64,000 bases of DNA from NCBI GenBank assembly GCA_038087875.1, contig CM075993.1, positions 3,660,001 to 3,724,000 on the forward strand, read 5' to 3'. Origin of the DNA: Malacoraja senta (Eukaryota). Positions 1 through 64,000 of this stretch are shown here, piece after piece; the stretch's first letter is position 1; the number at the start of each line of letters is the position of its first letter. The notes beneath the pieces are model-generated. The model had not been told where the DNA came from and ran no database searches. It was given only the letters and a program-made list of their open reading frames with translations. The translations under genes and the position numbers were made by a program.

Positions 1-360
1 GTCCTGAGTCTCCTCCATGGCCACAGCGAGCAACACCGGAAATTGTAGGAAATGCACCTCATATTCCGCTTGGGCAGTCTACATCCTGGGGGCTTGAACA
101 TTGAATTCTCCCAATTCTGCTAGCCCTTGCTGTCCCCTCCCCTTCATCAGCCCTCTGGTTGTCTCCTCCCATCCCCCAGCCCTCGGGCTCCTCCTCCGCC
201 TTTTTTCCTTTCTTCTCCCCACCCCCTATCAGTCTGAAGAAGGGTTTCGGCCCGAAACGTTGCCCATTTCCTTCACTCCATAGATGCTGCTGCACCCGCT
301 GAGTTTCTCCAGCATTTTTGTGTACCTTCGATTTTCCAGCATCTGCAGTTCCTTCTTTAA
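1..360 (+). mobile_element. Penelope-like element 3' end: GIY-YIG endonuclease C-terminus plus pseudo-LTR with hammerhead motif
   Basis: 1-123 translates VLSLLHGHSEQHRKL*EMHLIFRLGSLHPGGLNIEF, the typical PLE GIY-YIG tail with an internal stop. A pyrimidine-rich stretch follows, then CTGAAGAAGGGTTTCGGCCCGAAACGTT at 234-271. Confidence 0.8.
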
Positions 361-904
361 CAAAGTTCTTTTAAGGATGTGGTGACACAAGGAACAACAG
401 ATACTGGAATCTTGAGCAAAACACAAAGTGCTGGAGGAACTCAGCGGGTCAGGCAGCTTATGTGGAGGGAATGGACAGGTGATGTTTTGGATCAGGACCT
501 TCCACAGTCTGAAACATCGACCCTTCTTTGACCCGAAGCATCATCTGTCCATTTTCTCCACAGATACTGCATGACCTGCTGAGTTTCTCCAGCATTTTGT
601 GTTTTGCTGTAAGGGAGTGGTGCTTTACCTCAACCAGAGAGCAGTGCTGAACTACTATCTACCTCATTGGTCACCCTCGGACTATCCTTGATCGGACTTT
701 GCTGGCTTTACCTTGCACTAAACGTTATTCCCTTATCATGTATCTATACACTGTAAATGGCTCGATTGTAATCATGTATTGTCTTTCTGCTGACTGGATA
801 GCACGCAACAAACGTTTTTCACTGTACCTCGGTACACGTGACAATAAACTAAACTGAACTTTAATGTACAGGTTACTTGTCCAGTCTTTAATTAATGGTT
901 GAAC

Positions 905-2070
905 CATTATGAAGATAAGTGAATTCTAGGTAAGTGTACAGTTAAAATGGAGATGGGCTGATTAGCGGATAGGCTGAGTTGCGGATAAAGCGGAAGATTG
1001 TCAAAGGAGGACATAGATCAGAGGGAAGTATGAGTGGAGAAATGGCAGATGGAGTTTAATCCAGAAAAGTGTGAGGTGAGATCAAAACTAAGGGGAAGGT
1101 AAGGCAGGGTCCTTAGGGATCAGAGGATGCAAGTCCATGGCTCTCTGAAAGTGGCAACTCAAGTAGATAAAGTGGGCAAAGCAATAAAATGGTATACTTC
1201 GAAGGTAGACACAAAATGCTGGAGTAACTCAGCGGGACAGGCAGCATCTCTGGAGAGAAGGAATGGGTGATGTTTTGGGTCCAGACCTTTCTTCAGACTT
1301 CAGATGTGGTATACTTGCCTTTATCAATCAGGCATAAAATAAGTCAAGTTATAGCAGCATAAACCTTTGGTTAAGTCACACGGAGCAGTTCTTGATCACC
1401 ACATTACAGGACGGATGTGGATGTTTTGGCGAGGCTTACCAGAATGCTAAGATAGACACAAAGCTGGAGTAACTCAGCAGGTCAGAGACAGCATCTCTGG
1501 AGAATAGGAATAGGTGACGTTTCTGGTCGAGACCTTTCTTCAGACTACTCTAATCTGGTGCAGAACTCCCTCTCTTTAAAAATTGGCACTGATGATTTAG
1601 CCAGGATCGCTATCCTCAGTCCACAGAATAATCTTTCAGCTCCCTTACACAAGGTCTAAGAATGCTGGATTGGAGCGTATTAGCTGAAAGGAGATATTAG
1701 ATAAACTTGGGCTTATTTTCTTTGGATCTTTAGAGACTAAGGGATCTGCTAGACGTATATAAAATAATGAGAAGCTTAGATGGGGTAGAGAGTCAGAGTC
1801 TTTTTGCTCAAGGTAGAGATGTTAAATACTAGAGGGTGTAGCTTTGTGTTGAGAGAGAGAGAGAGAAAGTTTAAGGAGATTTATGAGGCAGTTTTACACA
1901 GAGAATTGTAGTTGTGTGGAACAACCTGCCAAGGGAGACGATGGAAACAGATATGACAGCAACATTTAAGAGGCGTGCAGGCATCGGAAGGAAATGGATT
2001 AAGAGCAGGTTGATTGGATTTGTTTAAATTAGCATCATGGTCGGCAGAGCTGCTGTGGGTATTGTGCTAG
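905..2070 (+). mobile_element. Degraded CR1 (HER1-like) LINE fragment interrupted by PLE pseudo-LTR insertions
   Basis: CR1 RT 3' motifs (aaatggcagatggagtttaatcc; tactagaggg...tttacacagaga). The insert at about 1200-1306 is flanked by a TGGTATACTT duplication (1190-1199, 1307-1316). Confidence 0.65.
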
Positions 2071-2231
2071 GTTGTAGGTAAATGCAAGGATAGAGAGAAG
2101 AGAATTACTAATGAAAGCTTTCATAAAACATTAACTCCATTTCTCTCTCCACTGTCTGACCTACTGAGTATTCCCAGCATTTTTCGGTTTCATTAAATTT
2201 GATAAGAGATTTCTTTGCAAAGACTTTAGAC

Positions 2232-2469
2232 TTCTGTCCCACTTTCCCGAGTTGTTCACGAATTCTGCCGAGTTTTCAAACTCGCAGAATGTTCGTAACG
2301 AGTCCAGAGGAGGCCGTGGATAGATCGTAGCGGCTCGTTATGCCAGTCGTAAGGTACTCGGGCTATTTTTTTACTCGTGTACATTTTTCATCAGGCTGGA
2401 AAGGAACGTCCCGACTTCCTGATGCCCCGGGTACCTACGGCTGGCACAACTCGGGAAAGTGGGACAGAA
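2232..2469. mobile_element. Non-autonomous PIF/Harbinger-type MITE
   Basis: Perfect 24-bp TIR TTCTGTCCCACTTTCCCGAGTTGT / ACAACTCGGGAAAGTGGGACAGAA, with the same CTGTCCCAC terminus as other MITEs in the window. Confidence 0.75.
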
Positions 2470-2989
2470 CCAAAGCGTTTATTTTCTACTCCACAGTGTT
2501 CTGTTATTCAATTATCTTTGATACCTTGTCCCCAGATTCAGCCTGACCCCGACCCCAAGCTATTCCAGAGCTGTAGAGTCTGTGAATCTAGATCAAAGGA
2601 CTTTATTCATTTGCATCCTTTCAGCAGATTTGTAATTATCAGTCAAAGGGCGGATTTTTTTTCGAAGGGGAACGGGAGAAAAGATGTGTAGGAAAAAAAT
2701 GTTGTGCCGTTTTCCCGACACACCATCCCAACTTCGTGGTGAATCCGATCTTGAATCATCGATTATCGTCTGACCCGCTGAGTTACTCCAGCTTTTTGTG
2801 TCAATCTGCTGCCTGACCCACTGAGTTCTTCCAGACAACTTGTGTTTTTGCTCAAGATTTCAGTGTCTCTAGTATATCCAACAAAAACGCATCAAGCCTA
2901 AAACTCCTCTCATCTCATCCATCTTTACAGCATTTCTCCAGGGCATTTGCTTCTTAAAAATAAACATAATTAAACATAAACATAATTGC

Positions 2990-3245
2990 AGCCCCTAGAC
3001 TGTGGAACAGCATCCCCTTTCCCATCAGAACTTCCCCCTCCATCGACTCTTTTAAGTCAAGACTAAAGACTTATCTATACTCCCAAGCCTTTCCTGACGT
3101 CCTCTGAGTGAGGGCTACATGTATATATGTATGTAGTTTGTTTTGTTTGTGCTATTCTTATAACAAATGTAAAGCCCTTTGGCCAACGAGAGTGTTTTTT
3201 AAATGTTCTATATAAATATATGTGACTTGACTTGACTTGACTAAA
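2990..3245 (+). mobile_element. L2-type LINE 3' end with (GACTT)n tail
   Basis: Reads LWNSIP...FKSRLKTYL, followed by a 3' UTR and tandem tgact repeats. Confidence 0.65.
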
Positions 3246-3389
3246 CTATTTAATACAAATATTCACCACTTTTTTTTCCCAATTCCGAATCGGTGATTCT
3301 GGTGAACATCTACAGAGTGCAATAAAACCCATACGTTTTGGTCTCGACACTGCATATTCCAAAAAGCAAACATTTCAGTTTAAACTCAC

Positions 3390-3730
3390 CTGTCTGAAGG
3401 CAGAGGACGTCTGGTCTGAGCAAGAGCTAGCTCCCTTTGTGAGCTTTCCCGGAAGGTTTGGCACTAACTATACAGTCAGTCACTCGATACCTATCTTCCA
3501 ATTATGCAAATATAGTTCCTCCCTCGAAGGCAATAGAACGGAAGGAATGCGGATTATTGAAGACGTTTTCAAAGCTAAATCATTTCCGCCTCAGAAATCC
3601 TTTGACCGGTTTAATTTCAGGACCAGCTGACTCATTCTCTTTCATTCTCCGGACAATGGGTCTATTTATAATTCCAGTCGCTAGTCCTGGATGCCCCGTA
3701 AAGCCAATTAACACTCGCTCACCCAATGGT
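3390..3730 (-). promoter_or_regulatory. Probable promoter and non-coding first exon of an unidentified minus-strand gene
   Basis: Repeat-free island. Minus-strand TATAAATAGA at 3661-3670, CCAAT boxes at 3704-3708 and 3723-3727, and a consensus donor CAG|GTGAGT at 3390/3389. All minus-strand ATGs in between hit stops quickly. Confidence 0.5.
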
Positions 3731-3810
3731 GTTGTTCACGAAGGGTGAACGTGGGATACAATCTGTAGCTTCTATGAGTTCTCACAGGGGGGCAAGAGTT
3801 AATCCTCAAA

Positions 3811-4147
3811 TAGACACAAAAAAGCTGGAGTAACTCAGCGAGACAGGCAGCATCTCTGGGGAGAAGGAATGGGTGACGTTTCGGGTCGAGACCCTTCTTC
3901 AGACTGGTTAGGTATAAGGGAAAAACCTCGTGTTGAGGGTTTTGTTCAGGAGATGCGGACGCGACTGGGCAGGCCAATGTGGATTGTCCTTAGATCCTTA
4001 TCTCTTAGATAATTTCTTATCTGAGTGTCTCCCCTCTTGCCCTGACTCTCAGTCTGAAGAAGGGTCTCGACCCGAAACGTCACCCATTCCTCTCTCCAGA
4101 GATGCTGCCTGTCCCCGCTGAGTTTACTCCAGCATTTTGTGTCTACC
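3811..4147. mobile_element. Inverted pair of PLE pseudo-LTRs with hammerhead motifs on both strands
   Basis: tagacacaaaaaagctggagtaactcagc...cccttcttcagact (minus-strand motif 3875-3902) and its reverse complement agtctgaagaagggtctcgacccgaaacgtc...ttttgtgtctacc (plus-strand motif 4054-4081). Confidence 0.8.
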
Positions 4148-5519
4148 TTCTAAGATCCATGAGATAGACACCAAAAGCCAGAGTAAATGAAAAGTTGGAG
4201 AGACAGCATCTCTGAAGAATAGGAATAGGTGACGTTTCGGGTCGAGACCTTTCTTGAGACCGAACTGGGGAGGCAGTTAAGCCACACTGATGGGTCTGGA
4301 AGGAAGAAGAAATTCTGAAGGCAGGCACGGGTTCTTGATTGGGGACCATCAGCCATGATCATAATGAATGGCGGTGCTGGCTCGAAGGGCCGAATGGCCT
4401 CCTCCTGCACCTATTTTCTATGTTTCTCTGAACTCCTGGTCCAGCTGTATTCTTCGGACTTGCCTTTTCTGTTGTTCGATATATTTATTAGAGATTAGAG
4501 ATTAGAGATTCCTTTATTTGTCATTCAGACCTTTCGGTCTGAACGAAATTTCGTTGCCTGCAGTCATACATATAATAATAAATGACAAAACACACAATAA
4601 ACACAAATTAACATCCACCACAGTGAGTTCACCAGGCACCTCCTCACTGTGATGGAGGCAAAAGTCTTAAAGTCTCTGTCTCTTCCGCTTTCTTCTCCCT
4701 CTGCGCTGAGGCGATCCGGGCTTCTGATGCTGTGGCCCCGCCGGGCGACGGTAAGCCAGTCCAGCGGCCGAATTTATTCCAGATAGGTGGACCTTTCCTC
4801 CCAGCTCAGGATTCCTGATCCACCTGCCCCCCCCCCCCCAATCCCCTCCTCATAGATGTTAACCCTCTATGATCAACCCATTGCTGGAGCAATGCTGGAG
4901 TAACTCAGCGGGACAGGCAGCATCTCTGGGAGAGAAGGAATGGGTGACGTTTCAGGTCAAGACCCTGTCCCGCTGAGTTACTCCAGCATGTTGTGTCTCT
5001 CTTTGGGGTAAACCAGCATCTGCAGTTCCTTCCTACACATCTATCCATTGCTAGCAGTTGAGTTTAGTTTAGTTTATTGTCACGTGTACCAAGGTACAGT
5101 GAAAACATTTTTTTTGCCTGCTATCCAGACAGCGGAATGAGAATAGCTGATTAAAATCGAGCCATTTACAGTGTACAATCTAGCCATTTACATTCCCATA
5201 ATCAGGGAATAACGTTCAGTGCCAGTAAAATCTGATCAAAGATGGTCGGAGGGTCACCAATGAGGCAGATAGCAGTTCAGCACTGCTCTCTGGTTGTGGT
5301 AGGATGATTCAGTTGCCTGATTACAGCTGGGAAGAAACAAAGATTAGCATGACATTGACTTCCTCAATTGTCCCATTGCCCTTGTCACTGTGACTGACCC
5401 CCCCCCCTGAACTTCTTACCAACCCATCCCAAGATGGTTATCAGATCTCTGACTAAGGGTGATGCTGTTGTTTGACAAACCATCTTGCAGGGTTGGAATG
5501 AGAGCTCTCTAATACCTTG

Positions 5520-5725
5520 ACTCCCCGCTACCTGCGTGGGTTTGTCCGAGATTCTTCGGTTTCCTCCCACACTCCAAAGATGTACAGGTTTGTCGGTTAA
5601 TTGGCTTGGTGTAAGTGTAATTTGTCCCTAGTGTGTGTAGGATAGTGTTAATGTGCGGGGATCGCTGGTCGGTGCGGACTCGGTGGGCCGAAGGGCCTGT
5701 TACCGTGCTGTATCTCTAAAATTAA
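5520..5725 (+). mobile_element. 5'-truncated HE1-like V-SINE
   Basis: V-domain gcgtgggtt...ggtttcctcccacactccaaagatgtacagg, and a HER1-like 3' end gggccgaagggcctgtt...ctgtatctctaaa. Confidence 0.75.
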
Positions 5726-5874
5726 AATCACGAATCCACTTCTACCTTCTTCCGAAGATCCACACTTAGGATTGTCCTGTAGACTCCCTGCACAGAATTC
5801 CTATATTCCTCCTATATCGAGCACAGAAGAGGATTACCTGCCTGGGTTAGAGGGTAGCAGCTATAAGGAGAGGT

Positions 5875-5991
5875 ACACAAAAATGCTGGAGAAACTCAGC
5901 GGGTGCAGCAGCATCTATGGAGCTCCATAGAGTTTCTCCAGCATTTTTGTGTACCTTCGATTTTCCAGCATCTGCAGTTCCTTCTTTAACA
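5875..5991. mobile_element. Fold-back PLE pseudo-LTR insertion with a 17-bp target-site duplication
   Basis: CAGCTATAAGGAGAGGT at 5858-5874 and 5992-6008 flanks a self-complementary insert inside a CR1 fragment. Confidence 0.8.
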
Positions 5992-8346
5992 CAGCTATAA
6001 GGAGAGGTTGGACATAATTGTTAGTTTTCTCTGGAGCACAGAGAATGAAGGGATACCAGTAGGAAGGAACTGCAGGTGCTGGTTTAAACAGAAGATAGAC
6101 ACACACAAAATGGAGTAACTCAGCGGGTCAGCTGGAAAAGTCATCCATTCCTGCTCTCTAGAGATGTTGCCTGTCCGCTAAGTTACACCAGCATTTTGTG
6201 TCTATCTTCCTCCACAAATGCTGCCTGACCCACTGAAGTTTTTTTTTTGTTCCAGATCCCAGCATCTACTGTCTATTGTGTCAACATTGCGAAATTAATT
6301 TTGGTCTGTATCTTTATACATGTATTTCCAAATATTACATAGCAAACTCTCGCTGATCATAACTTTCTTAAATTACTTTCACACACGTGCCGTGGTCAAC
6401 AGCCATCCAGTGTAAATCAAGAAAGATAGAGAGTGGTAAAGTAACTCAGTGGGTCAGACAGAATCTCCAGAGAACATTGATAGGTGACATTTTGGGACGG
6501 GACACTTCTTCAAAGGGGGGGGGGGGGAGGACAAAATGTGGCAAGTGATGGGTAGATAAAGATAAGGGGTGATTCCATCTATCACTTGCCAGGTTTCCTT
6601 CACCTCTTTTCCAACATTCTCACCCCCCCCCCACAATCACTCTGAAGAAGTGTCCTGATTTGAAACATCGCCTATCCATGTTCTACAGCAATGCTGACTG
6701 ACCCGCTGAGTTACTCCAACACTTTAAGGTCATAAGGAATAGGAGTAAAATTAGGCCATTCGGCCCATCAAGTCTACTCTGTCATTCAAGTCTCCTATAC
6801 TCCGCCATGCAATCACGGCTGATCTATCTCCCCCCTCCTAACCCCATTCTCCTGCCTTCTCCACATAACCTCTGACACCTACACTAGTCTTTTTTTTGTA
6901 AAGCAACATCTGCAGTTCTTTGTATCCACGTGGTCCGGGCGTCCTTATTTAAGGATGTGTATATATCGGAAACAGCCTAGGGAAAAGTTACTAGACTAAT
7001 AAATGGGTGGGTTGACTTATGAGCTAACGTTGAAAGACATGTGTGCACTGTAGTTTGGAAATGTAGGAGTGAAGGATATATAGATACAGCTCCAAGATTG
7101 TCTTGCTGCATGCAAGTTTACTTGCTCAATAGTTGCAAATGAAAGTGAACTTTGTGCAATCATCAGCATACCTCCCAACAGGGTGAATGTGGAGAGGATG
7201 TTATCTCTTGTGGGGAACACAGAGTTACTGTTTAAAAGTAAAGATTCAGCAAGTTAAGAGGAGGATGTGAATATTTTATCTGAAAATTGTAAGATCATAA
7301 GTCCACAAGTGATAGGAGCAGAATTAGGCCATTCGGCCCATCAAGTCTACTCCGCCATTCAATCATGGCTGATCTATCTCTCCCTCCTAAATCCCATTCT
7401 CTTGCCTTCTCCCCATGACCTCTGACATTGTGAGTCTTCCTTCAAATGTTTTTCAAGAGGGTGTAGATAGATTCCTGATAAGTAAGCGGGTTAATGATGA
7501 CCAGAGGAAGGTACGATTGTGGAGGTGGATGTTACATTCAGATCAGCGACGATCTTGTTGAAAGGCAGAACAGGATTGACGAGCCAAGTGGGACACTGTT
7601 TCTCCCAATTTGTATGTTCATACAAACTTCTTTAACTCCACTTATGTTCTGCAGTCGAAAGTGTAGCTCTGGAATGTTGCATGGGTCGGTTATGACTGCC
7701 GACTTGTGGGATAAGGAGGGACTGGTTTCGTTTAGTTTAGAGATACAGCGCGGACACAGGCCCGTTGGCCCACTGAGTCCGCACCAACCAGCGATCCCCG
7801 CACAGTAACACTATCCTAACACACTAGGGACAATTTACATTTATACCAAGCCTACAAACCTGTACGTCTTTGGAGTGTGGTTGTAAATGAAAGTGAACAT
7901 TGTAACGATGTACGATCGTGCAGCGGTAGAGTTGCTGCCTTACAGCGCCAGAGACACGGGTTCGAACCTGACTTGTCTGCATAGAGTTTGTACGTTCTCT
8001 CCGAGACCTGGGTGGGTTTTCTCCGGGATCTCTGGTTTCCCCCCATACTCCAAAGACGTACTGGTTTATAGACTCCGGAGAACATGGATAGCTAACATTT
8101 CAGGTCAGGACCCTTCTTCAGACTGCAATCTCCAAGGATCAGTTTCAAATCCAGAGAACATAAGGTTGATTCAACTCCATATCCTAATTTTCCTATTGTC
8201 CATGTTTAAAATAGGATCGCAGATCGAGTCGATTCTGGACCCTGAGGTTGGCAATCTATTTCCTTTCTAACTTAGTGTCCTCCATGATATTTATTCCTAG
8301 ATTCCAATATATTATTGCTTATCATTCAAGAAATCTTCAACAAGGA

Positions 8347-8977
8347 ATCAAGTTCAAGTTCAAGTGAGTTTATTGTCATGTGTCCCTGATAGGACAATGA
8401 AATTCTTGCTTTGCTTCAGCACAACAGAACATAGTAGGCATTGACTACAAAACAGATCAGCGTGTCCATATACCATTCTATAAATATATACACACATGAA
8501 TAAATAAACTGATCAAGTGAAAATAACAGATAATGGGCTATTAATGTTCATAGTTTTGTCCGAGCTAAGTTTAATAGCCTGATGGCTGTGGGGAAGTGGC
8601 TATTCCTGAACCTGGTCGTTGCAGTCTTCAGGCTCCTGTACCTTCTACCTGAAGGTAGTAGGGAGATGAGTGTGTGGCCAGGATGGTGTGGGTCCTTGAT
8701 GATGCTGCCAGCCTTTTTGAGGCAGCGACTGTGGTAGATCCCCTCGATGGAAGGGAGGTCAGAGCCGATGATGGACTGGGCAGTGTTTACTACTTTTTGT
8801 AGTCTTTTCCTCTCCAGGGCGCTCAAGTTGCCGAACCAAGCCACGTTGCAACCGGTCAGCCTGCTCTCTACTGTGCACCTGTAGATGTTCGAGAGAGTCC
8901 TCCTTGACAAACCGACTCTCCGTAATCTTCTCAGGAAGTAGAGGCGCTGATGTGCTTTCTTAATAATTGCATCAGTG
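8347..8977 (-). mobile_element. Rex1/Babar-like LINE 3' fragment
   Basis: ORF 8548-8910 (IYRCTVES..WFGN..KRLQKVV..IIKDPHHPGH..LLPSGRRYRS..FPTAIRLLN) plus a (TTGAAC)n tail. Confidence 0.8.
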
Positions 8978-10322
8978 GTAGTGTTAATATGAGTAGTAGT
9001 AGGTTGATGCAGGAAGCTGCACGTCTAATACACACCCTAGAGAGATGCAGAGGAAAATATTGAGCAATAACCAATACGTTGCAAACTTGCTTTAAACTGG
9101 TTCTTCCAGAAATATAAAACCTGAGTTAACTTTACAGTGCAAAATAATTTTTGGAACTTAAATAATTAATACCTGCATTCTACCAAAAGTATGTGTTTAC
9201 ATATCTGTAAATGAGTAAATGTGGTGATGGAATGTAACCTAGGTGGAATCCTACTGAAGAATAATTGAGCTCGCACATGTACGTTTGCCTGCCATTCCCA
9301 TGTATTCCTGCTGCTGCATTCTTAAGAGGGCTTCTGCACTCTTCAAGATTCTGCCCGTAGACCAAGGCATGGTTGGCCCTCATAGTTGCAGAAGGTCACA
9401 AGGCAAGATTTTGTGGGAATTAAAATAGGCAGATTATGTACTGCTGTCGACGGGATTTGGGTCGGTATAATTAAAACATTATTTTTAACTGTGGACGATG
9501 ACGTTCCAATTGAAAAACAGAAAAAGGCCTTCAACTTTGGGAACCCACCTGGAAGGCCGGTGAGCTGGAGGCCCTGCTGAGAGTTTCCAACATTTCCCGT
9601 TTTTGTTGGCTGTTTGTTGCAAGTTGAGTTGCGTTTTTCCTTCATTGTGGCCACGTGTCACCATTGCCTCGCGAACATCACTCAGACCATGAGCTGAATG
9701 TTGTGGAGAGGATGTTTCCACTGGAGGGAGAGTCTCGGACCAGAGGCCACAGCCTCGGAATTAAAGGGCACACTTTTAGAAAGGAGACGAGGAGGAACTT
9801 CTTTAGTCAGAGGGTGGTTAATCTGTGGAGCTCATTGCCTCAGAGGGCTGTGGAGGCCAAGTCAGTGGATATTTTAAAGGCAGATATAGACCAATTCTTG
9901 ATTAGAACGGGTGTCAGGGGGTCATGGGGAGAAGGCAGGAAAATAGGATTAGGAGGCAGAGATCAGCCATGATTGAACGGCAGCTTAGACTCAATGGAAC
10001 GAATGGCCTGATTCTACTCCTCTTGCTTGTGAAATTATTTGCTTCATGGCTACGTTTGGCAATGGAGGCCAACAAAAATTGTGACTGTAGCATCAAATGT
10101 TAACACAAATTGACAGATTATTCCAACACATCAGCTTGCAACACCACACCAGCTGTGGTAGAAAAATTATCAATACAATCATGATTTAAGATATGTGTAA
10201 GAAGGAATGCAGATGCTGGTTTACACCGAAGATGGACACAAAATGCTGGAGTAACTCAGGCAGCATCTCGGAGAGAGAAAGATATGGTGATGTTTCGGGT
10301 CGACACCCTTCGTCTGAAGAAG

Positions 10323-11361
10323 TAGGTATGTTACAAAACCTACCTTCAGTCGCGCTGTAATTCTGCCACTGGCCGTGTGCGCGATTTTGGCGCCTTTAAG
10401 GGGGGGCGGGGTTAAAACGCGGGTTTCTCCTCCCTTGTCCTGGTTAATATTTTGTTGGAGTACCAGCGCTGGCTGAAGAATCGTTCCTAGTGGCGATTTG
10501 TGTATTTTTATTTTTATTAAATCGTCAATGTCAGCGCTACAGTAATTTTAAAAGCAGCTCCTGAAGCGTCAACGCCGATAACGGGGACGGATTTCACACA
10601 CGGGACAGGTAAACGAAAGTGGTTTCTTTAAATGTATAAAAGTGCTTCTTAAGAAGCCTTTAATTCACATTTTTTCATGCGACACGGTGATTTTATTCCA
10701 CGAATTAACGGCAGTATTTTTCATGCCAATACGGGGTTAAATTCACCGCAAATCAACGTTCCAAATGATCGCGTTCCAGAAATCCTCACTCACAAGATGA
10801 TTTAAATGCCCATTAATTTACAGGTATTAAACATTCAATTCCTTCCATTTGGCCTGTAAATTCATGAAAATGAGATTTAAAAATTATGTTATATTGTGAA
10901 TTATTGTGTGAATGTTGTTTGGACACTTAGGCTATTTAAAAATGTTAATCTATTCTTAAGAAATTGATAGATGTTTAGATCTAGTAATTGAATTTTGTAA
11001 TTAGCTACAATTAGGTAACTAACTAATTATATGCTTGACTTTCATGTCTTCTAAGTAAGATTGTTTCATATTTGTTTCAGAAGGCTTCAATCTATAATAA
11101 CTGAAAATTTCTTTCAGTTATCTTAATTTTTAAGAAAGTTATGGGCTTTTGACTGTCCTCGATCACAACTTTTGTGTTAAGTCAATGGAAAAGCAATAGG
11201 GAACCAAGATGCTAATTTCCGAGTATGAAAATGGCCATAACTTCTTTAATACTGAAGATATGAAAGTGAATTAGGTGTCAAATTAAACTTCTTTTTATGC
11301 TTTATCTGATGGGATAAATTGCACTTTATTTTTAAAATCTCAAAATTTTGTAACATTGCTG
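10323..11361. mobile_element. About 1-kb non-autonomous DNA transposon (hAT- or P-like, family uncertain)
   Basis: Imperfect TIR TAGGTATGTTACAAAA / TTTTGTAACATTGCTG, flanked by duplicated GAAGAAG. No coding capacity seen. Confidence 0.65.
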
Positions 11362-11849
11362 GAAGAAGGATCTCCACCCGAAACGTCACCCATTCCTTCT
11401 CTCCAGAGATGCTGCCTGTCCCGCTGAGTTACTCCAGCATTTTGTGTCTATCTTCCTCCACAAATGTTGCCTGACCCACTGAATTCCGCCAGCAATTTGT
11501 TTTTTTGTTCCTGAATCCAGCGTCTATTGTGTCAACATTGTGAAATTTATTTTAGTCTGTATCTTTACACATGTATTTCCAAATATTACATAGCAAACTC
11601 TCACTGATCATAACTTTCTTAAATTACTTTCACACACGTGCCCTGGTCAACAGCCATCCAGTAAATCGCTTAATGTCACAGTTATAAGGGATGGGTGGTT
11701 ACGTGTGTCTTGTGTTAAATAGGGAATTAAAAGACAAACAAGTAATTTGAGAAACACTCAGCAGTTGTAGGTAGTATCCAGCAGAAGAGTAACAGAATCA
11801 GTATTTTCAGGTCTGAGTTCTGATGAAGGATATTCGACCTGAGATGTTA

Positions 11850-12400
11850 CATAGAATCATAGAAACATAAAAAATAGGTGCAGGAGGAGGCATTCGGCCC
11901 TTCGAGCCAACACCGCCATTCATTGTGATCATGGCTGATCGTCCCCAATCAATAACCCGTGCCTTCCTTCTCCCCATATCCCTTGATTCCACCAGCCCCT
12001 AGAGCTCTATCTAACTCTCTCTTAAATCCATCCAGTGATTTGGCCTCCACTGCCCTCTGTGGCAGGGAATTCCACAAATTCACAACTCTCTGGGTGAAAA
12101 AGTTTTTTCTCAACTCAGTCTTAAATGGCCTCCCCTTTATTCTAAGACTGTGGCCCCTGGTTCTGGACTCGCCCAACATTGGGAACATTTTTTCCTGCAT
12201 CTAGCCTGTCCAGTCCTTTTATAATTTTATATGTTTCTATAATATCTCCCCTCATCCTTCTAAACTCCAGTGAATACAAGCCTAGTCTTTTCAATCTTCC
12301 CTCATGTGACAGCCCCGCCATCCCAGGGATCAATCTCGTGAACCTACGCTGCACTGCCTCAATCACAAGGATGTCCTTCCTCAAATTAGGAGACCAAAAC
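11850..12400 (-). mobile_element. CR1 (HER1-like) LINE 3' fragment
   Basis: ORFs 12142-12489 and 11949-12200 encode FWSPNLRKD..VQRRFTRLIPG..RTRGHSL..FFTQRVVNLWNSLP; (TCTATG)-type tail. Confidence 0.85.
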
Positions 12401-12519
12401 TCTGTTTCTCTGTTAACTCTGTTTCCCTCTCTTGCTTGCAGCCAGACACGTTGAGTATTTCTGGTTTTCCAACATCTGCAGTTCGTCATCTGGAATTAAA
12501 AGATGCTTATCTTTTGCAA

Positions 12520-13048
12520 ATAGATACATAGAAACATAGAAGATAGGTGCAGGAGTAGGCCATTCGGCCCTTCGAGCCTGCACCGCCATTCAATATGATC
12601 ATGGCTGATCATCCAACTCAGTATCCCGTACCTGCCTTCTCTCCATACCCCCTGATCCCCTTAGCCACAAGGGCCACATCTAACTCCCTCTTAAATATAG
12701 CCAATGAACTGGCCTCAACTACCCTCTGTGGCAGAGAGTTCCAGAGATTCACCACTCTCTGTGTGAAAAAGTTTTTCCTCATCTCGGTCTTAAAGGATTT
12801 CCCCCTTATCCTTAAGCTGTGACCCCTTGTCCTGGACTTCCCCAACATCGGGAACAATCTTCCTGCATCTAGCCTGTCCAACCCCATAAGAATTTTGTAC
12901 GTTTCTATAAGATCCCCTCTCAATCTCCTAAATTCTAGCGAGTATAAGCCAAGTCTATCCAGTCTTTCTTCATATGAAAGTCCTGACATCCCAGGAATCA
13001 GTCTGGTGAACCTTCTCTGCACTCCCTCTATGGCTATAATGTCCTTCC
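12520..13048 (-). mobile_element. Young CR1 LINE 3' fragment
   Basis: ORF 12618-13112 encodes the CR1 ORF2 C-terminus; nearly identical to 18898-19426. Confidence 0.9.
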
Positions 13049-13959
13049 AAATGACGCACAAATCAGAAGATAGACTCAAAATGCCTGTGTAACTCAGCTG
13101 GTCAGGCAGCATCTCTGGGGAGAAGGAATGGGTGACGTTTCGGGTCGAGATCCATCTTCATCTCGTACGCAGAAATCAGTCTATTCTCTATACAGTGCCC
13201 CCCCCCCCCCCCCCCGCCGCAGAGGTGAGATAGATGAATACTTCTCAAATCAATTTTATCCATTTCCTGGAAATCAAATACAAATTGTTTACTGGTGAGG
13301 ATTGCACTTCATGTTGAGTATTTACTGTAGAATGAGAGATGGTTTGTTGGAAAGGTGTGGTTTTATCAAACATCTTACTGGACTGGTTACTCAACAGTGA
13401 AATCAAAATGCTCAAGGTGGACATACCAGTGGAACGTAAAATATGCCTGACAAAGCTTTTGAGTATTGATTAAGAAACCAGGAAAGAAATGTATCAGCTT
13501 AAGAATTTCATGTTCAAGGAAGTAGGAAAATAAATAAATCCTTACAGGAGAATCAGATTTTGGTTTGCTGTACTTTGAGTATGCAATAAAAACAATAACT
13601 CATATGGTGTTATGGAATTGTTCATTGAGGTGATGTCAGAATCAATGTGAATGTCCTTGCTCTCCCTCCACCCTGCTCCACCTTTTAGCTAACACATGTT
13701 TGATAACCACAGTTTGAACAAATCCATCAGCCACAAACATTCCTCCTGATCGCATGAAGAACTTGCATTGGTATAGGTAGACAAAGGTGCTGGAGAAACT
13801 CAGCGGGTGCGGCAGCATCTATGGAGCGAAGGAAATAGGCAACGTTTCGGGTCGAAACCATAGCATCTTCAACAACCATAGCCAGGTCTCCAAGCCGAAT
13901 AAGGAGAGGTTAAGGTAGGGTCTCTCAAAGCTCTACCAGCAGTGATAATAGCATTATAA

Positions 13960-14310
13960 ACAGCATAATTTGCTTGGGCAGCTTACAACCCAGGGGTATG
14001 AATTTTCATTTCTCTAACTTCAAGTAACCCTTGCATCCCCTCTCTCTTCATCTCTCCCCCACCCAAGTCACACCAGCTTCTCTTTCTCACCTAGGAAACA
14101 GCTAACAATGGCTTGTTTCCTTTATCATTGTACTTTTTTGCATATCTCTCCTTCATTTGTTCTATATCTCTCTACATCATCGTCGATATCTCTCGTTTCC
14201 CTTTCCCGTGACTTTCAGCCTGTAGAAGGGTCTCGACCTGAAACATCGGCCATTCCTTCTCTCCAGAGATGCTGCCTGGCCCGCTGTGCTTCTTCGGTTT
14301 AAACCAGCAT
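13960..14310 (+). mobile_element. Penelope-like element 3' fragment
   Basis: cgcttgggcagcttacaaccc-like GIY-YIG tail, 3' UTR and a degenerate hammerhead/pseudo-LTR. Confidence 0.65.
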
Positions 14311-14561
14311 CTGGCAGCTCCTCCCTGCACAAAGGGATAATGGCGGCAAGAGCACTGGAACACCAACACCAAAGTTGCAAGCCAATTTAATTTGGAATTG
14401 CATTGCCATTCCTTCGTCATCGCTATTTAGATCCTTGACTCCTTATCAACAGACGAGATCACCCTTAACACAATGACTGAGAAGGAACTGCAGATGCTGG
14501 AAAATCGAAGGTAGACAAAAGTGCTGGAGAAACTCAGCGGGTGCGGCAGCATCTGTGGAGC

Positions 14562-14788
14562 GAAGGAAATAGGCAACGTTTCGGGCCGAAACCCTGAAGG
14601 AAATAGGCAACGTTTCGGGACGAAACCCTGAAGGAAATAGGCAACGTTTCGGGCCGAAACCCTGAAGGAAATAGGCAATGTTTCGGGCCGAAACCCTGAA
14701 GGAAATAGGCAACGTTTCGGGCCGAAACCCTGAAGGAAATAGGCAACGTTTCGGGACGAAACCCTGAAGGAAATAGGTAACGTTTCGG
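14562..14788. repeat. 34-bp tandem array (6 full units plus 1 partial) derived from the PLE pseudo-LTR
   Basis: Unit GAAGGAAATAGGCAACGTTTCGGGCCGAAACCCT starts at 14562, 14596, 14630, 14664, 14698, 14732 and 14766. Confidence 0.95.
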
Positions 14789-15335
14789 ATGATCAGAACG
14801 GAACTTCCCTCCATGGAAACAATCTACACACCGCGCTGTCAAAAAAGAGCAGAGAGAATCATCAGAGACACACTACATCCAGCTCACTCCCTGCTCAAAC
14901 ACAAAAACTGCACATACAACCTCAGGCACAGACGAGCGGACAGCATCGCCACAAACAGAACACGCTTTTTCAAGAGCTTCTTCCCTGCCATAGTGAGACT
15001 CTTGGCCAAAACAAAATGAACTGATGTCCTGACCCACCTCGTAACATATCATATTATATCATATTATATTGTCTCCTGGGCCTTTGCAATTTACAATGCA
15101 ATCGACACTTTTATATGGGGTTTGTGTAATTTACAATGCTCTTCACTTTCCCCTTTATATAGGGTTTTAGGCACTTTCTTTTTTATTTCTAGAGAAGTAT
15201 ATGTTTTTATAGATTATGTGTCTTTCTGCGTGTCTTTTTAACTTGACTTGACTTGACTCTCTGAACAACCGCACAAGAGTTCCTATGTGTGTAAGCACAA
15301 ATGGCAAATAAAGTTTTTTGATTTTGATTTGATTT
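14789..15335 (+). mobile_element. Rex1/L2-like LINE 3' fragment
   Basis: ORF 14789-15019 (ELPSMETIYTPRCQKRA..IIRDTLHPAHSLL..SFFPAIVRLL), then AATAAA and a (TGATT)n tail. Confidence 0.7.
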
Positions 15336-16143
15336 GAAGGGTTTCGGGCCGAAACGTTGCCTATTTCCTTCGCTCCATAGATGCTGAGTTTCTCCAGCAC
15401 TTTTGTCCATCAGAATAACTATATCAGTTGCAGAAATGTATCCATTTTTCAGTACTCATCAAGTAGATTGTTTAATTTCAGCGTTAAATGAAGCAAAGAC
15501 TGCTGTCCATCATAACTATTATCATTATATCTTACAGATCAAAGAGCTTGGAAAAAAAAAAAAAAAACTTCTTCTGCACATTAAACAGAGGGCAGTCCAT
15601 TCTTTGTAACATGCTTGTTCAATGGTAAGGTCAATGAACTCCTCTGGGCTCATGGATGGCTTGGTGGAAATGTATTGTCCTCCTAAGCATCTTACTGGAT
15701 TGAGTGAAAAGAAACTGTCCACAGACAAACAAGCCTGTAATGTTCATACCGATAAGGTGCACCTTTTGCCAGTATGTCAGAGCAAGCCATCCTCCATGTT
15801 CATAAGTGACAAGAGCAGAATTAGGCCATTCGGCCCATCAAGTCTACTCCACCCTTTTGGAAATGTCAAAGACTAAAGGCATCGATTTTAGGTGAGAGGG
15901 GCGGTTTAAAGGAGATGTACATGGCAGGCGGTTTATACAGAGGGTGGTGGGTGACTGGAAACACTGCCTAGGACAGTGGTGGGGGCAGATATGATAATGG
16001 CTTTTAAGAGATGTTTAGGTAGTTATGCGGAGGGAAATGGGGGGGATATAGATCCATGAGCAGGCAGAGGTTAGTTTAACTTGGCAGCAATTTGGCGCAT
16101 ATATAATGACTGAGAGGCCTGTTCCTGTGCTGTACTGTTCTAT

Positions 16144-16358
16144 CTTCTCCGTGGATTGTCACCTTGTCGTGGTGGAGAAGCTTGTGTGGTCCTGAGATCC
16201 TGAGAGCGACGCCGACTGGAGCTATGCTCCTGGTAGGGCCACCCATGGCGGTAAGGTCGAGGGGGAGGTCTCTGACAAAGAGCAATCCAACCAAGACCTC
16301 AACGGTGGACCAGGCGGAGGACGATGGCTGACCTTAGTGGAGCGTCACAACGGCTGGG
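16144..16358 (+). mobile_element. RTE-clade (Expander/Rex3/BovB-like) LINE 5' UTR fragment
   Basis: gtcaccttgtcgtggtggag...cctggtagggccacccatggc...ctgacaaag matches the conserved RTE 5' UTR as I recall it. Confidence 0.65.
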
Positions 16359-16842
16359 GACCCTTCTTCAGACTCTCGACCCGAAGCGTCACCCATTCCT
16401 TCTCTCCAGGGACGCTGCCTGTCCAGCTGAGTTACTCCAGCATTTTGTGTCCATCTTCGGTGTAAACCAGCATCTGTTTTGGAGCTGTCTCTGCTCAGCA
16501 GCAAGAACATGTGCAGGCTGCATTAGCACTCAAGTGCTGTGCATGCTTTACATAGCATCAAATGTTAACACAAATTGCAACACATCAGCTTGCTAACACT
16601 ACACCAGCTGTTGTAGCAAAATTATAATTTCAGTCATGATTTAAGATATTAAATCCAAAAGCCATGGAATTATTTCATTTAATAAATTAATGGTTTAGTT
16701 TAAATTGTTTTATGATTTGAGTTTGAAGACACGTTTCAGCATTGTCTCTCTGGCATATATTCACAATCGGAGATTGTTAGAGACTTTGCACAGTGTAGAC
16801 TGGGGCATTCAGGGCTCCTTGCATCCTCTTTCTGGGATGTTG

Positions 16843-16882
<40 letters not shown>

Positions 16883-17739
16883 CGTGCGTGTGTGTGTGTG
16901 TGTGCTCGTGCGTGTGCGTGCGTGTGTGTGTGTGTGTGCTCGTGCGTGTGCGTGCGTGTGTGTGTGTGTGCGCGTGTGTGTGTGTAGGAGAGAGGGTGTG
17001 TGTGTGTGCGTGTGAGGGGGTGGGGGTGGGTGTGTGTGTGTGTGTGTGCGTGTGTGTGTGTGTGTGTGCGTGTGTGTGTGTGTGTGCGTGTGTGCTTGTG
17101 TGTGTGTGTGTGTGTGCGTGTGTGCGTGTGTGTGTGTGTGTGTGTCTGCGTGTGTGTGTGTGTGTGTGTGTGCGTGTGTGTGTGTGTGTGTGGGGGGGGG
17201 TGGGTGTGTGTGTGTGTGTGTGCGTGGGGGTGGGGGTGGGGGGGTGGTGGGGTGTGTGTCTGAGAGGGTGTGAGAAAGAGTGTGAGAGAGTGTGCGAGAG
17301 TGTGTGAGAGTGTGTGAGAGAGTGTGTGAGAGAGTGTGTGAGAGAGTGTGTGAGAGAGAGTGTGTGAGAGAGTGTGTGAGAGAGTGTGTGAGAGAGAGTG
17401 TGTGAGAGAGAGAGTGTGAGAGAGAGAGTGTGTGAGAGAGTGTGTGAGAGAGAGTGTGTGAGAGAGTGTGTGAGAGAGAGTGTGTGAGAGAGAGAGTGTG
17501 AGAGAGAGAGTGTGTGAGAGTGTGTGTGAGAGTGTGTGAGAGTGTGTGTGAGAGAGTGTGTGTGAGAGTGTGTGTGAGAGAGAGTGTGTGAGAGAGTGTG
17601 TGAGAGAGAGTGTGTGAGAGAGAGAGTGTGAGAGAGAGAGTGTGTGAGAGTGTGTGTGAGAGTGTGTGAGAGAGTGTGTGAGAGAGTGTGTGAGAGAGAG
17701 TGTGTGTGAGAGAGAGTGTGAGAGAGAGAAAGAGAGAGA
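16843..17739. repeat. Compound (GT)n / (GAGT,GA)n microsatellite of about 900 bp
   Basis: Seen directly; explains the low-complexity ORFs at 16705-17769. Confidence 0.97.
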
Positions 17740-18769
17740 CTCAATAAATTGTTGAGATGGATGGGACAAATAGCTGTGAGTCCTGGTGGGAGAGGAGGGG
17801 TGGAGAAAGAATGGAGGAGAGGGGGAGGAAAATGTTGTAGTAACTATATTTCAAGAATTTAATGTTCATAGCATTGAGTTGTAAGGTACCCAAGAGGAAT
17901 ATGAGGTTCTGTTCCTCCAGTTTGCATGTGGCCTCGCCTGGATAATGGAAGATGGATTTGATTAGTACTGGTGTCAGAGGTTATGGGGAGAAGGCAGGAG
18001 AATGGGGTTAGGAGGGAGAGATAGATCATGAATGGTGGAGTAGACGTGATGAGCCGAATGGCCTATTCCTTATGACCTCATCCCCTTGTAACGGAGAGGT
18101 TAGTATCGCAATGGGAAAAGGAGTTAGAATGGTTAGCAACCAGGAGATCTAGTTTGCCTTGATGGGATTGAGATTGTATAAAAGACACAAAATATGGGGA
18201 AAATGCATTCCTCTTACTCTACCCACTCACTAACAATTGGCAAAGTCTGCCAGGGATGGTTAATAAGTATTAATCTTGCCCATATCCTCCTTTTTTTTTT
18301 AATAGAGTGTGCCTAAGATTAGCCAGATTGGCCAGAAAATAATTGTCAGAGATAACAACAGGAAACACATTACTGATGTGTATCAACAATTTTCAAGGAA
18401 AGAAAGAAGAAATGTACTTGAACTGCAGCCAAAGCAAAACTATTTGACCTCTTTAGTATATGATGATAGCAATAACTTGCACATTTAGTGCGTTTAGCAG
18501 CAAAGCATTGGTATTGTTTTATTATTGTCATGTGTGCTGAGACACAATGATAGACTTTGCAAGTTATCCAGGCATCTCACACTATATGTAAACAGCTAGA
18601 GCAAAGAAGAAAATATCTTCAAAACAATCCTTGGAGGAACTCCAAATAAATGTTGCCGTTTAGGTATATTCAGCAATCGGGGGAAGCAGAGTAATCTTAA
18701 TGGAATGATATAAATGAGGAGATGAGGGTGCGTAGTGAGAGGTTTAGGGAGGGAATACAAGTGGTATGG

Positions 18770-19426
18770 TATGGTATGTTGGCCTTCATAGCAAGAGGAT
18801 TTGAGTATAGGAGCTGGGAGGTTCTACTGCAGTTGTACAGGGTCTTGGTGAGACCACACCTGGAGTATTGCGTACAGTTTTGGTCTCCAAATCTGAGGAA
18901 GGACATTATAGCCATAGAGGGAGTGCAGAGAAGGTTCACCAGACTGATTCCTGGGATGTCAGGACTTTCATATGAAGAAAGACTGGATAGACTTGGCTTA
19001 TACTCGCTAGAATTTAGGAGATTGAGAGGGGATCTTATAGAAACGTACAAAATTCTTATGGGGTTGGACAGGCTAGATGCAGGAAGATTGTTCCCAATGT
19101 TGGGGAAGTCCAGGACAAGGGGTCACAGCTTAAGGATAAGGGGGAAATCCTTTAAGACCGAGATGAGGAAAAACTTTTTCACACAGAGAGTGGTGAATCT
19201 CTGGAACTCTCTGCCACAGAGGGTAGTTGACGCCAGTTCATTGGCTATATTTAAGAGGGAGTTAGATGTGGCCCTTGTGGCTAAAGGGATCAGGGGGTAT
19301 GGAGAGAAGGCAGGTACAGGATACTGAGTTGGATGATCAGCCATGATCATATTGAATGGCGGTGCAGGCTCGAAGGGCCGAATGGCCTACTCCTGCACCT
19401 ATTTTCTATGTATCTATGTATCTATG
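18770..19426 (+). mobile_element. Young CR1 LINE 3' fragment
   Basis: ORF 18722-19327 (LYRVLVRPHLEYCVQFWSP..RTRGHSL..RVVNLWNSLP) with a (TATCTATG)n tail. Confidence 0.9.
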
Positions 19427-19779
19427 TGTCTAGGGCCTTGGCAGGCAGCTGAAGCAAAATTCAAGGTTTAAAGGTTTCAAGGTCAGTTTATTGTCATATG
19501 TACCAATTAAGGTACAGATTTTCAAATTACCATACAGCCATATTTAAAAAAAGCAACAAGACACACAACTATATAAAAGTTAACATAAACATCCACCACA
19601 GTGGTTCCCCCACGCTACTCATCGTGAAGGAAGGAGATAAAGTCCAATCTCCTTCCTCTTTATTCTCCCGCGTTCGGGGCAGTCGAACCATCCGCAGTTG
19701 GCGGTCGAAACTCCCACGTCGGGGTGATCGAAGCCCCCGTCACGGTGATCGAAACTCCCGCAACGGGGCGGTCGAAACC

Positions 19780-19890
19780 AGTGGAGTCGGAGTCGCCGAG
19801 TCGGAGTCGTCGAGTCGGAGTCGGGGCAATTTTGGTGCTGCTGGAGTCGGAGTCGGAGTCGGTACAAAAGTCCCGACTCCGACCTCAACA
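19780..19890. repeat. GGAGTC/GACTCC short-repeat cluster, probably the subterminal region of a non-autonomous DNA transposon
   Basis: Repeated ggagtcggagtc units followed by inverted ccgactccgac. Confidence 0.55.
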
Positions 19891-20344
19891 TAAATTTCAG
19901 AGACGACGTAAATCGGAAAGAAAATCCCACTTTTTAAACATATTAAACATATTAAACACTTTATTTCCACCCGAGAGAATGATAAATCACATCGATGCTG
20001 CCATCTGGTGGCAGAACAACAAGAAACAAAACGTAAACAAACGCCATCACCAGCTGATTGGCTCCACCTGCCACGGAGTGAACATGTCTGGATAATTTCT
20101 GAATTCAAAAAGGTAAATTTAGTCATTCATTTATGGGGAAATATATTATAAATGAATACAGATTCCGAATTTTCATGATTTACTGCAAAAGAAGTCACCA
20201 GCGATGATTAATTCCTTCTCCACAACAGCAAACACTAGTCTTGGCAAAGCGTCACAGAACTTGGCAATTTTTCATCAATACTAACCATAATTTCTACTTT
20301 CAGTGGGATGCTTGACACAATATTCTAGGTTAAAAGGTTAGTAA

Positions 20345-20735
20345 AGCCCCTGTCCCACTGAGGAGACCTAAACAGCAACCTCTGGTGACCTTGCCCACCA
20401 CCCAAGGTTTCCATGAGGTCACCGGAGGTTTTGGTCACTCTCCCTAATGGTCGAAAGTGGTTTCCGCGTGGTCGAGGCTTCATCTAGGTTGCTGCTATTT
20501 TTTCATCGTGATTAAAACCGGCCTCGACTAAAAATAAGTTGACGTTTTAAAAATCGATAATTTTTTAGTCGCAGGTCTAGTCGAAGCCGGTTTTCTTCAT
20601 AGTCGAGGAAGGTTTTCAACATTTGCATGGGAGGCGGTAGGAGGTTGCAGGTCACCTCGACCTTGATTTTTTTTTTGGGTGGCGGGCAAGGTCACCAGAG
20701 GTTGCTGTTTAGGTCTCCTAAGTGGGACAGGGGCT
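20345..20735. mobile_element. PIF/Harbinger-type MITE
   Basis: Long TIR AGCCCCTGTCCCACT-AGGAGACCTAAACAGCAACCTCTGGTGACCTTGCCC at both ends. Confidence 0.85.
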
Positions 20736-21139
20736 CATGGGGTTGGGTGATGAAGGAAAAAAAAGGTTAGGGTTCATTTAGGTAAAAGTATAATAAACAC
20801 CGGCTAACCTAAACTAACAGGGGAGAGGGGGCTGCGTCCCCTTGACACCCCCCCCCCCCGATCCCTTAAAACAAGTTTCCTCAAATTATTTATTTATTAC
20901 TGATGGATAGAGATTACTAAAGTGAGTTAGTAAAGGTAAGTAACGTATGTCAGTTCTTCCGCCAGTATTCACTGCACTTTAACCCCATATTTTGTGGTAT
21001 ATAAACAAAGTTAATAATTCCATTTCCGCCACTATCCATTCACTAATGTCATTCATTATTTTCTTTTTCAGGGAAAAAATTGAGTTAATTCAAAATTTCC
21101 CAAGTTGGCAAGTTTGAAATCTAAAGCCCCTCTCTCAAT

Positions 21140-22200
21140 GGCAAAGAAAACTCCAACCAGATCGGCTGTTTTTGTAAGAAGCATAACACAGCCCCAGACA
21201 AGTAACTCTTTCTGAATACAGAGATGCAGTCAATGACTTTGTTGAGTGGGGTGTGGGCAGAATCTCTTGCAGCTCAACACTGACAAGACTTAAAGGGCCT
21301 GTCCCACTGTACGAGGTCATTCAAGAGTTCTCCCGGGTTTTCCCCTGATTCAAACTCGGAGAATATCCGTAGCGGGTCCATAGGAGTTCGTGGATGTCCC
21401 GTAACGGCTCGTACGAGTAACGGTAGGTACCCGGGAAATCCGGTAAACTCGTGATGTTTTTTCAACACTGTGAAAAATGTCCACGAGTAAAAAAATTACT
21501 CGTGATGAAAATAATTGTTACTTTTTACTCGTACGAGCCGCTACGAGACATCCACGAACTCCTACGGACCCGCCACGGACATTCTCCGAGTTCGAATCAG
21601 GGGAAAACTCGGGAGAACTCTTGAATTACCCCGTACAGTGGGACAGGCCCTCAAGGAGCAAGTGGTGGATTTTAGGAGGAGAGGAACATGCACCCTGTCT
21701 CCATCAAGGGTGTGGATGTGCAGGTGACCCTGGACTACAAGTACCTTGGAGTTTACCTGGACAGTAAACTGGACTGGTCCAGGAATGTAGAAGCACTGTG
21801 CAAGAAGGGACAGATCAGTCTGCACTTTCTGAGGAGGCTCTGATCTTTCAACATCTGCAGTGAGATGCTGCAGATGTTTTATCAATCAGTGGTAGCCAGT
21901 GCCATTATCTATGCTGTCGTGGCTGGTTTTAAAGCAGGGTGAAGGCCGCGGATGACAGCAGAAGCAACAAGCTCATTAGGAAGGCTAGCTCTGGGAGTGG
22001 GGTTGGATTCAATGGAGGTGGTGTCGGAAAGGAGGATACTCCTCAAACTTGGACAAGGGGCATCTTGGACAATACACCTCACCCCCTCCTTGACACACTG
22101 GTCAACCTGAGGAGCATCGTCAGCAACAGGGTGGTCCCACCAAGCTGCAGCACAGAATGCCAGGGGAGTTCTATTTTCCCTGTGGCCATCAAACCATATA
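21140..22200 (+). mobile_element. Degraded Rex1/L2-like LINE fragment hosting a MITE
   Basis: RT 3' motifs (ctcaacactgacaagac..aaggag..gtggtggattttaggagg; YKYLGVYLDSKLDW; FYQSVVASAI). Confidence 0.7.
21294..21651. mobile_element. PIF/Harbinger-type MITE, almost fully palindromic
   Basis: TIR AGGGCCTGTCCCACTGTACG; flanks TAA and CAA; interrupts the LINE. Confidence 0.85.
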
Positions 22201-22482
22201 GCTCCTCCCACTTCTGTCCCCTTTCCCCTCCACAACACCCCCCCATCTTTGCACATCCCTCATCCTAGACTTTTCCACTCGATAATTTAATTCCATGTTA
22301 GTGCAATATTACATATGTGTTATGCAATAACTGGTTACTTACATTTCATAATGATTATAATGCTCTGGGATTAATAAAGTGATTTTAAATTAGATCATCA
22401 AATAGGCGCGGTGGTTAAGTCCAGCTTCTTTCACCTAAGGAAGCTGGCAAAGGTGAAGCCCATTCTCGAGCGGCAGCATTTT

Positions 22483-23056
22483 TTGTGTGATATAAATTTT
22501 TATTAGAAGCAAACATATTATAATGTAGAGTAACATATTATAATAGGAGAAGAAAAAACTTTTCATATACATCAATCATACATACATTATTACATTTGTC
22601 AATTGTCAGTTAATTCTGCTTCTAGTGTTTTTTTTTTATATAGATAGAAAAAGAAAAATAGAGAGAAAGAAGAATTACAATATCAAAAAAGAAAAAGAGG
22701 TGGAATGAATAACTTATAATACGTCATAGGAGATAAGTTCGTAGGTTATGAAATATAATTACATCTAATCCTGAGTTCAAGCTTCAGTCGGGCTTTCGCG
22801 CTGGGCCACTCTATCCCTTCAAATAGGCCATGAATGGAGCCCATATTTTAACAAAAAGTTCTTGCTTGTCCATTAAGACAAGTCTAATTCTTTCTAGATG
22901 TAGGGTCTCCGACATTTCCACAATCCACATTTTAATTGTGGGGATTGTAGGGCCTTTCCAGAATTTTAATATTATTTTTTTCCCAGTTATTATACTGTAG
23001 TCAAGGAAGTTTCTTTGGCTTGTTGTGAGTGTTAAACTTTGTTCTGATATCCCAAT
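22483..23056 (-). mobile_element. 5'-truncated L1-clade LINE with a 13-bp TSD
   Basis: GCGGCAGCATTTT at 22470-22482 and 23057-23069. The minus strand reads GKKIILKFWKGPTIPTIKMW..LERIRL..FVKIWAPF (L1 ORF2 C-terminus), followed by AATAAA. Confidence 0.8.
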
Positions 23057-23116
23057 GCGGCAGCATTTTGAAACAGTAATGCATGCCTTTATTACATCTA
23101 GGCTGGATTACTGTAA

Positions 23117-23720
23117 AGGCTCTGTCTTACCTGTTTGCGGTCATCGGCGGTGAAGCGCGGCGTCGCCGGTAGCGAGGACCGCGCGGCAACAGCGAGAGCG
23201 TCGAGCCTATCCACCGGAGCGCCGCACGGATGTTGCGCGGGGGCCGAGTTAATTCAAACACGGCGGGTCCCACGTGCTTGCGGTAAGTAAAAAAAGGGCG
23301 GGCCGACTGCGATGACGTCGGCCCGCCGCACGTGACTCACCAGCGGCGGCTGTGGCGGCGGCCGTCCTGATCGCGGCGCTGTAGCGGTGGCTGTGACTGC
23401 GGCCGCGCAGCACACGTGCCTCACTGGCGGCGGCACGTGCCTCACTGGCGGAGGCTGTGGCAGAGGAGGTTTGACGCACGGCGCTCGACCCACACTGGCG
23501 GCGGCCCGTGCGAGCGGCCGTGCCGCACTTGTGCATCACTGGTGGAGGTTGTGCGGTGAGTATTTTGTTTTGGACATTGTCGTTTTTATTTTAGCACCGC
23601 GCGGTGTTGGGAACACCGCCGCACGGCACGGGAATTGTACTTTCTCACAAGTGCGCGGTCTATGGCGGCAGATTCCTCCCGTTTCGCCGCCATAGACCGC
23701 AGACTCGTGAGACAGGCCTT
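23117..23720. mobile_element. GC/CpG-rich PIF/Harbinger-type non-autonomous element
   Basis: TAA TSD (23114-23116, 23721-23723); TIR AGGCTCTGTCTTAC / GTGAGACAGGCCTT. It splits the L2 codons ..DYC|NAL. Confidence 0.8.
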
Positions 23721-24417
23721 TAACGCACTCTATTTTGGAGTTGCACGATCTTCACTGGCTCGTCTCCAGTTGGTTCAAAATGCTGCCGCTCGCCTTTTAA
23801 CTGGAACTCGAAAGAGGGAGCACATAACGCCAATTCTGGCCTCCCGCCACTGGCTCCCGGTGCACTTTCGAGTTCATTTTAAAATTCTTTTATTTGCTTT
23901 TAAATCTCTAAATGGGGCTCGCCCCGCCTTACCTCTCTGAACTGCTCCACCCATACGCTCCTGTCAGCTGATCAGCTGCTCCTGGAGGTACCGAGGTCTA
24001 AGCGGAAGCTCAGAGGGGATAGAGCCTTCTCTGTTGCTGCTCCGGCACTCTAGAACACCCTGCCGTTGCATATCAGACAGGCCCCCTCACTGTCCATCTT
24101 CAAAACCAGTATTAAAACACATTTATATTCCTTGGCTTTTGACACTGCTTGAGACTTTGCTCCTGTTTTTAGTGCTTTTAATGTTTTTAATTTTATTGTT
24201 TTTACTCTTTCGTTTAATGTTTTTATTGTTATGTAATAATTTCTTGTCCATGATTAGTCATGTAGAGCACTTTGTTGCAACTGCGGTTGTTTTTAAAGTG
24301 CTCTATAAATAAAATTATTATATTATTAATATAACACTTTCAACGCCTTGTAACTGTGTCTTTTGACCAATTTCCCTCTGGGATTAATAAAGTAGTATCA
24401 TACATATCGTATCGTAG

Positions 24418-24735
24418 GGGCGGCACGGTGGCGCAGCGGTAACGTTGCTGCCTTACAGCGCCCGGGTTCGATCCTGACCATGGGGGCCTGTCTGTACGGA
24501 GTTTGTACGTTCTCCCTGTGGCCGCGTGGGTTTTCTCCAGGAATCCTCCGGTTTCCTCGCACACTCCAAAGACGTACAGGTTTGTAGGTTAATTGGCTTG
24601 GGGTTTGTATACTTGGTATAAGTGTAAATTGTCCCTAGTGTGGGTAGGCTTGTGTCAATGTGCGGGGATCGCTGGTCGATGCGGACCCGGTGGCCAAAGG
24701 GCCTGTTTCCGCGCTGTATCTCTAAACTAACCTAA
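24418..24735 (+). mobile_element. Near full-length tRNA-derived HE1-like V-SINE
   Basis: A-box TGGCGCAGCGG, B-box GGTTCGATCC, central V-domain, and a HER1-like 3' end ending ctctaaactaa. Confidence 0.85.
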
Positions 24736-25398
24736 ATAACACTATTCCTTGTCATGAATCTTAATACCCAGTCATTAATCTGGTTACATGATTCGAGAAA
24801 CCTAACTCAAATTTAATGTTTTAAATGATTACAAATACTGCTTAAGGTTACCTGATAGTCAATTGAAACAGATTGCCAACAATGAATTGACTCGATATTA
24901 ACCAAGGAGTAATGACAAGTGCTTGAATTACTCTTGCCAAACAAGTTCCTACTTTCCAATTTCCCACACTTGCCTCCTCTGAGCCTTGTCCTCAATAACA
25001 ACAGTCTACCTGTTCTGCGTGCAGAAAATACTATTATTTGCCATTCAGATAGAGTAAACAATCAGAGACACAAGAAACTGTAGATGCCAGAACATTGAGA
25101 AAAAAAATCAAAGTTCTGGAGGAACTCAGCGGATTAGGGTTCGGGTTCTGTGGAAGCAGTCTGCAGATGGGTCCTGACCAAACTGTCACCTGTCCATTCC
25201 CTCCACAGTTTCTGCCTGACCTGCTGAGTTCCTCCAGCACCTTGTTTTTTTTTCCGATACTAATCGACCATTTCGAGATAGACACAAATGCTGGAGTAAC
25301 TCAGCGGGACAGGCAGCATCTCAGGATAGAAGGAATGGTTGATGTTTCGGGTCGAGGTCCCAAAACATCACCAATTCCTTCTCTCCAGAGATGGTGCC

Positions 25399-25646
25399 TG
25401 TAGATCAATCACTATTAACTGATTTGATCCATGTCTGGTTTTACTGTTGTACACCTGATCCGTAATCCAGTTTGGGTTTCTACTACGTCATCTAGTGTGC
25501 CGGTTCGGTTATTCTTCAGATTAATCTAGGAGCTTGAACCTACAACAGTTATGTTTATTCACTCTATATGTTCAGCAAATAAAGAACTTATATGCGAAGT
25601 TGAACGACGCAGTGTTTATACATCTTCATACATGGTGTCAGAAGTG
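25399..25646 (+). mobile_element. Gypsy-like LTR (TG...CA, about 234 bp) with primer-binding site
   Basis: AATAAA at about 25578. The LTR ends ..TACA at 25632 and is immediately followed by TGGTGTCAGAAGTG, complementary to the tRNA-Leu(CAA) 3' end. The 5' boundary is uncertain. Confidence 0.6.
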
Positions 25647-26400
25647 TCTCAGCGGATGTGACGACTGCATCATTTGCATCCAGTACAACTCTGCTTAGAC
25701 AAACAGCTTTGCCCGTTGGATTGCTTCCAATCCTGCCAGATTGAGGAGAATGGATGCTTGTACGTGGAGAGTCTTGTCGTGATGTGCAGTATCCATGGGG
25801 ACATCATACTCCTCCTCAAAGATACACCATCGTTCTCCGATTTCACCATCGGCACCAGCGGCTCCTTCGCCGGTGTAAAGACCAACTCGCGGTCTGCCGA
25901 CACCTGTCCCCCATTCAAACCATCAGTCCATCACACGGCATCTGGACATCTGTGTAACCATACTGCTGAGATGGCACCGGCTCGTTCACCGGTAACTCTT
26001 TGAAGCACTTCCCTCTGGAAGGCGACTCCGGACTGTCAAAGCCGCCATATCCAGACCTAAAAACAGCTTTTTTCCACGAGTAGTAGCTCTACTCAATAAC
26101 CAAATGTCTGTAGCCTCTATTTGCTCTGGTATTTTATTTAATTCACATGTTTAAACTATAATGTTTTATTCTTAATGTTTTAATGATTTATGTTTTATTT
26201 TTAATTGTTACTGTATGTCGTGTTGTTACTTGAGAGTGGAGCACCAAAGCAAATTCCTTGTATGTGTACATACTTGGCCAATAAAATAAACGTAGTCACT
26301 TATTATTATTCAAGTTTACTACATTGAAAAGCACACTCAAGGTCAATTATGACATCAAAGAAGCACAAAATAAGGTCATAAATTATTAACTTAATGGCTC

Positions 26401-27050
26401 TCAATAATAATAATAATAATATATTTTATTTATATACCGCTTTTCAGGTCTCAAAGTCGCTTTACATTGAGAGTCAAAAAAATAAATAAAAAATAGAGCA
26501 GTAAGACAGAGATGCAAAGGGGAGGGGAACATGGGACTAAGGGTATGCAGAGGTGAAGAGATGGGTCTTGAGGCGGGACTGGAAGATGGTGAAGGACTCA
26601 GAATTTCGGACCAGTTGTGGGAGGGAATTCCAGAGCCTGGGAGCTGCCCTGGGGAAGGCTCTGCCTCCAAAAGTGCAGAGGTTGGATTTCGGAGTGGAGA
26701 GGAGGACCGGCTGATGTGGATCTGAGGGACCGTGAGGGTTGGTAGGGGGAGAGGAGGTCAGTGAGATAAGGGGGGGGGCCAAGTGGTTGAGGGCTTTGTA
26801 GGTGAGGACCAGGATTTTGTAGATGATCCGGCGGGAAATGGAAGCCAGTGAAGTTCTTTGAGAACTGGGGTGATGTGGTGCCAGGATTTGGTGTGGGTGA
26901 TGAGTCGGGCGGCTGCATTCTGGACCAGTTGGAGTCGGTTGGATGTTGCTGGAATTGATGCCAAAGAGAAGAGAGTTACAGTAGTCCAGTCGGGAGGAGA
27001 TGAAGGCATGGATGAGTCTTTCAGCAGCGGGGGGTACAACTGTACGGGGG
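26401..27050 (-). mobile_element. L2 LINE 3' fragment
   Basis: ORFs 26537-27067 and 26758-27108 (LIHAFISSRLDYCNSLL; RLQLVQNAAARL; AAPRLWNSLP..FQSRLKTHLF) and a (TAT)n tail. Confidence 0.85.
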
Positions 27051-27149
27051 GTTCCAGGCACAGACAAGCTTTAAAACATGTTTTATTCAACTTGTACAGG
27101 TTTTCCAAACAAAAGATGGCACAAAAAGCTGGAGTAACTCAGCGGGTCA

Positions 27150-28980
27150 GAGAGCTGAAGAAGGGCATAAAGAGGGCCAAGCACTGCCATAAACTCAGGA
27201 TTGAGGAGCACTTCAACAACAACTCCGACCCCCGACGCATGTGGCAAGGCATCCAGGCCATCACGGACTTTAGACCCACCAACACCACCCCCACATCCAG
27301 TAACGCCTCCTTCCTTGAGGAGCTCAACCACTTCTATGGCCGTTTCGATAGGGACAATCAGCAGTTGGCCATCAAGGCGGTGCTCCCTGCCGATCACCAG
27401 CCCCTCTCACTCACCCCCTTCGACGTGTACGTGGCACTGAGTAGGACTAATGCACGTAAGGCTGCTGGCCCCGACGGCATCCCCGGGCGCGTCCTCAGGG
27501 CCTGTGCTGCGCAGCTGACAGACGTCTGGACTGACATCTTCAACCTGTCACTTGCCCAAGCAGTTGTGCCCACGTGCCTTAAATCCACCTCCATCGTGCC
27601 GGTGCCAAAACACTCCACTGCGGCAAGCCTCAACGACTTCCGCCCAGTTGCACTTACTCCCATCATCGCCAAGTGCTTCGAGAGGCTGGTCCCTGGCACA
27701 CCTCAAAGGCTGCCTACCCCCCACGTTGGATCCCTATCAGTTTGCCTACCGCAAGAACAGGAGTACAGAGGATGCCATCTCAACGGCACTTCACTCCGCC
27801 CTCTCCCACCTCGACAACAGAGACACTTACGTAAGAATGCTGTTCATCGATTACAGCTCAGCATTCAACACCATCATACCCTCTAAACTGATCACCAAAC
27901 TCGGTGACCTGGGCATTGACCCCTCCCTCTGCAACTGGATACTGGACTTTCTAACCAACAGACCCCAGTCTGTTAGGTTAGACAAGCCACACCTCTTCAA
28001 CCCTCACCCTGAACACCGGCGTTCCACAGGGCTGTGTGCTGAGCCCCCTCCTCTACTCGCTCTTCACCTACGACTGCACATGGTACTAACACCATCATCA
28101 AGAATGCAGATGATACAACGGTGATTGGCCTCATCAGCAACAACGATGAGTCGGCCTATAGGGAGGAGGTCCAGCTCCTAGCAGCATGGTGCGCTGACAA
28201 CAACCTGGCCCTTAACTCCAAGAAGACCAAGGAGCTCATTGTAGACTTCAGGAAGTCCTAGGGGCGGCATGCACACCCCCATCCACATTAACGGGAGGGA
28301 GGTGGAACGTGTTTCCAGCTTCAGGTTCCTGGGGGTCAACATCTCCGATGACCTCTCTTGGACCAACAATACCTCAACTCTGGTCAAGAAGGCTCACCAG
28401 CGTCTCTTCTTCCTGAGGAGACTAAAGAAGGTCCATCTGTCTCCTCGGATTCTGGTGAACTTCTACCGCTGCACCATCGAGAGCATCCTTACCAACTGCA
28501 TCACAGTATGGTATGGCAACTGCTCTGTCTCCGACCGGAAAAGCACTGCAGAGGGTGGTGAAAATTGCCCAACGCATCACCGGTTCCTCACTCCCCACCA
28601 TTGAGTCTGTCCAAAGCAAGCGTTGTCTGCGAAGGGCGCTCAGCATCGCCAAGGACTGCTCTCACCCCAACCACAGACTGTTTACCCTCCTACCATCCGG
28701 GAGGCGCTACAGGTCTCTCCGTTGCCGGACCAGCAGGTCCAGGAACAGCTTCTTCCCTGCGGCGGTACACTACTCAACACTGTACCTCGGTGACTGCCAA
28801 TCACCCCCCCCCCCCCCCCCGGACACTCCTCCCACCAGGATTTATTAGATTAGATTTATTTATTTACTGCTCATATTTATGTCGCTCTTCTAGGGAGATG
28901 CTAACTGCATTTCGTTGTCTCTGTACTGTACACTGCACAATGGACAATAAAGTTGAATCTGAATCTGAATCTGAATCTGA
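27150..28980 (+). mobile_element. Rex1/Babar-like LINE, 5'-truncated, with a frameshifted reverse transcriptase
   Basis: [45 protein letters not shown] spread over several frames; (TCTGAA)n tail. Inserted within a PLE pseudo-LTR (27115-27150 and 28981 onward). Confidence 0.9.
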
Positions 28981-29200
28981 AGCATCTCTGGAGAAAAGGA
29001 ATGGGCGGTGTTTCAGGTCGAGACCATTCTTTAGGCTGAGAGTTAGGGGAAAGGGAATCGGGGGATATAGACGGTGATATAGAGAGATATAGAACAAATG
29101 AATGAGAGATATGAAAAAACGTAACAATGATAAAGGAAACAGGCCATTGTTAGCTGTGGACGAGTTAGAGACAATGAGACTCAACAAGAGGACTTTGAAG

Positions 29201-29548
29201 GTTTCGGCCCGAAACGTTACCTATTTCCTTCGCTCCATAGATGCTGCTGCACCCGCTGAGTTTCTCCAGCACTTTTGTGTACCTTCGATTTTCCAGCATC
29301 TGCAGTTCCTTCTTTAACACTTTGTCTACTCCACTGCGAAATCTCGTCAAGGTATGCCTACTTTGAAGAAGTTCTCCTCCTCTCTCCGGAGACTGTTCGG
29401 GCTCCTCCTCCGCCTTTTTCCTTTTTTCCTTTCTTCTCCCCACCCCCTATCAGTCTGAAGAAGGGTTTCGGCCCGAAACGTTACCTATTTCCTTCGCTCC
29501 ATAGATGCTGCTGCACCCGCTGAGTTTCTCCAGCACTTTTGTGTACCT
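29201..29548 (+). mobile_element. Internally deleted Penelope-like unit with two tandem pseudo-LTRs (retrozyme-like)
   Basis: 15-bp TSD AAGAGGACTTTGAAG (29186-29200, 29549-29563). The repeat GTTTCGGCCCGAAACGTTACC occurs at 29201 and 29465 (period 264). Intact core CTGAAGA at 29455. Confidence 0.8.
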
Positions 29549-29672
29549 AAGAGGACTTTGAAGCTCATACAACGACTTGGGTGGGGGAGGGACGGAGAAA
29601 GGAGGATGCAAGGGTTACTTGAAGTTAGAGAAATCAATATCATACCATATCATATCAACAATCTGAATTACA

Positions 29673-29759
29673 AGGGTTTCGGCCCGAAACGTTGCCTATT
29701 TCCTTCGCTCCATAGATGCTGCTGCACCCGCTGAGTTTCTCCAGCATTTTTGTCTACCT
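29673..29759 (+). mobile_element. 87-bp pseudo-LTR insertion with an 11-bp TSD
   Basis: TCTGAATTACA at 29662-29672 and 29760-29770. Confidence 0.8.
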
Positions 29760-29806
29760 TCTGAATTACACTATTTGTCATGAGTTGCATCTGCAACTGC
29801 ACATGG

Positions 29807-29974
29807 TGGCCACCAGAGGGCTATTCAAGGACCGAGCAGGTACAATGTCAAAAATCTGCTAAATGTTTCTAGACAGGAACACAAGACAGGAACACTGCAT
29901 GTTTGTTAATTAAATGCCTTCCAGTAAAACAGGTCTAGGTCCAAAATAGGGTGGGTTATGCCATCTACTGGAGC
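29807..29974. promoter_or_regulatory. Two candidate CTCF motifs
   Basis: TGGCCACCAGAGGGCTA (+, 29807-29823) and CCAGTAGATGGCA (-, within 29958-29974) in repeat-free sequence. Confidence 0.45.
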
Positions 29975-32759
29975 GAATCTGCAGAAGTACTGACTGTGAG
30001 TCTTAAACTAACCCAATTTCTGAAGCGTAGCTCAGAAACACAACTAGCGAAATCTCAGAATTGACGTACATACCATTGACACTTTCATTGACTTGTCAAA
30101 AAAAAATATTTTGGAATGTAAATATGGTGCAGAGAAAGAAAACTTGCAAAATATATCAATTTCCTTTAAATGCCACTATCTGTAAGTTCCCTCTCAAGGC
30201 ACACACCACTGTGGTTTTAAAATATTTTGCTGTTCCAACAATTTTGCAACCACAGTTTTCAAAGAATTGTTGCAACTGAAATGATTGTGCAGTGCGATAC
30301 ATGCCAACACCAAGTCAATTTTCAGTGTAGCTCTAAAGTGGAGTTGGGAGGTGTGGAGGAGATTTTGTAATCTTTGTTCTCTTTAAACATCTGCTGCATT
30401 AAAATGTCAAATTAAACAACATGCCACAAGGAAGACAAAAACAACAATGCTCGAATGGTTGACACTAAAGCAAAGACTGTTTCCCCCCAAAAAATGAAAA
30501 CAGCAAGTTCTTTCATTTTTGCGAACAAAAAAGATTGGTATCGGTTTAGTATTGTCACATGTACTGAGATACAGTGAACATGAGTGTCATACACATGTAT
30601 AACAGATAGCACCAACTGAAAAATGCCAGAGTTATTATTATTTTTTAAAATTATTTTTATTAGAAGCAATTGTACAAGAATAAAATATTCGGCATGTAAA
30701 ATTATACAATTATTGTACAGATTCAATTTTGACCTTTTATCCTGAAAATGAGGGAGAAGAAGAGTGAAAAGTGAAAAGATAGGACCCCTAGGCTACCAAA
30801 GTAGTGTGGCCAAAGTGAATAAAGATATGAGAGGAAAAGGAAAAAAAATAAAACAATAAAAAAGTGGAGATATACCTGCCCCTTGTCCCCCCCACCCCGC
30901 CCACCTCACCCAACCCATAGTTGGATTTAAATCCAAATTTGTGTTGTGCCATACTATCCTTGTAAGAATTCGGTAAAGGGTGTCCATGTCTTGAAAAATT
31001 GATCTGTTTTTTCTGCCAAGACAAGCCAAATATTTTCCAAATGATTTGGTATTTAATAAACTGTGCACCACTGTGAATAGCTCTGAGGTGGAGGAGAGAG
31101 ACAGAGCTGGCTCATACCTGGACCTTTCAGGGTTTGATCAGATTTCTGGTGATGGTTTTACAGCATCCTAACGTTGCAGTTGCAGAGGAAGAGTCCAAGA
31201 TCAGCAACGATGTAGGTTGGAAAATCTGGACTGCACCCCAGCTTATTGGAGGACCATTCAGTAGTCTGATGGCAGTGGGGAAGAATCTGTTCTCGAATCT
31301 GCTATTGTGCGGTTTCAAGCTTTTGAATCTTCTGCCTGACAGTGATGGAAAAGTGGTTCTTCACTATGTTGGCTGCCGTCCCAAGACAGTGTGAAATGTA
31401 GATGCAGTCAAAATGCAATATATTTTCAATTCAACTTGGGATACTGCAAGGCTAATATTTATTATCTATCCAGAAATAGTCATAGTGTCATACAACGGTG
31501 GAAACAGGCCCTTCAGCCCAACTTGCCCGCGTCTACAGTCTCACCGGCCTGCATTTGGCCCATATCCCTCTAAACCTACCCAATGCATGTACCTTAAATG
31601 TTGCAATGGTAGCTGCCTCAAATATCTCCTCTGGCATCTTGTTCCACACACCCGCCACCTTTTGTGTAAACAAAATTACCCTTCAGGTTCCTTTTAAATC
31701 TTCCCCCCCCCCCCCCACCTTAAACCTATGTTAAATATATATATGTATATATATATCAATACATTTCAATATGTTCTCTATGCAAGAAGGAACTGCAGAT
31801 GCTGGTTTAAACCGGAGATAGACACACAAAGCTGGAGGAACTCAGCGAGACAGGCAGCGTCTCTGGAGAGAAGGAATGGGTGACGTTTCGGGTCGAGACC
31901 CTTCTGGTATATTCTTTGTTTAAGAAGGAACTGCAGATGCTGGAATATCGAAGGTAGACAAAAGTGCTGGAGAAACTCAGCAGGTGCAACAGCATCTATG
32001 GAGCGAAGGAAATAGGCAACGTTTCGGGCCGAAACCCTTCTTTATATATTCTCTGATTGTGATTCCCCAACTCTGGGCAAAAGACTGTGCAATTTACATG
32101 ATGTATTCCTCTCAAGATGTTGTGCTACCTCTATGACATCACCTGTCATTCTCCTGTGCTCCCTAGCCTGCTCAAGCTCTCCCTATAGTTCAGGCCTTAG
32201 AGTCCTGGCAACATCCTCGTAAATCTTATTTGCATCTGCACAATATCAAAACCACAAATGCTGATGCCAAGTGTAAGATTGCTCATTTCAACTCACTCTA
32301 TTGCAGATATTCCCTTAGTTCTACCCATCCCCCAACACCCACCATCTTCTGCACCACTGAAAAAGAATGTTTTCTCTCTAGACTGTAGAGAAACGGGCCC
32401 TTCGACCCACCGATTCCACACCGACTATTGATCACCCCGTGCATTAACTCTGTCCTACACACTAGGGACAATTTACAATTTACAGGCAGGAGGTACGGAA
32501 GTTTGAAAACACATATCCCCCAGGTTCAGGAACAGTTTCCTCCCAGTTTGAGATTATTAAAGGCACGTGTCGCCACCCTCCATAGCCCCCTTATTTATGA
32601 ATTAAATTGAAGCTAGTAGACATCCCCAAAGTTTTCCTTCACTCCTCCCCAGCAGAAGTGCAAACATTTTAATCCCTGTCACCAAAGCCTGCATTGTGAT
32701 GCAATCCATTTGCATCTCACCACTGGTGTGGCAGTAAGGCCTTTGAGAATTTGGACGAG

Positions 32760-33970
32760 TCATAGAGTCATACACAATGGAAGCAGGCCCTTCGGCCCAA
32801 TTTGCCCACACCGACCAATATGCCCCATCTACCCTAGTCCCACCTGCCTGCTTTTGACCCATATCCCTCTAAACCTACCCTGTCCATGTACTTGTCCAAA
32901 TGACTCTTAAACGTTGCGGAAGTACCAGCCTCAACTACCTCCTCTGGCAGCTTGTTCCATACACCAACCTTTGTGTAAAAAAGCTACCCCCTCAGATTCC
33001 CATTAAATCTTTCTCCTCTCACCTCAAACCTATGATATTCTCAATTCTCCTACTCTGGGCAAAAGACTCTGTGCGTTTACCCAATCTATTCCTCTCATGA
33101 TTTTGTACACCTCTGTAAAATTACCCCTCATCCTCCTGCTCTCCAACGATTAAAGCCCCAGCCTGCTCAACCAATCTCTCTATAGTTTGGTACCCGAGGA
33201 CTGGCAACATCCTGGTAAATCTTCTCTGAACCCTTTCAAACTTGACAATATCTTTCCTATAACACGGTGACCAAAACTAAGCACAATACTCTAAAAGTGG
33301 CCTGTCCAATGTCTTATTATAACTGCAACATGACCTCCCAACTTCTATACTCAATATTCTGACTGATGAAGGCCAGTGTGACACTACTTTCAAAGAACTA
33401 TGCACCTGCACTCCTCCGTAAATCCTTCTGCTCCACAATGCTCCCCATACCCCTATCATTCGGTGTGTAGGTCGTGCCCATGTTAGACTTTCCAAAATGC
33501 AACCCCTCACATTTCTCTGTATTAAATTCCATTAACCATTCAGATCACCTGCCCAACCGATCAAGATCCTGCTGTAATCTTGGACAACCATCTTCACTGT
33601 CTACAAACCCGCCCACTTTGGTGTCATCTGCAAGTTTGCTAATCATGCCGAGTATAGATGACAAACAGCAATGGGGCCAGCTCTGAACCCTGAGGCATAC
33701 TGTTAGTCACAGACCTCCAGTCTGAAAAAAAATTCCATCATCACCCTCTGCTTTCCTCCATGAAGCCAATTTTCTATCCTTTCAGCTACCTCTCCTTGGA
33801 TCCCATATGATCTAATCTTCCAGAGCAGCCTACCCTGTGGAACATTGTCAAAAGGCTTACTGAAATCCATATATTCAATACAATACCTACAGCTCAGCCT
33901 TTATCAACCTTTTGGTCACATCTTCAAAAAACTCAATCAGGTTCATGAGACACGACCTCCCATGTACAAA
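32760..33970 (-). mobile_element. Older CR1 LINE fragment
   Basis: Minus-strand CR1 RT motifs (PQGSELAP, ISKLADDTKVG, RPLLEYCA) with stops and frameshifts. Confidence 0.8.
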
Positions 33971-35226
33971 ACCAGTCTGAAGAAGGGTTTCGGCCCGAAA
34001 CGTTGCCTATTTCCTTCGCTCCATAGATGCTGCTGCACCCTCTGAGTTTCTCCAGCACTTTTGTCTACCTTCGATTTTCCAGCATCTGCAGTTCCTTCTT
34101 AAACAGGCTGGTTATTCCTAATTTCACTGTATCATTTTATGGGATTTTACAAGAATGATCCCAGGAATGAGTAGGTTAACCTATGATGAATGTTTTGACG
34201 GCACTGGGCCTGCAATTGCTGCCGTTTAGAAGAATGAGGGGGGGACCTCATTGGAACATACAGAATAGTGAAAGGCTTGGATAGAGTAGATGTGGAGAGG
34301 ATGTTTCCACTGGCTGGTGAGCACGCGACAAAAGCATGTCACTGTACCTCGGTACACGTGACAATAAACTAAACTGAACTGAGCTGAACTGAAACTGAAC
34401 GGACCCAATCCGCTGAAATATTCTGACCCGAAACATCGCCTGTCCATTCCCGCCACAGATGCTGGTCACTTAAATTTCATTATTATTCATTATTTCATTA
34501 TTATTTAACAATTATTATAGTGCACTTGGCACTTTCAATGCCTTGCATCTTTTGTATCTTTTGAATGGTGGACCAATTTCCCTCTGGGATAAAGAAAGCG
34601 GTATGGTATGGTATCGCATGCTGAGTTCCCCCCAGAAACTTGTTTTCCTTTCAAGGTCCCTTTATCTCTCGTGTCTCAGCTTCTAGTACTTATTCTGTTT
34701 TTGCTTCAGATTTCCAGCATCTGCAATTCCCCCCTCCCTGATTTTCATTTATAGCTCATTACAAGGTGCTGCCTGGAGACACTGACCAAAGACACTTCCC
34801 TCTCCACAAATACTGTCCAATCCAATGGATACATCCAGCGTGTCTTTCTATCGCAGTCAAATCAAATAGGACAAATCAAATCTCACAGAGAGTGGTGAGT
34901 CTGTGGAATTCTCTGCCTCAGAGGGCGGTGGAGGCAGGTTCTCTGGATGCTTTCAAGAGAGAGCTAGATAGGGCTCTTAAAGATAGCGGAGTCAGGGGAT
35001 ATGGGGAGAAGGCAGGAACGGGGTACTGATTGGGGATGATCAGCCATGATCACATTGAATGGCGGTGCTGGCTCGAAGGGCCAAATGGCCTATTGTCTAT
35101 TGTCTATTGACATGTTTTCGCTCCCAACCCGTCTATTTTGCCTCAAGACGATGATAGTGCTGGAGGAACTCAGCGGGTCAGGCAGCATCTATGGTGATAA
35201 TGGGCAAACGACATTTCTAATCTGGT

Positions 35227-35305
35227 CTGAAGAAGGGTCCCGACCCGAAACGTCGTCTGTCCTCCACTCCTCAGAGTCTGAAGAAGGGGTTCGGCCCGAA
35301 ACGTT
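35227..35305 (+). ncRNA. Two tandem minimal hammerhead-ribozyme motifs (predicted)
   Basis: CTGAAGAAGGGTCCCGACCCGAAACGTC at 35227 and CTGAAGAAGGGGTTCGGCCCGAAACGTT at 35278. Confidence 0.55.
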
Positions 35306-36028
35306 GCCTATTTCCTTCGCTCCATAGATGCTGCTGCACCCGCTGAGTTTCTCCAGCATTTTTGTCTACCTACTCCTCTGATGTTGCCTGGACTCACTGA
35401 GTTCCTCTAGCTCTTTGCGTTTCATTCTTGTGAAACACTAGCAGTGTGTGAGACTGTCACTATGTTTTGTGCTTCTAAGATCATTAACATGTTATTTCGC
35501 ATTAAATATTAGTATTGCTGTTAAAGATTGCCACTCTAGAATGGTGATATGAATCTGAAACGCTTCGGGGAATATTTGGGTCGTGAGTTTGGCGAGGGGG
35601 TGGTTTCTGTTAAGGCGGCTAATTTTCCTTATTAGGGCCAACAGAGTATATTTTGGGCTATTGGTTGATGTTTTTTTGGGGGTGGTGAGCAAATCAAGCC
35701 CAGATTAGTAAACCGTGACAACTGTATATGTCACAGGCGCAAACATCCCATGTTTGAAAGGTAACCCCGTTACTATTTGTGACGCAAATTGCGTTAAAAA
35801 AAAAAACTCCCGGCACCAGGCTAAAGAAGTTATACCGTCTAAACGGTGCGGTGTGCGTGTTTGTACAGACTGGCTGGGCGAAGGAAAGATAACAGAAGGA
35901 CAGTTAGGCAGAGAAAGTTGACCAATGATAATTTTCTTGTAGTAAATGAGCCTGCAGACCAGTCTCCTTCTCTAACCACCATTGAACGTATCAAGAATTC
36001 CCCCAGTTGCAAGTCTAAGAACTCGAAG

Positions 36029-36079
36029 ATGTCGGAGAATTTAGCACTTGTCGTATACGGACCAGGCGATATAAAACTG
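36029..36079 (+). CDS. SORD: Sorbitol dehydrogenase-like copy A, coding exon 1 (MSENLALVVYGPGDIKL)
   Basis: ATG in a good context (AAGATGT); matches the SORD N-terminus NLSLVVHGPGDLRL; GT donor at 36080. Confidence 0.9.
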
Positions 36080-38512
36080 GTAATCTATTGGCGATCTGAA
36101 ATGTCCACTGTTTCTCTTTCCAGAGTTGTCTGATCTGAACATTTCCAGCATTTTCTGCTTCAATTTCGAGTTTTCAACATCTGGAGTACTTAGTCACTTT
36201 GTGATCTTCCGGGTTACTGTGATAATTTTGGACAGTAGATAAAACACAGTCTGATCTTGCAGTTCATTTACTCACAGTGCCACCTTGTGTATCAAGCACT
36301 GTGTATTATGGTCGTATATGTCATTGATATTGTGATCAAATCAAGTTTGGAAATGTCAAAGACTAGAGGGCTTCTGTGGAATCTGTGGAATTCTTTGACA
36401 CAGAAGGATGTGGAGGCAAAGAAAGTCAGTGGATATTTTTAAGGTAGACAAAAATACTGGAGAAACTCAGCGGGTGAGGCAGCATCTACGGAGGGTTATG
36501 GGGAGAAGGCAGGAGAATGTGGTTAGGAGGGAGAGATAGATCAGCCATGATTGAATGGTGGAGTAGACTTCATGGGCCGAATGGCCTCTCACATGCGAAA
36601 GCTTTAAGGGTGAAAAGGCCCAGTTTAAAACAGGTGTGTGGGGCAATTGTTTTACACAGAGTGGTGGGTGCCTGGAATGTGCTGCCAGGGGTGGTGGCAG
36701 TAGAGGGGAAGATATGATAGTGAAATTTAAAAGGCTTTCAGATAGGCACCTGGGTATGCGGGGAATGGAGGGATATGGATACTAATTTAACTTGGCATCA
36801 TGTCATTATGGGCCTGTTCCTGTACCCAGTTGTTCTATGTCAGCATGGGCAGTATATGCACTCATGTCTTGATCTCTGCATCGCGGAAACATCGTATGAT
36901 TCTTTCCCAAGTATAGCAGCTACTAACCAGAACAAATCTAGGGAATGAGGATGTATAATGAGGTGGAGGAAACGAGGATAATGGGGAACTTGGTACAGAG
37001 TTGGAGTTGGGGTCAGCATAGATCAGCCATGATCATATTGTGAAATGCAGTGACATCAAGCTGGAGGGACCTACTCCAGCTCCTACTACATTCTTGATAG
37101 ATTGAAAGGGTTTAGGTCTGTTTGCCTTACAGAAAGCCACAAAGAGGTATTTAAAATTGTGAAGAGCAAATAGAAACAGTTTTTAACAGCTGTAAGGTCA
37201 ATAAACAGAAGCACGGATTTAAAATAAGCAGCAAAGGAACTGGACGTGTCGCAGAAGATCTTTATACACAACGAGTAGCTAGGATTTGGAATGTTTTGCC
37301 TGATAAGGGCAAAAAGAGAAATTGTTGTACCAGTCACTATGAATAGGTGGATAATACTTAAATTGAAAATGAGGAAGGCAGCAATGATGAACTGAATGCC
37401 CCCCTTTTTAAGTTATATGTAGTCATTTTAGTTTACTGTGATATGTATACAATGTGATCTTGTATATTTTGTATTACCATGACCATCCCCACATATGCAC
37501 TTCTGAAAGTTGAAATCTAATATACTTATTTTTTTAAAGAAAAACACAGACTGGTATAACCAGAGAGGGCCAAAGATCATGCACATGAATATTTCATGCA
37601 ACAATGATTTCCAATTGTGACACGGTTTGGCTAAACACAGCACAGACAAGGCAGCCAGTATTGTCAGTGACGCCACCTATTAATGCCAACCTGCACTTTT
37701 TGAAGGGAGGCACAATGTGGTTGAATGCAACTGAATTACAATTGTTCACAAGTTATAGGAGTAGAATTATGCCACTCGGCCCATCGTCCACTCTGCCATT
37801 CAATCATGGCTGATCTCTGCCTCCTAATCCCATTTTCCTGCCTTCTCCCCATAACCCTTGACACACATACTAATCAAGAATTTGTCTATCTCTGCCTTAA
37901 AAATATCCACTGACTTGGCCTCCACAGCCCTCTGTGGTAATGAGTTCCACAGATTAACTACCCTCTGACTAAAAAAGTACCTCCTCACTCCGTTCTAAAA
38001 GAGCACCCTTTAATTCTGAGGCTATGACCTCTGGTCCTAGACTTTCCCACCAGTGGCAACATCCTATCTAATTGTAAAACAAAAAAAAGAAAAGCAGCTC
38101 TTCCAATGTTTTTTGATGTTTTACAAAAGCTTTTCACTGTACCTCGGTACATGTGACAATGAACTAAACTCAATTCATCAGACTACTGAACGGTCCTCTC
38201 AGAAGCTAAGAGTGTAGATCCAATCTCCCAACCTACATCATTGTGGCTCATGCACTTTTTTAAATCTTCACTTTCTCTGTAACTGCGCTGCTGCAACACA
38301 ATATACCGCACTCTGGTATTCATCTCTCATACGTGTGCATGGCTTGATCATACGCTTGTCTAGTATGATTTGACTGGATAGCATGCAAACAAAGTTTTCC
38401 ACTGTATCTCGGTATACCTGACAATAATAACCCAATCCCAACATCTGTTTGTTTCTATTGCAAGATCTATTTGTATTAACTCATGTAAAAAGTACTTATT
38501 TTCTCTCCTTAG

Positions 38513-38546
38513 GACAAACGGCCAATTCCAGAACCAGGAGCTGGCG
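38513..38546 (+). CDS. SORD: SORD copy A exon 2 (34 nt, DKRPIPEPGAG)
   Basis: ctccttag|GAC...GGCG|gtaagc; size and PIPEPG motif match vertebrate SORD exon 2. Confidence 0.92.
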
Positions 38547-41097
38547 GTAAGCATGTCCTTCAAAAACCTCCTGAAGAAAGGCTTCCTCTGTTGTTCTCCC
38601 ATTATCATTTATTAATCTGTGGCTGGTACGACAGCTAGCCTTAGAAATACATGTTCAACAAAAACATCATGCTATTGCACTGATCTGCAAGGTGATAAAT
38701 GGATGCAAACATTAGGTTCGGGCTGCAGGTCCTTAACGTTTCACCATTGTCCCCTCTCGAAAATGGAAGATACTTGATGTGAAAGTCATGTATAGAACCA
38801 TAGAAACACAGAAAATAGGTGCAAGAGTAGGCCATTCGGCCCTTCAAGCCAGCACCACCCTTCAATATGACCATGGCTGATTATCCAAAATCAATACCCC
38901 GTTCCTGCTTTCTCCCCATATCCCCTGATTCCGTTAGCCCTAAGAGCTATATCTAACTCTCTCTTGAAAACATTAATAAATATACATACATGTATAAAAT
39001 AAGAGTGCAATAGATGCTATATTTCTACAGAGTACAGATGTTTCAGTATTCTGGTTTTTAAATTGACCAGATCTATAAAAAGATATTAAAGTGAATTTTC
39101 CTTGTACCTTGTTCAGGATGCTCAAAGCACAAATAATGTCAAGTTTCATCTTGCATTGATTTTTACAAATCTAATTGTCCATTCATTTTTTCTAAATATG
39201 TTTTCAAACTTCCCAGGAAAAATAGTGACGTTCATTTCAAAATGTGTTTTCAATTCTGCGATCTGTGTGTTTGGTTGGCTTCCATCAATTTGCGAGAGAT
39301 GATGGTGTGGCTTTGGCTTCGTCCTGCTTGGAGATCCTTCCATTTGGTTTGGCCGCAAGCCCAGACAGATAATTAGAAGGGCAGACTGGACCAGCATCTG
39401 CATTCCCCTCTTGACCTAACAGACGGATTGCAGAGGAACGAAGTGGCTGCTGCGTCTGGAGGCTACTTGGTTGCAGGAGTTGCCAGAAGGTGAAAGCATG
39501 AGGAATCAGCTAACCATCTATAGGGACTCCAGCTCCAATGCCTTTGGCTCTCTTGAGCCTCACCAAAAGGTAGTGTAGTGCTGTTTGACTCAGAGCTTAG
39601 GACATGGGTGATGGACTCCAGGGCATGTCCACACGCCGGTGGATCTGCACGTCGCATCTCTGGGGCCAATATTCCTCCACCGTTTCACCCCGGATCAAAG
39701 GTGGTCCCAGTTACTATGTGTTGCTACGAGGAGGCACTCCGCAAGTCTTGATGGTGTGGAGGTTATGTACTGGCTTACGCACATGGCTTCCTTTTGCAAG
39801 ATTTGTTAACCAGTGGCATCTGGATTTATACCAGAGCACTAGACTACATGAATCACCCTGTGGCTCACACCATCAACTACACCACACTAACAATCTGTGT
39901 AAAATGAGTAAACTAAACCCATTGAATAAATTATAATTTAGAGTGACTGAGTAAAGTCCTGGCCGTCTGACTTTCTTGGATCCGATTACTTTTTTTCACC
40001 TCTTCCTTCGACATGCCTGCAGAAATGTCCACTCCCTGGCATTTGGGACCTAGAGTCATAGAGTGATACAGTGTGGAAACAGGCCCTTCGGCCCAACTTG
40101 CCCACACCGGCCAACATGTCCCAGCTACACTAGTCCCACCTGCCTGCATTTGATCCATATCCCTCCAAACCTGTCCTATCCATGTACCTGTCTAACTGTT
40201 TCTTAAATGTTGGGATAGTCCCTGCGTCAACTACCTCCTCCGGCAGCTTGTTCCATACCCCTACCACCTTTTGTGTGAAAAAACTACACCTCAGATTCCA
40301 ATAGACAATAGACAATAGGTGCAGGAGTAGGCCATTCGGCCCTTCAATGTGATCATGGCTGATCATCCCCAATCAGTACCCCGTTCCTGCCTTCTCCCCA
40401 TATGCCCTGGCTCCGCTATCTTTAAGAGCCCTATCTAGCTCTCTCTTGAAAGTATCCAGAGAACCGGCCTCTGAGGCCGAGAATTCCACAGACTCACAAC
40501 TCTCTGTGAGAAAAGGTGTTTCCTCATCTCCGTTCGAAATGGCTTACCCCTTATTCCTATTAAATCTTTTCCCCTTCACCTTAAACCTATGTCCTCTAGT
40601 CCTCGATTCACCTACTCTTGGCAAGACACTCTGTGCATCTACCCAATCTATTCCTCTGATGATCTTTTACACCTCTATCAGATCACCCCTCATCCTCCTG
40701 CGCTGCCTCCAAGGAATAGAGTCCCAGCGTACTCAACCTCTCTATATAGCTCAGACCCTCTACTCCTGGCAACATCCTCATGGCAGTGGCTTGGAATTAA
40801 GCAGGGAAGAAGTGTACCATTTTTCTGGGCTTATCAGCAGCAAGTCAGCCACATTTTTATTATTGGTTTGGAAAATTCATCAGTCCACATGACCGACAGA
40901 AATGATTGAAATTCTCTAAACAAAAATAAATCTAAAACTTTAAAGTTAAAATCAAATGCACTCTTTCTCTTAAAGTGAATATTCTTAACAGCATTATATT
41001 TAAAAAAAACATGTGCTCAAAGTCATTACATGTAAATTACATGTCATGCGATGTTTTCTAGTTTGAAACGTTTTAATTGTACCCTACTGCCTTTCAG

Positions 41098-41262
41098 AGG
41101 TTCTGTTGAAGATACATTCAGTTGGGATCTGTGGCTCTGATGTCCATTACTGGCAACATGGAAAAATTGGAGATTTTGTTGTGAAGAAACCAATGGTTTT
41201 GGGACATGAAGCGGCGGGAACTGTTTTCAAACTGGGGTCTGGAGTACAAAATCTCAAAGTAG
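41098..41262 (+). CDS. SORD: SORD copy A exon 3 (165 nt; catalytic Zn ligands GICGSDVH and GHE)
   Basis: tttcag|[57 protein letters not shown]|gtcagt. Confidence 0.97.
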
Positions 41263-41459
41263 GTCAGTTCACAATAAAATAGGAAGAATATGTATGCAAT
41301 GCCTTCATGATCCTGAAATGCTTCAAAGTACAAAATAGCATTTGGAGTGTCGACATTGAGATTCAGCAACAGTTAGGAAAGTAAGTGGCAAATGCTCCTT
41401 TGCTAACAGGTCTGAGTATAAATGCAAAGATTGCTCCAATTACACATGGCCCTAGTGAG

Positions 41460-42090
41460 TTGCATATGATATACTGTGGATAGTATGTGAGGAGGCAGGC
41501 CTAGGACAGAAAGGTCAGTGTGAGAATGGGAAGGGGAATCCATCAGTCTGAAGAAGGGTTTCGGCCAGAAATGTTGCCTATTTCCTTCGCTCCACAGATG
41601 CTGCCTCACCTGCTGAGTTTCTCCAGCATTTTTGTCTACCAGGGGAATTAAAGTGTTTGGCAACTTGGAGATCAGGTAGACCTCCTCCATTGTCAGAGTT
41701 GAGGCTAAGCTCAAATTGGAGGAATATTTCACTTGTGCAGCTTACACCCCAGTGGTATGAATATTGATTTCTCTAACTTCAAGTAACCCCTGCAAGTAAC
41801 TCTCTCCAGCCCTCCCCCATCCAAGTCGCACCAGCTTCTCGTTCTCACCTCGTAAACAGCTAACAATGGTCTCTTTATCATAATTTTTGAATTTGTTCAT
41901 TCAGTTCTATATCTCTCTACTTCACCGTCTATATCTCTCGTTTTCCTCTTCCCTGACTCTAGTCTGAAGAAGGGTCTCGACCCGAAACGTCACCCATTCC
42001 TTCTCTCCAGAGATGCTGCCTGGCCTGCTGAGTTTCTCCACCATTTTGTGTCTATCTTCAGTTTAAACTAGCATCTGCAATTCCTTCCTA
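41460..42090. mobile_element. Penelope-like fragment with an inverted 5' part and a nested pseudo-LTR, in SORD intron 3
   Basis: GIY-YIG tail on both strands (41460-41540 minus, 41680-41780 plus); intact hammerhead motif at 41964. Confidence 0.7.
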
Positions 42091-42319
42091 AACATTTCGT
42101 CTGGAATACTGTATGCAGGTCCTATCTCCTTCAGGTGGGATTTACCTGCAACAAAGGGAGTGCAGCAATATTTTAGCAGATTGCTACCTGGGATTGTTGG
42201 GTGGGTTTGTTGTATGGCGAAAGATTTCGCGAAAGATTTGTCACAGGTTGTGGGAAATGAGTGGGGGTGAGCTCACAGAGAAGTTCAAAGTTCTTACAGA
42301 GTTGACAGGGATGATGGCA

Positions 42320-42948
<629 letters not shown>

Positions 42949-43090
42949 TTTATTGTCACATCTACCATGAAGGCACAGTGAAATTCTTTGTGTTTTGCTC
43001 ACACACTACACAAAAGAGTCGACAGAAGTCGACCAAGTTACAAAGTACCCTTAAATATTAAATACCCTTAAATGCTCAGAAAGCATGTCT

Positions 43091-43354
43091 GAAGAAGGGT
43101 TTCGGCCCGAAACGTTGCCTATTTCCTTCGCTCCATAGATGCTGCTGCACCCGCTGAGATTCTCCAGCATTTTTGTGTACCGTTAAATATTGTTGGTCCC
43201 TTCTTTGTCTCCCCCTCCATCCGAAGAAGGGTTTCGGCCCGAAACGTTGCCTATTTCCTTTGCTCCATAGATGCTGCTGCACCCGCTGAGTTTCTCCAGC
43301 ATTTTTGTGTACCCTTAAATATTGTTGGTCCCTTCTTTGTCTCCCCCTCCATCC
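43091..43354 (+). repeat. 132-bp tandem duplication of a pseudo-LTR plus adjacent unique flank
   Basis: Units start at 43091 and 43223; each ends ttaaatattgttggtcccttctttgtctccccctccatcc. Confidence 0.9.
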
Positions 43355-44369
43355 AGGGTCAGTATCAAGATACATGGGCAGTCATTCAGGATTGAGATGA
43401 TGAGATTTCTCAGCACCCAAAGGATTATCAGCATTTTGACTTGTCTATCTGGGAGGGTTGTGGATGCTTGGTCAATAGTTACATCCAAGATAAGATTGAT
43501 ACATGTTGAAATATTAAGGAAATCACCAAATGTGAGATCATGGCAGAAAATTGCCACGGAAGATCGCACAAGGGGTCAGATATTTCTTTTCTTGTTTTCT
43601 CATGTTAACATGGGTTCTTCTGTTCACATTGGCTATGTATTCCACCCAATTCTTGGGGCATGCCTTAGCCCCTGGAAACCATATACTCAGTACTTTTAGA
43701 TAATTGGAACTCATGGTCCATGAAATGAGATTTAAAAAACAAGCTAAAATAGAATGCAGATTCTGGAAATTTGAACTGAAACCAAAAAATGCTGTGTACC
43801 ATTCGGAAGGTTAGGATTATCTTTAGAGAGAGAATTAGGGTTAACGTTCACAGAAGGAGAGATGGAGAAAATGAAGGGGATGCCTCTGATGGCCCAGGTG
43901 ACACAAATGCTGTTAATGCCGTCTAATAGAGGACGATGAATGCATATCACCAACCTGTCCGGAGAACAGTAAATGTCAAGTTGAATGCAGTTAGCAGAGA
44001 GAAAAGAAAAAAAAAATTCAAAACTGGTGAAGCAGAAGAAAGCAAATTGCTAATAATCTGAAATAGAATACTGGAAATATTTGGCAGATCAGGTAGCACC
44101 TAGAGAAGATAAAATGAGTCAGTGTTATGGTTGATGAATTAGAACTGGCCAAATCTGACCCAAACGATTGATTGGACCAGTCTCCAAAGAACATGATCTC
44201 ACTTTTTCTGCAATTAACTCTGGCCCTTGAGGTCAGTTCTAACTAGTCACTGAAGCTCATCGGTCTGTGACTCATGGCAAATTCATAGAAGATGATAACG
44301 TAGTCCATATATAGGGGGGTTTTGATCTGAACACCTCTGCTGCGACTGGATTCTGCTACTGCTTCAAAT

Positions 44370-44730
44370 GCACATTGGCCGACTGGATCTCCCGGTTGCT
44401 AACCATTTTAACTCCCCTTCCCATTCCCATACTGACTTTTCTGTCCTGGGCCCACTCCATTGCCAGGTGAGGCTACAAGCAAATGGGAGGAAGAGCACCT
44501 CATATTTCACTTGGGTAGCTTACAACCCAGCAGTATGAACATAGACTTCTCCAATTTTAGGTAACTTCAACAACTGTGTATGTTGACCCTGATTTGTCCT
44601 GGTCTTTTCATGCTTCCAGTTCCCATATCCCTACAATCAGTCTGAAGAAGGCTCCCGTCCCGAAGCGTCACCTATCCATTTTCTCCAGAGATGCTGCCTT
44701 GACCCATTGATTTACTCCAGCATTTTGTGT
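44370..44730 (+). mobile_element. Penelope-like element 3' fragment
   Basis: LPVANHFNSPSHSHTDFSVLG..EEEHLIFHLGSLQPSSMNIDFSNF GIY-YIG tail and a pseudo-LTR. Confidence 0.8.
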
Positions 44731-45284
44731 CTTAACCTTACAGAGGAGATTTTACGAGTATGTTGCCAGACCTGGAAGGTTTGAGTTATAAGGAGAAGTC
44801 TGAGATCCTGGATCTTTCCTTTGCTGAAACATTGGAAACTAAGGGATGACCTTAAAGAGGTATAAAAAAAAATCATGAGGGAGGTGGATTGGGTAGCTTT
44901 CACCTGAGTAGCCGAATGTGAAACTTCTGTGAGCATAGGTTTAAGGTGAGGGGGCATTTAAAAAGGAGCAATAGGCGACATTTTCACACAGTTTAGAAGA
45001 TCTGAACCTACAGCACTGTGGTGACAGTCTGATAGCTGATGGTTTCACCGTAAAGAAATAACATAATTGTCCTATTTGGAAATTAACTTCATAATGGCTC
45101 TCTTTTGATTGACTAATAAGAATAGTTGACTAATTGACTATGACTAATAGTTGGGATGGGAAAAACCTTGCCCCAGATTAGGGAATACAAATATTACATT
45201 CTGTGCCACTAATACTAATAAACAGTGATTGTTTGCTGGAAGAAAACGTGCATGCATTTATCTCAAGTATTTCCTCCACTGCAG

Positions 45285-45444
45285 GTGACAGAGTTACCAT
45301 CGAGCCTGGTGTTCCTCGAGAGAATTGTGACTATTGCAAAATTGGACGTTACAATCTTTCTTCGACAATTTTTTTCTGTGCTACTCCTCCTGACGATGGG
45401 ACCCTATGTCGGTACTATGTCCACAATGCTAATTACTGCTTCAA
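45285..45444 (+). CDS. SORD: SORD copy A exon 4 (160 nt)
   Basis: ctgcag|[53 protein letters not shown]|gtaagt. Confidence 0.97.
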
Positions 45445-45509
45445 GTAAGTTGCTCATCGTTACTTACTTGTTTGGCCGTGGCCATTTCAAGGTTGGGAAT
45501 GAAAATAAA

Positions 45510-46060
45510 GGCTGATCATAGAGGCAGAGTGATACAGCTCAACTTGCCCACACCAGCCAGCATGTCCCAGCTTCACTAGTCCCACCTGCCAGAGTTTGTC
45601 CCATATCAGTCCAAAACTGTCCTATCCATGCACCTGTCTAACTGTTTCTTAAGCGTTGAGATAGTCCCAGCCTCAACTACCTCCTCTGGCAGCTTGTTCC
45701 ACACCCCCACCACCCTTTGTGTGAAAAAGTGACCCTCAGATTCCTATTAAATCTTTTTTTACCTTCACCTTAAACCTATGTCCTCTGGTCCTCGATTCCC
45801 CTACTCTGGGCAAGAGACTCTGTGCATCTACCCAATCTATTCCTCTCATGATTTTATGCACATCTATAAGGTCACCCCTCATCCTCCCGCGCTCCAAGGA
45901 CAGGAGTTCCAGCCTACTCAACCTCTCTCTATAGCTCAGACCCTCCAGTCCTGGCAACATCCTCGTAAATCTTCTCTGTATCCTTTCAAGCTTGACAACA
46001 TCTTTCCTATCACATGGTGCCCAGACTGAACACAATACTCAAAATGTGGCCTCACCAACA
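45510..46060 (-). mobile_element. CR1 LINE 3' fragment
   Basis: ORF 45736-46035 (KLERIQRRFTRMLPGL..RTRGHRFK). Confidence 0.85.
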
Positions 46061-46596
46061 TCACTCACCATTGTCCGTCCCTAGCATTGATGTGTGTGCA
46101 CGATTAAATATTGGGCAACGACAAGATTAATATTATGCCTCAGCTGAGACCACTGACTTGTTCGTAAATTGAAATTAAGGGTGAATTAAGCCCCAAGGAT
46201 AATTTGACAGATTATGTTTCGCGTTTAAGTTTCACCTAAACTTATTAATTATTTGAAACGTACACATGCGGCATGCCTTTATGAAACGCATAGATAGAAT
46301 TTGGGCAAATAATTAGTCCAAGGTACCTGCCACTAACATGGGTCTTACGAAAGGCAACATATTATGGGGAATGAGAGCTAGCTGTGGAGAGTGTGATGAA
46401 ATTATTGAAGAATACTTTGATATTCATTCGAAAATGAGGACTTAATCGTAACTGCAACATTAGGTAAAAGACAGATACAAATTAACTATTCCAATAAATT
46501 ATTGTTCAAATTACAGAACTATCACATCATAGAAGAAGGCCATATCAAGGCCATGCTTAGATTTTCCTGCTAATCTGTTTCATTTCTTACATCTTA

Positions 46597-46931
46597 AGAG
46601 CCTATGCCAAGTTACGCGATTTTTTCGTCGACTTGCCGGCACCCGTCATAGTCGTCGCAGCAGGTTGCCGAAAATTTTCAACATGTTGAAAATCCAGCGG
46701 CGACCAGAAAAAGGTACGACTCTTTGGGCAACTACTCACAACCAAACAAGCGTCACGTGTCGACATGTCAAGGGGTAACGCCTGTATGGTCGTGAGTAGC
46801 CGCCCAAAGAGTCGTACCTTTTTCTGGTCGCCGATGGATTTTCAACATTTTGAAACTTTTCGGAGACTTGCTTGCGACTATGACGGGTGCCGGCAAGTCG
46901 GCGAAAAAATTGTGTAAGTGGGACAGGCCCT
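46597..46931. mobile_element. PIF/Harbinger-type palindromic MITE
   Basis: TTA TSD (46594-46596, 46932-46934); the two arms are reverse complements; right end AAGTGGGACAGGCCCT. Confidence 0.8.
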
Positions 46932-47419
46932 TTATGCTTTTTTTAATTGTTTTGTTGACCTACCACTTCAAAGATCTATGTGCATGCACACCCAAGACTT
47001 TTTGTTCCTGAAACTGCGATAGAATTCATTTTCAATTCATGGCACGAGCAGCCAAATAAAGATTTTCTAGTAATTACAACTCAGTAGTGCTGTTCTGCAA
47101 AACATTAGGATAAGTAGCAGGAAGGCAATAAACAGTCAATGTATGACTTCACTGCATCAATTACAAAAGTACAGTTTAAGCTAGTTATTAACATCAGTCA
47201 ATGGAGTATCAGATCTAATTTATTCTGTTTTTGAATATCCTTAAACAGACTTTCAAACCAATAGATAATATATGGCATATTTCATGCCATGGAATCATAT
47301 TAATTTTAAGCATTTTTAAGCTATTTTATCATCATTTGATAGCGCAGTCATGTTCCATTTAATAAACTAATATTGTCCAGAAACATTTATGGATATGGCA
47401 TTTAGTATATATATGGTAA

Positions 47420-49260
47420 AAGGTCTGTCTCATTGTGCGAGTTGACCCACGAGTGACCCCGAGTGAAAGACTCGTGGTTGCGTACGATACTACAAGTTTA
47501 TGATCCAGAGTTTAACCGAGTTCCCACGGGTATGTCTAAGTTTCCCGTTTACTTCTCATTTCTGCGATGTTCCAAGTTCGTCTCCCGAGTGTACCAAGTT
47601 CCTCTCCCGTTAATCTTGAGGCAACAATGTATATCGAAGTGTTGAAAAATTATCACATGTTCAAAAAATGATGTCATGCCAGCCAAAGAACGTAGAGACT
47701 ATTGTGTTTGCTGCATGTGTTCTGCACAACCTGATCCGTATCAGAGGTGCAGCTTCAGGATCAGCAACAGCCATGCAGGACGGTGACTTAGTGGACAGTC
47801 AAACAGGGAGAATAACACTTGGTGCGTGGAGGAGTGGTACAAACGACGAGACTTTGGTGCCACTGCAGTGTTTTCGAGGTAACACGGGGACCAACAGTGC
47901 AAAAGAGCAGAGAGACCATCTCTGCTCCTACTATAATTCAGAATTGGGCAGTGTGCCGTGGCAGGACAGCTTATTTTGAGCGGCTGCCGACCACAGGTAC
48001 ATCACTGCATGAGGAGAGCTCACATACAGAAAAATCCAGTTAATTTCATGTTTAGTTTAAATCCTGCTGACTTTTCATTGTTTAACTTTAAGTGTGGATT
48101 TTATTTTTTATTGTGGTGTAAAAGTAATTTCATTGCATCTGTCTTTCCTTTAAAACGTGGTTATCATGCATCTGCTTATCTGATTGTAGATCTCAAAACT
48201 TGTCATTTAGCGCATTGCATTGTATCTTTTATTGCCTGAATTTAGACTAGTGCATTTCTCAGCTGAATTAGTATATAGTGGAAATACTTTTATTTGTGCT
48301 TCATTTGTTGATTTTCATGTATGAGAAGCCCTTTTTCAGACCACTGTGTTGTTTGCTGTGGTGCTTCACCGTGATATGGGTTTGCAGGAAATTACGCATT
48401 TTTTTACGCAAAAAAGCGTTTTTTATATTGAACAAGAATAAAGACTTTGTTTCACATTCAAGACATTTGTTTCACATAAGACTTTGTCTTATTTTCTGAT
48501 CTACTGAGAGGTGACAATTTTAAACATTTAAAAAGCAGCATATGAGGCAGCTGTCCTTAAATCTCACAAATGATTGTGAGAATCAAGATGTGAATATATT
48601 TTGCCTTCCTCTATTTTGTGTTTTATGATGAAAGGAATATTACATTCAAGTCATGAGACTTTGTAGTGATATTAAAATGAAGACTTCCAGGCATCAATTT
48701 GATCTTGATAGCAAATGACTCTCTTTTATTGTGCAATGAAGTAAACAAACAGTGAGAATCAAACGGATCAGCAAGAAGCTTTTCAACACAACACAACACA
48801 ACACAAATTTATATATAAACTTCAAGCAATTTTTTTCTTTTCAACCCACTCTGTCACCTTATCAATAACTTGCTTAACTTTGTTAAGCAGAATTTGTCTT
48901 TAAAAAGTCTAAGTAGCTGATATTTCTGTCCCTGATTATTGTTTCTAAAAAGAGTTCCCACGGTAGAATCACGAGTCACAAAGTTAAACGCACGGGCCAC
49001 TAGGTTCTTACAACGAGTTTAAAATGTTTCAAATTTTAACCACAAGAGTACATTTTACTCGTGGAAAAGTACAAACATGTTTGAACTTTTGCAAGAGTTA
49101 ACAAGTTTCACGTGTACCTCCCGTTAGCGCCACGAGTCGCTAAGTTGCGTCCACGAGTTCCAAAGTTCCCGCTACGTTAATTGTACGTGATTACCACGAG
49201 TTAAATTTGTTTTAAACTCGGGGTCACTCGTGGGTCAACTCGCACAGTGAGACAGCCCTT
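47420..49260 (+). mobile_element. Internally deleted PIF/Harbinger transposon with a transposase C-terminal remnant, in SORD intron 4
   Basis: TAA TSD (47417-47419, 49261-49263) and a TIR of about 45 bp (AAGG.CTGTCTCA.TGTGCGAGTTGACCCACGAGTGACCCCGAGT). ORF 47668-47979 reads IVFAACVLHNLIR..RDHLCSYYNSELGSVPWQ, the HARBI1/DDE_Tnp_4-type C-terminus. Confidence 0.88.
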
Positions 49261-49534
49261 TAAGCATATATATGGTAAGCTTATATATATATAGTAATAC
49301 AACATATATATAGTAATACAACATAGTAAGCATAGCTACAATGATAGTTGCTACAATTAGCTAATGATAGCTACAAATGAGGTTAGTGGACAGGTTTCTG
49401 AATGTTGTTCATATTCCATTTTAAGTGCAACATCACTCAATGTTAAACATGAGGAATGACGTGGAAAGCTTCATGCTAGTGAATTATATGTTTCCAATAA
49501 GAAGAGTTTAATGTTTATAATTTCTCCATTTTAG

Positions 49535-49653
49535 ACTTCCAGAGTGTGTGAGTTTTGAGGAAGGTGCACTGATTGAGCCGCTGTCTGTCGCGATTCATGC
49601 CTGTCGCAGAGGTAGGGTACAGATGGGTCACAAGATCCTCATCATGGGAGCAG
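49535..49653 (+). CDS. SORD: SORD copy A exon 5 (119 nt)
   Basis: ttttag|[40 protein letters not shown]|gtatgt. Confidence 0.97.
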
Positions 49654-49874
49654 GTATGTAGTTTCTAATGCGGATCTCTTTCCACTGATATTATTAACCA
49701 AAAGGGGCACTCACAAATTTGACCATTGAGAACAAAAACACGCTCACCCACGCAAACACTCACACACACCCCACCCCACCCCCCATACACACATGCAAGC
49801 AGAAATGATCATTAACTGCGAGAATACAAAATGTACCTTGGAGCAAATATTTGTGCGTTCTGTCTTTTATGTAG

Positions 49875-49940
49875 GTCCAGTTGGACTTCTGAATCTGCTT
49901 GTTGCCAAGAGCATGGGGGCAGGTCCCATTGCTGTTTGCG
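49875..49940 (+). CDS. SORD: SORD copy A exon 6 (66 nt; completes the Rossmann GAGPVG)
   Basis: atgtag|GPVGLLNLLVAKSMGAGPIAVC|gtaagg. Confidence 0.95.
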
Positions 49941-50964
49941 GTAAGGTTATTTGTAGGTTTTAAAACATTGTTCATAGAACTTGGGTCGCAGTTTACTGCC
50001 CAGTCCATAATTTCCCATTGAACTTTGACACAAAAAGCTGGAGTAACTCAGCTCAGTATTCAGTAAGACAGCATCCCTGGAGAAAAGGAATAGGTGACGT
50101 TTCAGGTCGAGACACTTCTTCAGACTGAGTGTCAGGGGAGAGGGAAACGAGAGGTGTACACAGTGAAGTAGAGGAATATAGAACAAAGAAAGAAAGATAT
50201 GCGAAAAAGTAACGATGATAAAGGAAACAGGCCATTGTTAGCTGTGTGCTAGGTGAGAATGAGTACAGACAATGAGACTCAACAAGACGACTTTGAAGCT
50301 GGTGGGGGGGGGGGACGGAGAGAGAGGGTTGCGAGGGTTAATTGAAGTTAGAGAAATTAATATTAATAATCAAAAAACCCAAACCACTGGGTTGTAAGCA
50401 GCCCAAGCTTGGCCAAAGCCAAGCCCATGGAACTGAATGGATTACTTGACTGCTTTAAGGACAGATAAGATACATAGACTTGGAATCGCATACAAGTTCC
50501 TTAAAGATTACATAGAACATTATACTGCATATTTGTGGAAATGATGTCAAATGAAACCAGCCGCCTCTGCCTGCACGTGATCCATTTATCTCCATTCCCT
50601 GCATATTTATGTGCATGTCTAAATGCTACTTAAATGGCAATATTGTGTCTTCTTCCAATACCATCCCCTGGCAGCACCTTACATTAGAGGAGCCCCTTTT
50701 AATTGGTCATTAAATGAGGTCTTTGAGTGCCTTTTTTTGAAATGAGCATAACCTCATCCAGTTCATTTTACCAGCATCTTGTATAATTTAAGAAAAGTTT
50801 AATTTTATTTTTATTGCTCGTGTCAGTATTTCCTTTGAAGCGTGAAAAGAGTTCATTGTGAGTGGGAACATTGTGATATTCTGCAAAAGTAATTGTGAAA
50901 AAGGCAAATTGGTCAGACATAATTTAATAATTTGAGGTCTCATCAGCTCATTAAATTGTTCCAG

Positions 50965-51143
50965 ACTTGGTACAGGAGCGACTGGATATGGCAAAGTGCT
51001 TGGGTGCCGCTGCTGTCTTTAAAGTGGAAAAATGTACATGCCCCCGAGAATTGGCACAGAAGGTGAAGACTAGTCTTTGTGGCATGCCAGATGTAACTAT
51101 TGATGCCACCGGAGCAGAACAAAGTGTCCAGACTGGAATCTAT
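50965..51143 (+). CDS. SORD: SORD copy A exon 7 (179 nt)
   Basis: ttccag|DLVQERLDMAKCLGAAAVFKVEKCTCPRELAQKVKTSLCGMPDVTIDATGAEQSVQTGIY|gtgagt; the NAD-specifying Asp is retained. Confidence 0.95.
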
Positions 51144-52774
51144 GTGAGTATTAAAGTTGGAGAACTGATGTATGTTCAAAGCTTTGCATAATTATATACA
51201 AATCTCCACCCTGGGAAAATAGAACATTCAACAGTGCAGGAACAATTACATCCTAGAAGAGATAAGACTCCTCCTAGCAGGTAAACCAGATCACTTCCAC
51301 CTGACGTGGTCTGCATTTATAGAATTATTACAAATATAGGGTGCAAAAGTACTTTAAAAAAAATTGAGGTCAGGTAAGGGGGGATGCTAGTTGAAGAGTT
51401 GGTATGTCCCATTTACGTAATGCTCATAAAAATATTTGTTTATCTCTTTTTCCTCTTTCTCTTTCTCTTTCTTTTCTAGGGTCTATTTCTTAACTCTTTT
51501 TCTTTTGTTTTTCATTTTGCTCTTATAGGGTCTTCGTCCTTTTTTGTTGTCACATTTTCTACACTTTCACTTTTTCCTTCACTCTTCTTTCTTTCAATCT
51601 TTTCTTTTTCTAGTGTAAAAAATAAATGGAGTACATTAATTGTAAGAAGACACAAGTGACGAGTACTAATGTATGTGGTTGTAATGTAATGTACTTCTAA
51701 TAAATTAAAATTAAAAAAAAAAAAAAACAGTGCAGGAACAGGAACAGGCCCTTGGCCCACAATGTCTCTGTCGAACACATGCCAAGATAAACTAATGTCA
51801 GCTGCCTGCACTTGATTATCATCCCTCCTTATTTCCTGAATATTTAAATGCCTCACTAAAAGCATTTTAACCACCACAATTGTATATGCCTTTGCCACCT
51901 CTGACAGAGCAGTTCAAGCACCCACCACTCTCTGTGTGTAAAGAAAAAACTGCCCCACAAATCTAAATTTTGCTCCCCTCATGTTAGAACGATGCCCTCT
52001 AGTCTTTGACATTTCCACCATGACAAAAGGGTTCTGACTGTCTAACCTATCTATGCCTTTCAAACCCCAGCTCGTGTCTATGTGTTCCTTTCTCCCGATT
52101 TAGGGATCAATTATTGTTTTGTTGCTGAAGTCTACCTGGTGGCAGCTTACAAGTTAACAATTTTAGTTTCATAACATGATGAAGGAGAATTGAACTAGCT
52201 ATTGCTGATCTATTGTATCACCATGACCACTGTTCATTTATGTATTAACTGCCTTGCAGTGTTTACCTGAACTGATGTTTTCATTTCCTTACTAAACTTT
52301 ATTCAAGTCAAGAGTGTTTTATTGTCATAGGTCCCAGATAATTTTTATTATTAATGTTTAATGTTTTATGTATCATCCTTAACTGTCACTGTATGTCATG
52401 TTGTCGCTTGTGGGCAGAGCACCAAGGCAAATTCCTTGTATGTGAATACTTGGCCAATAAACTTATTCATTCATAAAACAATGAAATTCTTACTTGCAGC
52501 AGCACAACAGAATATGAAAACACGGTACACGGTAAACAATATAATAAATGAGAAAAAAAACGTTCAGTGTGTGTATATACACACGGGCACACACACACAT
52601 ACGTACACATAACAAACAAACAGACAATAATAGTGCAATAATAACAATATGTAGTTCAGAGCTTATTTGAGGTTGTACTGTTTAATAGCCGAATGGCTGT
52701 AGGGAAGAAGCTGTTCCTGAACCTAGACGTTACAGTTTTCAGGCTTCTCGATGGCAGGGGTGAAGTGAGTGTGT

Positions 52775-53590
52775 GGCCAAGATCAATAACCTTCAACTCA
52801 ATGTCAATAAAACAAAAGAAATAACTGTGGACTTCAGGAAGAAACAGACAGCACACACCCCACTCACCATAAATGGCAGTGCAGTGGAGTCTGTGAAAAG
52901 CACCAAGTTCCTGGGAGTACACATCACAGATGATCAGACATGGTCCACCAACACCATCTCCCTAGTCAAGAAAGCACAGCAACGCCTCCACTTCCTTCGA
53001 CGGATGAGGAGAGCCGACCTCCCCCCTTCTGCCCTCACAACGTTTTACAGGGGTGCCATTGAGAGCATTCTTACCAGCAGTCTCTCAGTCTGGTATGGCA
53101 GGTGCTCTGCTGCTGACCAGAAGGCCCTACAGAGAGTGGTGAGGACAGCGGAGAAGATCACTAGATCACCCCAACTAGCAATCCAGGACTTATACCCATC
53201 TCGCTGTCGCAAGAGAGCAACCAATATCATCAAAGACACCACCCACCCAGCACACAAACTGTTCACCCTCCTACCCATCCGGCAAGCGCTATCAGACTAC
53301 TCAACACACTCAAGAAAATTCCATGAACATTACACAAACAAAGACCAACTGACTGTCAAATTAACTTTAACTCAATGTCTGCAGTATGCTATTTGCACTT
53401 TTCTATATTGCACCTTTTATTAATGAATATTTTATATAATGTATTTGTCCATTGTCTATTTTTATTGGTATATTGTCTGTCTGTGTTATAAATATTACTT
53501 GCACATTGGAGTATGGGGAAACGCAATTTCAATCCTCTGTGTAACTACTTGTTGCATTATTTGAATTGACAATAAAGTTTACTATTTCTA
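52775..53590 (+). mobile_element. Rex1/Babar-like LINE 3' fragment
   Basis: ORF 52773-53423 (NNLQLNVNKTKEITVDFR..KFLGVHI..KKAQQRLHFLRR). Confidence 0.85.
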
Positions 53591-53981
53591 TAAGATGGTG
53601 TGGGTCTCTGATGATGCTCCGGTTCACAACTTTTTGTAATCTTCATCGTTCCAGGGCATGAATATTGCATACACCTCGTTTGAAACTCTCCGAAGATAAA
53701 ACGTAATATCACAATTGTGCTGTTATTAACACAATCTTGAAAGAATATGTGGTGAGCTGGTGACTACCCTGCAACATATTTACTTTCAACACTGGTCCTT
53801 CTGGTATTACCCAACAATGTAACCAAGGCAGACTTCTTTATCTTATCTCCATGGTGGCGCCTTGGCAATATCACCTAAGAATATCATGTCAGTTTTACCA
53901 AGGTCCAACTCACTACCTTCTCATTAAGTGCTTCTAAATTGTCAAACTTTTTTCAATATTTCGAGTAGATGAGCAGCAACT

Positions 53982-54328
53982 TAGAAACATAGAAAATAGG
54001 TGCAGGAGTAGGCCATTCGGCCCTTCGAGCCTGCACCGCCTTTCAATATGATCATGGCTGATCATCCAACTCAGTATCCTGTACCTGCCTTCTCTCCATA
54101 CCCCCTGATCCCTTTAGCCACAAGGGCCACATCTAACTCCCTCTTAAATATAGCCAATGAACTGGCCTCTACCTTCTGTACAATAGCTAGTTTAATTCTA
54201 CCCAGGAACTACCTTCTGTGGCAGAGAATTGCACAGATTCACCACTCTCTGTGTGAAAAATGTTTTTCTCATCTCGGTCCTAAAAAACTTCCCCCTTATC
54301 CTTAAACTGTGACCCCTTGTCCTGGACT
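53982..54328 (-). mobile_element. Young CR1 LINE 3' fragment
   Basis: Same 3' sequence as 12520-12840, with a small insertion. Confidence 0.85.
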
Positions 54329-54621
54329 TATTTTTGGAAGGACTAAAGCCATTTTCTTTGATTCCAAACCAACCACTGGTTCTGTCTCTACTCCACATCA
54401 CTGTTGCAACTTTTATATCATGTTTGACTATGAAAAGAGCTCCAGATCAGATACCCATGTTGTGGTTATGCATTATAATCGGCCCCCTAATTTTTTTTTC
54501 CATTTTTCCTTCACCAGCCTCATAAAGGAAAACGAGTGGGAAAAGCAGTAAACTCCAATTTTTATGTATTGTTTTAAAATGAAGAAATGTTTATTATCTG
54601 GCTTACCTCTTTCTTCTTTAG

Positions 54622-54743
54622 GCTACCAAGGCAGGAGGAGTACTGGTATTAATTGGCATGGGCCCAACATCGACAAATGCCCCTTTACTAACTGCAATAA
54701 CCCGAGAGCTGGACATCCGAGGGGTTTTCAGATACTGCAACAC
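54622..54743 (+). CDS. SORD: SORD copy A exon 8 (122 nt)
   Basis: ctttag|[40 protein letters not shown]|gtaagt. Confidence 0.97.
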
Positions 54744-56608
54744 GTAAGTACCAAAGTAAACACAGGCAGTATACAACAAGTATTCTCTCCTGAAATAGAC
54801 ACAAAAAGCTGGAGTAACTCAGTGGGACAGGCAGCATCTCTGGAGAGAAGGAATGGGTGACCAAGGGTCTCGACCCGAAATGTAGCACAAACAGCATTCA
54901 AGAAGGTCAAGGCCACAGGAATGTAGTCAGCCCATTTGATTGGTACCATATCCACCACCTCAAAAATTCCCATCAGCATCATTGCACTGTGGCGGCAGAG
55001 TATACCATCTACAAAATGCACTGCACTAATTCACAAACTATCACGCAGAAGTCTCAAACTCTCTGTGACAATAAAATATTCTTCAATTTGTACATTATGC
55101 TGACTTGGAAATATATCACTGTATCTTCATTATTGATGGAGCAATATCTCAGTATTCTCAATAGCATTGGATGAATATCTTCATAAGATGGTCTCAAATG
55201 GTTTAAGCGTCTCGCAAACTTCTCTTGGGACATTTAGGAATGGAAAATAACATTGGTCTTATCAGCAAAGTCCACTTCCTGGAAATAAATGGAAAAGTGT
55301 TTATCAGTTCTGCTTCATTCCTGTCACCTGTGCAAAAGGAAGCCAAAAGTGATCAGTTATTACTACTTGTCCATCAATTCAGCTTTAATTCTTAAATGTG
55401 TACGTTTCTTGAATGTCAGCATTTATATGAAATATATTTTTCCATTTATTCGAAATTGCTCCGTGACTGATGACATAGAATAAAATATTAAAACCCCATT
55501 ATGTCCATTCCAGCCAAAGACATCTTACCTGATAGCCCTGCAAATGATAGCTACTTTTGCAGGTACTTTTTGATTGTACCTGACTTTTTGATTCAGGTAC
55601 TTTTTGATTGTGGTGAGGATTTCTGAATGGCAGTGACTGCCAGGCCCATTGCAAATTGTGCAGAAGGAAGAATAACATACTGAAAACATAAAATATTTAA
55701 CTTTTCACAGTAGTATTTTGGGGGTTCTGGTAAATGAATATTTGATTGAGTTCTTGGGATCATTCATTCTAATTAAATGATGTGTAGAGTCATAGAGATG
55801 GAGTGTGAAAACAGGCTCTTCGGCCCAACTTGCTCACGTTGACCAACATGCATCTATATTAGTTTCCACCTGCTTTCATTTGGCCCATATCCCTTGAAAC
55901 CTATCCTATCTATCCAATGTGCATGTCCAAATGTTTTTTAAGTGTTGTGATACCTTGTGCCTCAGCTACCTCCTCCAGCAGCTTGTTCCATATACCTACC
56001 ACCCTTTGTGTAAAAAAAGTTGCCCATTCAATCTTTCCTCCCTCACCTTAAACCTGTCCCCATGTTCCTCATTCCCCTACTGAGTAAAAAAGTATGTGCA
56101 TTTACCCTATCTATTTCTTTCATGATCTTTTACACCTCTATAAGATTACCCCTCATCTTACTGCCGTCCTAGCTCATTCAACCTCTCCCTCTTGCTCAAG
56201 ACCATGACTCCTGGCAACATCCTCGTAAACCTTTGCTGCACCCTTTCGAGCTTAACATCTTTCCTATGAAGATAGTCACAAAATGCTGGAGTAACTCAGC
56301 GGGACGGGCAGTATCTCTGGATAGAAGGAATGGGTGACGTTTCGGGTCGAGAAACATCTTTCATATAACAGGGTGACCAAAACTGAACACCGTACTTTAA
56401 ATGTGGCCTCACCAATATCGATCAGTCTGAAGGGTCTCGACCAGAAACATCACCCATTCCTTCTCTCCAGAGATGCTGCCTGTCCCGCTGAGTTATTCCA
56501 GCATTTTGTGTCTATATTGTACAACGGGTATAGATTTAAATATTCTTGTCTGCTTTCCCACTATAGTGCTGTACAAAATGAAACCTGACTTTTTAATTTG
56601 TATTTTAG

Positions 56609-56897
56609 GTGGCCAACTGCAATTAACATGTTGGCCTCAAAGAAAATAGATGTGAAACCATTGATCACACATCGCATGCCTCTGGATCAAGTAATAGAAG
56701 CATTTGAGCTGGTGAAGAAAGGTACAGCACTCAAAGTGATTGTGTTGTGTGAGGAACAGCAGCCGGGGCAGCCGGGGCAGCAGGGGCAACCGCAATCAAA
56801 GACACTGGAGCAATGCCAACAACAATGTCAGCAGCTGCTGCAGCAGTGTCAACAGCAGTGCCAACAATTGAAAGACCAGTGTTCACCCGGCCGCTGA
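56609..56897 (+). CDS. SORD: SORD copy A exon 9 (289 nt to TGA) with a Gln/Cys-rich C-terminal extension
   Basis: ttttag|TWPTAINMLASKKIDVKPLITHRMPLDQVIEAFELVKKGTALKVIVLC + EEQQPGQPGQQGQPQSKTLEQCQQQCQQLLQQCQQQCQQLKDQCSPGR*. Confidence 0.95.
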
Positions 56898-57002
56898 TGA
56901 GTTTGCTTGTGCTCTTTGTCTTGTCCACATATGCAGTGACACCTTTCGCACAGGCCTTAAAGACTGTGCTTTCATCAATTTAACAACCGGCCCCAAGTCT
57001 GT

Positions 57003-57008
57003 AATAAA
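57003..57008 (+). terminator. Polyadenylation signal of SORD copy A
   Basis: AATAAA about 105 nt after the stop codon, followed by a T/GT-rich stretch. Confidence 0.7.
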
Positions 57009-57383
57009 CACGCTGAATGAGAACATTTGTCTGTTACATTTGTTAAAAACCTATAGTCATACAGCATGGAAACAGGCCCTTCGGCCCAGACCGGCCGACG
57101 TGTCCCAGCTACACCTGTCCGCATTTGCTCCATATCCCTCTAAACTTGTCCTATCCATGTACCGGTCTAATTGTTTCTTATACGTTGCGTTAGTCCCTGC
57201 CTCAAATACCTCCTCAGGCAACTCATTCCATACAGCCACTACCCTTTTGTGTGATTTAAATATTCTTCTCTGCATTCCAACTATCGTGCTGGGCAAAATG
57301 GAACTTTGTTAATTTCTTCTCTCACATTCAATTTCTTTAGAATTATGTGACAGTAGGTTGGGTTTTTAATATGCTGGTCCTAA

Positions 57384-57970
57384 AGCCCCTGTCCCACTTT
57401 CACAACCTAATTGGCGACCTCTGCCGAGTTTGCCCTTGACTCATACTCGCAGCATGGTCGCCACGAGGTCGTAGTAGGTCTTCGTAACTCTTCCTCATGC
57501 TCGTGAGCGGTCTCCGCGTACTCGTGGCCTCAAGTAGGTTGCGGTGTTTTTTCCAGCCCAATAAAAAATGTCCACGAGTAAAAAAAAGGTTGGCATGGAA
57601 AAAATTGATACTTTTTACTCGTAGGTAGGTTGTAGGTAGGTCGTAGTAGGCCCTGATGGTAGTCGTAGGTAGTCGTAGGTCGGTAACTGGCCCGAGAAAA
57701 AAAATGCAAACAAGACATCATTTTATTATGTGATCATTTTCCACTCGTAGCTAGTCGTAGTTGGTCTTAGGTGTGGAAGACTGAGGTCGAGGGGGGTCGT
57801 AGGAGGTCGTAGGCATAGTCATAGGAGGTCGTAGACATAGTCGTGGGATGTCGTACATAGTCGGAGGAGGTCTTTTACTTCGGCGAGTCAACACGACCTT
57901 GACATTTTTTTCAACTCGTCCTAGGGTCTTCTAAACTCATGGATTAGGTCGTCCAAGTGGGACAGGCCCT
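57384..57970. mobile_element. PIF/Harbinger-type MITE with internal GTCGTAG repeats
   Basis: TIR AGCCCCTGTCCCACTT / AAGTGGGACAGGCCCT; TAA and TTA flanks. Confidence 0.8.
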
Positions 57971-58899
57971 TTAAACATTTTAAGGCTAACAATAAAAATG
58001 AAAAGTTGAATCAAAGAGGGAAATTAGATCAAGCAATTAATCCTGATGAAGTAAAATGGTGAGAAAAGAAACTGCAGATCTTGGCATCCAGAACATAGAA
58101 AATATGGTTTGTGAGGATTAATGGTACATGAGTAAAAAAAGGTTAGATCCTATATACACTGGAATTCTGAAAGTTAGACAGAAAATGCTGAACATGTGCA
58201 CATCAAGGTAGTTTGAAACACAATATTTCTGGTCGGTGATTATTGATCAAAATTGGAAAATATTAGGTTTTAAGCAAATATGCATACAAAGAAGTTGTAG
58301 GGGAAAGAAGGTATAAGAAAGTATATTTTCAATGAGATCCCTCCCTCATCCTTCTAAACTCCAGAGAGCACAGGCCAGAACCATCAAACGCTCCTCATAC
58401 GTTAACCCAATCATCCCCGGGTCATTCTCATAAACCTCCTCTGGACCCTCTCCAATGCCAGCACATCCTTCCTCAGATATAGGGCCCAAAACTGTTCACA
58501 CAATTCCAAACGTGGTCTAACCAGCATCCTATAAAGCGTCAGCATTATATTCTTGATTTTATATTCTACTTCTCTCAAAATGAATGCTAACATTGCATTT
58601 GCCTTCCTCACTGCCGACTCAACCTGAAAATTAACGTATTGGGAATCTTGCACCAGCACTCCCAAATCCCTTTGCACCACCAATTTCTGAATCATATCCC
58701 CATTTAGAAAATTCTTCCCATTGAGAAAATAATCTATGATATGAGTGGAGGTGCCATCCTTTTCTCCCAGTTTCTCAGGTCAAATTTAATTGTCAAATGT
58801 ACAAACAATGAATTTTTTCCTGGTCGTAGCTTAACAGGCTTGTAAATACAAAAATACACATAATAAAAATCAAAATGCAAAACTACTCACTCCAGTATT

Positions 58900-59330
58900 C
58901 CCTGGTCCACTTATCCCTCCCCTCGTGACCCTTAGCACTTTTCCCTGCAATACAACACTGGCACCCTCCATCACCATCATCTAGGGGCCTAAACAGCCTA
59001 TTTCAGGCAAGGCAAAGATTCATCTGCACCTCCACCCACATTGTCTATGGTACTTGGTTCTCTCAATATAGCCTCCTCTACATTGGCAAGACGAGCAGAC
59101 TATGTAACTGATTTGCAGAACAACTGGCCTTTGTCTAATGGCCATCCCAATCTCCTGGTTGCATACAATTCCAACTCTCCTTCTCTTTCCCACACCGACC
59201 TGTTCGTCCTAAGCTTTCTTCACTGCCAAGGTGTGGCCTCACGCAAACACCTTATATTCCTCCTGGAGTGGTCTACAAACCAATGAAATGAACATTGAAC
59301 TTTCCAATTTCTGGGAAACATTAGCTTATT
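58900..59330 (+). mobile_element. Old Penelope-like GIY-YIG fragment
   Basis: GPKQ..FQARQRFICTSTHIVY..LLYIGKT..SHTDLFVL remnants. Confidence 0.6.
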
Positions 59331-59792
59331 TATTTCTCTCTCCCTCAATTCTCACCTTCCCCCTTCCCCTCCCCCCTTTGCACAATCATATTCCAGACTC
59401 ACATTTATGTCTCCTTTTCCACCGCCCCTCTCCTGATTCCATCCACCCACTACCCACACATTTCACCTGGTGACCTCCTCCGCATCTGGCTCAATCTGCC
59501 ATTCATCTCTCCCCACTAGCACCTCCCTTGCTTATATGATTCTAACCACCAGTAGCTTGGCGTTCCCACTTGTCATCCTACAGCAACTATCTCCATCTGC
59601 CTTTTTCTTTGTTTATTTCCGCCAATCTATCTCTTTCTCCCAACTTCACCCCCTCATCAGCCACTGGTTCTTCTTGCCTCTCATCCTTCATTCCTCCTCA
59701 GTCCATCTATTACCTTCTGACCACATTGTAGCCCTCCCTCTCTCCTCTTACATGACCATCTCTCTCTCCACTCTCAGTCCTATTTACATACA

Positions 59793-60290
59793 TAGATACA
59801 TAGAAAATAGGTGCAGGATTAGGCCATTCGGCCCTTCGAGCCTGCAACGCCATTCAATATGATCATGGCTGATCATCCAACTCAGTATCCTGTACCTGCC
59901 TTCTCTCCATACCCCCTGATCCCTTTAGCCACAAGGGCCACATCTAACTCCCTCTTAAATATAGTCAATGAACTGGCCTCAACTACCCTCTGTGGCAGAG
60001 AGTTCCAGAGATTCACCACTCTCTGTGTGAAAATGTTTTTCCTCATGTGGCCCCTTATCCTTAAGCTGTGACCCCTTGTCCTGGACTTCCCCAACATCGG
60101 GAACAATCTTCCTGCATCTAGCTTGTCCAACCCCATAAGAATTTTGTACGTTTCTATAAGATCCCCTCTCAATCTCCTAAATTCTAGCGAGTATAAGCCA
60201 AGTCTATCCAGTCTTTCTTCATATGAAAGTCCTGACATCCCAGGAATCAGTCTGGTGAACCTTCTCTGCACTCCCTCTATAGCCATAATG
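59793..60290 (-). mobile_element. Young CR1 LINE 3' fragment truncated by the assembly gap
   Basis: Near-identical to 12520-13040; ends at the N run. Confidence 0.9.
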
Positions 60291-60490
60291 NNNNNNNNNN
60301 NNNNNNNNNNNNNNNNNNNNNNNNNNNNNNNNNNNNNNNNNNNNNNNNNNNNNNNNNNNNNNNNNNNNNNNNNNNNNNNNNNNNNNNNNNNNNNNNNNNN
60401 NNNNNNNNNNNNNNNNNNNNNNNNNNNNNNNNNNNNNNNNNNNNNNNNNNNNNNNNNNNNNNNNNNNNNNNNNNNNNNNNNNNNNNNNNN
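60291..60490. other. Assembly gap (200 N; true size unknown)
   Basis: Run of exactly 200 N. Confidence 1.
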
Positions 60491-61170
60491 AAAGTAAGGG
60501 TTTAAGAAAAATGATTCATAGGAAGTTGTTAAGAAACAGAACATTTTGGCCAGAAATTATGTTGGAAGTTAAATCCTTTGTAGCAATTAAAAGTGAAGGA
60601 AAAATGAGCTAGAAAATAATACCTCTTACTAGTAGTCTGTGAAAACACAATGACAATAGACAATAGGTGCAGGGGTAGGACATTCGGCCCTTCGAGCCAG
60701 CACCTCCAATGGAAAGAGTCTTGTATGCAACTCCTGTTTCCTTACTGCCCATTAAGCCGTTGCTAGTTCTCAGTGAAGACGTATCAATCCCAACCCCCAC
60801 CCCCGTAAATTTTGCTGTAATGAATTCTCTACCACATGCCTATGAGCACCAAAATCTACAGATTTATAGCTTGCAAGGTGATATTGAAACATTCAAATTA
60901 ATGGACTTAATTGCAAGATGAAATACAAATGAAATAACAACATTCATTTCACTCGGCTCAAAATCCAAAAGACTAGAACCATATCCTAATCACAATATGG
61001 AGGTAATTCTTAATTGCCTTAAAGTTTTAAATAAATGAATAAGGGTGCCCTGTACTCCTGCTTATCATTCCACTTTATTTGTGACTTAAATTAGAGGTTA
61101 TAATATTTGAGACAACCAACATGGTTCAAACCTTTCTCAAGTACACTCTCCATCCTTGTTTTATTCACAG

Positions 61171-61204
61171 GAAAAGCGACCAATTCCAGAACCAGGTCCT
61201 AACG
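61171..61204 (+). CDS. SORD: SORD paralog copy B exon 2 (34 nt, EKRPIPEPGPN)
   Basis: ttattcacag|GAA...AACG|gtaagt; same size and phase as copy A exon 2. Confidence 0.9.
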
Positions 61205-63536
61205 GTAAGTCTTTCATGCCTTAATAATTCATGTACTTGGCACTGAAACTTAAAATAAGTATACATTAAATTTTGGGCTATAATATAGACGTCTAGTTTG
61301 TGACTAAATTCTAAATCGAACCAAATTACTGAATCTGACATAAAAAATAGAAAGCACTAGAGATACACGGCAGACTAAGCAATAGCTGTGGAGTGTTAAA
61401 ACTTGACAATTCTGGTTCTGTCCGTGCCCAAAAGCTTTTCATCTGTATCATCACCCAGTTCTAATCTCCCAATCAATAACCTCCATCCAGTTAGGTTGCA
61501 TGGTCAGCTGAGCATTTCCAGCATTTTCTGCTTTTAAGTAAAATTCCCTGTTAGATAATGTAATCCTGAGAATTTTTTTCATTTTTGAACAAAACATTTT
61601 ACTGTCTATTGAGAAATTTTAATCTAATATAAGGGGTGAAGCTTTTTTTTGAAAGGTTTATTCTGATGGAATTCCAATACAATGAAACTATTAAAACAAT
61701 CGATCAGGACTGCAGCCATGTATAGTTCAATTTGAAAATGCAGAACTGTGATGTTCTACCTTTTGTATCAGTGCATTTTATGAATAGTAGGAACAAAATT
61801 ACTTCTAATCCCATTTTCTTGAGAAAGAAACTCGGCAACTTCTGTATTTATCAAAATGTTTAAATTGTTCAAAAAATTTGTTTAAAATGAACTTACTATT
61901 TAACTAAAGGATTATGCTATACTAAAATGGCACCAATATAAATTTATATCACCCATGGATACTTTTGTGAATTAGTCCTTTGACTAAACCCTTACACTTA
62001 TGTGGTCTGATGTAGGGATTATTAAGATGATTCATTTCTAAGACTTAGATAAACGTAGGCAATTAAATTTGTAGCTCAAAATGTACAACTTGCCTTTGCA
62101 CAACATGGTAAAGAATATGTTAAGCTTCACTATGCTATGTTTACCTTATTTAACTTTTTTGTTTCTAATTATTTTCTTCGAAAGACCAATCTTTTCACAG
62201 CTTTTACTGCCTATCTCATGGGTTGGTTTCAACAGTTTCTACATGACTGCCTCTATCTGTGTCAACCAGAAAAAGATTTCAAGCCTTTTCAACAAAAGGA
62301 CAACAGTGTCCTTTATTTGTACAACGCCTTCAATTAGCGTGAATATTATCAAACAAAATCTGACTCAAAGCCACAGGAGAAGATATTGGGGTAGTTAACC
62401 AGAAACATAGTCATAGGTATGTTTTAAGGAGTGCATAAAAGAAGGAATGAAAGGCCAAGATGCAAAGAAGTTGATGAGGAAATCTTATGCAACCAGAAAT
62501 ATGGCCACTCATCAGATTTGGAAAGAACAGACTTCCTTGAGGTTTACATGCTTGAGCGTGATAAAGAGTGTTCAGGGATTTGAAACGACAGCATAGGTAA
62601 ATAGGACCCAGAGCACAACACCAATAGTTTTGGATACCATAGTTTGGAAGCAATAAGATCAAAGCTAACTAGAAGTAGATCGGATGAGGGATGTCTCAAG
62701 ATATTAAAGCTTTGGACTGGAGCTGCAGCAGTAGAATTGATGCAGATACATAGTTGAGAGATGGTTTGACCATTAGGGCTCTTGCTTATTCCATGGATAT
62801 GTGCTAATAATCTTCTCTAGCAGTTTTATATTTTGGCAAGTTTGTAACTGCTTTATTCAGATGCACGGGCAACGACTAGGGAACTTCTGTCAGCCTGATA
62901 ATTGGGTATAAGTGAAAACTCAAAAGATATAATGATGAGGTTAAGCTGGATGCCATCAGCTTACTTGTGGAAAATGATACTGTATTTTCTTTTGAGAGGT
63001 AGGGTTAGCAGACGTAACAGTGCTGGAAGAGAAAGTTGAGCAGGTTAAGAGAAACACAAATGGAATCAAGTGAGCGTCTTCCCACCTAATTAGACAACAG
63101 TTAGGAATGGTGTTGTCAGACATGTAAAAAGCTTCAGACTGGCCAAGAGGATGAGAAGGAATAGATAATCTATGTCGCAATCACAAAGAATGCCATTAGT
63201 GACATTGATAAGAGATGTTTCAGTTCTGGTGGCAGAGTTGCAAACCTGATTGGATCCAAATCAATGGTCCTTTTAAATGGTGAGTTGGTTTACTTATTCA
63301 GTATTTACAGCCACTGGGCTACCACATCAGCATTCTTTCAATTGTGTTTTACTGTATTGTGACAAAGCCTTTTGTTTTAACGTCGTGTGAGTGTTTTCTC
63401 CTCAAAATCTAACATTAAAGTTCTTTATTTTGACAAATCGTTTCTACGGAGTTGCCATGACGTCTCTAATTGAGGCCAATGTTGATATACAGGATTTCCA
63501 AGATTTTAATTGTTGATAATTATGCGGTTCTTTCAG

Positions 63537-63701
63537 ACGTCTTGCTGAAAATGCATTCAGTCGGGATCTGTGGCTCTGATGTCCATTTTTGGCAAAATGG
63601 AAGAATTGGAGATTTTATTTTGAGGAAACCAATGGTCCTGGGGCATGAAGCCTCAGGAACTGTGTTTAAAGTGGGATCTGGAGTCCAACATCTTAAACCA
63701 G
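63537..63701 (+). CDS. SORD: SORD paralog copy B exon 3 (165 nt); the gene continues beyond the window
   Basis: tttcag|[55 protein letters not shown]|gtcagt. Confidence 0.96.
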
Positions 63702-63759
63702 GTCAGTCACTAATCCAATAAGTATTATTATGACTTGGCAGATGCCAATGTGTGTGAAG

Positions 63760-63944
63760 ATAGACACAAAAAGCTGGAGTAACTCAGCAGGACAGGCAGC
63801 ATCTCTGGGGAGTAGGAATGGGTGATGTTTCAGGTCGAGACCCTTCTTCAATCTGAAGAAGGGCCTCAACACGAAATGTCGGCCATTCCTTCTCTCCAGA
63901 GATGCTGCCTGTCCTGCTGAGTTACTCCAGCTTTTTGTGTCTAT
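63760..63944. mobile_element. Palindromic head-to-head pseudo-LTR pair (hairpin element)
   Basis: Two arms of about 90 bp are reverse complements and meet at cccttcttca-atc-tgaagaaggg. Confidence 0.85.
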
Positions 63945-64000
63945 TGAGGTAATTTGCTCAGGGTATGATTCACACGGTATATCGCTATATTGATGTGTTT

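What the first reader, a model, noticed from the sequence alone, without database searches (positions are those of the whole stretch)
234..63944. Dominant repeat carries a minimal hammerhead ribozyme: Penelope-derived mini-element family
Seen: dozens of copies of two subfamilies share CTGAAGA-A-[GGGT-CTCG-ACCC or GGGT-TTCG-GCCC]-GAAAC-GT(C/T). Intact copies are at 234, 4054, 29455, 33977, 35227, 35278, 41964 and 43089 (+) and 3875-3902 (-). Stem II pairing is kept in both subfamilies despite sequence change. The motif lies downstream of GIY-YIG tails (1-123, 44370-44560), and short copies carry their own 10-17-bp TSDs (1190/1307, 5858/5992, 29186/29549, 29662/29760). Known: Penelope-like elements encode minimal type I hammerheads with a palindromic stem III thought to work as dimers, and retrozymes are non-autonomous hammerhead retroelements. 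Inference: a very high-copy, ribozyme-defined mobile RNA family in this lineage. Stem I is only about 2 bp here, so activity is unproven.
Basis: partly seen in the sequence, partly recalled or inferred. Interest (0 to 1): 0.75.

Follow-up and report, generated by a model that had tools for sequence, protein, structure and literature searches.

The report
Skate Penelope repeat with minimal hammerhead
About a tenth of this stretch of probable skate DNA is made of short end-pieces of Penelope-type jumping genes that carry the known minimal hammerhead ribozyme motif; most copies start right at the motif's front edge, likely where the element's own RNA begins, and cutting by this weak motif is untested.

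Summary
Observation confirmed; interpretation partly. The repeat (54 fragments, about 9% of the window) is the terminal repeat (pLTR) of Neptune-type Penelope-like retroelements (PLEs). GIY-YIG tails lie 78-195 nt upstream on the same strand, closest proteins are from little skate, 3' ends fall at two sites about 35 nt apart (the PLE 'tail'), and TSDs and head-to-head inversions are present. Eight copies hold an intact minimal type I hammerhead with only a 2-bp stem I. PLE hammerheads and dispersed truncated copies are published, so the kind is known. It is not a retrozyme: there are no tandem intact units and no copy begins at the cut site. New here: (i) the published descriptor misses 8 of 9 motifs; (ii) local density is 125 intact motifs per Mb; (iii) 31 of 54 5' ends sit within 12 nt of the catalytic core, unlike related elements (9 of 71), beside an initiator-like TCAGT; (iv) the predicted fold is an alternative hairpin, not the hammerhead, with no compensatory covariation. 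Likely mechanism: the PLE enzyme starts reverse transcription inside the 5' pLTR of uncut RNA and copies to its start, giving short solo repeats.

The parts
1..123 (+). C-terminal end of a PLE GIY-YIG endonuclease ORF (family B), one internal stop, ends at TAG
   Evidence: tblastn with P0005 77.5% over 40 aa, E 1.6e-13; P0005 is a little skate protein
124..233 (+). Pyrimidine-rich 3' UTR of family B, ending in TCAGT (229-233; initiator-like and also splice-acceptor-like)
234..261 (+). Intact minimal type I hammerhead motif (family B); predicted cut between 261 and 262; stem I 232-233 with 262-263
   Evidence: no variant at 5% or more over 234-261 in runs X1 and X15
262..329 (+). Conserved 3' module of the pLTR, ending at the short 3' end (+93 to +97 from C3)
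330..362 (+). Optional PLE 'tail' (33-38 nt), second 3' end
   Evidence: 11 of 54 fragments end at +123 to +132; loose ends at 362 in X1 and X15
1190..1316 (-). Short family A copy with decayed core, 10-bp TSD (1190-1199, 1307-1316)
3810..3925 (-). Family A copy with intact motif at 3875-3902
4033..4150 (+). Family A copy with intact motif at 4054-4081
5858..6008 (.). Head-to-head inverted family B insertion without the hammerhead: short 3' end on the left, tail end on the right, 17-bp TSD
13965..14330 (+). GIY-YIG tail, family A 3' UTR and decayed motif (C3 at 14220)
14480..14788 (-). Family B copy preceded by 6.7 tandem units of 34 bp (+7 to +40 of the pLTR)
28981..29640 (-). Older family A element (ORF stop region, UTR, decayed motif at 29034) split by the nested B insertion
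29186..29563 (+). Family B partial tandem: pLTR from +9 with tail, about 75 nt of leader with an ATG, deletion, 3' UTR, intact motif 29455-29482, short 3' end; 15-bp TSD
   Evidence: the target sequence is single in sister element A50123
29662..29770 (+). Short family B copy starting at +6, 11-bp TSD
31786..32042 (-). Family B copy (+3 to tail, 8-bp TSD) inserted directly 5' of a family A copy
33973..34105 (+). Family B copy from -4 to tail with intact motif 33977-34004, no TSD found
35225..35371 (+). Intact motif at 35227-35254 (only hit of the published 3-bp stem I descriptor) followed by B copy 35275-35371 (G-G in stem II, 7-bp TSD)
41532..41648 (+). Family B copy from -6 with 8-bp TSD, inserted into a minus-strand GIY-YIG fragment (41496-41679)
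41682..42095 (+). GIY-YIG tail, family A 3' UTR, intact motif 41964-41991, tail
43087..43354 (+). Family B copy from -2 with intact motif 43089-43116, duplicated with its flank (132-bp period; second core mutated)
44386..44732 (+). Frameshifted GIY-YIG tail, short UTR and decayed motif (C3 at 44642) of a third family
50019..50400 (-). Family A element: ORF end by DNA likeness, UTR, motif with weakened stem II (C3 at 50123)
63755..63944 (.). Head-to-head pair of family A pLTRs joined at their hammerhead 5' edges

Best explanation
The repeat is the terminal repeat (pLTR) of Neptune-type Penelope-like retroelements of a probable skate, with the known minimal hammerhead motif at its front, and its many 100-135 bp copies were likely made by the element's own reverse transcriptase-endonuclease from RNA that the ribozyme had not cut. 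Shown: same-strand GIY-YIG tails upstream, two 3' end sites about 35 nt apart, TSDs of 7-17 bp on a minority of copies, head-to-head inversions, and 5' ends piled at -12 to +12 of C3. Established for another PLE: reverse transcription starts internally at two sites that define the tail, uses uncut RNA, and the hammerhead cuts only with the protein (PMC11167929). Inferred: the transcript would begin at the initiator-like TCAGT just before the core. Priming in the 5' pLTR would then give a short solo repeat, and priming in the 3' pLTR the longer copies with GIY-YIG tails. A start there would also leave only three bases 5' of the core, fitting the 2-bp stem I. The hammerhead is predicted to be folded off in an alternative hairpin and would cut, if at all, only as a protein-assisted dimer in read-through RNA. 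Odds: PLE pLTR with a homologous hammerhead motif 0.95; copies made from uncut RNA 0.85; transcription start as the cause of the 5' edge 0.45; measurable cleavage under some condition 0.5.
For: Protein: GIY-YIG tails match skate and shark PLE proteins; these carry the CX2-5CxxC linker of Neptune/Nematis (sequences; definition). Geometry: 30 of 54 3' ends at +88 to +98 and 11 at +123 to +132; the same two peaks in 71 related copies from metagenome contigs. Motif homology: the same core found by pattern alone is followed by C or T in 80 of 83 contexts, has stem I pairing above all 1000 shuffles at pairs 1-4 (75, 76, 71, 53 of 83), and lies 72-180 nt after a same-strand GIY-YIG end in 15 of 61 upstream windows against 1 of 75 downstream controls. 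5' edge: 31 of 54 ends in 25 nt; of copies keeping C3, 15 of 25 start within 12 nt against 9 of 71 in the metagenome families (Fisher p 1e-5; family B alone 5 of 7, p 0.0016). In run X1 summed contig depth rises from 0.44-0.73 million over the ORF tail and UTR to 2.3-2.7 million at 239-280, with no family A letters at 5% there. The partial tandem 29186-29563 also starts in the cluster (+9). TCAGT precedes the core in families A, B and C but in 0 of 83 metagenome contexts. Drosophila virilis Penelope has an internal initiator/DPE promoter (PMC2377424).
Against: No RNA start was observed: the two raw-read runs laid 0 reads and the possible RNA run is contigs only. The 5' ends spread over about 18 nt, wider than a sharp start, and 16 of 31 lie at +1 to +12. 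Loose-end peaks at 228-229 in X1 may come from sister families with other UTRs. TCAGT is short and also reads as a splice acceptor; the initiator consensus is recalled. No full-length autonomous element was found, and the leader ATG at about 29354 is unverified. Eight 5' ends were set by hand. No compensatory change supports the hammerhead fold inside this family, and the core is not measurably more conserved than the 3' module between the A and B consensuses (0 of 11 core positions differ; about 12 of 67 in the module).
Confidence: 0.7

Rival explanations
1. Same PLE origin, but the 5' edge is set by the enzyme, not by transcription. The antisense strand from +9 to -2 mimics the sequence at the two 3' ends (CCTTC, and CCTTCTT plus five bases), so second-strand synthesis or strand joining would start there, or the 7-bp terminal complementarity would close a panhandle.
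For: The B RNA from -3 to the tail folds with its 5' GAAGAAGG paired to the tail end. 5' ends fall in two groups (-6 to -1 and +3 to +9) that mirror the two 3' offsets. CCTTCTT occurs downstream in 0 of 83 metagenome contexts and CCTTC in 6, and those families show little clustering. At 29200 target and element share GAAG.
Against: Post hoc, resting on 5-7 matching bases; most junctions with a TSD show 0-2 nt of microhomology; no such second-strand start was in the sections of PMC11167929 that I read.
Confidence: 0.22
2. The hammerhead is vestigial in this lineage: the sequence is kept as a promoter or protein-binding element and the alternative hairpin is the functional fold. Compatible with either origin of the 5' edge.
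For: Stem II probability is 0.00-0.09 in 9 of 9 window motifs against more than 0.5 in 72 of 82 metagenome contexts; the active dimer scores -6 to -7 kcal/mol against -27 to -32 for the best dimer fold. RNAalifold picks the hairpin that spans the cut site, 94% of cells paired. Contiguous stem I is 2 bp here, 3-6 bp in 60 of 82 other contexts.
Against: All catalytic positions, stem II, the ACGU palindrome and a permitted H17 are kept in both consensuses and in runs X1 and X15. The monomer energy gap (5-9 kcal/mol) overlaps that of related motifs (quartiles 3.6-7.2). Drosophila virilis has a 2-bp helix I and showed low cleavage once helix III was extended (PMC4209133). The alternative hairpin was derived from the same sequences it was scored on.
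Confidence: 0.25
3. One reading: an independent non-autonomous, retrozyme-like family whose RNA is cut out (and perhaps circularised) by the hammerhead and reinserted by a PLE enzyme.
For: Very high copy number; short TSD-flanked copies; animal retrozymes derive from PLE pLTRs and are reported for one chondrichthyan (bioRxiv 10.64898/2026.07.22.740005). Short copies that keep TCAGT could be transcribed again.
Against: Ribozyme-cut units should start at +28 or be head-to-tail arrays of whole units; 0 of 54 start at +28, and no array of two intact same-family motifs is in the window. The motif lacks the longer helix I of canonical retrozyme hammerheads (PMC7229834). No subfamily-specific feature separates short from ORF-linked B copies in the window.
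Confidence: 0.08
4. The pyrimidine tract plus CAG before the core is a splice acceptor; short copies come from spliced RNAs or stop at the splice junction.
For: Pyrimidine content 0.67-0.96 over -30 to -7 in UTR-bearing copies; in D. virilis the intron end maps to the 5' end of helix I (PMC4209133); long X15 pieces begin at 231-232.
Against: TSD-flanked copies have only 0-7 extra bases before the repeat, no exon; upstream letters differ among copies; many ends lie downstream of the junction.
Confidence: 0.07
5. The hammerhead likeness is chance in a high-copy repeat.
For: The descriptor is short; one ancestral chance match would be multiplied by copying; Rfam finds nothing.
Against: Same core, same position between GIY-YIG end and tail, in unrelated elements whose downstream DNA has no likeness to this family (median local score 15, equal to shuffles; A vs B 65); published Neptune pLTR motif of Acropora digitifera has the same build.
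Confidence: 0.01

Closest known systems
Minimal hammerheads in pLTRs of metazoan PLEs (Cervera and De la Pena 2014, PMC4209133)
   Same: CUGANGA plus extra base, G-C base of stem II, GAAA-C-G-U-H with palindromic one-pair stem III, location in the pLTR downstream of the endonuclease, mostly dispersed single motifs 'probably related to truncated PLEs'.
   Different: No shark or skate among the rows of their Fig. S3 alignment as read from the supplement text. Stem I of 2 bp fails their descriptor (minimum 3): 1 of 9 found. Density 125 per Mb in this window against about 9,000 (Xenopus tropicalis) and 4,000 (coelacanth) per genome. Stem II not favoured in the predicted fold.
Neptune clade PLEs (description in bioRxiv 10.1101/2021.04.23.441226, passages)
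   Same: C-terminal GIY-YIG; closest relatives carry the CX2-5CxxC linker; partial tandems, inverted 5'-truncated copies, optional 30-40 bp tail, hammerhead in pLTR.
   Different: No RT or full ORF in the window, so no tree placement (Neptune vs Nematis by linker only); solo pLTR copies with a shared 5' edge dominate.
Poseidon PAc of Anolis (Frangieh et al. 2024, PMC11167929)
   Same: Two 3' start sites bounding the tail about 100-130 nt downstream of the hammerhead; both strands primed (5858-6008 has the two 3' ends on opposite strands inside one TSD); no trace of the cut site.
   Different: Other clade; there the ORF begins in stem II, here a candidate ATG lies after the tail; no clustered 5' edge was described in the sections read.
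Animal non-LTR retrozymes (PMC7229834; bioRxiv 10.64898/2026.07.22.740005)
   Same: Non-coding, type I hammerhead, related to pLTRs, TSDs longer than 4 bp.
   Different: Retrozymes are head-to-tail arrays of 150-450 bp units expressed as circles; these are dispersed monomers with a minimal motif, PLE tails and inversions.

Membership tests
EN+ Penelope-like element (pLTR) | C-terminal GIY-YIG endonuclease upstream of the 3' repeat, same strand | tested here: met
   4 tails by tblastn, 2 more by DNA likeness; relatives P0005, P0008 and L005 ORF carry GIY-YIG hits below Pfam cut-off
EN+ Penelope-like element (pLTR) | Telomerase-like RT in the same ORF | tested here: inconclusive
   No PLE RT fragment found in the window; relatives P0014-P0016 and L005 have RT plus the same endonuclease end
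EN+ Penelope-like element (pLTR) | Optional 30-40 bp tail at the 3' end | tested here: met
   30 and 11 of 54 ends in two peaks
EN+ Penelope-like element (pLTR) | Partial tandems and inverted 5'-truncated copies, variable TSD | tested here: met
   29186-29563; 5858-6008; 63755-63944
Neptune clade | CX2-5CxxC linker before GIY-YIG; RT phylogeny | tested here: inconclusive
   Linker present in closest relatives; shared with Nematis; no tree built
Minimal type I hammerhead of PLEs | CUGANGA, GAAA, NUH core with stem II and palindromic 15.2-16.2 pair | tested here: met
   8 intact of 26 anchored copies, 0 in 100 shuffles
Minimal type I hammerhead of PLEs | Stem I of 3 bp or more (published descriptor) | tested here: not met
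   1 of 9; 2-bp exceptions such as D. virilis are accepted in the same paper
Minimal type I hammerhead of PLEs | Compensatory covariation of stems within the lineage | tested here: not met
   0 pairs changed on both sides in 12 copies; only one-sided U-A/U-G changes; little divergence available
Minimal type I hammerhead of PLEs | Self-cleavage as dimer or with protein | not testable with these tools
   Needs an assay; folding disfavours the active form
Non-LTR retrozyme | Tandem of two or more units each with a complete hammerhead | tested here: not met
   43089/43221: second core mutated; 35227/35278: different families, 51 nt apart; 34-bp array lacks the 5' core; one window only
Non-LTR retrozyme | Canonical type I hammerhead with long helix I | tested here: not met
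   Stem I 2 bp
Non-LTR retrozyme | Expressed as monomer and circular RNA | not testable with these tools
   No raw RNA reads were offered
Named Repbase or Dfam family | Match to a curated consensus | not testable with these tools
   Neither library is available here

The most novel reading that the evidence does not exclude
In skates a Penelope terminal repeat has become a self-contained 100-135 bp unit: an internal initiator at the hammerhead's front edge plus the internal reverse-transcription start at its tail let each copy be transcribed and re-inserted like a SINE, seeding hundreds of thousands of latent hammerheads, invisible to the published descriptor, that are held off by an alternative hairpin and switch on only with partner RNA or PLE protein.
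Probability: 0.15. Interest if true: 0.65.

Novelty: new member of a known kind. Interest (0 to 1): 0.38.

Why it matters
The kind is known, so this is mainly an annotation gain: a dominant skate repeat is a Penelope terminal repeat, and hammerhead censuses that demand a 3-bp stem I would miss almost all of it. If this window were typical, a genome of about 2 Gb (size recalled) would hold a few hundred thousand intact motifs, above the 126,247 reported for axolotl (PMC7229834); this is an extrapolation from 64 kb. The sharper point is mechanistic. The role of PLE hammerheads is still called unclear. A family with so many insertions lets both junctions be mapped in bulk, and here the insertions show no footprint of cleavage and an unexplained 5' edge at the core, which makes transcription start, second-strand start and ribozyme role directly testable.

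Tried and rejected
No whole genome is held, so no genome-wide count. Rfam at gathering threshold: 0 hits; not repeated at E-value threshold. The exact skate motif found nothing in viral or metagenome contigs; a looser core found 123 stretches, 122 loci in the files, organisms not identified. Pfam on the three short tails: no family. Word-indexed protein search with a 44-aa stretch: none. Top phmmer hit P0001 is a coiled-coil YadA-like protein, set aside as chance. Raw-read runs X22 and X23 laid 0 reads: no test. Runs X18-X20 had small shares and were not used. Empty-site search in the window supported 29200, 41542, 35275 and 56267 loosely and nothing for 17 of 22 units. A longer stem I beyond an internal loop was looked for: pairing patterns at positions 3-8 differ among copies, not supported. 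Cleavage-defined ends rejected. Selection on single copies rejected. Paper searches without a description of this family: ribozyme+Penelope+cartilaginous 0 papers; Penelope+Leucoraja+transposable 1 unrelated; Penelope+skate+shark+retrotransposon 3 listings, not opened; Penelope+Chondrichthyes+Neptune only the 2026 preprint; uninformative. The preprint's supplementary tables are closed and may list a chondrichthyan family related to this one. Earlier findings of the scan: none returned.

Full report
Positions with + or - count from C3, the first C of CTGAAGA (window 234 = 0); the predicted cut lies between +27 and +28.

Observation. A fuzzy scan found 39 matches to the 28-nt motif, 7 perfect, and none in 5 shuffles. 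BLAST with four window seeds gave 61 merged fragments covering 5,966 bases, 9.3% of the window. I carried 55 of them forward, leaving out five further units of one 34-bp array and one ORF-end piece, and dropped one duplicate row to count 54. The four named TSDs are real, and further ones of 7-8 bp flank 31914, 35275, 41542 and the pair 4891-5040; 39 of 52 single fragments show none, and mismatched flank pairs gave 8 bp or more in 3 of 307. Rfam found nothing.

What the repeat belongs to. A 36-aa stretch at 44368-44475 retrieved 9 proteins; of 7 looked up, 3 are from little skate, 1 from a stingray, 1 from whale shark, 2 unnamed. The host is therefore probably a skate (inference). tblastn with these and longer RT-bearing relatives found endonuclease ends at 1-120, 13965-14021, 41682-41783 and 44386-44561, each followed on the same strand by a UTR and the motif, plus pieces at 17846-17962, 41496-41679 and 58878-59265. 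Two more links (50123, 29034) rest on DNA likeness. The relatives carry a CX2-5CxxC linker, a mark of Neptune and Nematis (passages of bioRxiv 2021.04.23.441226). UTRs of families A, B and C do not align, whereas -4 to about +90 does: this module is the pLTR. The insertion at 29186-29563 reads pLTR, tail, about 75 nt of leader, deletion, 3' UTR, pLTR, inside a 15-bp TSD whose target is single in a sister element.

Ends. Of 54 fragments, 30 end at +88 to +98 and 11 at +123 to +132, the optional 30-40 bp PLE tail, which in Anolis PAc is the distance between two internal reverse-transcription starts (PMC11167929, main text parts 1-2 read). At 5858-6008 the two 3' ends face outward within one 17-bp TSD, as expected if both nicked strands prime. 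The 5' ends are not scattered: 13 lie at +13 to +70, 31 at -12 to +12, 10 further upstream (eight values set by hand from TSD or ORF evidence). None is at +28; two are at +25 and +26. In run X1, summed contig depth rises from 0.44-0.73 million over 15-224 to 2.3-2.7 million over 239-280, and no family A letter reaches 5% there; the tool warns that this depth is not a copy number. At least 8 coded organisms hold 46-89% of the sampled words of the B element.

Comparison with other elements. A looser core pattern found 123 stretches in metagenome contigs, capped. In 83 distinct contexts the base after GU is C or T in 80, and stem I pairs 1-4 exceed all 1000 shuffles. A GIY-YIG end lies upstream in 15 of 61 windows against 1 of 75 downstream controls. 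Their 3' ends show the same two peaks, but only 9 of 71 start within 12 nt of C3, against 15 of 25 here (p 1e-5). Their downstream DNA is unrelated to this family. So the motif is the homologous PLE hammerhead, and the piled 5' edge is special to this lineage.

Is it an active ribozyme? Unshown, and the evidence is mixed. Both consensuses keep all 11 core positions; the four A/B differences in -4 to +29 fall in the loop, at H17 and as U-A/U-G swaps, and no variant reaches 5% over 234-261 in X1 or X15. Against: with about 12 of 67 positions differing in the 3' module, an unchanged core of 11 is not significant; no pair changes on both sides; single copies decay evenly. Stem II has probability 0.09 or less in 9 of 9 window motifs but over 0.5 in 72 of 82 other contexts, and the active dimer is about 20 kcal/mol above the best dimer fold. 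The consensus fold is a hairpin across the cut site. Published metazoan minimal motifs were inactive as monomers and weak as dimers (PMC4209133, parts 1-2 and the supplement text read), and PAc's cuts only with its protein and is dispensable for insertion.

Mechanism. I favour this: transcription starts inside the 5' pLTR at the initiator-like TCAGT at -5 to -1 (consensus recalled; motif present in A, B and C, absent from 83 other contexts), as Drosophila Penelope uses an internal promoter (PMC2377424, abstract and one section read). The enzyme primes internally at either tail boundary. In the 5' pLTR this yields a 100-135 bp solo repeat; in the 3' pLTR, ordinary truncated copies with ORF tails. 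The partial tandem at 29186 starts in the same cluster, and a start at -3 explains the 2-bp stem I. This step is inferred (0.45). The main rival is that the antisense of +9 to -2 mimics the 3' start motif and sets the junction; a splice acceptor is less likely.

Known and new. PLE hammerheads, their dispersal as truncated copies, solo pLTRs (passages of PMC3846280) and pLTR-derived retrozymes (bioRxiv 2026.07.22.740005, parts 1-3 read; PMC7229834, passages and one section) are in print. The family fails the retrozyme tests that could be run. I found no description of it in the searches; Repbase, Dfam and the preprint's supplements could not be seen. The published descriptor needs a 3-bp stem I and finds 1 of 9 motifs here. 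Density is 125 intact motifs per Mb in this one window.

Verdict. A new member of a known kind, with one unexplained and testable feature, the 5' edge at the catalytic core. Interest 0.38; the SINE-like, latent-ribozyme reading has probability 0.15 and would deserve 0.65.

Noticed in passing
window 14562-14788 (-): 6.7 tandem units of 34 bp spanning +7 to +40 of the B pLTR; the same joint (274 back to 241) and neighbours occur in run X1 and X15 contigs. The two ends of the unit lie together in the predicted alternative hairpin; template jumping or DNA slippage are both possible.
   Followed up: partly
window 229-237: TCAG-T-CTGA is a DNA palindrome overlapping the 5' end cluster; in family B GTTTCGG-C-CCGAAAC is a second one.
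   Followed up: no
window 54790-54883: Inversion breakpoint at +25/+26, next to the predicted cut site; single case.
   Followed up: partly
window 58878-59310 (+) and 17846-17962 (-): Older PLE endonuclease fragments, the first with a decayed GIY-YIG motif, without a recognisable hammerhead downstream.
   Followed up: partly
window 41496-41790: Head-to-head inversion inside the GIY-YIG coding region of an older element, later hit by a B insertion; new copies repeatedly land in or beside older PLE copies (29186, 31914, 35275, 41542).
   Followed up: partly
window 29340-29396: Leader after the tail contains AAG-GTATGC (splice-donor-like) overlapping an ATG that opens 13 codons before the deletion; found once in the window.
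   Followed up: partly
window 47620-47979 (+): 119-aa open frame that looks like the C-terminal part of a Harbinger/PIF-type transposase (recalled resemblance); no Pfam hit.
   Followed up: no
window 26852-28848 (+), 12618-13157 (-), 18701-19327 (+), 59882-60556 (-): Fragments of other LINEs; RVT_1 hit at 27519-28121; three near-identical CR1-like 3' ends (label recalled).
   Followed up: no
L005:1087(-), 1665-3449(+), 3582(+): 595-aa RT plus GIY-YIG frame flanked by two hammerheads in opposite orientation.
   Followed up: partly
proteins P0002, P0005, P0006, P0008: Public skate and ray gene models include PLE endonuclease pieces fused to unrelated sequence, probably annotation read-in of repeats.
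   Followed up: no

What the first reader, a model, noticed from the sequence alone, without database searches (positions are those of the whole stretch)
29186..29563. TSD-flanked 264-nt hammerhead-to-hammerhead unit resembling a retrozyme monomer
Seen: a 348-bp insert between perfect 15-bp direct repeats, made of a partial pseudo-LTR, a short spacer and a second pseudo-LTR. Both copies share the private variant GAAACGTTACC, and the period is 264 nt. It has no RT or endonuclease coding capacity. Known: metazoan non-LTR retrozymes are tandem 170-400-nt hammerhead units processed to circular RNAs. Inference: about 1.3 laps of reverse transcription on a small (possibly circular) RNA, mobilised in trans by a PLE enzyme.
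Basis: partly seen in the sequence, partly recalled or inferred. Interest (0 to 1): 0.7.

Follow-up and report, generated by a model that had tools for sequence, protein, structure and literature searches.

The report
Gutted Penelope-like retrotransposon with hammerhead
This 348-base insertion is a copy of a very common Penelope-like jumping gene that has lost almost all of its coding part, and it looks more like such a shortened copy than like a self-cutting RNA circle, although whether it has sister copies could not be tested.

Summary
The anatomy is confirmed: 348 bp between perfect 15-bp target duplications, two identical 85-nt pseudo-LTRs 264 nt apart. It is an internally deleted copy of an abundant cartilaginous-fish Penelope-like element (PLE; Neptune/Nematis-type relatives): truncated pLTR, 35-nt tail, 78 nt of the 5' body, then fused to the 3'UTR and a second pLTR. 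It sits inside an older PLE. Against a retrozyme: the first copy lacks the catalytic core; the second is a minimal GUU hammerhead with a 2-bp helix I. The insert starts and ends where ordinary solo copies do, not at GUU (0 of 15 young segments start there). GAAACGTTACC is a common subfamily variant, not private. Best reading (0.65): the PLE enzyme copied a linear pLTR-to-pLTR transcript that skipped, or already lacked, the ORF. Rivals: later genomic deletion (0.2), ribozyme circle (0.12). The decisive count, genome-wide copies of the junction, could not be made: no genome is held. A different deleted junction of this family stands at 11-20 times typical contig depth in two runs, so small families are possible. 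The scan noted a similar gutted PLE in another genome (e1-7814458). Interest 0.3.

The parts
29186..29200 (+). 5' copy of the 15-bp target-site duplication (its last G could equally be the element's first base)
29201..29284 (+). 5'-truncated pLTR: starts inside hammerhead helix II, no CUGANGA core, keeps GAAAC-GUU (GUU at 29216-29218)
29285..29319 (+). 35-nt PLE 'tail' between the family's two 3' end sites
   Evidence: 8 of 13 other young segments end at site 1, 4 at +35/+36, 1 at +29
29320..29396 (+). 5' body of the parent element; ATG at 29354 is the probable ORF start (inferred), about 14 codons kept
   Evidence: no other copy in the window; present in runs X1-X3 at 18-42 times lower depth than the pLTR; 48 aa at 90% to a Leucoraja erinacea gene model
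29383..29392 (.). perfect 10-nt palindrome just before the internal junction; the only one in the insert (89 in the window)
29394..29397 (+). internal deletion junction, 5' body (about ATG+44) to 3'UTR; exact base uncertain by a few nt
   Evidence: 3'UTR match to the copy at 183 starts at 29397; an X2 contig matches 29316-29397 and has 21 further letters that do not fit (piece 15)
29397..29451 (+). last 55 nt of the parent's 3'UTR
   Evidence: matches window 183-230, which follows a GIY-YIG C-terminus
29452..29548 (+). complete pLTR with minimal type I hammerhead (core 29455-29461, helix II 29463-29474, GUU 29480-29482, 2-bp helix I); ends at 3' site 1 without tail
29549..29563 (+). 3' copy of the target-site duplication
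28985..29200 (-). host: 3'UTR and decayed pLTR of an older PLE subfamily, interrupted by the insert
29564..29650 (-). host continued: end of the older PLE's endonuclease reading frame and start of its 3'UTR
1..362 (+). reference copy of the same young family: GIY-YIG C-terminus (one in-frame stop), 3'UTR, pLTR, tail; identifies the parent
   Evidence: (78% to P0002)

Best explanation
An internally deleted, non-autonomous copy of a young endonuclease-bearing PLE, made from a linear RNA without need of ribozyme cleavage. Shown: the order of parts, the target duplication, both ends on the family's ordinary end points. Inferred: (1) a transcript began near the start of an upstream pLTR and ran through to a downstream pLTR; (2) the PLE endonuclease nicked the target with a 15-nt stagger and the RT started at site 1 of the downstream pLTR; (3) it copied 152 nt, then went on at about ATG+44, either by hopping over the ORF during this event or because the donor was already deleted; (4) it copied back to near the RNA's 5' end and joined the target. 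The '1.3 laps' are the normal partial-tandem PLE layout with the ORF missing. The copy is probably inert: no tail or body follows the second pLTR and the first pLTR lacks its start.
For: Every part maps to the parent family. The 3' end is at site 1, as in 8 of 13 other young segments; the 5' end is at register 29464, inside the 29449-29464 cluster of 9 of 13; 0 of 15 young segments start at the cleavage position 29483. In runs X1-X3, 12 of the 15 joints shown run from the tail to 29449-29453, letters between not known, 604 joints not shown, so pLTR-start ends are common. The 5' copy has no core. In the anole PLE, hammerhead mutants did not change insertion, RT started at two internal sites that bound the tail, and no RNA reads ended at the cleavage site (PMC11167929). 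Partial tandems with a truncated upstream copy are about 30% of D. virilis copies (PMC2377424). Internally deleted PLEs are in print (PMC3846280; PMC8557442). The window shows other rearranged copies of this family: a 34-nt reiteration and a head-to-head pair.
Against: The junction's copy number is untested. A different deleted junction (29385 to 29458) stands at 11 and 20 times the median depth of the 8 listed pieces in X1 and X2 (one contig each, letters between not known, absent in X3), so deleted units may amplify. A stop at helix II could also occur on a circle. Two identical pLTRs fit a circle equally well. No clear microhomology could be shown, because the parent sequence beyond ATG+44 was not obtained. 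A hop during RT and a deleted donor cannot be told apart here.
Confidence: 0.65

Rival explanations
1. A full-length partial-tandem PLE inserted here, and a later genomic deletion removed its ORF.
For: Gives the same order of parts and the same ends. Deletion-disabled PLEs are reported in A. vaga (PMC3846280). No second copy of the junction in the 64-kb window.
Against: Perfect 15-bp duplication and 0 differences between the pLTRs leave little time. Two other fused forms break close to the same point of the 5' body (ATG+32 in X1/X2; within about 4 codons in gene model P0001), which random DNA deletion would not favour; both are weak, see Tried and rejected.
Confidence: 0.2
2. One reading: a 264-nt RNA cut at GUU by dimeric minimal hammerheads from a tandem donor elsewhere, ligated to a circle and copied 1.3 times by the PLE RT; a nascent non-LTR retrozyme.
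For: Unit size lies in the 170-400 nt range (PMC7229834). Identical pLTRs. The A variant turns the first helix I pair from U-G to U-A. The unit keeps pLTR, tail and 78 nt beyond; the anole PLE needs RNA to about 55-60 nt past its main RT start (my subtraction from PMC11167929). Circular templates were proposed for PLEs (PMC4209133). Retrozymes were called in one chondrichthyan and traced to pLTRs (bioRxiv 10.64898/2026.07.22.740005). The circle folds somewhat better than shuffles (z -1.9).
Against: Only one core at this locus. Helix I is 2 bp; the stem-III palindrome can extend to 6 bp by pairing the cleavage U; GUU is a poor triplet (recalled). Minimal PLE hammerheads cleave weakly even as dimers, and 8 of 9 frog dimers did not cleave. 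No young segment starts at the cleavage site (0 of 15). The circle's minimum-energy fold has 45% of bases paired and does not form helix II. No tandem array of the unit in the window.
Confidence: 0.12
3. Assembly artefact or chance nesting of independent pLTR insertions.
For: pLTR-like copies are dense (48 hits in 64 kb) and several unrelated pairs lie 130-420 nt apart. No listed contig spans the locus.
Against: One target duplication brackets the whole; the host element is continuous across it; the pair is the only identical one of 66; the spacer is all parent sequence.
Confidence: 0.03

Closest known systems
Endonuclease-bearing Penelope-like elements with a CX2-5CxxC linker (Neptune/Nematis type) and their partial-tandem insertions
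   Same: pLTR with minimal type I hammerhead, 35-nt optional tail, truncated upstream pLTR, target duplication; the family's 3' end carries a GIY-YIG C-terminus; relatives P0014, P0152-P0154 carry the cysteine linker, which PMC8557442 gives for Neptune/Nematis and not Penelope/Poseidon.
   Different: All of the ORF except about 14 codons is gone. Clade call rests on a motif in relatives; no RT tree was built.
Metazoan non-LTR retrozymes (Cervera and de la Pena 2020, PMC7229834; Li, Clavereau and Pollet 2026, bioRxiv 10.64898/2026.07.22.740005)
   Same: Non-coding, 170-400 nt period, type I hammerhead, long target duplication, PLE-derived sequence.
   Different: 1.3 units, one core only; minimal GUU motif, not a canonical one; fails Li et al.'s rule of two consecutive units with complete hammerheads; no RNA evidence; the body is recognisable PLE 5' body plus 3'UTR.
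Non-autonomous and internally deleted PLE derivatives (Chlamys non-autonomous elements such as MRC1, PMC8557442; deleted Pen2 copy of Adineta vaga, PMC3846280)
   Same: pLTR-bounded, non-coding, dependent on a PLE enzyme.
   Different: MRC1 is an active multi-copy family; multi-copy status is not shown here. The A. vaga deletion is by microhomology; here that could not be checked.

Membership tests
PLE-derived insertion (EN+) | pLTR with minimal hammerhead, shared with an RT/GIY-YIG element | tested here: met
   Window 1-362 links a GIY-YIG C-terminus (78% to P0002) to the same 3'UTR and pLTR; P0152 and P0153 join RT and GIY-YIG
PLE-derived insertion (EN+) | Two 3' end sites 30-40 nt apart (tail) | tested here: met
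   8 of 13 other young segments end at site 1, 4 at +35/+36, 1 at +29; the insert ends at site 1
PLE-derived insertion (EN+) | Target-site duplication, partial tandem with 5'-truncated upstream copy | tested here: met
Autonomous PLE | Intact RT-endonuclease ORF | tested here: not met
   No ORF of 150 aa or more; no tblastn hit of 5 PLE-related proteins in the insert
Neptune/Nematis clade | CX2-5CxxC linker before a C-terminal GIY-YIG; RT phylogeny | tested here: inconclusive
   Motif seen in relatives P0014, P0152, P0153, P0154, not in the window's own family sequence; no tree built
Non-LTR retrozyme | Non-coding unit of about 170-400 nt | tested here: met
   264 nt
Non-LTR retrozyme | At least two consecutive units, each with a complete hammerhead | tested here: not met
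   1.32 units; 5' copy core TTGAAGG
Non-LTR retrozyme | Canonical type I hammerhead (helix I about 6 bp, loop 1-loop 2 contacts) | tested here: not met
   2 of 5 pairs next to the core, then mismatches; no Rfam match. Li et al. also accept minimal motifs
Non-LTR retrozyme | Multi-copy family of the same unit | tested here: inconclusive
   1 copy in 64 kb; no genome; public-run word shares and depths cannot decide
Non-LTR retrozyme | Highly self-paired circle | tested here: inconclusive
   Circular fold -50.9 against -43.2 +/- 4.1 kcal/mol in 100 shuffles, z -1.9, 45% paired; linear locus z -0.8; no known retrozyme folded as a control
Non-LTR retrozyme | Self-cleavage and accumulation of unit-length linear and circular RNA | not testable with these tools

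The most novel reading that the evidence does not exclude
A retrozyme caught at birth. The PLE RT repeatedly hops from the 3'UTR to a hotspot just past a palindrome at ATG+30 to +45, the edge of the RNA stretch that the enzyme grips. This yields 190-340-nt units that keep pLTR, tail and binding site, are therefore mobile in trans, and amplify as small families, some through protein-assisted hammerhead circles. That would supply the missing step between PLEs and animal retrozymes and define a minimal PLE cis-unit.
Probability: 0.15. Interest if true: 0.6.

Novelty: new member of a known kind. Interest (0 to 1): 0.3.

Why it matters
As best read it is an ordinary by-product of an abundant retroelement and matters little by itself. 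It is a tidy natural construct, though: it keeps the pLTR, both RT start sites and 78 nt beyond, close to what the anole PLE needs in vitro. If its junction proves multi-copy, or such junctions cluster genome-wide, it would make the proposed PLE-to-retrozyme route directly testable and mark the minimal RNA that a PLE enzyme can mobilise. I found no description of this family's hammerhead or mini-copies in skates or sharks in searches; supplements of the 2026 preprint and of PMC7229834, which I could not see, may list them.

Tried and rejected
Whole-genome junction count: no genome held. Junction pattern in JGI metagenomes: 0, but a control pattern from the 5' body also gave 0, so this says nothing. 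pLTR pattern in viral contigs: 0. Word shares in public runs (best 0.88 and 0.80 of 25 words): about 2.8 of 25 words are expected to cross the junction, which fits its absence, but the two runs of one organism differ by 2 words, so noise is as large as the signal; not used as evidence. Read laying (4 of 23 listed runs): X22 laid nothing; X1-X3 are contigs; depth does not fall to zero at the junction because native pieces cover it from both sides; 604 joints, 1565 loose ends and 187638 pieces were not shown. No RNA run was laid. Breakpoint 'hotspot': only breaks inside the 78 nt laid could be seen, so the 29385 joint is weak support; P0001 is an automatic gene model with a LINE-like part upstream and its fusion may be a splice artefact. 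Parent ORF start: three protein searches and one representative search (swamped by LINE RTs because P0002 is a chimera) gave no full-length ORF of this family; ATG 29354 stays an inference. Atlas: no usable hit. Rfam: nothing relevant. The bacterial promoter scan is not meaningful for this organism. A hammerhead core made from the target duplication at the 5' copy was considered and rejected: positions 3 and 9 differ from the core. Scan look-ups by sequence, place and relatives found nothing.

Full report
OBSERVATION. The coordinates are right. A 15-mer at 29186-29200 recurs at 29549-29563 around 348 bp, and occurs nowhere else on either strand of the window. Inside, 29200-29284 and 29464-29548 are identical over 85 nt, 264 apart. 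With the insert taken out, the flanks align collinearly with three other copies of an older PLE subfamily on the minus strand (72-79% identity), and the copy at 50074-50363 has the matching sequence once; so this is a real target duplication in a host element. Among 12 young pLTR cores aligned without gaps, this is the only identical pair of 66 (median 4 differences). No ORF of 150 aa or more overlaps it.

TWO CLAIMS FAIL. The variant GAAACGTTACC is not private. It also stands at 14776 (3 against 14 of the G form), and at 29483 the non-G share of laid contig depth is 36%, 21% and 9% in runs X1, X2 and X3. Placement among three similar copies may bias these shares, but they are far from zero. 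The unit is also not hammerhead-to-hammerhead. The 5' copy begins inside helix II and reads TTGAAGG where the 3' copy reads CTGAAGA. A minimal-core pattern finds 11 sites in the window, 29455 among them, and none at the 5' copy. In a dimeric fold one core gives one cut at most (inference from the dimer model in PMC4209133), so this locus cannot release a unit-length RNA by itself.

WHAT THE PARTS ARE. The window is dense with PLE pLTRs (48 hits). Window 1-362 is the 3' end of the same young family: a GIY-YIG C-terminus with one in-frame stop (78% to a Leucoraja erinacea protein; hits to shark RT/GIY-YIG proteins), then a 3'UTR, the pLTR and a 35-nt tail. The insert's 29397-29451 matches the end of that 3'UTR, with 7 extra nt. 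Its 29285-29319 is the tail. Its 29320-29396 has no other copy in the window but is repeated in three public runs, at 18-42 times lower depth than the pLTR (the tool warns that depth is no copy number). One X2 contig follows it to 29397 and has 21 further letters that do not fit; I read this as the native body diverging there. A Leucoraja gene model carries the same pLTR-tail-body stretch (48 aa, 90%). So the 'spacer' is tail plus 5' body, fused at about ATG+44 to the 3'UTR: a PLE whose ORF is gone. That ATG 29354 opens the ORF is inferred; I did not obtain the parent's full ORF. Relatives carry a cysteine linker before GIY-YIG, given in PMC8557442 for Neptune/Nematis and not Penelope/Poseidon. 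The named hits point to a skate or related cartilaginous fish; the source is not known to me.

THE ENDS. Of 13 other young segments (88% or more, 45 nt or more), 8 end at the same base as the insert (allowing 1-2 nt), 4 end 35-36 nt further on and 1 at +29. This is the two-site 'tail' signature that PMC11167929 ties to two internal RT start sites. Their 5' ends lie at register 29449-29464 in 9 of 13, at 29496-29522 in 3, and further upstream in 1. None of the 15 segments starts at the cleavage position 29483. The insert's own 5' end, register 29464, is in the main cluster. In X1-X3, 12 of the 15 joints shown lead from the tail to 29449-29453 (letters between not known; 604 joints not shown). 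The sequence there, TCAGTCT, resembles an initiator (consensus recalled; an Inr-like TCACT is noted in a rotifer pLTR), and Penelope transcription starts in the pLTR (PMC2377424). I infer that templates are uncleaved linear RNAs that begin near the pLTR start.

THE RIBOZYME. The 3' copy has the minimal type I layout of PMC4209133: core, a 4-bp helix II, a palindromic stem III. Only two pairs of helix I flank the core, the triplet is GUU, and the palindrome dimer extends to 6 bp by pairing the cleavage U; that GUU cleaves poorly is recalled. Minimal PLE hammerheads were inactive as monomers and weak as dimers; the anole one needs protein and is dispensable for insertion in vitro; 8 of 9 frog retrozyme dimers did not cleave. 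In favour of function, the A variant makes the first helix I pair Watson-Crick, and D. virilis has a 2-bp helix I too. The 264-nt circle folds at z -1.9 with 45% pairing and without helix II; the linear locus at z -0.8.

MECHANISM. Most likely (0.65) the PLE enzyme copied a linear pLTR-to-pLTR transcript from site 1, went from the 3'UTR to ATG+44 by a hop or on an already deleted donor, and stopped near the RNA's 5' end. The order of parts, the duplication and the end points are shown; the RNA, the hop and its timing are inferred. A later DNA deletion (0.2) gives the same picture but needs time that the perfect repeats hardly allow. A ribozyme-made circle from a tandem donor elsewhere (0.12) is not excluded: identical pLTRs fit it, helix II could stall RT on a circle, and circles were proposed for PLEs.

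WHAT STAYS OPEN. No genome is held; the metagenome scan was empty for the junction and for its control; word shares are too noisy. Two hints keep the family reading alive. A different joint, 29385 to 29458, appears in both runs of organism A at 11 and 20 times the median depth of the listed pieces, and not in X3 (one contig each, letters between not known). And gene model P0001 passes from the same point of the body, within about four codons, into the family's 3' end, though this may be a splice artefact. Both break near a 10-nt palindrome at 29383-29392. The kept 78 nt past the tail compare with about 55-60 nt needed past the main RT start in the anole PLE (my subtraction).

KNOWN AND NEW. 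It works like a non-autonomous PLE derivative and is a PLE-derived insertion by all features tested. It is not to be filed as a retrozyme: two defining features were tested and not met. Deleted and non-autonomous PLEs are in print, and a 2026 preprint already calls retrozymes in a chondrichthyan (mean 363 bp) and derives them from pLTRs. Papers seen: bioRxiv 10.64898/2026.07.22.740005, parts 1-3 of 5, no supplements; PMC11167929, parts 1-2 of 4; PMC4209133, parts 1-2 of 4 and a search of its supplements with one file not searched; PMC7229834, part 2 of 6, passages and Discussion, supplement unreadable; PMC8557442, PMC3846280, PMC2377424 and PMC7936874, passages only. Verdict: real, PLE-derived, new member of a known kind; interest 0.3.

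Noticed in passing
window 14562-14788 (minus): 6.7 copies of a 34-nt piece of the pLTR (register 29462-29495, helix II to 13 nt past the cleavage site) on the 5' side of a pLTR-plus-tail copy. A joint of the same register is listed in X1 and X2, not X3 (29495 to 29673). Could be repeated jump-back by this telomerase-related RT, or later slippage.
   Followed up: partly
window 5858-6008: Head-to-head pair of truncated pLTRs with the tail on one side only, inside a 17-nt direct repeat: the classic inverted PLE arrangement in miniature.
   Followed up: partly
window 29662-29770: Independent solo pLTR of the same family with an 11-nt target duplication, about 100 nt downstream of the finding; 3 differences from the finding's pLTRs.
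   Followed up: yes
window 43087-43354: 132-nt tandem of two pLTRs with shared non-element sequence repeated after each; looks like a local duplication or a double insertion.
   Followed up: no
runs X1 and X2, joint 29385 to 29458: A second deleted form of the family (about 192-nt period if nothing lies between) at 11-20 times median piece depth; a candidate low-copy mini-element or array.
   Followed up: partly
proteins P0001, P0002, P0014: Three Leucoraja erinacea gene models contain pieces of this PLE family; P0001 reads pLTR, tail and 5' body into a RING/SPRY-type protein. Probably annotation artefacts; exonisation not tested.
   Followed up: partly
window 29397-29403 and 29470-29476: In the predicted fold the first bases after the junction pair with the hammerhead's helix II arm, so the 3' breakpoint lies at the foot of a predicted long-range helix.
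   Followed up: no
whole window: Two PLE subfamilies differ at the cleavage triplet: the older has GUC, the younger GUU; all 11 core matches have at most 2 contiguous helix I pairs next to the core.
   Followed up: partly
window 26852-28980: A decayed LINE-like RT remnant ending in a (TGAATC)n run lies just upstream on the plus strand; a possible source of read-through.
   Followed up: no
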